This document shows positions 1 through 64,000 of a stretch of 64,000 nt of DNA, piece by piece (position 1 is the first letter of the stretch; each line of letters starts with the position of its first letter). Origin of the DNA: Reclinomonas americana ATCC 50394. Taxonomy: Eukaryota. The translations under genes were made by a program, and so were the position numbers. The stretch covers positions 124,500 to 188,499 of the forward strand of contig PS015187.1 of assembly GCA_048213135.1 (NCBI GenBank), in the 5' to 3' direction. The notes under the pieces are model-generated. The model worked only from the letters and a program-made list of their open reading frames with translations. It was not told the DNA's origin and did not search any database.

Positions 1-393
1 GGATTAGTAAAGTTGTTGTTGTTGTTGTTCACTAGTGGAAAACCTTGCTAGATGCAGCTGTACTAACTGCCGCAGAATCATTTGGAGAAAGAGCAGCTTT
101 AGCCCCGTATTGGGCTCACGGGCCACACAGTCAGGTGGGACGTGAGATTGCGAATTCGATTCCATTCGATCGACAAATCGCGAATTCGAATTCGTATTCG
201 ACTCGGTGCACTATGCTCCCAACGTAACAACCATTCCCTTCACCTCTGCCCCACCCGCACTGCACTTCCCTTCCTTCTCCCCCTTCAACGCGGGCTGTAA
301 AAAACAGCCGTAAATGCTCGCGCCCCTCTCTCTGTCCCTCTCTGTCCCGATTTATCGGAGTATTTAGTCTTGAACGCATACACACACACAGCC

Positions 394-2543
394 ATGTCGT
401 GGGATTCGTGGGTCGACAACATGATGGCGTACGAGGGCGTCACTGGCGCCGCCATTGGCGACGCTGCCGGTGCCGGCATCTGGGCCTCGAAGGGCATTCA
501 GGTTTGTGTGTGTGCGCCATGTGTGCGAAATTCCTCCGCACTCCCTCTCCCCCCCCCCCCCACCTCGCCCTCCCTCTCCTGCACACCGCCTCTCTCTCTT
601 TTTTCCTCTCCATGTAGTCGCGACAGTTGAGCGAGGGAGTGAGTTGAGTGTGCGCGTGTGTTGTCGTCAGCAATGCTCAACTCGCACTTGCAAACTGCTC
701 GTCTGTTGTGCGCCATTTGCATGTTGTATGTGAGCTTGTCTCCTCCGCAACTGCTCTTGTGCGTGTCGTCGTGCGTGAGTTTGTGAGAGAGAGAGAGCGA
801 GTGTGTGTTCCGTACAATGGCAGCGCCGACATGGCGTCATCAACCTCACACGCGCACGCGCCACACACGCCAGAGCATTTGTTGTTGTTGTCATATGTAC
901 ACTCTTTATGTTTCTCTTCGTGTCTTTAGTGCGCTGATTGACTGCCTGAGTGATACCCTCTGTGTGTGTTTGTGCATGCAGATTCCCCGCGAGTTTAGCG
1001 AGAAGGCTGCTCGAGCGTTTACGAAGGCGGCTTCAGATGTTGCGTGTGTGCTGCTGCTGCTGCGCCGCCGAAGGGAGTGTGCAAAAGACTGATTTTTCCT
1101 CTTTCGATTTTGCAGGGCAAGACCACTTGCTTCTCAGAGGATGCCACGGTCGAGTTCAACGGTGTGAAGTTCACCACCACACAGGCTGATGACAGCATCA
1201 TCACCATCCTGAAGGTGCGAAGGGATAGGAGGAGAAGGGATAGAAGGAGAAGGGGAAGGGGAGAGACGGGGAAGGGGTTTGTTTCTTGTCCGCCAAGCGC
1301 AATACTTTGACGTCCTCTTTGTCAGACTCCTCTCCTTTTGTTGTGCCTCGCTTTTCGCTCTCCTCTCGCTCTGCTCTCTGCTCTTCGCTGTTTGCTTTAC
1401 TCTCTGCTCTGCGCTCTGCTCTGCGCTTTACTCTGCGCTCTGCTCTGCGTTCTACTCTGCGTTCTGCTCTGCGTTCTGCTCTGTGCTATCTGCTCTGTTC
1501 CCCGCTCTCCGCTCTGCTCCTCTCGCTCTCCGCTCTGCTCCTCTCGCTCTCCGCTCTGCTCCTCTCGCTCTCTGCTCTGCTCCTCTCGCTCTCTCTGCTC
1601 CTCTCGCTCTCTCTGCTCCTCTCGCTCTCTTATCTGCTCCTCTCGCTCTCTTATCTGCTCCTCGCTCTCTCTGCTCCTCGCTCTCTCTGCTCCTCGCTCT
1701 CTGCTCCTCTCGCTCTCTGCTCCTCTCGCTCTCTGCTCCTCTCGCTCTCTGCTCCTCTCGCTCTCTGCTCCTCTCGCTCTCTGCTCCTCTCGCTCTCTGC
1801 TCCTCTCGCTCTCTGCTCTGCTCCTCGCTCTCTGCTCTGCTCTTCTCTTTGCTCCTCGCTCACTGCTCCTCTCGCTCTCTGCTCGTCGCTCTCTGCTTCT
1901 CTCGCTCTCTGCTTCTCGCTCTCTGCTTCTCGCTCTCTGCTCCTCGCTCTCTGCTCGTCGCTCTCTGCTCCTCGCTCTCTGCTCGTCGCTCTCTGCTCGT
2001 CGCTCTCTGCTCGTCGCTCTCTGCTCGTCGCTCTCTGCTTCTCTCGCTCTCTGCTCGTCGCTCTCTGCTTCTCGCTCTCTGCTTCTCGCTCTCTGCTTCT
2101 CGCTCTCTGCTCCTCGCTCTCTGCTCCTCGCTCTGCTCTCCTCCTCGCTCTCTGCTCGTCGCTCTCTGCTCCTCGCTCTCTGCTCCTCGCTCTCTGCTCC
2201 TCGCTCTCTGCTCCTCGCTCTCTGCTCCTCGCTCTGCTCTCCTCCTCGCTCTTTGCTCTGCTCTCCTCCCTCTCCCATTGGCCTCCCTTTTGCCCTTGAC
2301 CCCTTTACTCAAATTTCCTCCCCCTGCAGCACGGCGTCGGCGGCATGGTCCTCGGCCACACCCCCTCGGCCATGGTCTACGCATGGGTCCCGACTGTTGC
2401 GTGTGCATTGCGCCATGATATTTCTCCTCCCTCCGTGCATACTCACTTCCCTCGCACCATTGCAGTTTGCGACTGGTGGCGCCGTCACTGGCGTGCAGGC
2501 CGTCGACAATGTGAGGAAGGCTCTGATCGGCATGGGCTACTAA
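394..2543 (+). CDS. PFN: Profilin, 5 exons (394-501, 982-1038, 1116-1214, 2330-2395, 2466-2543), 135 aa
   Basis: MSWDSWVDNMM..AAIG..GIWAS N-terminus, FNGVKF, GVGGMVLGHTPSAMV, C-terminal VDNVRKALIGMGY*; all introns GT-AG and in frame. Confidence 0.93.
1365..2265. repeat. Degenerate CTCTGCTCCTCG-type tandem repeat (about 16-18 bp units) filling profilin intron 3
   Basis: Directly visible; sense strand almost free of A. Confidence 0.9.
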
Positions 2544-2821
2544 GGATCCTGGTTGTATATCTCGAGCAGCATGCCCGTGATGGCACTCCCCGGTCTCGTT
2601 TTGTGTTGCTGTGCGCCCCACCCTTTTCTTCTTTTCGGCGCAATTGTGCGGCTTGGCGAGGCAGAGAGAGTGCGCGGTTACAGATGAAGAGTGAGTGAAG
2701 TGGAGGGCGATATCAAGGATGTAATCGGAGGTGGGAATGGGAAAGGGAGGGAGAGGGGAAGGGAGGGAGAGGGGAAGGGAGGGAGAGGGGAAGGGAGATA
2801 GGGAGGGTGTAGGGAGAGTGG

Positions 2822-3733
2822 CCTGTCTTCCAGCATTGCTGGTGCGACTGTCTTCCAGTCTTGCTGATGCGACTGTCTTCCAGTGGTGCTGGTGCGACTG
2901 TCTTCCCATTNNNNNNNNNNNNNNNNNNNNNNNNNNNNNNNNNNNNNNNNNNNNNNNNNNNNNNNNNNNNNNNNNNNNNNNNNNNNNNNNNNNNNNNNNN
3001 NNNNNNNNNNNNNNNNNNNNNNNNNNNNNNNNNNNNNNNNNNNNNNNNNNNNNNNNNNNNNNNNNNNNNNNNNNNNNNNNNNNNNNNNNNNNNNNNNNNN
3101 NNNNNNNNNNNNNNNNNNNNNNNNNNNNNNNNNNNNNNNNNNNNNNNNNNNNNNNNNNNNNNNNNNNNNNNNNNNNNNNNNNNNNNNNNNNNNNNNNNNN
3201 NNNNNNNNNNNNNNNNNNNNNNNNNNNNNNNNNNNNNNNNNNNNNNNNNNNNNNNNNNNNNNNNNNNNNNNNNNNNNNNNNNNNNNNNNNNNNNNNNNNN
3301 NNNNNNNNNNNNNNNNNNNNNNNNNNNNNNNNNNNNNNNNNNNNNNNNNNNNNNNNNNNNNNNNNNNNNNNNNNNNNNNNNNNNNNNNNNNNNNNNNNNN
3401 NNNNNNNNNNNNNNNNNNNNNNNNNNNNNNNNNNNNNNNNNNNNNNNNNNNNNNNNNNNNNNNNNNNNNNNNNNNNNNNNNNNNNNNNNNNNNNNNNNNN
3501 NNNNNNNNNNNNNNNNNNNNNNNNNNNNNNNNNNNNNNNNNNNNNNNNNNNNNNNNNNNNNNNNNNNNNNNNNNNNNNNNNNNNNNNNNNNNNNNNNNNN
3601 NNNNNNNNNNNNNNNNNNNNNNNNNNNNNNNNNNNCGACTGTCTTTCAGTGGTGCTGGTGCGACTGTCTTCCAGTGGTGCTGGTGCGACTGTCTTTCAGT
3701 GGTGCTGGTGCGACTGTCTTGCAGTCTTGCTGA
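2822..3733. repeat. 25-bp minisatellite (CGACTGTCTTYCAGTGGTGCTGGTG) spanning the N gap 2911-3635
   Basis: Same unit repeated head-to-tail on both sides of the gap, no spacers. Confidence 0.85.
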
Positions 3734-3934
3734 CTCAACAAATCCAGGCTTGCATTCATCTCCCTTCGCACTCCACTCATGTTTCCCCAATGTATCCACA
3801 CCCATCTGTTGCCGTTCACTTTCCTTTACAGGAGAACATCTCATCCACACACACCACTATCACCATCACCATCACGCGAAACTCGGGACAAAGAACCACA
3901 CCACCACCACCACCAATTAAAAAGAAGAAGCCAC

Positions 3935-4456
3935 TCACTCGGCCGCTGCAGCACCCGATCCCGCAGCAACCTCGCCAGCCTCCGCGGCCGCCGCCGATCC
4001 CAACGAGGGAGCCTGCGACGTCACCGACTCGCCGAGCTTCACCGTCAGGTCGTGGTACAGGCGGTTGAAGAAGATTACATTGCCCTGTGTTGTAGTGAAA
4101 AAAAAAGGGTGAGCTTGCATGTGTGCTGAGAGAGGAGAGGAGAGAATGACAACTCAACTCGGCGACGACGCAGCGTGACAAACGTCAGCGACTCGAGGGC
4201 GGGGATAAAGTGCACCACCATGACGCACAGATTGCCGACGCCGTCTTCACCGTGGGCGCGGACCTGCGGGGTGGGGAAGGGGGAGGAAAAGGGAAGGGAA
4301 GAGAGCGGTGAGACGAAAGAGGTGGGAAGAGTTGGCAAGATACAAATACAGGGGGAAGAGAAGACGGGAAGACAAGAGGGGGAAAAGAAGAGGGGACAAA
4401 GAGGGGGAAGAGAGGGAGAGGGACACACACACACACATACAGACAGACAGACAGAC

Positions 4457-4507
<51 letters not shown>

Positions 4508-4517
4508 GAGACAGTGA

Positions 4518-4549
<32 letters not shown>

Positions 4550-7500
4550 AGGCGGAGGAGGAGGAGGAGGAGAAGGAGAAGGAGAAGGAGGAGGAGGAGG
4601 AGGAAAGATGGAGACTGACGGAAAAAGGGGGGAGAAAGGAGAACGAAGGAGAAAGACATTGCACTCCAGCAATCCGCACCTTGAAGCCAAACGACGCCGG
4701 TCGCGGAGCATCAATGCCCATGCCGAGTGAGGTCAATTCGGCACACACACGGTCGAGCGCCACTGGTGCGTCGAGGGAGCAGGTGAACTGCGTTGACGTG
4801 TTGATGACGCCGCTGAGCTTGGAGTGCGGCAGCAGCACCGAGTCCATCGTGCCCTTGGTGAGCAGGCTGGCGAGGGTGAAGGCGTCGACGCTGTAGAGGG
4901 GGAAGGGGGAGAGAAGGGTGAGGAGCAGGAAAAGGGAGACTAAGAGACACACAGAGAGTGAAGGTCGCAGAGGGAGACAGAGACAGAGAGAAAATCAAGG
5001 TCAGGGTTGACAATTGCAGTGACGAAATATGGAGATGCTTACAGCGAAACAGAAGACTCCGGCGAGACAACCACACAAAACCCGCCCTTCCCCCTCCGAC
5101 AAGACGCAACTAAGTGACCTCTCCAGCCCGGTACGACGAGGCACCACCGCGAGCGCTGGCCAGTGTCCGCTCAATGTCGACTCTCGCCTGGGTGAAGGCC
5201 TCGGCGATTTCCTGCTCCGTCGGCACCACATCCTCGGGCTTGAACGGCGGGCGGTAGTCTGGGCGCTTGTCCAGGTTGCTGAACAGAACACAGTGAGACG
5301 AGAAAAAGGGGAAAGGGGAGAAAGGGGGAAGGGGGGGAGAAAGGGAAAGGGATGAGAAAAGGAATAGAGGAGTAAGGGAAGGAGGTAGAACGGGAAGGAG
5401 GGAGAAAGGGGAGGAAGGAGAACAGGGAAGAGAGGAGAAAGGGAAGGGAGGAGAAAGGGGAAGGAAGGAGAAAGGTAAGGGGGAGAAAGGGAAAGGGAGG
5501 AGAAAGGAAAGGAGGGAGAAAGGGACAGGGAGACGAAATGGAACGTGCAGTTTACAACACCAATACGCAACGTGCGGAACCACGACTGGCCAATCACGTC
5601 GTGCAGTGTGAAGCGACGCGCTGGATCCGGCTCGAGCATGCCGCTAATGAGGTCCTTGACGCCTGCCGACAGCTCGACGTGGCGTGGCCATCTGAGGCGC
5701 TTCTCCACGGCCTCACGTTGGGTGGCGTATGGCATTCCTGTGGAAAAGGGTAGGTGAGGGGAAGGAGACGGGATGAGAGGAGACGGGATGAGAGGAGAAG
5801 GGGGGAAAGGAGAAGGGGGGAGAGGAGAAGGGGAGGAAAGGAGATGGGGGAAAGGAGAAGGGGGAAAGGAGGAGGGGGAAAGGAGAAGGGGGGAAAGGAG
5901 AAGGGGGAAAAGAGAAGGGGGAAAGGACAAGAAAGCAGAAAGAGAAGACGAGACACACACACGGAAAGAGAGAGTGAGAGAGAGAAAGAGAGAGAATGCG
6001 AATGGCGGGAAGAAGGAAACGCAATTGGTGATGAGGGGCGACGCGAGAAAGATGGCAAAACAATGCACATGACCACAATGTGAACACCCAGGCGAAGGAG
6101 AACGAATGCATCACTGGGCAACACCAAAAGAAACGGCACGAAACTCGCAGTGACCATGGCAAACAGAATCACACCCTGCGACAGACATCGATTGTGAGCA
6201 TCACAGCACAACAACCGCCCCACTTGCCACTCCAAACAAACCAGAGAAAACACGTCGGCCTTCATGCCGTCGTATTGCACGAGGTGGTCCACGACCTCCG
6301 GAGCAGCGTACACGCGCGAGCCACACGGAGTGGCCAACAGCGTGCCGTCAGTCTGCGTCTTGGCAAAGCCAAAGTCGCAGATCTTGGCATTGTCGTCGGC
6401 GTCCAGCAGCACGTTTTCGAGCTGCATAAAGCGAGGGTGAGCTTGGCGCAAAAGAGCCGTGGATTGGAGAGAGAGGGAACCTTCAGATCGCGATGGCAAA
6501 TGCCGCACGAGTGCACGTACTCGAGGCCAAACACAATGTCCTGGAAGTACTTGCGTGCCGTGTCTTCGCTCATGGCAACGCCGTTCTCTGTGGTGGTGGT
6601 GGAGGTGAGGGAGAAGAGGGAGAAGAGGGGGGAGAGGGAGGGGAGGGAGGGAGGGGAGGGAGGGGAGGGAGAAGGAGGGAGGGAGGGAGGAGAGGGAGGA
6701 GGAGGAGAGGAGGAGAGGAGGAGAGGGAGGAAGAGGAAGGAGAGGGAGGAGAAGGAGGAGGAGGAGAGGGAGGAGAGGGAGGAGAGCGAAGAGAGGGAGG
6801 AGAGCGAAGAGAGCGAAGAGAGGGAGGAGAGGAGAGGAGATGGGAGGGAGGGAAGAGAGAGAAAAGGGAGAAGAGAAAGAAGAGAAACAAAAGGGAGGAG
6901 GAGAGAGAGAACAAGAGAGACAGAAAGAGAGGAGACACGAGAGACAACGGTTGATACACGAAAAACAGCGAGCGAATGAAACAAGGAGACGAAGGAATCT
7001 TGAGCACGAAGACGGAGAGCGAAGGATAGAAGGGGTGAGAAACACCGCAAATAATGAGTCGGAAATTGATGAACCCGCCAGATACAGTTGCGCAGGTTAA
7101 CGAGAATAAGAAAGACACTTTCAGAGAGAGAGAGAGACGAAGTGACAAGAAAAGAAGTGGAAACATACGAAGGATAACACGGTGCACGTTATTAGTCAAG
7201 AAAGTGAATGACAATGAGAAGAGAGCGAGGGAAATGGAAGCCCGACAGGCGAGACCAATGCACCGGGATATACGACTGAAATAATCGATACAGGCGAACC
7301 ACGACGAGAAAGACAGTAACGAGAGGCAAAACGATCATTAAACCATCAGCATCCACGTACACAGGAGGCACACCCGCCTTCGCCTTTCCCTTCTCCCCTC
7401 TCTCCCTTTCCCCCCACTCACCAATGCGCGAAAACAACTCTCCCCCCGAGCAGTACTCCATAATGAGGTACAGCTTGCCCTCGTTCTTCGCAAACAGCGC

Positions 7501-10500
7501 CGCCTTGTAGTCCACAATGTTGCGGTGATGCAGCTTCTTCATAATGGCTGCCTCTCTGCGAGAATCAATCCCAGTTAAGCTTACGTAGACCAAGAGGGCG
7601 TTTCTCGTCTACCCTCTCACCTCCGCGACTGCTCCAGAATGTCGTGCATGCCTCGCGCCTCCAGCGAGCGAATATCGATTATCTTGGCGGCAACAATTTC
7701 CTCCGTTTCGCGATTCTGGGCGACGCACACTCTGCGCACACAACACGAAAGAGACAGCACGCACGACACGCACGACACACACACGCACGCCACGCCACAG
7801 AAGACACACGAGACAGACACAACTGAGCAAAAAACAATACAAGAGCACAGGGCAAGAAGGGGGAAAAGGGAGAGAGAGAGGGAAAGGGGAGAGCGCGGTC
7901 GCTCTGAATAGAGGAGAGAGAAGGCCCCAGTGCATCGATCTGTGCTCTACGCCTGCAATTGTACTCTGCAAAAGGGCAAGATCATTGGGAGAAAGAAGGC
8001 AAAGAGGGCCAAGGAGAAGTGCCGAAACGCAGCATCACACAAAGCCAGGATGGTTGCCAAGACTGACACAGAAACTGTGTCACAAAGTACAACGAAGTGG
8101 GCGAAGAGAACATGCCATCATGGAACTCAAGACACCAGACGAGGACTGTCACACATCAGAGCGAATAGAGACATGGAATCACGACGCACAAGTAAGAGAG
8201 TCACATCCGTCGCATGCAAGAGCGAAACGAGACATGAATTGCGATGCAGACAATCGACGAACTACACGAGTACAAGAATCACAAACGAGAGTTCGCAAAG
8301 CCAATGAATACGAGACAGAGAGAATCAACGACATCGAGAAAGGACACTTCAGAAGCACTGCGGTCAATGATGCATGAGACCGGGAAGCGCCAGGTAGAAA
8401 ATGAGCTCGCAGCGATCGACGCCGATAGTAGAGAAGAGACGCAAAGGCATTCACAAAACAAGACGGCAAGTAAATAAAAAAGCACAACGCATGCGACAAC
8501 CCAAGGTGCTGCGCAGAAATAAAGGTCAAAGACACTCTGCAGCGCCAAGGAGAAGAATGAGATCGCAGCGGTCGACGCCGATATAAGAGAATAGACGCAG
8601 AAGCATTGACAAAGTAAGACGACGAGTGCATAAAGCAGCACAACGCATGCGACAACCCAAGGTGTTCCGCAGAAGAAAAGGTCATAAAGACGGTGCAGCG
8701 CGAAGGAGGGAGAAGAATGAGCTCGCAGCGATCCACGCCGATCGCAGAGAAGAGACGCAAAGGCATTGACACAACAAGACAGCGAGTGCACAATGAAGTA
8801 CGACAGAAGAATCACACACAAAGCGACAACCTGCGACGACCCAAAGGGAAGGTCACAGAGACAGAGTAGCGCCAGGGAGAAGAATGAGCTCGCAGCGATC
8901 CAAGCCAATGCAGAGAAGACAAGACGAAGAATCTACGATGTGCCAAGACACAAAGCGACAGCTTCGGTAACCCAAGTCGGGAGGCACAGAATGAATTCAC
9001 ACACGAGACAGCGTTCGACAATCCAAGGTATCGCACAGAATGGAGGGTCATCCGAGGCAAGACGACGAATCCACGAGGTGCCAGGTCAAACAGAGACAGC
9101 TTCGACAACCACAGACGGGAAGCACAGAAAGAAAAGCCACACGAGACAGAGCTCAGCGTCGCACAGAAAGGAGGGTCACCAGAGACAAGACTACTAATGC
9201 ACGATGTCTAGGGCAATCAGACAGCGTTCGACGTCTCAAGCAGGGCAGTAGAGTGAAACCACACATGAAATGCCAGGGCGCAATGAGAGAGCAGGCGACG
9301 ATCTGAAGTGGTGAAGGGAGACAGCGTTCGACAAGGAGGGCAAGATGTGGATGCATGGAGTCAACAGCGTAGAAAGTGACAGCTAGGCAACACGCGCGAG
9401 GGGACGGCAATGCACGCATCACACGCAAAGAGAAAGCCCTCGTCGGTGCGCCAACAACGAATCACAAAAAAATGCGACGAAAGACAGCCCGAGATTGCGC
9501 ACAGAAAGCAGGCAAAGACGATTGCGATTTGCAAGAGCCAAAAAGACAAGAACAGGAACAGCAAGTCTCTCTCTCTCTCTCTCACGGACCCACTCCCTCT
9601 CCCTTCATAAACGCACTCTGCATTGGTGCCTTCGCCGATGCGGCGTAATATGACAAAGTTGCCGACGACTTTCAAACTCTTCGACGGTGACGCAGTAATG
9701 GCGGCCAGGGCAGCCGCTGCCGCAGCCGCCGTGGCCTCCGAGGAGGAAGAAGAAGAAGAACCAGCGAGTCGATTCGTGGGAGACACGGGAGCAGGAGAAG
9801 CAGCGGCAGCTGCCGAGGAGCCTGTTCTCACTGCGCGAGTGATCTTTTCGTGGTCTCCTTCTTCGCCATCTTCTTCTTCTTCTTCCTCTTCTTCTTCTCC
9901 ATCATCATCATCGCCTTCTGGTGGAGGTTCGCCACTGCTACTTCATCAAAGGAGAGAAAGAAGAGAGAGACGAGAGAAAATAAAGGCGGACCGCGCCCCC
10001 CCAATATATAACACGCAAACACGCACACACATAAACACACACACACACATAGACACACAAAATAGTGTCAGCGAAACAATCTGTGACAGAGCGGAGGCGA
10101 GCGAGCGAGAGAGACTGAGAGAGAGTGGTAACGGAACACACACGGAACAATGTCGCGCCATGTCGCACACTGAGTGCATCTCTTTCTCTCTCCTCCTCCT
10201 CTGCTCGTGCGCATTGCTGCTTGCTCTTCTGTGACCCCAGCGAGAGAGAGAGAGCGGAAGAGAGTGGAGAATGGAGAAGAGAGAGAGAGAGCGCGCGAAC
10301 GAGACAAGGCGGTTGAGAAGGTGACACTCAACTTGGCAAAACTGCCTTCGCCCAGCGTCTGACCTGCGCACACGCACATACACAAACGAGGGGCGTGAGC
10401 ATAAAAGAGAGTGAGAGAGTGTGTGTGTGTTGTGCGAGGAAAATGGCGCGAGAAGACATGACAACTTGTCTTTTTTTCGCGCGCAGAGAGAGGAATCGAT

Positions 10501-10558
10501 GGATTGCTGCAGTGCACTCACCGACGACGTACTTGCCCACCAACTTTCGCTTCGGCAT
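3935..10558 (-). CDS. CIPK/SnRK3-like Ser/Thr kinase (CAMK group) with NAF-like motif and KA1-like C-terminal domain; about 12-13 exons
   Basis: VGKYVVGQTLGEGSFAKV, VAAKII, HRNIV, IMEYCSGGELF, HRDLKLEN, DFG, TPCGSRVYAAPE, DGMKADVFSLG; then VDAFTLASL (NAF-like), TQFTCS, FVTLRRRRGNVIFFNRLYHDL. Confidence 0.88.
8395..9200. repeat. Diverged tandem repeat of about 155-170 bp units inside the kinase intron
   Basis: AGAA(G)AATGAGMTCGCAGCG anchor recurs near 8397, 8551, 8711 and 8878 with similar downstream sequence, then decays. Confidence 0.8.
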
Positions 10559-11660
10559 GGTTTAGCGCACCAGCCCCAACAGAAAAAGAGTGGCGGACGA
10601 CGCAGGACAGGTGATGTAATGTGAGGCTGCATGCCTTGTGTATGAGGCGCTCTGTGCGTGAATATGCACACTGGTGATTGTGTTGGTGTGTGTCGCATGC
10701 TTTGCGCGATTTATTGTTGTTGTCCAGTTCCGACGTTCACCGTTCCCGTTGATCGTGAAGTGCACAGCCAGCGCCTGCACTCGCGGCGTGTTATCAAGTG
10801 CTGTTACCCACCAGTTCAAAGCTGAGAACCCGCGGTTGAAGCACTTGGCATGTGGAGACGGGTAATCGAAGTGCAAATTGAAAAAATGCATGCCGCAGCT
10901 TTCACGCGACGAGTTTCTGCAGCATGGCACCAGTACTCGATTCTATTCCATGTGCGTACAAAGCCTACGATACCTGCCAACTGCAAAAGCAACGCCTGCA
11001 AGTGTTTTGGAGCTCCGAGAGCGAGATCGAACCAACCCGAAACTTGCTGCTGCCCTCAAGACAAGTGGTTATGTCGATGTTTCGGATAGGGTTGGACGTG
11101 GCCATCAACACAGCTGTCGCTAAAAAAAAAAAAAACACTTCCATTCACCAAAGCAAACCAACACTTCATTCGCCACATTCCAATAATTAATAATGCGATA
11201 AACGCCCACAAATCCCTTGCCGACAATGACCTAGGCACACCAACAATATACATACACGTAATTACTTCTCCATCAGTCATCTTCCCTTTCATGATCAGGA
11301 GGCAAAGCCAACCAAACGCTATTGCTCAAAAGGATTTCGTGGCGCATTGATATCAGCAGCCGTACGCAGACGTCGACGTCGATGCTGAACTCGTTGAAGC
11401 TGGGTGCTGCAGTAGCGACGCGATGGTTCTGGTTGCCCTGAGGCTGCGGCGCGCATGCGCAGCTGCTGCGGGTGGGAGATCTCGAATATTTTCCGAAACT
11501 GGAAACAGAAAAATGTATGCATACGCTGTCGGGGGACGCCTGGTGGCATATGACCAGCGTACAGAACCGTGCAATGCTGTCTTCGACGTCCACGCATTCG
11601 ACGTCCAATGCGTTTGTGGAGAAGGACATATTCCCACATTCTCTCTCTTCGTCGTCGTCC

Positions 11661-11935
11661 ATGCGCGCCTCTTTCGTGCTTCTGATCGCCGTGTTGGCGA
11701 TTGCGATTCTCGCGTCGTGCGTTGCTGCTTCTGCTTCGGGTGAGAGTGAGCGAGAGGAGTTGCATGCGTTGGCGTCGACGGCGTTTGGCGAGTCGGCTGA
11801 GGAGAAGTTGCGTGTGTGAGAAAGAGCAAGAGAGAGGGGGATGAAAGGGGGAGGGAAAGGGGGAGGGAAAGGGGAGGGAAAGGGAGGGGTTATATGTGGT
11901 TTGTCTGCAAGTGGGGAGAGAAGGAGTGTGTGTGC

Positions 11936-11972
<37 letters not shown>

Positions 11973-12280
11973 TGTGTGTGAAGGTGTGTATGTGCCTGTC
12001 TCGCTCCCTGTGACACATTCTCTGATGCACTTACTCTCACATTCTCTGTCTGTCTCTTGTCTTCTCGCACACGCAAGCACACAGTCTCTTAACCTTTACT
12101 TTCTCTCTCTCTCTTGCACACACACACTCTCTCTCTCTCTTGCACACACACACACACTCTCTCTCTTTCACGCTCTCTCTCTCTCTCTCTCATAATGTAC
12201 ATTCTCTGATGCACACATTCTCAGTGTGACTCTCCCTTCTCTTACGTGCAGACACACACAGTATCTCCTTCTTCTTCTTC

Positions 12281-12316
<36 letters not shown>

Positions 12317-12522
12317 TGTGTGAGTGTCACGACGAGTGTGTCATGGCGCGCGCCATCTCTCTCCACTCTTGTCATGATGCACTCAGTTGCTGGTTGCGTG
12401 AGAGTGTGAGAGCGGGAGAGTGACATAATGGGAGAGCGGGAGAGTGACATAATGGGAGAGCGGGAGAGTGAGAAAGTCAAGGAGTGAGAGATTGAGAGAA
12501 ATACGACACAGAGCCGCAGAGT

Positions 12523-12558
<36 letters not shown>

Positions 12559-15090
12559 AGAGGACCGAGAATCAGAGTCTCCCTGTTCCTCGTCTTCTAT
12601 GCATCATTTGCCCCTGCTGTCTCTCTTCTCTTCCTCTCTTTTCTCTTCTCCTTGCCACCCTCCTCACTCTTCTATGCTCTCTCCTCTCTCTTCTCCATCA
12701 TCTCCCTTCCCTCCCTTTCCTCCTGTCTCCTCCTCTCTCTTCTCCTCTCCTCTTCCTCTCCTCCCTCTCCTCTTTCTCCTCCCTCTCCTCTTTCTCCTCC
12801 CTCTCCTCCTCTCCTCTCCTCCCTCTCCTCTCCTCTCCTCTCCTCTCTTCCCTCTCCTCCTCTCTCTCCTCCTCTCCTCTCCTCCCCTCTCCTCTCCTCT
12901 CCTCTCCTCTCCTCNNNNNNNNNNNNNNNNNNNNTCCTCTCCTCTCCTCTCCTCTCCTCTCCTCTCCTCTCCTCTCCTCTCCTCTCCTCTCCTCTCCTCT
13001 CCTCTCCTCCCTTTCCTCTCCTCTCCTCCTCCTCTCCTCTCTCCTCCCTCTCTCCTCCACCCTTCCCCTTACCACCCCGCCAGGGAAAGCACCTGCCTCA
13101 TCTGCGTGATCGGCCTCACCCTCGTCGACAACGGCATCAAGAACGAGGACGAGTCGATCACCAGCATTGTCGCCAAGGCGTGCGCGATTGTTGCGTCTTT
13201 TGCCCCTCATCCCGCCAATCTCTTTCCACCTCTTCACCCACTCCTTCCCTCTCGCAGCTGCCGGGCAAGGGCGACGCCATTTGCCACAAGATCATCTCGG
13301 TGATCGGACCGGAGGCGCTGCGCCAGCTCCTGAAGGTCTACAGCCCCAACCGCGTGTGCTCCGATTTCGGTTTCTGCAAGACGTGCCACCTGGCGCCGGT
13401 GAGCATGCACAGTTGTGGAAAGAAAAAAAAAACATTCGTTGCTAAATATTCATCTCCTTTCGCAGGCCCGCTTCTCGGCCGACAAGGAGGCTCCTGGCCA
13501 GAACGATGCTCGCATTGTTGCCGGCTTCCTCGCTCTCGCGCTGCGCCACAATGGCGTCTCGAGCGCCTTTTCGACGCAGAAGCCGTGGGTGGATTTGGAC
13601 AAGGATGGGTGAGTAGTCGGAGAAGATCTATCATTTCCTCCCTTGTCCCCTCACGCCCTCCTCACGCCAGCTACTCGCCCCTCGACCTGCACCGCGGCGC
13701 CCACTGGCGCGCTCGCGACTGCGACGACATCAACCGCGGCATGCACCCCCTGGCCCCGGTCTCGGCCGACGGCGATCGCCACCACGACCACAACTGCAAC
13801 GGCATCCACGGCGCCGGCAAGCTCGGCCTCGCGTACGAGTCGGCGTACTGCGATCGCAGCAACATGCGCGCCATTGCCGTGTTTGGTGATTCGGCGTCGT
13901 CGGGGTGCGTGGAGGGAAAGGGGGGAAAGGAGAAGGGGAAGGATGAGAGAAGAAAGAGGGAGAGAGGATGGCGAGAGAAAGAGAGAGGGAGAGAGACGGC
14001 GAGAGGGGAGAAGAGAATAGGGGGCAGAAATACGGCGTTCACAGACACGAGAAGTTGGGAAGTGAAGTGACGGTGCTGGATGGAGAGAGAGAGAGAGAGA
14101 GAGCGTGAGAGAGCGTGAGAGAATGAGAGAGAATGAGAGCGACTGAGAGACTGAGAAAGACGGAGAGAGTGGGGGAGTGAGAGAGCATCTCACTCCGTGA
14201 TGACAGCTTACTTTCCAATCATCCCCTTTTACTTATCCATTCCTTGCCCTCAGCTTCCACATTCCTGTCGAGTGGATTCAGCTGCGCAACCTGCACACGC
14301 TGATCGAGAGCGCGCTTGACGAGTTCGACGTGCCGCAGCGCAGCTGGGACACCGGTTTTGAGAGCGACATTGACGGCGAGTCGATCTACCTGCACAACCT
14401 GGAGCGCGATCTGTGCAACCACCGTCAGTTTGCCAACCTCGGTGAGTATGCTCACGTGCTGTGATCGCAGTGTGGCGCACACACACTCACTGTGTGCTGT
14501 CGCAGGCCAAAATGGCGCCGAGATGAAGGACTTGGTGGATCAGGTGTGTGTTGTTGAAGTGATTGCTTGCTGTGGAGTCTTGAGTTGACTCTTCTTGATG
14601 TGCAGGTCAAGCTGCTGAACTCTTCGGCATTGTACGCCCCGCTGCTGGCGTTTGTCTGTTGCGTGATTATTGTGGCTTGAAAGTGTATTTTGAAGCGAGG
14701 TTGTGATAGTCGATGTGCAGCGTTCAGCGGCAACGATGTGTGCCAGGATTCGCTCGACTTGATGACCACCCCGCAGGTGAGAGAGGGAGGAGAAGAGGAA
14801 GGGGGTAAAAGGAGGAGAGAGGAAAGGAAGGGGGAGAAGAGAGAAAAGAGAAGAAAAGGGGGAGAAAAGGAAACGGGAGAAAGGATGGGAGAAAACAAAC
14901 ATGCTCGTATCCTGGGTTGCTGTGNNNNNNNNNNNNNNNNNNNNNNNNNNNNNNNNNNNNNNNNNNNNNNNNNNNNCGTCGTCGTCGTCCGTCCGTCGTC
15001 GTCGTCGTCGTCGTCGTCCTCCGTCGTCGTCGTCGTCGTCGTCGTCCTCCGTCGTCGTCGTCGTCGTCGTCGTCCTCCGTCGTCGTCGTC

Positions 15091-15148
<58 letters not shown>

Positions 15149-17177
15149 TCTGGCCTCTCACTTTTATGCCTTGCAGGACTTCCGCGCCCAGCTCATGGCC
15201 GGTCTCACCCTGCTCGACTCGTTCGCGCCGGCTGGCTCCAAGGGTGACTCTTCTGTTCCAGAAATTCCCCCTCGCACATTTTCGCCACTCATGCCGTTTG
15301 TTCGCTCCGCAGTGGTGCTGGTCTCCCCGGTCGACGGCCGCATCCTGTACGACACGATGCACAATCGCGAGCACCCGCTCGGATCGACCTACACCGAGTT
15401 CTACAACTTCCTGTCGTGCACAGGCGCCAATCCGTGCTGGACGTGGTTGAACTCGGACGAGGCGGTGCGCAATGCCACGACGGCGCGCGCCATTGAGCTC
15501 GGCGACGTGCTGGAGGAGGTTGCTGCCACGGAGCAGCACGCGTTCAAGAACCTCGAGTTGGCATACAAGGAGGTATGTGATTGAGGGAGGAGGGGATGAC
15601 ACCAACAACTGGATTGCTGAATCAGGAATTCTGTGCAGTTCCCGCTGGACGAGGCGATTGCGTTGTTGGAGGAGGAGAAGAAGGACCCGTCGGTGTTGAT
15701 TGAGCCGGTGGATGGGTGAGTGGGGGAGAGGAGAAGGGGAACGGGAACGGGAAAGGGGAAGGAAGAAAAGGAGGAGAAGTGGTAAGTGGGAAAGGGGGAA
15801 AGAGAAAGGGAAAGGTGAAGGAAGAGAAGGAGGAGAAGGGGGAGAAGGGAGAAGGGAAAAGTGGGAAAGGAGAAAATAGGAAAGGGGAAGGGGAGAGAAG
15901 GTAACAAGAGAAGTGAAATTATGAGAAGGGAAGAGGAGAGGGGATTAGAAGAGAATAGAGGTGGTGAGACATGGAGTGAGAGACTTGGAGTGAGAGATTT
16001 GAGTGGAGAGCCTTGGGGGAAGACTTAGTCTGCGAGTTTGCAAGACGCTAAGGCCTTAGAGTTTGATAATCTGAGTGAGAGGCTGGGAGCGAGAAACTGT
16101 GAGCGAGAGAGTTTGCGTAGGAGACGTTGGGAGCGAGAGACATTGAGTGGGAGACGAAGCTCGAAAGATTTGGATGGAGGAACTTTATTAGAAGCGTGGA
16201 GTTGATGAGACTGAAGATGAGGGACATAGAGTTCAGCCTTGCAGTCAGAGAGTTTGAGTGGGAGACTTGGAAGCGAGAGGCGTTGAGGGAGAGACATGGC
16301 GTGCAAGATTTGGAGTGAGCGACTTTGAGAGAAGTGTTTGAGTGCGAGCCTTGGAATGAGGAACTCTGAGTGAGATGCTGCGGAGAGACTTGCAGCGGGA
16401 GATCTGAAGTGAGACGATTAGTAGGGGCTTGCAGATGAGAGAGTTGGGGTGAGTGAGAGACACGGGGTGCAAGATGTGGATGGAAGGGCATTGGTAGAGA
16501 AGCGTTGGTTGAGTGAAAGTGAGAGGCTGCGGAGAGACTTGCAGTGAGAGACTTGCAGTGGGAGATTCGAATTGAGTGTGGAGGGCTTGACATTGGAGAC
16601 GTGAGAGACACGGCGTGAAGGATGTGAATGCAGAGACGTTGATTGTGAAGCGTGAGTGGAAGATAGGTTGAATGAAAAAATGAGGCCTTGGTATGGGAGA
16701 CTTGGAAGTGAGAAACATGGAGTGGGAGATTGTGCGAGGAGAGGCGATTGTGTGAGAGACTTTGATTAGTGAGAGACTTTGAGTGAAGAATTATGGAGTG
16801 GGAGACTCGAGTGGGAGAGATTACATGAAACTTAAGCGTTACTTTTGAGTGAGATAATTGGAGCTCCTGAAATTCGATGTGAGGCCCTGAGAGTGAGCGA
16901 CCACACTTGTCCTCCATTCTCATCGACTCCCTCTCCCATTCCTCCTGCAGCTTCCACCCATCGCCCTACGCCCACCGCCTGGTGGCGCAACTCCGTTGCG
17001 TACACTCGCTTCGCATCGCCCATTCCCCACCTTCCTCGCCACTCACTCCCTCACTCACTCACTCCCTCGCACGCAGTGTGGAGCCACATGTCGGCCCAGA
17101 TTCCGTCCTTCCTCAGTCAGTCGAACCCCCACAACAACCAGATTCGCGACAAGTTTGGCGACCAGGGCGGCTACTGA
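11661..17177 (+). CDS. AOAH: Acyloxyacyl hydrolase (signal peptide, saposin-like domain, SGNH/GDSL lipase); 14 exons
   Basis: Signal MRASFVLLIAVLAIAILASCVA; saposin Cys pattern CLICVIG..C..LP..C..VCSDFGFC; PWVDLDKDGYS, RGAHWRARDCDD, DHNCNGIHG, FGDSASSGFHIP, GNDVC, EPVDGFHPS, C-terminal NPHNNQIRDKFGDQGGY*. Confidence 0.95.
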
Positions 17178-17339
17178 GCTTAGCTCGGCATTTTGTTTGT
17201 TTTGTTGTTTTGCTTTTTTTGTATGTCAGTGCATCGCCACGCGCCACACCACTCACTCGCACGCGCGTGTGCATTCAATGGAAGTTCACCTGATGCATGG
17301 ATACCAAAAAAGACATCCTCCGTTTTCACTCTCTTGCTT

Positions 17340-24330
<6,991 letters not shown>

Positions 24331-24940
24331 TGTTGTGAGGTGAGTGTATGAGTGATTGATTGATTGGGTGGAGTGATGGACGACAGATGTTCCGCAGGTG
24401 TGTGTCATGTGTGGTGTGTGTGACGCCTTATCTCATACTCCTGGCAGTTCATTTCTCTCCATGCACGATTCGGCTCACTCCCTCTCACTTCACAACACCT
24501 CGCACGTATCGTGCAGAGGAGTGCAGGTGAAGCGTAAGATGCAGCGACCAGGGAGTCANNNNNNNNNNNNNNNNNNNNNNNNNNNNNNNNNNNNNNNNNN
24601 NNNNNNNNNNNNNNNNNNNNNNNNNNNNNNNNNNNNNNNNNNNNNNNNNNNNNNNNNNNNNNNNNNNNNNNNNNNNNNNNNNNNNNNNNNNNNNNNNNNN
24701 NNNNNNNNNNNNNNNNNNNNNNNNNNNNNNNNNNNNNNNNNNNNNNNNNNNNNNNNNNNNNNNNNNNNNNNNNNNNNNNNNNNNNNNNNNNNNNNNNNNN
24801 NNNNNNNNNNNNNNNNNNNNNNNNNNNNNNNNNNNNNNNNNNNNNNNNNNNNNNNNNNNNNNNNNNNNGGATGCATGTCGTTGCAGGAGCCTGTTGGTGT
24901 TGGTATCAGGTGCGTCAGACAAGAGGCACTCTGCGTTGCT

Positions 24941-24988
<48 letters not shown>

Positions 24989-25283
24989 GATGTGGGTGCA
25001 AAGTGAGAGACGTCCCTCGTTGGTGCATTCTCATGCTCTCTTCCAGTTCTCCCATCTGCCTTCCTTCCCCCTCGCTCCAGCCTTGTCCGCCATTCGTGCC
25101 AACTGCATCGTCAACGACGTCTCCGTGATCATCGCCTCGTCCTCAGTGGCGGCGGCTGCGGGGTCTCACGTCCTGCTGAGGCGCAGCCAGCCCCCAACTA
25201 TCTGGCGCCAGCTGTTCCCATCCAACACTCGGCGACGGTGGCGACACCAGCAGCATGCTGCGGCAGCTCCGGCTGTTCCTCGC

Positions 25284-27410
25284 ATGTCGCCGCTCCAGCT
25301 GAAGATGAACACTCTCCACGAGGCCACCACCATGAAGGCCGTGCTCCCGCTGCCCAACGATCCGAACAACCTCTCCACCCTGGAGTGCCTCGTTTCGTTG
25401 ATGTTGTTGGGGAATGAGAAATGTGGCGAATCCCAGGTGCCGATTTTAGGTATGATGTGGACGGGGGCGGATTTGCGAGGGGTGAATGTGTGCCTGGCCT
25501 ACGGGAGAGAGGCAGATTTCAGAGGAGCGGATGTTACGGGTGTGAAGTGGCCGAGCAAGCCGATGGAGGGACACACGAGAACGGTGCATGCAGTGGCTGT
25601 CACTCCCGACGGGCAGTATGCGGTGAGTGGGAGCTCTGACTGTACGTTGCGTGTGTGGTCACTGGCGACTGGAAAAGAGATGCAACGATTGTTGGGCCAC
25701 TATCACTATGTACACGCCGTTGCTGTCACTCCCGACGGCAAGCACATTGTTAGTGGAAGTGAAGACACCACTGTGCGAGTGTGGTCGTTGGCGACTGGAG
25801 AAGAGGTGCGACTGTTTGCCGGGCACGCTCAATATGTGTTCTGTGTTGCCGTCTTTCCTGACGGTCGGCTCGTTGCCAGTGGAGGTACCGACAGTACAGT
25901 ACGAGTGTGGTCACTGGCTGATGGAGAAGAGGTGCGACAGTTCGTGGGGGACGACGGCTGGATGATGTGTGTCGCTGTCACTCCCGACGGACAACACATC
26001 GTCAGTGGGAGCTTGGAGGGCACAATACGAGTGTGGTCTCTGGCGAGTGGGGATGAAGTGCATCGCCTGATGGGGAACGCAGGTGCTGTGCGGTCAGTCG
26101 CCGTGACCCCCGATGGTCAGTGCATTGTGAGTGGCGGCAATGACGGCGGGACCGTGCGGGTATGGTCGATGGTCAGTAGAGAGGAGGTGCGAACGCTCGA
26201 GGGACACGCTGACGCGGTGTCGTCCGTCGCCGTTACTCCGGATGGTCAGTACGTTGTGAGTGGGAGTGAAGACAGCACAATACGGATGTGGTCACTGGGA
26301 AGCGGTGAAGAGGTGCGCCGGTTGGAGGGGCATACGGATACGGTGTCATCTGTCATTTGCACTCCCGACGGTCAGCGAATAGTGAGTGGCAGTAGAGACG
26401 AGAGTGTCCGATTGTGGTCCATGGCAGGTGGAGAAGAGGTGCGACGATTGGAGGGGCACACCGACGTCGTGCAGTCCGTTGCCATCAGTAGCGATGGCCG
26501 CTATATTGCGAGTGGAAGCATGGACCACTCTACCCGAGTGTGGTCAGTGGCTAGTGGGGAAGAGGTGCGACGATTGGAGGGCCACGAGAGCGAGGTGCGG
26601 TCGGTTGCCATCACTCCCAATGGCCTGCACATTGTGAGCGGGAGCGGATCAGAAGGCGAAGACGGCATTGTGCGACTGTGGTCGGTGGCGAGTGGAGAAG
26701 AGGTTCTGCAGTTGGAGGGACATGAGGACTTGGTTAGCACACTCGCCGTCACCCCCGATGGCCAGTTCATTGTCAGCGGGAGTGCAGATGGCACTGTGCG
26801 AGTGTGGTCGCTGTCGAGTGGAGAGGAGGTGCGAACGCTTAAGGGACACACATACTTTGTGACCTCCGTCGTGATCTCTGCTGACGGTGAGCACATTGTG
26901 AGCGGCGCTAGAGATGGAACCGTGCGTGTGTGGTCTGTGGCGGGAGGCGAAGTGCAATGCATCAACTACGATGACAGCGTGTGGTCTGTCGCCGTCGCTC
27001 CCGACGGTCAGCAAATTGTCAGTGGAAGTGAGGACTGCATGATCTGTGTGTGGTCGCTGGCGAGTGGCGAGCGGGAACAAGAGCTGGAGGGTCACACTGA
27101 GCCGGTGATTGCACTTACCGTGACACCCGATGGGCATCATCTAGTGAGCGGCAGTGCGGATATGACGGTGAGCGTGTGGTCGCTGGCGAGTGGCGAGGAG
27201 GTGCAGACATTGGAGGGACACACGGGTCTTGTGATGTCAGTCGTCGTTACGCCGGATGGGCGGCACATTGTTAGTGCGGGTGAGGAAAACACGATTCGGT
27301 TGTGGTCGATGGCGCAGGAGGAGGAGCTCGAGGGGTGGGAGGGGGTGTTGTTGCATCGTGTTTTAGGTTCTTTTTTGCCTGATTTTACTGGTGCGGTGTT
27401 TGAGGAATGA
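25284..27410 (+). CDS. WD40 protein with 14 repeats (probably two 7-bladed propellers) preceded by a pentapeptide-like repeat; true start uncertain (possible acceptor at 25079-25080)
   Basis: Uninterrupted ORF; GADLRGVNV..ADFRGADVTGVKW followed by 14 x GH..V.SVAVTPDG..IVSGS.D.TVRVWS.ASGEEVR.LE. Confidence 0.92.
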   Translation: MSPLQLKMNTLHEATTMKAVLPLPNDPNNLSTLECLVSLMLLGNEKCGESQVPILGMMWTGADLRGVNVCLAYGREADFRGADVTGVKWPSKPMEGHTRTVHAVAVTPDGQYAVSGSSDCTLRVWSLATGKEMQRLLGHYHYVHAVAVTPDGKHIVSGSEDTTVRVWSLATGEEVRLFAGHAQYVFCVAVFPDGRLVASGGTDSTVRVWSLADGEEVRQFVGDDGWMMCVAVTPDGQHIVSGSLEGTIRVWSLASGDEVHRLMGNAGAVRSVAVTPDGQCIVSGGNDGGTVRVWSMVSREEVRTLEGHADAVSSVAVTPDGQYVVSGSEDSTIRMWSLGSGEEVRRLEGHTDTVSSVICTPDGQRIVSGSRDESVRLWSMAGGEEVRRLEGHTDVVQSVAISSDGRYIASGSMDHSTRVWSVASGEEVRRLEGHESEVRSVAITPNGLHIVSGSGSEGEDGIVRLWSVASGEEVLQLEGHEDLVSTLAVTPDGQFIVSGSADGTVRVWSLSSGEEVRTLKGHTYFVTSVVISADGEHIVSGARDGTVRVWSVAGGEVQCINYDDSVWSVAVAPDGQQIVSGSEDCMICVWSLASGEREQELEGHTEPVIALTVTPDGHHLVSGSADMTVSVWSLASGEEVQTLEGHTGLVMSVVVTPDGRHIVSAGEENTIRLWSMAQEEELEGWEGVLLHRVLGSFLPDFTGAVFEE

Positions 27411-28102
27411 ATGAAAGGANNNNNNNNNNNNNNNNNNNNNNNNNNNNNNNNNNNNNNNNNNNNNNNNNNNNNNNNNNNNNNNNNNNNNNNNNNNNNNNNN
27501 NNNNNNNNNNNNNNNNNNNNNNNNNNNNNNNNNNNNNNNNNNNNNNNNNNNNNNNNNNNNNNNNNNNNNNNNNNNNNNNNNNNNNNNNNNNNNNNNNNNN
27601 NNNNNNNNNNNNNNNNNNNNNNNNNNNNNNNNNNNNNNNNNNNNNNNNNNNNNNNNNNNNNNNNNNNNNNNNNNNNNNNNNNNNNNNNNNNNNNNNNNNN
27701 NNNNNNNNNNNNNNNNNNNNNNNNNNNNNNNNNNNNNNNNNNNNNNNNNNNNNNNNNNNNNNNNNNNNNNNNNNNNNNNNNNNNNNNNNNNNNNNNNNNN
27801 NNNNNNNNNNNNNNNNNNNNNNNNNNNNNNNNNNNNNNNNNNNNNNNNNNNNNNNNNNNNNNNNNNNNNNNNNNNNNNNNNNNNNNNNNNNNNNNNNNNN
27901 NNNNNNNNNNNNNNNNNNNNNNNNNNNNNNNNNNNNNNNNNNNNNNNNNNNNNNNNNNNNNNNNNNNNNNNNNNNNNNNNNNNNNNNNNNNNNNNNNNNN
28001 NNNNNNNNNNNNNNNNNNNNNNNNNNNNNNNNNNNNNNNNNNNNNNNNNNNNNNNNNNNNNNNNNNNNNNNNNNNNNNNNNNNNNNNNNNNNNNNNNGCA
28101 AC

Positions 28103-28218
28103 ATGGCGTGGCCATTGCCGCACGGCACCACCATCGGCCTGTGCTCTTCCGTGTTGAATGAATCATAGCAGATGGGGCATCGAATGGCCTCTTCCAAGGC
28201 GCCCGCGCGGTCTCCCAT
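28103..28218 (-). CDS. First exon of a RING-finger protein (truncated by assembly gap)
   Basis: MGDRAGALEEAIRCPICYDSFNTEEHRPMVVPCGNGHA then AT|GTTGC donor running into Ns. Confidence 0.7.
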
Positions 28219-28545
28219 CTCTCCGTCGTCTCTGTGCAGAGAAGAATGTCCTGCTGACAACTTCGCGACGTCCGTCTTCCTTACCGCCACCGCTATGGCC
28301 GCCGAGTCGCTGTACGTCGTCGCATACTACGAGAGCGCCCACCCACTCCGTCGTGCACATGGGCGCTTCTTCCTCGCCACCCTCATCGTCGTGCAATGTT
28401 TTACTCCGATGCACCACCGCAAGAGCCCTTGGCGGCTGGCGAGGCCGCTGTGCGTGCTGTGGCTCCAGTGACGGCGATGGGTGAGCGAAGATGAGAGAGC
28501 GGAGAGAATGGGATGCGATATTCGAAATGCATGTGAGAGAGAGAC

Positions 28546-28625
<80 letters not shown>

Positions 28626-28645
28626 GACGACGACGACGACGACGA

Positions 28646-28690
<45 letters not shown>

Positions 28691-28802
28691 NNNNNNNNNN
28701 NNNNNNNNNNAGAGAGAAAGGAAGATAGAAAGAGAATGTGTGTGTGTGTGGTGGTGTGAAAGAGACAGGAAAGATCATGTAAGTTTGAGTGCGCGCGTGA
28801 AT

Positions 28803-28839
<37 letters not shown>

Positions 28840-28966
28840 TGAGCAAGAGCAGTGAGGGAATGAGAGAATGAGAGAAGGGTACCATATGCATGAGTAGAGA
28901 TCAAAGCCTGAAGGAATGGCTTTCCACAGATTGCATAAATAATTGTAAACACACACCACGCACACA

Positions 28967-29030
<64 letters not shown>

Positions 29031-29348
29031 GCGCGCACACGCATACAAATGTTCTCCATATTCTGTTTACCCATCTTTTCCCGCACTCAAATATCTCTCT
29101 CTCTCTCTCATTTTCTCTCTCTGTCACTTCTCTCTGTCACTTCTCTCTCTTTCTCTTTCTCTCTCTCTCTCTCACATGCACGCTCACACTCAGTCTCTCC
29201 CACTTCATGGATGTCCCTCCGTGTACATCATTTCGCTCGATCTGCGTGCAAGTCCTGATTCATCTTTTGATGGTTCTCAATGCTTACATTTCTCACTCTT
29301 CCCACAACTCTCATTCACATTCTTGTTTCTACTGCTCTCTTTGCGCAG

Positions 29349-30873
29349 CCACCCAAATGTAATTGGTGTTTATGGTGTTGTACCCGATGCTCCCGATGGG
29401 CCAGGCTACTTGATGGACTTTAGCGACGGCGGCTCATTGTCGGATTTGCTCTTTGTTCGCTGTGAAAATCTCACCAATGTGGAGGTGAGCCCCGCTCTGG
29501 TGACATGCCCTCGCTTTCATGGGTGTGAATTCTCATTGACATCCCGTTCCGCAGCGTCTTGATTTGTGCATCGAGGTCATGCGAGGCCTGGTAAACTTGC
29601 ATCGCCATCGCATCGCTCACCGCGATCTCAAGCCAGAGAATGTCCTGCTGGACGCGCATCGCGCCCCTCGTCTTGCCGATTTTGGTCTTGCTGACACCGC
29701 GTCGACTGCAACTCGACTGACTGGTGCTGTCGGAACTCCAATGTGTGTATTGTTAAGTTGGGATACATGTCTTGATGCTTTTCTGACTTCTTGGCTTGGT
29801 AGGTACATGGCGCCAGAGGTTATGAACGCGGAGGTGAGAAAATTCGTACTCGTATTATCTGCTTTCCCGACTTGATTTCAGTGCATCTGTAGCCGTATGA
29901 CCTGTCATGCGACATTCACTCCATGGCGATGATCATTTGGGTTATTTTTGCGAATGAGCTGCCTTTTGCTGGACTCGCACCGCTGCAGGTAACTTTCACA
30001 GTTCTCTTTAACCGCGGTCGTTTATTGACGAAGCGTTAGATGGCGCGGCGTATTGATCGTGGAGAGCGTCCGCCCGTAACATCGATTCCTGCGGAGCTTC
30101 GTGACATCGTTGCTCGCTGCTGGGTGTGTAGCACGAGTTGCCCTCTTCCAGCTGTCAGATTATTCATTCGTGCTCTGTCGCCTCAGGCACCGACGCCGGC
30201 GGATCGTCCGTCAAGTGTCGATTTGCTTGCTGGCCTGCTGCAGGTCCGACAGCTGTGGGTGCAACCTGCTGTGGAGGACGGGGATCGTGGTCGCGAAAAT
30301 GCAGGTTCGCGGATGCGTGCGCAAGATTTGGCCGCTGCTATGGAGCAACAACTGCGCGTGCAAGAAGAAGCTGCCGCCAGTGCAGCGAGGCTTCGTCAAC
30401 ATGAGGAGCAGCTCCAACTCCGTGAGCAACAGTTCCAACAACAGCTAATTGCAGAAGAGCAGCGCCGCCAACAGGAAGCGGATGCCCTACGCCGACGGGA
30501 GGAAGAGCTGCGACGCCGAGAACAGCAGGTAGCCGCTGCTGAACAGGCGAGGCTCGCTCAGCAGGAAGCGGATGCGCTTCGACAACGGCAGGAAGCAGAA
30601 GCGCTTCGGCGTAGAGAGGAAGCCGCTGCACGTGCGGAAGAGGAGCGCTGGCAGCGAGAAGCAGAGGCCACACGCCAGCGACAGGTGCAAGAGGCCGCTG
30701 CTCGTGCGGAAGAACAACGCCGCCAGCAGGAAAAAGTTGCCCGTCATCCGGTCTGTGCTGTCTGCGCTTTTGTTCAATCTGTTGATACAGTATTACTCAT
30801 GTGCGGATCACAGTTGTGCAAGAGATGCGGCCAGCCAGCGGTTCCAGGTCAGAAATGCATGCACCACACAGGA
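29349..30873 (+). CDS. TKL-like protein kinase (5' partial, from subdomain IV) plus Q/E/R-rich coiled coil and Cys/His motif
   Basis: HPNVIGVYG, LMDFSDGGSL, HRDLKPEN, DFG, GTPMYMAPE, RGERP, ARCWAPTPADRPS, then a coiled coil and CKRCGQ..CMHHTG. Confidence 0.85.
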
Positions 30874-30930
30874 GTTGCGTTATGCGCATCTTTCAATTTC
30901 CCTGTTGGGCNNNNNNNNNNNNNNNNNNNN

Positions 30931-33900
30931 CTGCCGCGAGAGTTCATCTTTCCCATTGTCGACATGGCCATGGGTGAACATCATGTTGTATTCCTCGCCG
31001 GTCAGTCACGTTCTCCATCCACTCTTCCTCTCTCTGTGTGTGAGAGGCTTATTCCGAGTGAGAGGCGCAGACTGTAAGCGCAACGTGTTTGGCATTGGGA
31101 ATGGATCACGCGGGCAGCTTGGTGTCGGAGGCTTCCCACTCGAGGCCTTTCAGGACGCACAAAGGTCTCCCTTTTCTCTCCATCTCACCCCCTCCTTCTC
31201 CTTCTCTCTCTCTGATCACTCCCTTGCCTCGCAGAGCATTTCTGCTGGAGCGCATCCGCTTTGTCAAGGTGGCCTGCGGAACGCACCACACAGTGTGTCT
31301 GAGCGAGCTCGGTGGTGTGTACAGCTGCGGCGACAATAGCCGTGGTCAGCTTGGTCATGGGAACTTGGAGGATCTGGGAGTGCTGCGGCCGGTGACCGAG
31401 CTGCAGGAACAGGAAGTGCGCATGACGGCGGTGTACTGTGGCCCCAAGTTCACCGTGGCCATTGATCGTGCGTCACTGTGTGTGTATGTATGGCCCAAGT
31501 GTTTCTTGTCGCTGAGGAGAGTGGCTGGCGGTAGAGAGCGGAATGCTGTGGGGCTTTGGCGACACCGAGTACCGGCATGTGTATGTGGAGGAGCAGACGC
31601 CGTCACACTTGTTGTCGCGACCACGGCGACTCGATACGAGTCGCTACGTCGAGTCTCCGTTCCTGCAGGTGGCCTTTTCCGAGGCCATGGCCGTGGGTCT
31701 CACGGCCGACGGCAATGTGTGGGTGTGGGGCACGAATTCCAAAGGAGGCGTGCTGCCGCCCACCCGCTTGTCACAGTGCCGTGATCTGCAACTGGTGCAG
31801 CTCGTGGCTGGCGAGTCGCACTTTGTTGGATTGACCAGTTGTGTGTTCATGTCGCGTCGCCCGTGCTCACCCTTGCACTCATTGACGACCCGCAGAATCC
31901 GGCACGGTGGTGGTGTGGGGCGAGAGCCAGCGTGGTGCTCTCGGGCACGAATCGGATCCCGCAGTGCGCCATCCGTCGTACACCAAGCGACCGACGCCCA
32001 CCGAGGTGGATGGCCTCCCTCACCCGGCCGCCATGATTGGCGCCGGTGGCTCGGTCACCTGGGCGCTGCTCTGTGCGTCGCCGTGCCTTTTTAGTTTGCA
32101 GTTCTTACACACACACACTAACTCCTGTACACAGCCGACGGAACGTTGTGGTGGTGGGGAGCAGCTGGCGATGGCACACCGTTTACGAATTTCGCCCCCG
32201 TGTCTGCCCGGCCACCGCTCGAGTTGTCACCGATGGCCGACGTACAAGTGATGCGGACATACGGCTCGTGCATTCTGTTTGCTGTCGGTGCTCCGTTTTC
32301 GTGTTCGTGCACCGCTGCGCGTGATCCGTGGACAGAAATCAATGTTGCGCGCACGTTTGTGCTTGTGCCTCCCCCGCTGTGCGCTGCGTTGCTCACCGCC
32401 CTGCGTAGGATGAGAGTGCCGGAGGGCCGGGTGCGTCACTCGAAGCAACCCTCGAGCGACTCGGCCTGCCGGACCTGCGCAAGGCCGCAGGAGCCCCGCG
32501 CTGGCCCAACATGGAAGACGCTGATGATGATAGCTGGATGTTGCCTCAGGTGCGCTCGATTCGCGTGTGTGTGTGTGTGTGTCTGTGACTCGGCCTCCAC
32601 GCGCCACTCACGACTCCATTGCAGGACGGCACGCCTGCACCAACTCGCCTGCAGCGCGAGGCACCGTCAGAACCCGTGGATACCGACATGGCCATGACGG
32701 AAGATGAGGCGGCGCAGTACCGTTCGCCACATGAGGTGCGTACCGTGCACTGTGGCGTCAAAACCCCCGACATTTCCATTCACAAGCTGCTGTGGTGTGC
32801 GCGTAGTTTGCACGGCAGCAGCCGTACTCGGACGACTTTATGGAGACCGATGACCCTTTTGCTCTCAAGCCGTTCCGATTGCACGAAGAGGGAGCGAGTG
32901 GCAGTGCTGCTGCTGCTGTTGGTGCAGGAGGACCGTTTGCCTCCGCTGCTGCACCGTCGCCGGAAATTCAGCAGCAGCTATTGCAATTACAACAGATGCA
33001 GATGCTGGCGGCGCAGTTCTTCCCCCGTGATGCTCACGGCCAGCTGATGCCACCACCTGGTATGACGGCCGAGCAGTTCGCCTTGTTCTTCCGGCCACCG
33101 GTAATACACGATCCCGTCACCGGTGCACCGGTGCCATTGTCGGCGGCCTCTATGCATTCACTCGGCGGCGCGGCCGCACAGTATCCGCAGGTACAGTTCT
33201 CCCATATTGTGTGCGGTTGTGATGAATGGATGCATGACTTGCACTGTCGCAGATGCTCGGCACACCCGGCTTGTCACCCATCCCGCCACACTCGGTTGCG
33301 TGCACCGCCAGAGCGCATGTGTGTGTGTTTGTTTGCGCGCCACACAGTTTGATGCTCATCTGTCTTTCCACGCAGGCGGCATCGGCGGCATCGGCGGCAT
33401 CTGCTGTCATGGCGTTGCAGGTTTGGCGCACGAAGAGTGTGGTGAGAAGCAAACATTGTCAGTCGCCTCACCCCTCCGTATCGTAGCAATCGATGATGAA
33501 CTCGGCCGCCAGCGGATCGCCCGCCGCTGCATTCGGTGCGATGGACTCGCCTGCCAGTCTCGCTGGTAGTGTGGCAACGGGTGCGACGGGCGCACTGGCA
33601 CCTCTGCCAGGCGCTCCCTCAATGTCACCTGGAGCGACGTCGGCGGCCGCGAGTGGTGGCAGTGGCGGCGGTGCGCACGTGCCACCGATGGCGGCAGCGT
33701 CGTCACGACAGCATGCCATTGGCGGACACTTCATGTCGCTGGCCAGCAGTCGAAGTATTCCGACCGAGGCTGCCGGCGCGTCGATGGCCGGCAGTATGCC
33801 CGGCTCGCCGCACTCGGTGGCCAGCGGACCCTTCAAACCCATCGAGTTCGATCCCAACTCGTTGCAGAGTGCCGCCGATCAAGCGTACGTCACGAACTCT

Positions 33901-36900
33901 CCTTCTCCTCTTCCTCACTTGCCATTCACACTCCGGCCGTATTTGCGTCACAGTGCCGCGGAAGTTGAACTTCGTCGACAGATGGAGGATCACGAAGCGC
34001 GCAAGCGCAAGTTGGAGGAGGCTGCAGATCTCGACCGCACGGAACAGCAGCAACTGGAGGACCGAAAATGGAAGCGTGAGATGGAGGACATGCAACGAGA
34101 AAAGGAGCTCGCTCAACGCAAGGCCGCTGCCGAAGAGGAGGCTGCGCGCGCCGATCAAGAACGCAATCGCCTGCGCGATGAGGAGGACCGCAAATTGGCT
34201 GCTGCGTTGGAGGAGAAGAAGCGCATGCTGGCTGCCGAAGATGCGCGACTGGCCGACGAGTTGCGCAAGAAACGAGAGGCCGAAGAGCAGGCGCTGGCCG
34301 CTCGTACGGCGCAAATGAGTGCCGCCGAGGAGGCGCAACTGCGTGCAGAGATGGCGCGGCGGCGAGAGGAGGAAGACAGGCTGGAGCGCGAGCGCCGTGA
34401 GCAACTGAAACGGCAAGCCGAAGAAGAGGAGGCACGAGTGCTCGCCGAGGCCGCTCGGCGCCGTGAGGAGGAGGATCGCGCAATCCGTGAAGAGGCGGAG
34501 CGGAAACGACAAGAGCTGTTGCAGCGTGAGAAGGCCGAGGAGGAGGAGCGGCGTCGTGTGCGGGCCGAGCAGGATGCGGCTGAGGAGGCAGAGCGTGCGG
34601 CGCGGAGACAGGCCGCCGATGGTGAGTGAGCCTGTGCCTTTTCGTGTCTTTTCGTGCGATGTGTTGCTGACACCCGACGATTGTTTCGACTCGCACAGAG
34701 GCGGAGGCAACACTGGCACGGGAGCGCGAAGAAAAGAGGCGATCAGAGGATGCGGCTCTGGAGGCCGAGCGCGCTCGCCGCAAGGCTGAACTTGAGGAGA
34801 ACGAGCAGCGAACGGAGGAAGAGCGCGCTGCAAAGCGGGCGCTTGACGACAAAATGGAAGCGGAGGAGCGCGAGCGCCGCAAGAAGCAGCTGGAGGAGGA
34901 GGAGAAGGCTACACGCGCGAAGCGCGAGAAGGAGCTGGAGGACGCGCGACTGCGTGAAATCGAGGAGCGGAAGCGGCGACAGGAGCAGGACGAGGCCGAA
35001 CGAAAGGCCCGCGCCGAGTTGGAGGAGCTGGAGAAGGCGCAGCGGTCGCAAAAGGCCGAGGAAGATCGCCGTTGCGTTCATGCACCGCCTCGCATCCACG
35101 CTACCTGCCTTGTTTACCTCTTGTTTTGCAGTGGAAAGAGAACGGGAGGAGCGTGCAGAGCGTGCGAGGCGTGTGGCGGAGGATGAGGAGCAGCGACGAA
35201 AGTTACGCGAGGCCAAAGAGGAGAAAACTCGTCGACTACTGGAGGGTGCACGCGAACCGTCCAAAGCTGTGGCCTCGATGGCACCACCACCTCCCGGATC
35301 GCTATACATGTGGTTCTTTGGCGAAGACTTGTCGCTGTCACAGGATGCGCGTGCACCTGCGTTGTGCGAGCCGAAACAGCTCATGGGTTCCGACTACAAT
35401 GTGGTGTTGGCGGCGGCTGGTCCGCGGTTCATGGCGCTGGTGACGGACTTGGGTCACTTGCTGACGTGGGGACGCGGTGACTGCTCGTGTCTCGGACATG
35501 CCACCACGAATGACATTTTGGGACCGGCACGTGTGCAGTTTGATGGTGTTCCACCGCCGTCGCCGCGTAGCTTGGAGCGCTCACAAGACGATGTGTTTGG
35601 CGACGAGAAGTTTGGAAAGCGGACGGTGGCGCCGGTGAACACTTCGCGCGTGCCGCATGTGATTGACGTATCGTGTGGATCGTCACACATTGTGTGCGTG
35701 GACAGTAACGGTTATGTGTACTCGTGGGGCAAGGGTGACAATGGTGAGCTTGGACTCGGGATTGGATCGCTGTTGGTGCCGACTCCGCGTCGAGTGACAT
35801 TTCCCCCTCTGTCGGGTGTGCGACCGCGCATGAAAATGGTGGCGTGCGGCTGGAATCACACTGTGGTGGTGTCAGATCGCAACGAGGTGTGGACATGGGG
35901 TCTTGGCAAGTTTGGTTCTCTCGGCAACGGTGCCACGCGCAATGCCTACGATCCGCTTCGCATCACACTCTTTGAGGAGGGCGACGAGGGCGTGATTGTC
36001 GACGTTCGTTGCGGCCGCAACCACGTGCTCGTACTCACCGGTTTGTCGGTTATCGTGGTCGTATATGGTCACAGCTTTCTCTGAAAAATGTGTGTACGTT
36101 TGGCAGAGGACGGCCGTGTGTTTGCCTGGGGTCACAATTCGAACGGCCAGATTGGCCTCTCCGTGCCACCAGGTGGCAATACGCCAGGCCCGCCAGACGG
36201 CAGTGGCACACCTGCGCCGCCACCATCTGCAGTGCGTCTCTCTCTTCGCATCCATGCACTTCGTGTTGGCTGACCCTTTTGCACCCGCTGCAGGCCGCCA
36301 CCGCCGCCATGCCAGCGCAGTACAATTCACCCATCCAGTTGCACTTTTTCCGCGGCAAGCACGTATGCGGCATTGCTGCGGGATCACAACACTCGGTCGC
36401 ACTCAACGGTGGAGTTGGCATCGCTTCTCGCCCCTTGTCGTCGCTCTCTACTCACTGTCGAGTGCAGTGTATGGTGACGTGTTTGCGTGGGGCTACGGAA
36501 ACAGCGGACGTCTTGGTCTCGGCGACTCCAAGGACCGCAGCCAACCGACTCCCGTCCCCTTCCCGACTGGTGAGCGCGTCATTCGCGTGTCGTCGGGCCC
36601 AAGTGCATTTCACACACTGGCCGTGAGCGAGTCGGGCCGCGTGTACTCGTGGGGCAATGGTGCATTTGGACAGCTGGGCCAAGGCGACAGTTTCAATGTC
36701 AAGATCCCTGCAGTCGTCGACGCGCTGCCAGCCAACATTCTCGTCAGCACCTTTGCGTGCGGACAGCGAGTGACGTTTGCGGCACAAAGTTGCGTGCCTT
36801 GCATTATCACATCGACACTCGTCTGCAGCTTACCGTGCAATGTACTTGGCAGGTCTGCACGGTGGTCAACCGAACCCCGCCGCCTCCATGGACACGGGTC

Positions 36901-38567
36901 GCTCCACGCGGCGCACATCGGCCTTCCTTCTCGACGATTCGTACTCGTATGCCACCGCACGATCCGTCATGTCGCCGCAGTCGGCCACGACGCCTCGTGC
37001 GGGAGTCATTGAGAAGGAATTCGAGTACACGATGAGGAAGCTGGAGGTGAGCACATACTGTGTACAACTGTGGTGATTCTGCAGACATGGTTGCCCTGAC
37101 TTGTCGATGCGGCAGGAAACACGGCGTGCGCTGGAGGATGCGCTGACAAAGAACACGGTGCTTGAGCAAGAACACAATCAGTTGCACTCTCGCGACCTCG
37201 ACGAACTGTCGCACAAGGAACTGGAGCGCATCGAGCAGGTGCACTTTGAGGGACTGGTGGAGGTGGCCAAGAAGAAGGTTTGTATCGCTGTGCTTCTCTC
37301 GTCATCCCGGAGGGTTGATTCTTACTGGGCGTGCAGACGGACAAGTACATGGAGCTCATCAAGCGCAAGGAGGAGGGTCTCAAGGCCGAAGTGGAGGACC
37401 GCTACGCCAAGCTGTCGGAGGTGCTAAAGCAGCGAGAACGCAAGCTGCACGGCGAATTCAACAAGGCGCGCAAGCTCCACGAGGAACTGAATGTTCTGGT
37501 CAAGGACCGGAAGCGCGAGTTGCAGGTACGGCTCGTTGCCCGTGTCGCCTTTTGCGATTCGACGCATCATCGTTCCCTAACTGTATGCACAGCTTCAAAT
37601 CGAGCGCCTCGACCGCAAGTACGTGGCCGACGACGCTGTGGCACGGCAGGAAAAGGAGATTGCCGAACTGCGGCGTGCGATGGTGGAGGTGAGTGCGCCA
37701 GACTTCATCTTGCTTGGTGTGCTTCGACACACTCAACCTGCGTCGCAGATGGAGCCGGAGACGCTGCGAATGGAAAAGGAGGTGGTGGAGAAGCGCAAAG
37801 AGAGCAAGCGGCGTGAACGCCTGCTTGTGCGCATGCAGGATATGTATGCCTACTACCACGAGCGCGTCTCCGAGATGGCCGGCATCAATGCACCAGAGAC
37901 GCCAGTGCCGACGCAGATGAACAAGTTTGTCGAATGGTTCCCCAAGCATTTCAAGAAATTCCGCACCCAGTTTCGTGTGCAGTAGTCCTGTCTGCCCCAT
38001 GTCTCGCGTCCCCTCACCGTTTCATGCACACACAGCAAAATGTCGCGCAAGGCCTTTGCCGATTTCAAAGAGTCGGCTCTTGGCAAGATCCGCGAGGCCA
38101 AGCAGCGCGCTGCTACCGCAGCCGCTGCAGCTGCCGAGTCCGCCCGTAGCGAGGGTCTGCTGTCACCTGTTTCCGCACCGGATGGCATGGCTTCGCCGCC
38201 GCCGCACCCCTCCGGTTCACCTTCGCCCGTTCCCAGCGGAGCATCGCCTGCCTCGAGTGGGCGCGAGGATCGTCGTCGACGTCGACAGGCCGCCATGTCC
38301 ATGGACGTGGTGGAAGATGCTGACCGCCTCACACGCTCCACAGCCAGCCCAAGTCCCGGACCCAACGACAGTGCACGTGACATTGCGGCGTCGCCCGTGC
38401 CCATTGCTGGCCGACGCAGTTCATTACCACGCTCGTCCTCGGTGGCCGACTCGGCCGGATCACCATCGTCGCCGACCGGAGCGCGTCGTGGTGAGCTGAG
38501 CCCGGTGCCGGCAGGATCTAGTCGTCGTGCACTAATATCACCCAAATCCCCACCACGGAAAAAGTGA
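30931..38567 (+). CDS. Large protein with two RCC1-repeat regions separated by a Pro/Ala-rich linker and a long E/R/K helix, plus C-terminal coiled coil (5' partial)
   Basis: VACGTHHT..VYSCGDNSRGQLGHG; VSCGSSH..VYSWGKGDNGELGLG; VACGWNHT..WGLGKFGSLG; WGYGNSGRLGLG; WGNGAFGQLGQG; ends SPKSPPRKK*. Confidence 0.88.
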
Positions 38568-38594
38568 TTCGTGCACTTAATGAATATCGACTTT

Positions 38595-41500
38595 TTAAGT
38601 CATGTATTCGTACACGACGGGGCCCGGGCCAGGCCTTCGCTGCAGGTACTCTTTGGTGATGAGCACTGCAATTTGCTCGGCTATCTTGGTCGCCGCGGGC
38701 AAGAATTGTGATCGAAGCTGTGCAATCGGTCAAACCCTGCTCCACACTGTTCAGCATCAACTCTCTGCACGCAACAGTCTCAATCACGGCGAGCACGAGT
38801 TCCTTGTGTTCCAACTGGCGTCGTGCTTTCATCACACGGACAATGGCGGCTTGAATCTGCGCGAGTAACAGCTGTCGGCGAGTGCCTCTCACTTGCTTGC
38901 CATGCGTCGATCGTGAACGTAACAATGTACTTGCGCCGCTCCTCAGTTCGCTTATGTACCTCGGCGTTGGCCGAGTCGAAGGCAATCTTGCGCTTGATGG
39001 ACAGCGTCTGCTTGTCCTTTTTCTTGGAGGTGTATGCCGAGTTGACAGCGAGGCGATCTTGCAAGCGATTCGCCTGCACCGGTGCCACAAGAAGGTCAGC
39101 ATGCAGACTGTGCACAGCGACACATGCGGCAACGAACCCCAGGTGCGGTGTCGACCACCACCAACAACTTGGCTCTGCACAGGAACTTGACAAACATGTT
39201 GAAGAGAGTGGCGTCCAGTAGGCCACTCTCTCGGAACACATCGTCCGCGCTGTAAACAGGAGGAGAAGTGTCACACAAAAAAGCTGAACTCGCACACACC
39301 AGTTTCTGACATGGGAGAGACTCACAGCATCGGTACGTCCTCTTCGACGCGCTCAAACGGCAACAACACGCTCAACAGTTGCGGTGTCATGACAAAGACA
39401 TATGTCTTGCGCATATCCAGACGCGGCATGAAGGCGACTTCCACGGTGCCGCGCGACGACAAGAAGTGCAGCATGCGGCCATTGTGATTTGCCGCATACA
39501 TTCGGTCAAACTCATTTCTGCTGTTCTCCATCGGCACCGAACACAGCACACTGCCATGCGCGACAGATTAGCACAAAACACAATCAGTGGCGACACATAC
39601 GAGGGAAGTGCGTACCGTGAGGTTTCCACCTCGCGCGGCCACAGCGAACGCTCAATGACAATGACGGTGAGATCGACCAGCGCACGACTCTGCAACACGA
39701 CACGTCGGTGACACAGGAGACGCAAGTCGCACGTCACCGCCCAGTACCTTGTCTTTTCGCATGAGTTTCTTCAGCTCGTCTCCTTCTGCCTTGCCGCGAA
39801 CAACGTCGTGGAACAACTTGCGGATCTTGTCCGCGAAGCTGGGCCCAAAGGTCATCTTTGGTGCTCACGGGGTCAGCACCTCGTCACACACACAAAAAAG
39901 GAGCACACGAAAACTGCATACCGTCAGCTGATTCACCGCCATCGCCTCGTTGTCCATATTTGCGCCACGTTCCACGATGCGATCGGCCAGTTGTCGGCGA
40001 TAAAACTCTTCAAACACATCGCGATCGTCGAGGTGCTCCAGAAACTGGAACGCGGCTGTCACACGTGGATACGCCATCTGTCGCACGCACGGGGATCAGA
40101 GAAGAGGAAATAGGGAACAACCCCGGAGCAGCCACGACCCAACCTCGTACGCTGGATCCTTCTCCCGCGTGCTCAGTTGCAAGTGCATGTAATGCGCCAG
40201 GTACTGCGAGGCGGCTGCGCTGAAGCGGCTCAAAATCTCCTTCAGCATCTCAAGTTCCAACTCTTCGTACTCTGGCCGGCGGAGCGCATCCTTGCACAGT
40301 ACACGCTGATTCTCGTGGTATTCAAGCAATGCCTGTCGGCGATATCAACGACATGAGAAACTGGAATGCCGTCGTTCGTGCCACTGCTTGGTTACACGCA
40401 CCTCCACAAAGGCTGTTGCTTGTGCTTCGCCTTCAGCGGCGTCCACGCGCGCCGCCACTGCCGGACCCGCCACTTCTTCCAGGAACTGCTGGTACATCTG
40501 TTGGGCCATTGCAGCGCCGTTGGGAATACTGCGGTCCGGTGTGGGACAATAAAAAAATGAGCAGACCAGACTTGAACAACAGACACGGCACGACATGCAC
40601 GCACGTCTCCAGCAGACGGACGAGTTCACCGAGAGGGCCACACTGGCGAGTGTGCATGAGGAAGAAGATGCCCGTGTCCATCTGTGTGCGACGGTGAGTC
40701 GCAGCATATCATTGGCACAACACACGACGCACTGCGGCGCCGCAACTGTCTTGAGTGTATCCAAGTGCTGCACCAGCAGCTCGTCAATCAGGATGTGGAG
40801 CACTTTCGGTACGGTGTCTCTTTGGAAGCTGCGCGTGGCGAACGTGCTCTCGCTTCTCTGGCGCTTCGACACCCATTCCACGTACCGCACGGCATCGCAG
40901 CTGCCCAGCATCTCCTGCGACATGCGTCTGTACGAATGCCGTGCATCCTCCAGCATTGGCGTCTGCAGCAGCAGCGAGCATGGAAACGGTGGTGTCAACA
41001 CGCTGACCAGAACGCCACACAGCACTCGTCACGGACCTCGAACAGATCCGTGTAAAAACGCACTCCGACCTCGCGCAACATCAACAGCACCTGCTGAAAC
41101 GAGGTCTGATCGGCGATCTCGCCATTGCGCACCGCCAGCACTCGATCCAGCAGCTCCTGCGACAAGGTGCGAGCCAGCTCATCGCCCAACAGCAGCGTCT
41201 CAAAGTGATGCAACCCTGCGCACAAACACATAAGCTCGCTCCCTGGCGATAGATCGATCTGCGAGAGTCGGATAAGAATGCATGCGCACCGAGAGCATAG
41301 ACGGGCCGACAATCGCGTTGCGTGCGAACCCACTGGTCATCCTGCACACCAACCCAGCCACATGTTCAGCGCCTGACAACAACCTCATTGCAACCCGGCA
41401 GTCTGTCGACCACTTTACCAAGTACAACAATCCGCCTCGCATGCGCGACAACGAGTCACGATAGCGCTTCCACATCACCGCCAGTGGCTGCAAATAGCCT

Positions 41501-41813
41501 GCGCGCTCTGTGGCCAACGACCTCACCACGGCCTCCACTTGTTCCTTCAGGAATTGACTCACGGCCTCATACAGCCGCTCGGCTTGTCGATCCACGCACA
41601 GCTGTGGCCATGAGAGAGGGTGAGTGGGTGAGTGGAGAGACACACACGAGGCAGAGAGCAGCGAGAGAGAGGAGAGGAGAGAGATACCATGTACGATGCA
41701 CGATACAACTCCTCAAAGAGAACGTCGCAGCCTTGTTGCTGGAAGATGCGCTCCCACACGGTATGCAGCTTTGCAAAGAGCACCTCTGGCTTCTCTCGGC
41801 CACGACCTGCCAT
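38595..41813 (-). CDS. Cullin (divergent, CUL3-like N-terminus)
   Basis: FEELYRASYMLC..AERLY, FQFLEHLDDRDVFEEFYRRQLADRI, NHNGRMLHF..GTVEV, neddylation domain ERRKYIIQAAIVRVMKARRQLEH..LITKEYLQR..YEYMT*. Confidence 0.9.
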
Positions 41814-41953
41814 CGCGCTCTCAGAAAAGACAAGAAGCGAAACACGGCCACAGACACGACAAAAGGACGACACGACGTTTCCCTTTTACTCTCGTACTCT
41901 CTATTCGTATGCATGCATGCATGTTGTGTGTATATATAGGCCGCGACAGAGCC

Positions 41954-42580
41954 TCACGAGGTCGACTTGAGGAAGTTTCGTGAGCGAATAACGTCGCGAT
42001 TGTCGAGCTTGAAGAAGCGCTTCTTCTGCTCCAGCGTCATTTGCTGGAATGAGATCGCCCGCAGCTCCTCCAGAGAGAGCGTCTGCGCCTCCACCAGCGC
42101 GCTCAGCCACTCGGGGTACTCGTTGGTCGCCTTCACCGTGGGCACTGTGCGCGTCGAGGCAAAGTCGAGACCTTTCACTGTGCAAAAGAAAGAGAGAGTG
42201 AGAGTGGAGGGGAAAGGGAGAGGGAGAGAAGGGCAAAGGGGGAAGTGAGAGAGTGAGCAAAGAGGGAGACGAGGGAAGCGCACATTCATGCGTACTCTCA
42301 CTCTCACTCAACTTGGTGCACCGACAGTCAACGTCTGTGCGCCTCCACTGCCTGCGGCCGCCTGCGAGCCTCCCGCCTCTCCTCCCGCTGCAGCAGCTGC
42401 TGTAGGCTTCTTTGCACCAGCGCCCTTGGGTGCGCCCTTGGCCGCGGGTGCTGCGGCCTTTGCAGCAGGCGCACCAGCAGCAGCAGCAGCAGCAGGCGCC
42501 TTCCCGCCAGCTGCAGGCGCCGCGGCCTTCTCTGCGCGAGCGAGCACAGCAAGAACAGCGCGGCGCACGTGAGAGCTCAT
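41954..42580 (-). CDS. MRPL54: Mitochondrial ribosomal protein mL54 (L37/L54 family), 2 exons (42580-42313, 42178-41954)
   Basis: Arg/Ala-rich presequence; GLDF..PTVKATNEYPEWL..KRFFKLDNRDVIRSRNFLK. Confidence 0.85.
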
Positions 42581-42631
42581 GAGTGCGTGTGTGAGTGTAC
42601 AATGTGGCTCGCACTCTCTCTGTCAAACAAA
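42581..42631. promoter_or_regulatory. Putative very short bidirectional promoter between mL54 and the ankyrin gene
   Basis: Divergent predicted start codons only 51 bp apart. Confidence 0.5.
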
Positions 42632-45600
42632 ATGGGCAAGGGCGCCAGTGCTGTGCCTGAGGTCTTCCAGCTCGCGGAGACTGGCCAAGTGGCGCAAGTC
42701 AGCAAGCGCGTCAAGCGGTTCAAGTGGACGTTGCGCATCCACATCTTCCCTCCTTTCTCACTTAGCCTCTCGCTCTCTCTGACTGCACCAACAGTGACTT
42801 GTGTGCGTTGCGCAATGGTGATGAGCGCACGTTGTTGCACGTGGCGGCCTTGCATGGGCACGTTCCGCTGCTGGAGTTTCTCATGGAGTGGCATCGTGGT
42901 GGTGATCGGAATGCACTGCTCAATGCGTGCGATCGAACGGGGACGACGGCGGTGGCGGCCGCGGTGTGTGCTGGACACGCTGCTGCGGTTCGCTGCTTGC
43001 TGCAGGCTGGTGCCGATCCATTCGGTTTGTTGTCGCCTTCGTCTTTGTGCTCGTTCTGCACGCTCGTTCTCTGATTGCTGTTGTCAGTGGCCGACTTGTC
43101 GGAGATGAACTGCTGGCACTGGGCGGCGTACACGGGCGCTGTGGACGTGGTGCAGGAGTTGACTCGTGCGGCTGGGCAGTCGCCGTTGGCGCTGGAGCGG
43201 CTGTCGTTGGCGTCGCGGGATGGGCTCAGTGCGTTGCATGTGGCGGCCAAGCAGGGCAGTGTGCACTTTCTGGAGGTGCTGTGTGAGGCGTTTGGGGAGG
43301 GTGTGAACTTGCGTGATCGGGCGTTTCACAAGATGATGACGCCCGTCATGTTTGCGGCGTGCCACGGTCGCACGCCGTTTCTGCATCGGCTGGTCGAGTT
43401 GACGAGGCGGAGGGCCGGCGATGAGGGAGTGCGGTGAGCGACTTCCACCACGAGACGTGTGCTCGTCGCGATGTTGCCTTTTATCCTCACGACAGCCGTG
43501 CTGCAGGCAAATGTTGTGCGACGAGGATCAGGATGGATGGACGGCGTTTCTGTGGGCGTGTGGCGCCAACGAGTTGGAGACGGCGCGCGCAGTGGTGGCT
43601 GCTGCGGTGCAAGCCGGCTTGTCGGTGGAGAGTCTGGTGCGTCACAAGGACGGCTCGGGAGCCACGGCCTTGCACTGGTGTTGCGAGCACGGCAATGTGC
43701 CGTGCACCATGTACATTTGTCGTGAGCTGTGCGAGACGATCACCAGTGAGCGGAATGCACTGGCCGACGCTGCGGCCGCTGCTGCTGCTGCCGAGGATGC
43801 GGAAGGAGAGAAGGATGGGGAGGATGACGATGGCGACGACGACGACCATGTCACGAGTGAGCAGGTACGACGCCGTGTGCTGAATGCAGTCGACGTCGAT
43901 GGCGACACGCCACTTCATGTCGCGTGCAAGAAGGTTGCGTCGATGGCAGGCACAACAAGACTGCTTCTTCGTTTCGTCGCTCACAAGAGCCGCCATGCAG
44001 TGTCAACTTCTCTCTATCCGCGTACTGCTCTCCTTTGAGGCGGTGCTGGTGGACTCCACCAATGTGGACTCGTCGACTCCGCTCATGGCGGCCGCCGAGA
44101 AAGGTCTGCCTCGCTGTGCGGTCTCGCCTTGTTGAACATGTGTGATTGAAATAATGTGCCCCATGCACGTAGGATTCTGGGAGGGCTGTCAGCTGCTGCT
44201 TGCCAGTGGCCGGTGCTCGCCGTGTCTCGGAAACGGTGATGGCGAGACTGCGCTGCACATGGCCACACTGGGCGCCGTCACGCAGCAGACGCGGCTCGAT
44301 GCGTCGCCCATCAATCCACTGAAGACCGTGGCGCTCTTGCTGCGACACGGCGCCGATCCGAACTTGCAAGACTTTGAGGGATTCACACCGCTGCATTGGT
44401 GCGCCTGATTGCGCGCGTGTGTGCACGGGAAGTATTGAGGCTGACAATCTTGTCGAATGCAGGGCCGTGTCGATGGACCAGGATGAAATGTGCTCCTCGC
44501 TGTGCATGGCCGGCGCATCGCCATTCATCACCGATGCTCTCGGCGACACGCCGCTGCACAAGGCCTGCCTCTTTGGTCATTTGTCGTGCGCACGTGTGAT
44601 TATGCACCTGCTGGTGATCTCACCACATGCGCCGCAAAGGGTGCGCTCATACTTTTTGGTTCAACACATGTCCCTGCTGCTGACCCATTCCCTCTCGCGC
44701 GCGCACACAGTTACACGCCGATGTGAAGGAAGCTGGCATCACGTGTGTGCGCGGCGCAGTGTCGGACTCGGAACAGCCAGTGTCGCTGTCGGTTGGGAGT
44801 CACGAGCTCGCGGCATTGTGTGTGGGCGAGGTGGAGGAAGCAGATGTGCGTCGACGTGTGCTGTGTCGTGCCACGCACGGCGCCTCGCTGGCACGCTGGC
44901 TGCCGAGTGTGCTGCCGGCAGTGTGCTTGCTGCATGATATCGTGCGGCAGCCGAATCAGGAGGGCAAGTCACCGCTGCACATGTGCTCCTTCAAGGTACG
45001 GACAATGGTGTTTGGGTTTCCCAATCATGTTCACGCAGTCGACTGAGACTCTCACTTCACATGCAGGCCGGTAAAGATGAGTGGCGATATGGACACCGAC
45101 TGCGTCCGCGCGAAGTCGAAGATGATGACATGCCGAAGCTGCACGTCATGTAGTTGCGTGCACGAGCATGTGCACAATTATCACTCCCGCACATGCCCTG
45201 ACCTTTCTATGTTCAGCGAGTTGATGCAAGAAGTCATTCTCCGCTCCTTTGATGCCGTGTGTGTGCTGCCCGACGGCTGCGGACACATGTACGAGTACGC
45301 GTTGCAAGAGGACGGAGAACGGCGGCTGGCCGTGGATGCCGTGCCGAAGAACTTGACCGGCGTGCCTCACTTGCACGCTCCCTGGTAAGGCATGCGTGCT
45401 GGCAGTGAGCGCTCACACCGCCGTGCTCACCTCTTCTTGTGTGCACTGGTCGTCAGGTCGGTGGTGCTGCCTCTTGTGCTCGCCCGCAAGTCACCAGTGC
45501 CTCGACCGTCGTCGTTGGCGGCTGTCGCCGGTGTGCATTACTTTGGCATTGAGGACATTGGTGGCTTCTTGGAGGCCTTTGTGTTCGCCTGCTATCTGGA

Positions 45601-46476
45601 TTGCGGACTGCCGCTTGTGTGTGACGCAACTGCTGCTGGCGACGCTGGCGCGGTGCGTTTCTTGCTCGAGCGATGGCATTCGCTCACTGGCGAAGTACGT
45701 GCTCGCACGCTGGCCGTGCGACCAAACAGCGAGCAGGTGACCCCGCTGCACTTTGCGTGTGCCTCGGGGCTGCCGCAGCTGCTCGACAAACTGGTGGAGG
45801 AGACCGACACCAGCGAGGATGGAGGTACAAGCGCTCCCGTTCCTGCTCTCGTAGTGTCGTCGTTTGCGCTGACACATCGCAGTGTCGTTGGATATTGGTG
45901 TGGCCGATCATCGCGGCTGCACTCCGCTGCATGTGGCCTGCATCACCGGGCATGTGGATTGCGCTCGCCGGTGCGTGCAGTATGGCACTGCCGTCGACAC
46001 ACGGGACAAGCACGGGCGCACACCGCTCTGCTATGCAGCCGACGCCGGGCACGAGTTGTGTGTGTACTACCTGGTGAAGGGTTTGTTTACTACAACTTGT
46101 TGTTGTTGTTGTTGTTGTCTGTTTGTCCTTGTCGACGGAACTCACATGATGTCGCGCAGAGGCACGAGCCAATGTGCAGCTGGCCGACAGGGATGGCATG
46201 TCGCCGCTGCACTTTGCGTGTGGTGGTCTGCACAAACGGTGTGCACGAGTGCTGCTCGATTTCGGTGCCGATCCGGAGGCAGTGGATGCTGAAGGCCTGA
46301 CGCCGCTGGCACATGCACGGAGAGGTGGCGATGGTGATGATGAAGAAGAAGAAGAGGAGGAGGAGGAAGTAGAACGTGGGGAGGATGCAGGTGCGGAGAG
46401 GCATGCGGCCGAGTCGTTTGTGGCTGCCTATCAACAGTGGCTGGCCAAGAGAAGAGCAGCGTCATCAAGGGAATGA
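42632..46476 (+). CDS. Multi-ankyrin-repeat protein
   Basis: RTLLHVAALHGH, DGLSALHVAAKQG, GATALHWCCEHG, DGDTPLHVAC, GFTPLHW, GDTPLHKACLFGH, GRTPLCYAADAGH, GMSPLHFAC; N-terminus MGKGAS. Confidence 0.9.
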
Positions 46477-46585
46477 ACGATCGATGATTAAAGCAGCAAA
46501 ACATTGATCTTTACAAAGTACAACAAGCAAAACAACTAACTATTCTTCTGTCTAAGCAGCTGCATGGTTTCCGTGCATGCTGCGT

Positions 46586-49500
46586 CTAAATGAGCCGCAT
46601 CCAGCCGACGGGCGACATGAAAAACACGGCGGCCGTCTTCGGCGGCACGTGCAGTGGCGTCTCCGAGCCCAGCATGAGATGCACCGTGGTGTCCTCGTCG
46701 TCGTTGCGGCAAAACATGAGCTGACCCTCGCGGGCACGGGCGCCCGTGAAACCCACAAACACCGACACCGTGCCAGTGGCGCTCGGCTGGCTGTCGCTGC
46801 GCACAACGACAATGCCCACATCGGTGACGGACACAGTGCCGGCGTCGGCGTCCACCACCACCGGTGTCAGGCTCAGCTGGCCGACCGACAGCGAGTTCAC
46901 CAACAGCGCATCCTTCGAGGCATCAATCGTGCCACTCGACGAGTGCAACCGCGGGTGAGTGTCGGCCGAGCCGCCTGCCATCTCCAAGCGCGAGCCACCG
47001 GCAACATCGCTGCCGACCTGCATGGTGGTCGAGGCCACCACATTTCCGCCAACATGCACGCCACCGGGGCACGAAATGTCGCCCGACGCCATGCGGCACT
47101 GGCCATCGGTGACGACGGAGGCCTCCACCGTCGCGGCCTTCACCGTGCCGCGTGTTGTGAGGTCGCTGTTTTGCAGACTCACGCGGCCGCTGGACGAGGC
47201 CAGCACCGGATCCTCTCCCGACGTCTCCACCGACAGCGACGCACGGTCGCCGTTGATGCGCAAGTGCTGCAGGAACACAACATAAGTCGGAGACACAATA
47301 TGTCGTCGACGGTGAACGGCACGCCACCACTCACCGAGCCAGCCAGCTCGCCACTGGTGTGCACACCACCACCGCATCCACTGATGGTGCTTCCGTGAAT
47401 GGTACACGCCGCGCTGCCGTCCTTGGTGGTGGTGCTGAACGAGGCGGCCACCACCGACGAACCCGAGCGAATTGCCGTGTCCGTAAAGTCGACCACGCGT
47501 GTCGACGAGCGCACAGTCGGGTTCTCGCCGGAGCCGTCGAGAATGATCGACGAAAGGCTCGAGGCCGCAATCTCCTGCGCCTCCATCACGCCCTGCGTGA
47601 TAATGTCGCCCGTGCATCCGTCAATCGCGCCGTGCGCAATGGAGCAACGACCGTCGGTCAGCGTGGTCGCCTCGACGCCCACCGCCGTCAGATTGCGCGA
47701 CAGCACCAGATGCGCGTCGGCCTCGATCGTGCCCGAGCTGGAGCGGAAAGACGGATGCTCGCCATGGGCTTCCACATTCAGCTCCGCCGACAGACCACGG
47801 ATCTGGTGCAGGCAAGTCAGCACGAGACACACAGAGAAACAGCGACGAGAGACCCTCGCGACCAACCATGAGACTGAGGGCTTGAGCGGGGCCGTCAACC
47901 ACCAGGTTGTTACGCACGCTCTCCACCGAGAAGCCGCTGTTGTCGTGCACAGAGTTGACCACCAGGCCTCCGTTGCTGGGGCCACTCGACAGGTTGCTGG
48001 CCAGCACGCACCCGATCAGCACACCGCCCTCCATGCGGCACACACCGTCGGTGATGGCCGGTGCCGAGATTTCTGCGGAGGTGGAGGTGGGCGTGAGTTT
48101 TCGTGTTTGCGACGCACAATCAAGAGGTGCTGCACTTGCATACCTCCGTCGGCGCGAATGTTCTTCTCCGCCGCAATGCTGCCGGAGGATATCACATTAC
48201 CGGCGACACGAACGTCGGACCCGACCCGGATGCCAGCACGGATGTTGGCCTCGGAGGCCTCAATGGCGCCGATTGACTGCACCGACTGTACCGTCAGCGA
48301 GCCGACGACAGACAGGTTGCCTTCGTTCGACACACCCACTCGGCCTGCACAACAGATATGAGAAAGGCTGCCGATCAAGAGCAACTACTACAACAACAAC
48401 AAGAATGAATGACGAACGCACCATTGCCAAACATGGCCGTGCCGTCGGCGGCAATGTAGTTGCCAGCCTTGGGTCCACCGACACGCATCTCGCTGGCCGC
48501 CATCATCGACGGCGAGGTGACACACGAGCCCTCGATCTTGCTCGAGCCGACCTGCATGCTCAGCTGATCCGACACAAACACATTGTCGACAATCGAGCCG
48601 CCGTTCACGCCGCTGCCAAAGCGCAGCTTCTCCACGTGCAATGTGCCGATGCGAGCTTCGCTGGCAAACACGCCATCGGTGGCTGTCACCGAAAGCATGC
48701 CGTCGGCAAACGAGGCCGACGGCGCCGTCACCGCACCGTCGAGATCGAGCCCGAGGAGGCCACTCAGGCGACCATTCTGCAGCAATGCCTGTCCGTCGGT
48801 GATCGACTGACCGCGTACCTCACCAGACACATTCATCGGGCTGGTGATGCGCAGCGGCTCGCCGGTCGCCGACTGAATGCCGCCAGTAGACACCGACAGC
48901 TGCTGGAGGATCGTTCGGCCCGCACCCACCATGTCGCCGTTGACAATCATGGTGGTGACCTCGGCTGCCGGGCACGTCATGGTGCCGACTTCGTCGACGG
49001 CAAACTGGTTGCCGGAGCCGAACATGCCAATGGGGGCACGCACTGAGCGCCGCGCAGCAATCTCCTCGGCAACCACACTGCCGCTCTGCATCACCGTGAT
49101 GCCGTCGGTGATCAGCGGGCTGGTCATCGACTCCGACGCGTTAATAACCGGTGCCGTGACGGCACTCTCCAGCTGCAAGTCGTTGGTGACGAGCTTGTCA
49201 AAGTTGCCGAAATTGGCGTACACGCCGCCGTCGTCGCGCAGCTGCACGGTTCCGTTGGCGAACGAGCCACGCGCGGCAGTCAGCGTCTCCGTGGCGCGCA
49301 CTTCCGTCACATCCAGCTTGCCGTGGGCCAGACGCGCACTGCCGTCTGTCAGCTCCGCAGCGTGCACCGTGCCCTCGGTGACGAGTGTGTCGCCGCCGAG
49401 CGAAATCGAGGCCGTCAGCGAGCGCAGCGAACCGTCGCCAATCACCACTGAGCGGAGCGACGCAACACCCGACGTGGTAACGTGCACCGCATTGACGCTG

Positions 49501-52123
49501 CCGACGGTGGCCTGCGCCGCTGTCAAGCCACTGGTGTCGACGCTGACCGTGCCGTTCGCAAACGTCGCCGCCGCGGCATCGAGGTGGTCGCTCACTCGCA
49601 CCGACGGCGTCTCGAGCGACTCGGTCAGCAGCGCGGCACGGCACTGCATGCCGCCAATGCTGTCCATGGTGCACCCGTCCGGGCCACCGACAATGACTGA
49701 GGCGGCGGTCAGCACGGTGCTGGCGCGCAGCGTTGGCGACGAGACCGAGTTGGGCGAAATCGTGGTGCTGTCGTTGGTCGGCGCCGTCACGGACGACGAG
49801 CCGGTGGCATCGGTTGTTGAGAACGCATCGTCAGCGGCGGCAGCGGCAGCGGCAGCAGCGATTGATGCATTGCTGTCCACCACTCGCAGCATGCTGAACG
49901 ACGCCATGCCCGAACTGCGCAGTTCGTGGGCCGTCACGATACCAAACTGGGCATCCTCGCACACCACATTGCCGTTGTCCAGCACGGCGCATCGACCGTC
50001 GGCAAACGACGCCGAGCCCTTGACAGAGAGTGTGGACGAGACGTCCAGCTGCGGCGTCGAGATGCGGCCGCTGGCAATGTTCGTGCCCTGACCGTCGGTC
50101 AGCGACGAAATTGTTGCCGACGACGCCAACACGCTGTGAGCCGAAGGGGTAAGAAAATCGTCTGGGAAGAGGGGATGTTTGGTTGCGCGCGCACATACAC
50201 ACCCATTGAACAAGGCAGAGAGGCAGTCCTCGCCGCCGAAGCCAGTGTCACACACGCACTGCGGCTGCCCGGTCACCGAGTTGGCGATGCAGTGGCGATT
50301 GGTGCCACAGTCCACCATGCAGACGCTGCAGCGGCCATCACTGCCCTTGCTCCATCCAGTGGGACAGCGGAGCTGAGGGGGGAAGTGAGCGACGGTGGAT
50401 TTTGAGAAGGAGAGAGCAACGGCGGAAGACCACCAACCAGGTTGCACGACGGTCCCTCCCAGTTGGCGTCGCACAAGCAGTTGCCTGCGGCGTCGCAGTT
50501 GCCGTGGTCCGAGCACGTCTCACTCCGGCTGCATCCACACTGCGGGCCGCCGAATCCCGCGGCACAGGTGCACGAGCCATTCAAGCACTTGTTGGGAGCT
50601 CCACCGCTGTTGTGAGGAGAGAAGAGAGATGAGAAGTTGGTGTGGATGCTCCCTGTCAGCAGCAGTCACTCACCACTGAGCCTCCGAAATGCACGCCACA
50701 CACTTGTTCGGCGACGCTGGATCGCACATGGTTCCCGTCGGGCTGCACGCAGCAAGAGAGATATCAGAAACTATTTTTTCTTCTCGTGCGCGACGGGAGG
50801 TGGCCTTACCAGTTCGCTTGCACGCACTCGCAGTTGGTGCCGCCAAAGCCCGGCAGGCACACGCAGCGGTTGCTCATCGGCTCGCACGGCGCACCATTCG
50901 CGCACTGGCAGTCGACCGTGGTGCACGTGCTTCCCTTCCAGCCAGTGAAACAGATGCACTGGCCATTGGAGGCGCACATGCCGTTGCTGTTGCACGTCTC
51001 CAGATCGGAGCACTCGCAGAAGCGACCATTGAAACCTGTGAGAGTGACGGTGAGACGAACACGTCCACAGCTGCAGAACTGAGCACGAGACGATAATGTA
51101 CCAGGATTGCAGACGCACACATTGCTGACACAGGAACCCGACGAGGAGCCACCGCTGTGACAGCAGGATAAGTACGCAAACAAAAAAAAAGAGATCACAG
51201 AGAGACCACACACCAGGCCACATCGTTGGTGCAGTCCACCGACTCAGTAGGCGACGATCCACCGACTATTCCACTCGATGACGAAGACGACGACGATGAG
51301 GAGGACGATGAGCTTCCGCCAGCAGCAGAAGCCGGCGGTGCCGGCGGCACACCATTCAACCATCGCGAGCAGTCCACGCCAGTCCACCCTGCATCGCACG
51401 AGCAGGCGCCCGACGCGTCGCACGAACCGTGATCGTTGCACGACTCGAGTCGTGAGCACTCGCAGTTCACACCTCCACGATCTGCAATCCGCATGAGCAA
51501 CACACCGCACACACTCTCTCATTGCGTCCACACTCACCAGCCGCGCAAATGCACTTGCCACCGACGCACATGCCTCCATCCGATCCACCACTGTCACCGA
51601 ATAAGCACATTGTATCTCACTGAGGGCGATCGCAAGGAGCATAGACGCAACCACTGCGCGCTGGTGGTGCAGACAGGCGGTGTGTCGCCACTCCACTTGG
51701 CACACGAGAGGCCCGCCCAACCCGCGTCGCACACGCATGATCCATCGGCCGCGCACGATCCGTGTCCATTGCACGACTCGTCCCGAGTGCACTCACAAAA
51801 CTCTCCACCACTCCCTGCACCGCCACAGCATGAGTACTTGCAAGAGAGAGAGAGAGAGTGGAGGTGTGTGCGCGTCTCTCTCACCTGGGAAACACGCGCA
51901 GGCGCCATTGATGCACTTGCCGGATCCATTGCACTGTTGACTGTCAACACAAGCCGCAGTGGCCTCCTGCACCGCAGCTGCCACTAACACCAATGCTACA
52001 ACCACGAGCAGCAGCAGCAGTCGCGTGCTGCCAAAGCCTCTTGTCACTGAAGAGAAGAAGTTGTCCCGAGTTTGGTAAGTCTCTCTGTCAATGGTGGAGA
52101 AAAGAATGATGATGCACTCAACT
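46586..52123 (-). CDS. Secreted protein: signal peptide, about 10-11 tenascin-type EGF modules, long Gly/Ser/Thr/Val-rich beta-repeat (fibre-like) region, small C-terminal domain
   Basis: LLLLLVVVALVLVAAAVQEATA; repeated CNGHGSC..GSCVCDAGWxGxxC; then about 1100 aa with repeated (L/I)TDG and F(A)(D/N)G motifs; ends WMRLI*. Confidence 0.85.
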
Positions 52124-52302
52124 CTTTCCGCTTGTCTCTCGCTGTCTCTGTCTCTCTTGCTGTTATGCGCGCGTGTGTGTGTGTGTTGAGTTGTCTTGTA
52201 TCCGAGACGCAAGAGACGAGCGCGTCTGGGCTCCGCGGTGCTGAAAAACAAAATCGTAATACTGGCTTCGAACATCAGACACAGCAAATGTGTCCCGAGT
52301 AA

Positions 52303-55300
52303 TCAATCGGAACCCTCGGCTGCCTGCGAGGCCACCTGGGCAAAGCTCAGCGGATGTACCAGTGGTGGCCGCAGGTGGGCGACCAGATGCGCGCCGAGTT
52401 GCACCAGAACCTCCACAGCACCGGGGACAAGCTGCGAAACCAGGCACTTGAGTGGAACATGTGCAAGACAAAAGCCGTCTGTGTGCGCGTCCTTGCACGT
52501 ACCTCGGGTGCGGTGCGACGCAGCTCGTCGCAGGCCGCCAGCATGGCATCCTGGAGCCGGAACGCCGGCAGCACCCCGGTTTCCAGCAGTGCCGTCCAGA
52601 AATCGGCAAAACCGACGGTCAGTGGCGGCGACAAGTGCCGCATGGTGCGCTCGCCCAGCAGTGCACGCCACACAAGGTGCATGCGAGTGCGTAGAAGTTG
52701 TTGCGCTGCTCCAAAGAGCATCGACAGCGATTTGCTGTCCATGCTTTTGCCCTCCTGCCGCTCGCGCACCAAAAACGACGGAAACACGCACGTCCACACC
52801 GCCGTCACCACCTGATGCGCGATCTCATCCAGGTCGGCCATGGGCAAGTGAAGGTCGTGCATCATCGATGCAATGGCCGCAAACTTGTCGACGAGCACCT
52901 CCGCTGACTGGCGGCGACGCAGAGCGGCCACTTGCACGGCCAATTCATGTCGCACGCCGAGGCGTGAGGTGGCCGAGGGCCACTCCAACGTCACCTCCTT
53001 GACCGGTGGCACCGCTGGCAGAGGGTCCTCGACAGCCGCAGCCAGCTCCTCGACATCCGCGGCACGCAGCTTGGCCGCGGTTGTGAGCGACCGACGGAAC
53101 TGTGAATAGTTAGCACAGCTGCAGAGCACAAGAGGTCACCCACAACATCTCCTCACCTTTGTCCAATGGTGCGAGAGTGACGAGCGAAGCAGCAACTGAA
53201 TGTCGGCTTCCAGACTTCCCGTGATGTACTGTTCACACGACTGTGTCGTCAACTTTACGGCCAGGTCACGAGCGGCGGCATTGTAATCTTGCACACATGT
53301 GAGACTAAAGAAAACATCACGCGAGGACAACACTGCGTCGCACACCTGGAGGCACCAAGTTCTGCATCAACAGTGCAATCTGCTGCCGGCACTGTGCCAC
53401 TGCGCACTCTGTGACCGGGCCCAGCGCCAATGCAGTGGCATGTCGCACCATGTCGCCCATCATGTCACCGGCACCTGCCGACTGCGCGGCGTCACATACA
53501 CCAAGGATCAGAATGACGGAAGCTCCTCACTTGTCGCACCCACACACACACTCACAGTCGCTGCAGCACAATCGGATGCAGCCGCAGCCGGCTGCACGAG
53601 GAACAAGCGACATGTGGCCTGCACGTGCGACATTTGAGCGCGGTGACTCGGGAAGAAACAACCTACGCGACTGCGGCGTGCCACTGACCTCAACCGCGGG
53701 CGGCAGCAGCTGTGCGCAGCTGTGCCGTCGGGCATTGTCTGCCACTCGACGCACAAGAAAATTGGCCAGCTGCTTCAGTTGTGGATTGGCGTCGAAAAAT
53801 GCGTCGTGCAGCTGCGGGCCAGCAGCGTCGTCGGCACTGCTCGCACCCACGACCACAGGCTGCCACAACGAAAAATGAAAATGAGAGGCACGAACCAAGC
53901 AAAGGGCACAATTCTTTTGGTATGTGCACACCTTGACCAGCACGGGAACGACCTTGCGGATGCTTGGCGAACCCATCGTGCCCGGCGACTGGCACTTGAC
54001 GCCACCAAGCCGCGCACTGTCGTACGCCGAACTGAACACCTGCCGGACAGCGTCACAGTCGTCCGACATGGTCACTAGCGTGTCGCCTCCGTCGAGGAGG
54101 CCGAGCGATGCAGCTGCATCGGCATCCTGCATATGTGGTGCGTGTGTGAGTGTATGCATGGTGAGAGCCGACAACGCCATACACGTCGCACTGAGCTCCT
54201 CACGAACCGTTCGCCACACAGCCATGGACTCCACGGCAGCTGCGCTCGCTTCACTGGCAACTGTGGCCAGCAGATCCGGCACCAGGCTCCACTCCAGAGC
54301 CTCTTCTACCACCGCACGCAGGCCGCTGCTCAAGATTCGTGCGTCAAGTGGCACATCCTCGCGCTGCACGAGTTCAGCGCACTGCTTGCGAATGTGCAGC
54401 AGCAGGATCCACGCTTGTCGAATCGGTTCCAGTCTGTGGTGCGCAGTCAGTCGCAAGAGAGAGACGAAGAGGGAAAGAGACGAAGAGCGGGAAAGAGAGG
54501 GGGAGAGAGACGAAGAGAGGAGAGAGAGGAGACGAAGGAAAGGAGAGAGAGGAGAGGAAGAGAGGACAGCGAGAGACGAAGAGAGGTGAGAGAGTGAGAG
54601 AGAGAGAGAGAGAGACGAGAACAGAGAGAGGAGACAAAGAGAAGGAGAGAGAGGGAGGCGAAGAGAGGAGAGAAAGACTAAGAGAGGAGAGAGGGAGACG
54701 AAGAGAGGAGAGAAAGACGAAGAGAGGGAGAAAGCACATTAACGAGAAAAGGAGAAAGCGAGGGGATGAATGTTGACAATGGGAGAGACGGAGCGAGAGA
54801 GAGAAAGCACATTAAAGACAAGGGAGAAAGCGAGACGAAGAATGTTGACAGCGGGAGTGACAGAAGCGAGAGAGAAAGCACATCAACGAGAAAAAGAGAA
54901 AGCACATCAACGAGAAAAGGAGAAAGCGAGGGGATGAATGTTGACAATGGGAGAGACGGAGCGTGAGAGAGAGAGAGAGTGAAAGTACACGAAGAGAAAG
55001 AGATAGAAAGAGACGAAGCATCTTGACAACTAGAACTGGCGAAACCGAGAAAGGGGGAGAGTGCATGTACCAAAGAACGAGAGTGCAGAAAGCATGAGGA
55101 CATGGATGCGCAACTCCAAGGCCGTAGCCGATCGAATCGATGAGCGGAAGAGCGGCATCATCCAGGTGACATGCGCCGGCAGTTGATGCAGTGCAGCGGC
55201 TCGACGGAGGATCGAGACCAGAGCCAATTTGTCGGCAACGTGTCTGTCGCACACCACAGTCAGTTACGCAAACATACTCGTCTCTGCGGCGTTGAGGCGC

Positions 55301-57565
55301 TCACGCACCTCAGCAGCACTTCGTTGGTGGTCGACAGCTGAATGTCCACCTCCTCACCGCAGTACGGCGAAAACACGAAGCGACCGAGAAACTGGAAGCA
55401 CAAAAGCATGCACATGAGAATGGTTCTGCCACAAGTGTCATGAAAAATCACGACACACCTGCGCCAGTATACTGGCACGCATGACTGAATCCAACACAGG
55501 AATCGACACATCCATCATGGCGTTGACCAGCTCCCCCAGTGCCTGAAGCACAGCCTCGATGATCTGGAGATCACAGAAATCGTGAGCGACAGCCGCGATC
55601 GACGATGCACAGCACCACCACAACGACATGACCTCGCCCGTCAGCAATGGATTGTTGGCCACCTCCACAAACTTGCTAAAGAAAGACTCGGGACCGGTGA
55701 CAATGGCAGGCAGTCCGCCATCGGCCAATGCCGACCGCGGAATCATAGTCCCGCCCACCGTCGACGACGCGCTGACACGGTGACCACACGGCTGCGCGCA
55801 ACCATGTCACTGAGGAACATGCCGTCACACATACGATGATAAGGTGGAACGTACCAGCGGCTGGTCGGAAGCCAGGGCGGCCAGACCACGCACTCGTCGA
55901 TTCAGCTCGCGCAATTTCACACCCTGGTGCCAGTCCACGGACTGGAGCTTGGCGACAAACACACGCGCGAATGGTGCACACAAATCTGGTCTGAGCAGCG
56001 CAACCACGCGTTCCATCTGCATTGCACGATCAGCGCAGGCGCAAGCACAAAGCAGCATCGCCAGCACGCAACATCAGTCTGCAAATCACGAACGGCGCGC
56101 TTGGCGGCCTTGGATAATAGCTGAAAGAAGGCGTCGTTCAGCTTCTCCGCGCCAGCAACTCGCTCCTGCAACAGTAATAGCGGCGAAGAGGCCGACGACG
56201 ACGACGAGGATGGCGACGGCACCGTGGAAGCGGACGACGATGACGGCCCATGAGGCATGCGGAGAGCCGACGATCCGAACACGGCCGCTGACGATCCGTT
56301 GCTGCGCAGTGCCGATACACGCGATCGCACCCGGCTGGCACTCTCGCGCAACTGATCCGTCACCTCCGGCGCCAGCGCAGTCACGCTGTGACACAGGAGT
56401 GAGAATGCATAGCATGGCACAACAACCGACAGCGAGGCACCAACATTGTGTTTCCCGCGATAGCCTCGGTCACAGCCGGCATGAGAGCCGACACGCACGG
56501 AACGAGACGCCGCAGAGTGGCGGCCACAAACGCGAGAACTTCATCGGCCGACAGGAAGCAGCTGCCGATTGAGGTGCCGGAGCGTGGTGGACTGGCCCGA
56601 TAACAACAGTGAGCGATGCATACTCCATTCCCCCCGCCGACAACACCACCACACACGCAACTCGGCCGCTCGCAACAGCAGCGAGCCCAACAAGTGCAGC
56701 TCCACCATCAAACTGGGAGCGTGACCGGCGACCAGCACCACGGCATGCAGCGCCGCCATGCTGTTGACAAACTCGCACTGATCCTCCGGCAGCGCCGCCA
56801 CACGACCAAACAACTCGAACGGGTTCACAGCCGTGCCCCGTGGCGAACTCGGCAGCGTCGGCGTTGTCACTGACAACGCGCATGTGAGTCTCTCCATTCT
56901 AGAATAGATCATATGGCGCCTCGATCCTCACCTGGCCCGCTGACAAGTCGAGGCTCCACGCGAGCCGCCTTTCGTGGCGGTCGTCGCTTCCCACTGGCAT
57001 CGTCCATCGAAGACGACGCAGGGGCGGCAGCAGCAGCAGCAGCAGCAGAGGAAGAAGAAGAAGAGTGACCGCTGGGCGGCATGAGCGGTCGATCGAGAAT
57101 GCTGCCGAGAGCGTCGCGTTTCGCCGTGGCCGACAGCGGTCGTCGATTCGTCGATGATGATGACGAGGAAGGAGGATGAGGCATACCATGCATGCGAGAT
57201 GGTACAGAGGAGGCAGCAGAAGAAGTCGTTGTCGAAGATGATGATGATGATTGACTGTGCTGTTGATGTTGATGATGATGATGATGATGAAGGGCTGCGT
57301 GTGGCAACGGAAGCAGTCGACGCAGAGAGGCGCGCACGGCGTTGAGGTAGTCGAGGGCGAACTGTAGGGCCAGTGCATCGCCAGCGGCCTGTGCGTTGGA
57401 AGAGGAGGTGGGAGAGTGAGTGAGTGCGTCAGTTGTCCTTTTCTGTGTGAGTCGCACCATGCGGGCGAGCTGTGTGGCGGCCTCATCGCGTATGCGGGTG
57501 CCCTGCTCGGATCGGTCGAATAGTAGTGCGCGGGTGAAGTGCAGTGGGGTCTCAGCGGAGTGCAT
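52303..57565 (-). CDS. CDAN1: Codanin-1 / discs-lost-like protein
   Basis: Ordered motifs recalled from codanin-1: FALDYLNAVR, PSLMVELHLLGSLL, KLNDAFFQLL, FARVFVAKL, KLRELNRRV, ESFFSKFV, FLGRFVFSPY, QLHDAFFDANPQLKQLANFLVRRVADNA. Confidence 0.75.
54730..54970. repeat. Patchwork direct repeats in a codanin-1 intron
   Basis: GAAAGCACAT..GAAAGCGAG..GAATGTTGACA block present three times. Confidence 0.7.
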
Positions 57566-57625
57566 GGTGGAAGGTGAAGAGGACAGAGGTGGGAGGAGGA
57601 CAACTAGTTTCTCCTTTGTTCATTC

Positions 57626-60600
57626 TCATGTTACAACGCCCATGACACCGCGAATGCTCTCGATCCACTCATGCATCTCGACCTCGTACTCCGCCACCAC
57701 GTAGTACGTGCGCGAGGGAGTGACCAACTGCACTGACAAGCATCAGCAAACACCACACCAACGTGTCTCCCACAAGCACCACTGACCTCGAAACACCACT
57801 GCTTGTGGATGGCGGGATTGGTGCACGGGTGGACGTGTCGCAGCGAGAGCATGTTGATGGTACCGCGCGGCTTGGTGGCCTGTTGTATCGCGCGATTCAG
57901 CACCACTGGCAATGCGATACGTATACAAGAGAAAGAAAAGACGCAACGAGCTCCGTCTTGAAGTAGCACAGTGTCAGTGTGGTGGAGTCGAGCACAAACC
58001 ACCGCCGCCGCCAGCTCTTCACGATGCGGCCCTGCTTGACGAGCCAGCCCATTTTCAGCACCGGCACGGCAGTTCGTCGCTTGCCCCACAGCGCACTGCC
58101 GCTGCGCAGACTGGCCTTCAAGTGTGTGTCCATGCGACGCGCCGCCTCTGCCGCCGCTTGTGGTGACTCTGCCAAGTAGAAATCGTGTGAGCCGACCGCA
58201 GACTCCATACACACTTACAGGGTTGCTCTCAACTCTGCAGCAGGAACAGTGACTTGCGTCTCAGTTCCTCGGCGTCGGCATACTTGCCAAGCTCTCGTTG
58301 CACCGTGGCCAGCCGCGACAGAATCTCTCCGTACTCGGGATGCTCCTCGCCACCGTGGTGACTAAGCATGGTNNNNNNNNNNNNNNNNNNNNNNNNNNNN
58401 NNNNNNNNNNNNNNNNNNNNNNNNNNNNNNNNNNNNNNNNNNNNNNNNNNNNNNNNNNNNNNNNNNNNNNNNGGATGTGGCGCGCACAAAGCAGAACGTG
58501 GACAAGCTGGACGATGCGGCCATTTGCACGCAGCAGGGTGTCGAGATTTTGCGGAATGCTTTCAGCGAGGCCTCCAAGTTGTGCGCGGGCGCCGATGGTG
58601 GCGAACCGGAACCGAGCGACCTCGATGTGGAGCCGTTGCGCATTCTGCGATGCTGGTACGCCGAGGCGTTGTGCATGCTGGGCGACTCGTGCAAGGAGTT
58701 CCGCGAGCTCGACGAGGCGGAGATGGCCTACAAGCGTGAGTTTCCTGATTCGCCTTTTTCCTGTCAACAGCCTGCTGTCGCTGACATGTGTTGCGCAGAG
58801 TCATTGTCGCACATGAGCGCGGTGTGCCCCGAAAATCACGAGAGCATTGCGCAGTTGAACTCGCGTCTGGCCGCGGTGGCCGCCCTGCGCGGCCAGTACG
58901 ACCAGGCAGAGACCTTGTACCAGTTGCGAATCTCTTGTTTTCCCTCCTCAGCAAGCTGTGCGTGTTACTCACACGCGTTGGTGAGCAGGCGAGCGCTGNN
59001 NNNNNNNNNNNNNNNNNNNNNNNNNNNNNNNNNNNNNNNNNNNNNNNNNNNNNNNNNNNNNNNNNNNNNNNNNNNNNNNNNNNNNNNNNNNNNNNNNNNN
59101 NNNNNNNNNNNNNNNNNNNNNNNNNNNNNNNNNNNNNNNNNNNNNNNNNNNNNNNNNNNNNNNNNNNNNNNNNNNNNNNNNNNNNNNNNNNNNNNNNNNN
59201 NNNNNNNNNNNNNNNNNNNNNNNNNNNNNNNNNNNNNNNNNNNNNNNNNNNNNNNNNNNNNNNNNNNNNNNNNNNNNNNNNNNNNNNNNNNNNNNNNNNN
59301 NNNNNNNNNNNNNNNNNNNNNNNNNNNNNNNNNNNNNNNNNNNNNNNNNNNNNNNNNNNNNNNNNNNNNNNNNNNNNNNNNNNNNNNNNNNNNNNNNNNN
59401 NNNNNNNNNNNNNNNNNNNNNNNNNNNNNNNNAACATCACCTTGCCGACCAGCACCTCGGCCGACTGTGTCATCTTCTCCACTGCGCCAAGCGTTTAGAG
59501 AGGACGCGGGGTACTCAAAACAAACAACAACAACAGCGCACCCGTGATAACAGACACCGGAGGCGATGACAGCGCCGGTTCGCCGCAGTCAGAGCCACGG
59601 TCACTGTCGTCGACATCTTCCATGCTCGGCGACGCATCGGTCGGCGCAGTGACCGAGGGTGGCGAGAGCGGAACCGATGCCACATAGGACATGTCGAGCG
59701 TGTGTCGAGGGTTGTGTGACCAGCGACGGCTGTCTGCGTGCTGCCGGCTGGTAATGCAAAGGACGAAAAGGTGAGGTGAAAAAAAAGAAAAAGGCCATGC
59801 TTAATCAGAAGGAAGAACGCAACATCTTGTCGGCAGCCATGGGAGGCGCCAGTTGCGGCCCCTCGTGCTGTGCACCGGCCCAGTAGTGCCTCAAGTGGGC
59901 GGCCACGGACGGAATGCGTAACCGCTCGTCCGACATGCTGCGCGCACTGCGCGACCGCGACATTGTTGGCGTGCCCTGTGAGACGATGGATGGATGAGCC
60001 TTCCTTCATGACAAGTACATGCACAGAAGTATTCGTGCACGCACTTCTCCTGCAGTGAGCGCCGAGTGCTCGGAGGCTGGCGACGATCCGGTCGAGTCAA
60101 CAACAGCGCCGTGCCCGCGGAGTGACACGCTGTTGCTCGAGTGCAAGAGGCCATCAAAGCTCTTCTCCATGGCATGTCGCTCCTTGTCCATGGGCGGCGA
60201 GATCTCCAAGCAAATCTCCACCAGCTGGTCGGCCACCGCATCGGCGTCCTCGTATCGGCTCATCATTTCACACGTGCGCAGTTGGTTGCGCAGAGCACCA
60301 ATCAATTTGGCGGTGTACTTGTTGAAACCGTGCATTGTCTGCTGACAAAGTAAGAAAGAACGAAAGAGAGAGACAGAGAAAGGAAATTGCACGTCTCGCA
60401 TACCTTGCGACTGCGTGACGCCCGACTGTGCAACACGCGATACACGGAAATGCACTGGCGGAACATGTCCTGGCAGTCCTCGAAACGACCGCGCGCAAAC
60501 AGAATCACCGCACAGTTATGCAGTGCTTTGGCGTAGCTGTGGAAGTGCCGCGGTGTGAGTCACCCACAAGCTCCTCCCCATCTATTGTGCATCAGACGCA

Positions 60601-63231
60601 ACATGGCACTCGAGTTGCCGTACAGACTTGAGCGAAGGGCCACACACTGCGCACTCAGCCGCTCCGCTCGTTCCGAATGCGCCGATCGCAAGTGGACGTC
60701 AGCCAGCTCGCTCAGCACCTCCGATCGCAGACAGAGCGCAGAGTTGCAGATGGAGCTCCGTTCGAGCACCGTCAGCGCGGACTGCCAAAAGCACACAGTC
60801 AGAAATTTGTCGTGCCCGAACTGGACCAAGGGAAGTGCACACGCACCTCGAGCACTCGCTGCTTGTCATGAGCATGCTCGGGGTCCGTGAAGGTGGAGGA
60901 CAGGAGCAGTGCAGCACGCGCCCAGTGAAAGTTGATGCGCTCACACTCGACTCCAAGTCGCGACACCTCGCCGTACACCTCCAGACACGAGGTGAGGAAG
61001 GCTCGCGCCGACTTGGACTCGTTGAAGCGCAGGTAGTGCGAGCTGGTCTCGTACCTGGTGCGGAATCAACATGAGAACATGGCGACACAAGGGGAAAGGA
61101 GCAGAAGCAAAGAGAGAGGAAGGTTAAAGACGCAACAGAGCCTCGGCCACACTGGCGTGAGTGAGACCGAGATGCCGCTGACGCGACTCCAAGCACCGCA
61201 GAAACATGTGCTCGATGGCCTCCACTCGAGGAAGCGGTGACTTGAGCTGAGGCTGCCACATGATAGTATAAGTAACGGTCAGAACATACACATTCGCAGG
61301 CGCAAACGCAACTCGTACGCCTGCCGACACGTCGCGCAAGACTCGACTGAAGCAGCAGCCGGCATGCAGTTGTGCATATGCGTACTCCAGGCTGCTCTCG
61401 CCCCACTGCTGTCCGGTGAGTCGCAGAGCGTCGGCAAAAAGGGAACAGGCATCCGCCGCCCGATCGAGGGAGTCGAGCAGGCGCGAGAGGAACAGCTGGT
61501 AGACAGGGCACAGCTCGCGCCTCTCCGCAGTTGACACCGGCTGAATGTGTGACGACCACAAATCGATGGCCTCCTCGGGCGGCACCCGTGTGATCTTGGC
61601 AGTGATGATTGACAGCGACGAGAGGCGTGAGAGAGAAGGCCCGTCATCTGCGCCGTCACCACTGTCATCGCCGTGGTCGACTTTCGACACGTCCATCTCT
61701 CCCTGCCCGACGCCCACATTCACACGCGAGCCTGCTCTGGACACGACGCCTCCATCGCGCCCAACCTCGTCCTCACCGTCATCGACCTCCTCCTCTTCCA
61801 CCTCGACAATGGCATCGATCGGGTCGATGGTGATGGCCGACAGAGAGCTCACCACACTCGACGAGATGTCGGTGTGCGGTCGACGCACAGTTATCGGCTG
61901 TGAGGCGGATCTTGGTGGCGAGGCTGCTGTGGCAGCGGCGGTGGTGTCTGTTGCCGATGCTGCTGGTGCCACAGGTGCCAGTACACCGGCACCACCGGAT
62001 TCGGCCACCAAGAACGGATCGAACGAAAAATGCGCCGGCAGCGTGTTCCGCAGCGAGGGAGTGTGACTCACGCGATGGGCAGACGGCACCGCTGCTGCCG
62101 CAGCCGCCGCAGCCGCAGCTAAAGCAGCCGCACCACTGTTTGTCGATGTTGTGGACGACCGCACGGATGTACCTTCCGGTGCCGTCAACAGCCGACCGTC
62201 GGCAATGTGCGTCAGCGTCGTGTCACTCAATCGCATGTGCGACCGGATGCTCACACGCGGATTGGGATCATCCGAGTCGGCTGGTGCACACACAGGAACA
62301 GTCAGCAGCTCACTCTCACTCTCTCACAAGCGCATCGGAACACACACCATCGATGCTGCTGGCCTCCGGTTCGCACATGAGATGGTACTCGTGGAACAAA
62401 TTGGCAAAGGCGACCTCGGGTGGCAGGGCCGGGAAACTCCCACTGCTTGGTTCTTCCCGCTGCAGACACACACACACACACACACGAGAAGAATTGGCAA
62501 CGAGGGATATTATGAGGAAAAATTGCAGAGCGGGGCAAGCGCACCGGTGCACTCTGCAACAGAGACATGCTCATGCGCGCCGGCAGCGACTTCATGTACT
62601 CGGGTGAGGCCACATCAGCGAGCTGATCAACCATCGACGTCGACGACTCTGTAAGACAGTGAGTCACCTGTTCTGCGTGTGACCCACGGCAACACATCGT
62701 CGCAACTGTGCTTGCCGCGTGGTACGCGCTGAGGACTCCCCACAGCAGCTGCCGCCGCTGTGGTGGCTGACGCAGCAGCCGTGGATGCGGCCGACGACTG
62801 TCATGACGAGCGAGTGAGCAACGACCATAACACCGACAGATAAAACATGTACGCAACAATACCCGGCACCACCTCGGGCTCCGCGGCGGTGCAAAACTCG
62901 ACGCACAGACGAATGACCCGCTCCACCATGTCGTGGCTCGCCCACTCGACAGCAAAATCAGCACATCGATGCAAGTCGCGCAGCCACAATTCGCTGGTGT
63001 TCTCCACTGCAACGACACGGGTGAGCTGGTGGACAAATCGTGTGTGTAAGCAAAGAGGGGGTCGCAACTGAGCGGACGCCACTGCGGGTCCTTGGCCAGC
63101 GACTCAATCACGCGGAACAGGAGCGCAAACTGTAACTCATTTTGTTTGTACAAGAGTTGTGCGCGCCCGGGAGACCGGTCATTGACCTCGCTCAGCTGCA
63201 GCAGCGAATTCAAGTACAGGCCGACCAGCAC
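57626..63231 (-). CDS. Large TPR (kinesin-light-chain-type) protein with C-terminal PH domain; 5' end beyond the window
   Basis: FLRCLESRQRHLGLTHASVAEAL, GEEHPEYGEILSRLATV..GKYADAEEL; PH: VLKMGWLVKQGRIVKSWRRRWFVL..PRGTI..FELVTPSRTYYVVA..EMHEWIESI. Confidence 0.85.
58473..58998 (+). CDS. Exons of the TPR-PH gene lying in inverted orientation between two N gaps
   Basis: TPR peptides (PENHESIAQLNSRLAAV..GQYDQAETLYQRAL) on + while the flanking exons are on -. Confidence 0.85.
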
Positions 63232-63469
63232 CTGTGCGCAACCCATGAGAACACGAGAAGGGAGAGAGAGAGAAGGGAGAGAAGGAGTGGGAGAAGGGAG
63301 AGAGAAAAGGGAGAGAGAGAAGGGAGAGAGAAGGGAGAGAGAGAAGGGGAGAGAGAAGGGAGAGAAGGAGTGGGAGAAGGGAGAGAGAAGGGAGAGAGAA
63401 GGGAGAGAGAAGGGAGAAGGGAGAATGAAAGCGCAAAGGCGTTGATATCTTCACATCCCTCGTCAGGTA

Positions 63470-64000
63470 CATTACGCGCACACACAAACGAGAGAGAAGG
63501 GAAAGGGAAAGAAACAGAGATAGCACAGCAACGCTTACATCTGCATCTCTCCTGTCAAACACATATAAATACACAAACGAGAGAGAGAGAGAGAGCACAC
63601 AAACGCTTACATCTGCATCTCTCCAGTCAAACACATCAGCACACACAAACGCGCACACACAACGAGAGAGAGAGAAAGAAACAGAAAGCACACAAACAAC
63701 GACGTTTGCATCTCTCATCAGACACTTACCACACACAAACGAGAGAGGAGGGAAGAGAAAGAGACAGAGATAGCACACAACGCTGACATCTGCATCTCTC
63801 TTGTCAAGCACATTAACACACACAAACGAGAGAGAAAGAGACAGAGATAGCACACAACGCTTACATCTGCATCTCTCCTGTCAAGCACATCAACACACAC
63901 AAACGGGAGAGCAGGGAAAAAGAAAGATACAGACAGCAAACAAACGCTGACATCTGCATCTCTCTTGTCAGTTACTTTACACCTTCAAACGAGAGAGGAG
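63470..64000. repeat. About 65-75 bp diverged tandem repeat in an intron
   Basis: ACGCTKACATCTGCATCTCTC..GTCAA and ACACAAACGAGAGAGA recur about 7 times. Confidence 0.8.

Follow-up and report, generated by a model that had tools for sequence, protein, structure and literature searches.

GTTGCGT as a frequent candidate class of 5' splice sites in Reclinomonas americana, possibly offset by one base from the ordinary donor

Donor motif and its abundance

In the 64-kb stretch of the Reclinomonas americana genome analysed here (hereafter the window), GTTGCGT probably functions as a genuine 5' splice site, and a common one, in ordinary (U2-type) introns. Our results support the view that donors beginning with GTT are mainstream, as roughly one intron in five to one in three in the window carries them. 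The latter contains about 94 introns, 30 of which are homology-defined, and all junctions discussed below rest on homology or coding potential. Ordinary donors are referred to as class A and GTT donors as class B, in which G at +6 is fixed by the class definition.

A first-pass annotation had assigned 30 donors to the GTT type, and inspection of the sequence revealed GTT at the beginning of all 30, each on the strand given for it. The heptamers found were GTTGCGT (19 sites), GTTGAGT (4), GTTGCGC (2) and GTTGCGA, GTTGCGG, GTTGTGT, GTTTCGT and GTTACGT (1 each). A comparison of GTTGCGT with its background frequency, as suggested in the same annotation, showed an excess: 31 copies were counted on both strands of the window, whereas an order-3 Markov model predicts 11.1 (z=6), and 20 of these 31 coincide with a predicted or homology-defined donor, as compared with 8/67 copies of GTGAGT and 5/77 of GTGCGT. 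Together with GTGAGTG, GTTGCGT heads the non-repeat GT-initial heptamers of the window. Relative to the predicted genes, 24 of the 31 copies are in the sense and 2 in the antisense orientation (binomial p=1e-5).

When a self-trained gene finder was allowed to use any GT as a donor, GTTGCGT was the commonest donor heptamer (12/82; enrichment p=1.6e-15). Unsupervised EM applied to the any-GT donors returned GTTGCGT with one component, and GTG.GT plus GTTGCGT with two. No description of a GTTGCGT donor motif was found in the literature searched.

Junctions placed by homology

A spliced aligner blind to the motif was fed with homologous proteins, and Pfam coordinates were used for the donor at 38775. 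Seven junctions obtained in this way (by spliced alignment or from Pfam coordinates) lie exactly in front of the GU:

21912..21918, - strand: GTTGCGT donor of the amylase-like gene, intron 21918-21331 (21/21 homologues)
19583..19589, - strand: GTTGCGT donor of the amylase-like gene, intron 19589-19288, junction SAH[F]VENHDE (21/21 homologues)
13190..13196, + strand: GTTGCGT donor of the AOAH-like gene, intron 13190-13257 (P0175 index 31/32; any-GT finder)
14658..14664, + strand: GTTGCGT donor of the AOAH-like gene, intron 14658-14720, junction LLAFV[S]FSGNDV (P0175 index 315/316)
16995..17001, + strand: GTTGCGT donor of the AOAH-like gene, intron 16995-17076 (P0175 index 481/482)
6138..6144, - strand: GTTTCGT donor in a kinase domain, intron 6144-5738 (41/69 kinase homologues)
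38769..38775, - strand: GTTGCGT donor of the cullin C-terminal intron 38775-38718 (PF10557 6-31 and 33-61 on the flanking exons)

The three AOAH junctions (13190, 14658, 16995) derive from a single homologue, P0175, which is aligned end to end with a contiguous residue index. For the junctions placed by homology, the probability of meeting GTTGCGT at least 5 times in 29 GT sites drawn at random is 1.3e-7. Several junctions had earlier been said to be constrained by conserved residues; those at 13190, 14658 and 19589 were placed by homology, and the one at 51651 appears in no model.

Recovery of the donors and their share of introns

The any-GT gene finder recovered exactly 14 of the 30 listed sites and a learned-donor model, which had been taught both motifs, recovered 20; the gene finders and homology combined account for 24. 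The sites at 38923, 40746, 51651, 52122, 58923 and 61312 (6/30) were recovered by neither gene finders nor homology, and compatible open frames lie on either side of 38923, 40746, 51651 and 61312. The donors that rest on gene models or on reading, including those absent from the first list, are as follows:

1039..1045, + strand: GTTGCGT donor, profilin intron 1039-1115, 77 nt (any-GT finder; reading by eye)
2396..2402, + strand: GTTGCGT donor, profilin intron 2396-2465 (any-GT finder; reading by eye)
4152..4158, - strand: GTTGAGT donor, C-terminal part of the kinase gene, intron 4158-4085 (any-GT finder)
5104..5110, - strand: GTTGCGT donor, absent from the first list, intron 5110-4891 (any-GT finder)
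5565..5571, - strand: GTTGCGT donor, end of the kinase domain (learned-donor model; reached by only 2-3/69 homologues)
10326..10332, - strand: GTTGAGT donor, intron 1 in a predicted 5' part (learned model only)
11807..11813, + strand: GTTGCGT donor, absent from the first list, intron 1 of the AOAH-like gene, 11807-13083 (learned model only)
30874..30880, + strand: GTTGCGT donor, intron containing an N gap (learned model only)
31838..31844, + strand: GTTGTGT donor, between RCC1 repeats (learned model only)
32344..32350, + strand: GTTGCGC donor, absent from the first list (learned model only)
35071..35077, + strand: GTTGCGT donor, intron 35071-35131 (any-GT finder)
36789..36795, + strand: GTTGCGT donor, intron 36789-36828 (any-GT finder)
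38917..38923, - strand: GTTACGT candidate donor, cullin (open frames fit; junction not to residue level)
40740..40746, - strand: GTTGCGG candidate donor, cullin (PF00888 183-246 on the upstream exon; downstream exon without a Pfam match)
42306..42312, - strand: GTTGAGT donor, intron 42312-42178 (any-GT finder)
42730..42736, + strand: GTTGCGC donor, ankyrin gene (any-GT finder)
43934..43940, + strand: GTTGCGT donor with G at -1 in the ankyrin gene (learned model only)
51645..51651, - strand: GTTGCGT candidate donor with G at -1 in the EGF-rich gene (Cys-rich frames on either side; in no model)
52116..52122, - strand: GTTGAGT candidate donor (upstream without convincing coding sequence)
55108..55114, - strand: GTTGCGC donor, intron 55114-54434 (any-GT finder)
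56066..56072, - strand: GTTGCGT donor, absent from the first list (learned model only)
56655..56661, - strand: GTTGCGT donor (learned model only)
57941..57947, - strand: GTTGCGT donor within a PH domain, likely acceptor 68 nt further on (any-GT finder; PF00169 1-35 on the upstream exon)
58923..58929, + strand: GTTGCGA candidate donor, followed by an N gap at 58999-59432
59817..59823, - strand: GTTGCGT donor (any-GT finder)
60596..60602, - strand: GTTGCGT donor, absent from the first list (any-GT finder)
61130..61136, - strand: GTTGCGT donor (any-GT finder)
61306..61312, - strand: GTTGCGT candidate donor, 60-nt in-frame intron (read-through also open)
63062..63068, - strand: GTTGCGA donor, absent from the first list (any-GT finder)

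GTT donors make up 6/29 of the homology-defined introns (7/30 when 38775, examined because it was listed, is added), 17/82 of those in the any-GT model and 27/82 of those in the learned donor model. The earlier description of the class as mainstream is consistent with this range, and for the first four genes the earlier hand count (11-12 of 40 introns) lies close to the 13/40 given by our models.

The -1 base and the two registers

The two classes differ sharply in the last exonic base. In the homology set, G occupies -1 in 16/17 ordinary versus 0/7 GTT donors (Fisher 2e-5) and in the any-GT set in 17/25 versus 0/17 (4e-6); in the merged set, the counts of which include introns placed by the learned donor model, the values are 33/38 for class A and 1/31 for class B, against a background of 24%. 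This -1 dichotomy between ordinary and GTT donors is new here.

If class B is aligned to class A with an offset of one base, the two agree at six of seven positions. The offset persists further in: G is present at +7 in 17/38 class A and at +8 in 13/31 class B donors, and T at +8 in 12/38 and at +9 in 15/31, respectively; class B donors show no conservation past +7. Class B is strict (+4 G in 30/31, +5 C in 26/31, +7 T in 26/31), while class A is loose (+4 A 13, C 12 and T 12; +6 T in 21/38). The earlier claim that a conserved G and T stand at +6 and +7 agrees with the T at +7 and with the EM analysis, which yielded the same motif without any class definition. One feature is unpredicted by a simple shift model: G at -1 of class B (1/31) is rarer than at the equivalent -2 of class A (10/38).

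The -1 data indicate, therefore, that G-1 of the ordinary site corresponds to G+1 of the GTT site. We consider it reasonably probable that G↓GTGNGT and ↓GTTGCGT (arrow, cleaved bond) represent a single heptamer, G-(G/T)-T-G-N-G-T, in which the two cuts lie one base from each other. The first-pass annotation had regarded the GTT donor as the ordinary motif with an extra T. The displacement of G/T to +6/+7 stands, but a bulged T is disfavoured by the -1 base, and a shift of the whole U1 register fits the dichotomy better. Donors of the GTTTGT type were also noticed (502, 6241, 22339); they retain G at both -1 and +5 and are therefore members of the ordinary register.

Apart from the donor, the introns of both classes are alike. 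Median lengths are 70 and 69.5 across the two classes, and the phases are similar. A branch-like motif, CT[CG]A[CT], occurs in 21/31 class B and 22/38 class A intron tails, the acceptor is CAG in 27/31 and 32/38, respectively, and the pyrimidine content is comparable (0.70 vs 0.72). The 3' signals of the ordinary and GTT classes are thus identical.

Proposed mechanism

We infer that U1 is the reader of both donor classes and that its register is shifted. The U1 snRNP would pair alike with G-(G/T)-U-G-N-G-U at the two kinds of site. At the ordinary site the cut would fall after the first G, whereas at the GTT site it would fall before that G, because the sole GT starts there; the later steps (U6, U5, Prp8) would cut whichever GU exists. 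In the shifted class one G:C pair would be lost, as U+2 would lie opposite a C of U1, so all other positions would have to be optimal, which would explain the rigid consensus of class B.

Whatever the register, a standard U1 5' end is predicted to form hardly any duplex with GUUGCGU (+0.5 to -1.7 kcal/mol), less than with GUUGAGU (-2.7 kcal/mol), so that C+5 is left unexplained by a standard U1 on its own. The prevalence of C at +5, where the standard 5' end would favour A, hints at a non-standard U1, possibly one carrying G opposite +5. Assumed U1 ends with G at position 5 gave predicted values of -4.2 to -7.5 kcal/mol through UGCGU. The U1 pairing partner considered here is an assumed one, as no snRNA gene was found within the 64-kb window. 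Our tentative reading, held with slightly less than even confidence, is that one U1-binding heptamer, G-(G/U)-U-G-N-G-U, is used routinely in two cleavage registers, that in a fifth to a third of all introns of the organism the defining U1 pairing lies one base away from the scissile bond, and that the likely reader is a U1 with a changed 5' end (G opposite +5), perhaps plus a second variant matching U+2.

Comparison with known systems

Human genes contain 5' splice sites read in a shifted register, reportedly described by Roca & Krainer in 2009, and bulged-nucleotide U1 registers are said to have been described by Roca et al. in 2012. The donors of R. americana resemble the human shifted-register sites in that the GU at +1/+2 is cut, the G/U for U1 C4/A3 lie at +6/+7, and every U1 pair is displaced by one position, with G+1 replacing G-1. 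However, the human sites are a handful of exceptions, while here the class comprises 6/29 to 27/82 introns and includes the commonest donor heptamer. According to Tan et al. (2016, PMC4856993), the shifted register is experimentally established in human cells, and all curated non-canonical registers together make up 2.1% of 201,541 sites. The consensus also differs: it is GUUGCGU here, with a strict C at +5, and the human test oligonucleotide has AAGU at +4 to +7 (Tan et al. 2016, PMC4856993).

A further parallel is provided by donors that have been transformed across a whole lineage together with their U1. As described by Roy & Bowser (2022, bioRxiv 10.1101/2022.06.08.495308), Entamoeba combines the donor GUUUGUU with U1 AACAAAC and Mastigamoeba the donor GUGCGC with U1 ACGUAC; for Physarum, both standard and modified U1 variants are mentioned in the same source. 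The donors reported here are likewise atypical and extended, T-rich or C-containing, and their C would pair with a G of U1; GTTTGT donors are also present. In contrast, Entamoeba and Mastigamoeba each use a single consensus, read in the standard register, whereas in R. americana two registers would occur within the same genes. Moreover, Mastigamoeba has 3.4 introns per gene versus 10-12 introns in conserved genes here.

Alternative explanations

GUUGCGU might be read through full Watson-Crick pairing by a U1 variant that is dedicated to it or has co-evolved with it (5' end ACGCAAC, for example), so that two U1 species would serve two donor classes. The preference for C at +5, which a standard U1 leaves unexplained, and the improved duplexes predicted with G at U1 position 5 both speak for such a variant, as do the precedents of U1/donor co-evolution in Entamoeba and Mastigamoeba (Roy & Bowser, bioRxiv 10.1101/2022.06.08.495308). 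Under this explanation, however, the six-of-seven offset identity and the -1 dichotomy would be a coincidence, and we regard it as unlikely, though worth bearing in mind. A variant altered at position 8 only would still pair in the shifted register, and to that extent the explanation merges with the register shift that we prefer. The -1 base also weighs on a further possibility, in which U1 keeps its standard register while the additional T (+2/+3) forms a bulge. As in bulged registers, one extra nucleotide separates the GU from the U1-pairing G/U, the intron-side pairs would be the same as under the shift model, and humans do have 5' splice sites with bulge +2/+3 and +3 registers (68 and 51 predicted of 201,541 sites; Tan et al. 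2016, PMC4856993, Table 3). In a bulged register, though, -1 stays paired with U1 C9, which should favour G-1 as strongly as at ordinary donors (16/17). Because the GTT donors lack it (0/7, 0/17 and 1/31), a bulge seems improbable.

A large expansion of minor introns has a precedent in Physarum. It could be proposed that the GTT introns are a separate class handled by other machinery, be it a transformed minor (U12-like) spliceosome or a mobile 'introner' family with its own donor. A second class with a rigid extended 5' consensus and no exonic G preference does recall U12-type introns. Nevertheless, the donor is not of the RTATCCTT (TATCC) type, the branch motif CCTTRAY occurs in 0/31 class B tails (1/38 in class A), and the branch-like motif, pyrimidines and acceptors are ordinary and the same in both classes. 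Similarly, an introner or repeat origin is contradicted by the lack of similarity beyond the splice sites (0 blastn matches between different class B introns, n=31) and by the end of conservation at +7, which makes a separate class very improbable. Finally, the junctions might have been mis-called by eye or by the models, GTTGCGT being merely a common sense-strand word. The six listed sites recovered by no method and the part of the catalogue produced by the motif-trained model are compatible with such an artefact, but the homology-defined junctions were placed without motif information and the any-GT donors are strongly enriched in the heptamer, so that this explanation is hardly credible.

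Significance

Once U1 has marked a site, the spliceosome must settle which bond to cleave; how it does so is still argued, and the debate draws mainly on uncommon sites in humans and on engineered reporters. Extrapolating from the window, thousands of introns in R. americana would use the shifted register. This is a practical caution for annotation, since gene finders trained with only one donor matrix would merge the two classes and put many exon ends of this genome in the wrong place. If our interpretation of a U1 register shift is true, the organism would constitute a natural system in which site marking by U1 is uncoupled genome-wide from the choice of the cleaved bond. It would thereby give a large natural data set on the rules of the hand-over between U1, U6 and U5, and would test the co-evolution of snRNAs with donor classes.

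Genes and introns of the window

The window is eukaryotic and contains many introns; leaving aside ten N gaps, its G+C content is ~57%. A cullin, an ankyrin gene, EGF-rich genes and a PH-domain gene were recognised, together with the following:

394-2542, + strand: profilin
~10379-3936, - strand: protein kinase with a C-terminal extension
11661-17100, + strand: acyloxyacyl-hydrolase-like (AOAH-like) gene, saposin and GDSL
24330-17341, - strand: GH13 alpha-amylase-like gene
25081-27409, + strand: WD40 gene, ~780 aa, single exon
29400-32600, + strand: kinase domain, then a long E/R/Q-rich coiled-coil stretch, then RCC1 repeats, apparently one gene

The WD40 gene lies right after an N gap, carries many near-identical repeats (VAVTPDGQ.IVSGS...RVWS) and occupies one exon despite its intron-dense surroundings. 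Three introns in the kinase part of the kinase/RCC1 gene have a TAG acceptor and not CAG. A very large extracellular-type gene region (46587-52300, - strand) holds EGF-like Cys-rich modules and, after them, a 714-aa open exon (48378-50519) in which short repeats are abundant and which has no recognised family. Among named relatives, those of Naegleria, Andalucia and Acrasis are nearest to the amylase-like gene (62-67% across a single exon), with Paramecium, Entamoeba and Dictyostelium ranking behind; the best unnamed assemblies reach 73%. A metagenome scan for intron-bearing relatives gave 23 loci, the top two (68% and 58% identity) lying on contigs of 1.8-2.0 kb, approximately the length of a transcript, and the others being at 34-44% or partial.

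Intron lengths are bimodal, with a majority of 55-95 nt and a minority of 0.3-1.9 kb. The long introns are packed with micro- and minisatellites that are CT-rich on the sense strand, with units such as CTCGCTCTCTGCTC. Examples are:

1215-2329, + strand: satellite-filled long intron
17791-19064, - strand: satellite-filled long intron
19736-21072, - strand: satellite-filled long intron

These satellites account for the strong strand skews and for the sub-threshold miRNA-like Rfam matches. No snRNA gene of the window reached the Rfam gathering thresholds; in E-value mode only sub-threshold, low-complexity matches appeared.

GTT-class donors located without reference to their motif

Besides ordinary donors of the G/GTGNGT type (the slash marks the exon-intron border), the first-pass annotation had named, from the sequence alone, 30 donors of a /GTTGCGT type and proposed that they form a mainstream class. 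All 30 coordinates do carry a GTT-type motif on the strand concerned, 19 of them being exactly GTTGCGT.

Junctions were set by a protein-to-DNA spliced aligner (BLOSUM62) that allowed introns of the GT or GC...AG form and had no other donor information; homologues were retrieved by searches with single exons. For the amylase-like gene, 24 homologues were found and the 21 with a length of 400 aa or more were used; all 21 placed the introns 21918-21331 and 19589-19288. The other donors of this gene were GTGCGTG (15/21), GTACTTA (12/21), GTTTGTC (20/21), GTGAGTG (21/21), GTGGGTG (20/21), GTACGCT (20/21), GTGCGCA (20/21) and GTGCGAC (18/21). The sole homologue found for the AOAH-like gene, P0175 (514 aa), aligned over residues 1-514 with 12 introns, including those with the GTTGCGT donors 13190, 14658 and 16995, and the residue index was contiguous at each. 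The conserved junctions SAH[F]VENHDE and LLAFV[S]FSGNDV, which had been read by eye, were thereby reproduced.

For the kinase gene, 83 of 150 representatives fell within 280-900 aa, of which 69 reached a score of 250 or more. The listed donor 6144 (GTTTCGT) was placed by 41/69 homologues, 7421 (GTGAGTG) by 54/69 and 6241 (GTTTGTT) by 68/69. All 69 placed a 59-nt intron at 6480-6422 (- strand) within the invariant motif HRDLK/LENVLL; its donor, GTTCCCT (6474-6480), matches neither the ordinary nor the GTT class. A second kinase domain yielded three more donors, all ordinary (25/40, 40/40 and 39/40 homologues). As a 76-aa cullin exon used as query retrieved no homologue, the cullin was examined by Pfam on single exons: at 38775, PF10557 positions 6-31 fall on the 27-residue exon before the intron and positions 33-61 on the one that follows, so that the domain is contiguous. 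Single-exon Pfam assigned no family to 5 of 10 exon peptides (before 38923, after 40746, after 57947 and two profilin exons).

A gene finder of the generalised HMM type accepted every GT as a donor at a flat cost and learned its coding, intron-interior and acceptor models by self-training on eleven seed ORFs. It converged on 82 introns (the any-GT set), 31 of whose donors fit neither class and are probably imprecise, and matched 14 of the 30 listed sites exactly. GTTGCGT was the commonest donor heptamer (12/82), every other heptamer occurring at most three times. Unsupervised EM on the same 82 donors returned GTTGCGT as the best single motif (~26 sites), and with two components it returned GTG.GT (~33) and GTTGCGT (~24).

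The heptamer is also over-represented in the window as a whole, with 31 copies on both strands vs 11.1 expected under an order-3 Markov model (z=6). It and GTGAGTG lead the over-represented non-repeat heptamers starting with GT, and of the 30 permutations that its last five letters allow, none is as common. Predicted genes contain 24 of the 31 copies in sense and 2 in antisense orientation (p=1e-5), and 4 of the 5 copies outside gene models lie on the sense strand of homology-defined or listed genes. The enrichment at donors over background that the first reading required is clear: 12/82 any-GT donors vs 31/7,510 GT sites (p=1.6e-15).

Homology or HMM coordinates fixed 7 of the 30 listed sites, and a second model with a learned donor mixture recovered 20; the union of all methods covers 24. 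No method recovered 38923, 40746, 51651, 52122, 58923 or 61312, of which 52122 and 58923 could not be judged. Further GTT-class donors, absent from the original list, were found by the any-GT model at 5110, 60602 and 63068, and by the learned model only at 11807, 32344 and 56072. Counted by the simple definition GTT[GAT][CAT]G, the class makes up 6/29 homology-defined introns (7/30 with 38775, which was examined because it was listed), 17/82 in the any-GT set, 27/82 in the learned-donor set and 31/94 in the merged catalogue. In the first four genes the models gave 13/40, vs the 11-12/40 counted by hand. The observation of GTT-class donors is confirmed, and the range from 6/29 homology-defined to 27/82 learned-model introns bears out their description as a mainstream class. 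Mis-called junctions as an artefact are excluded for the homology-defined sites.

Position -1 and the proposed register of U1 pairing

The decisive new observation on the nature of the GTT class is the base that precedes the intron. Ordinary donors, defined for this comparison as GT[GA]NG, mostly have G at -1, whereas GTT-class donors nearly always lack it; 24% of exonic GTs have a preceding G.

Table. G at position -1 in the two donor classes
Set; ordinary donors; GTT class; Fisher test
Homology; 16/17; 0/7; p=2e-5
Any-GT; 17/25; 0/17; p=4e-6
Merged; 33/38; 1/31; -

When the two classes are offset by one base, positions -1 to +6 of ordinary donors (GGTGNGT) and +1 to +7 of the GTT class (GTTGCGT) form the same heptamer. 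The match goes deeper: G occurs at +7 in 17/38 ordinary and at +8 in 13/31 GTT-class donors, and at the next place T occurs in 12/38 (+8) and 15/31 (+9). We therefore suggest that a GTT-class donor would be an ordinary U1-type target with T as its second letter; with T in that place, the sole GT would begin one base earlier and the cut would shift along with it. The GTT class is strict (+4 G 30/31, +5 C 26/31, +7 T 26/31) and the ordinary class looser (+4 A13/C12/T12, +6 T 21/38), as expected under a shifted register, since one G:C pair is lost and compensation is needed.

The first-pass description of these donors as the ordinary motif plus a T does not seem the best one. If U1 remained in the standard register and the extra T were looped out as a bulge, -1 would still be paired with U1 C9 and G would be expected there, but the GTT class lacks it, and this explanation is rejected. 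We also reject other machinery, such as a U12-like class: the two classes do not differ in intron length (medians 70 vs 69.5, Mann-Whitney p=0.86), their phases are similar, and a branch-like CT[CG]A[CT] 8-45 nt from the 3' end occurs in 21/31 GTT-class and 22/38 ordinary introns. Pyrimidine content (0.70 vs 0.72) and CAG acceptors (27/31 vs 32/38) agree as well, and a U12-type branch motif was seen in 0/31 and 1/38, respectively. An origin of the GTT-class introns from a repeat ('introner') family is likewise rejected, as blastn between different introns of the class gave no matches and there is no conservation past +7. The reading as a mainstream, register-shifted class is supported, and the dichotomy at -1 makes it more precise.

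The strong C at +5, taken with the weak predicted duplex with standard U1, hints that these donors may be read by a U1 other than the standard one, either the organism's single U1 or an additional variant. Duplexes were predicted (ViennaRNA) for assumed U1 5' ends, i.e. the standard one, ACGUAC as reported for Mastigamoeba, and a hypothetical ACGCAC. For the standard end, the predicted pairing with GUUGCGU is next to nil (+0.5 to -1.7 kcal/mol) and that with GUUGAGU slightly better (-2.7 kcal/mol), while with G at U1 position 5 (ACGUAC or ACGCAC) the UGCGU core is predicted to pair at -4.2 to -7.5 kcal/mol.

G at -1 in the GTT class (1/31) is below the exonic background (p=0.002) and below the equivalent -2 position of ordinary donors (10/38). 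Our guess is that a competing standard register (G/GU) is avoided. Five GTTTGT donors resembling the Entamoeba consensus (502 and 37278 and 43025, + strand; 6241 and 22339, - strand, both homology-defined) all have G at -1 and also keep G at +5, and are therefore assigned to the ordinary register.

Relation to known splice-site systems

Tan et al. describe the shifted register as a feature of rare human 5' splice sites, established by Roca and Krainer, and the GTT class here would share its geometry; all curated human non-canonical U1 registers amount to 2.1% of 201,541 sites, and the bulge +2/+3 and +3 classes to 68 and 51 sites (Tan et al. 2016, PMC4856993). For other lineages, a preprint gives the donor GUUUGUU with U1 AACAAAC for Entamoeba, GUGCGC with U1 ACGUAC for Mastigamoeba, and +4C donors with standard U1 for Thecamonas and Mamiellales (Roy & Bowser preprint, 10.1101/2022.06.08.495308). 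Each of these lineages uses a single, standard-register consensus, whereas the window has two classes. Mastigamoeba was considered as a source of the window on account of its +4C donors, but was provisionally set aside in view of its intron density.

Our search of accessible main texts found no description of GTTGCGT-type donors or of a mainstream shifted class, and the accessible portions of a diplonemid splice-site paper and of the Mastigamoeba genome paper do not mention such a donor class; it is conceivable that a genome paper has described it earlier. The GTT class is of clear interest to the study of splice-site recognition and its evolution.
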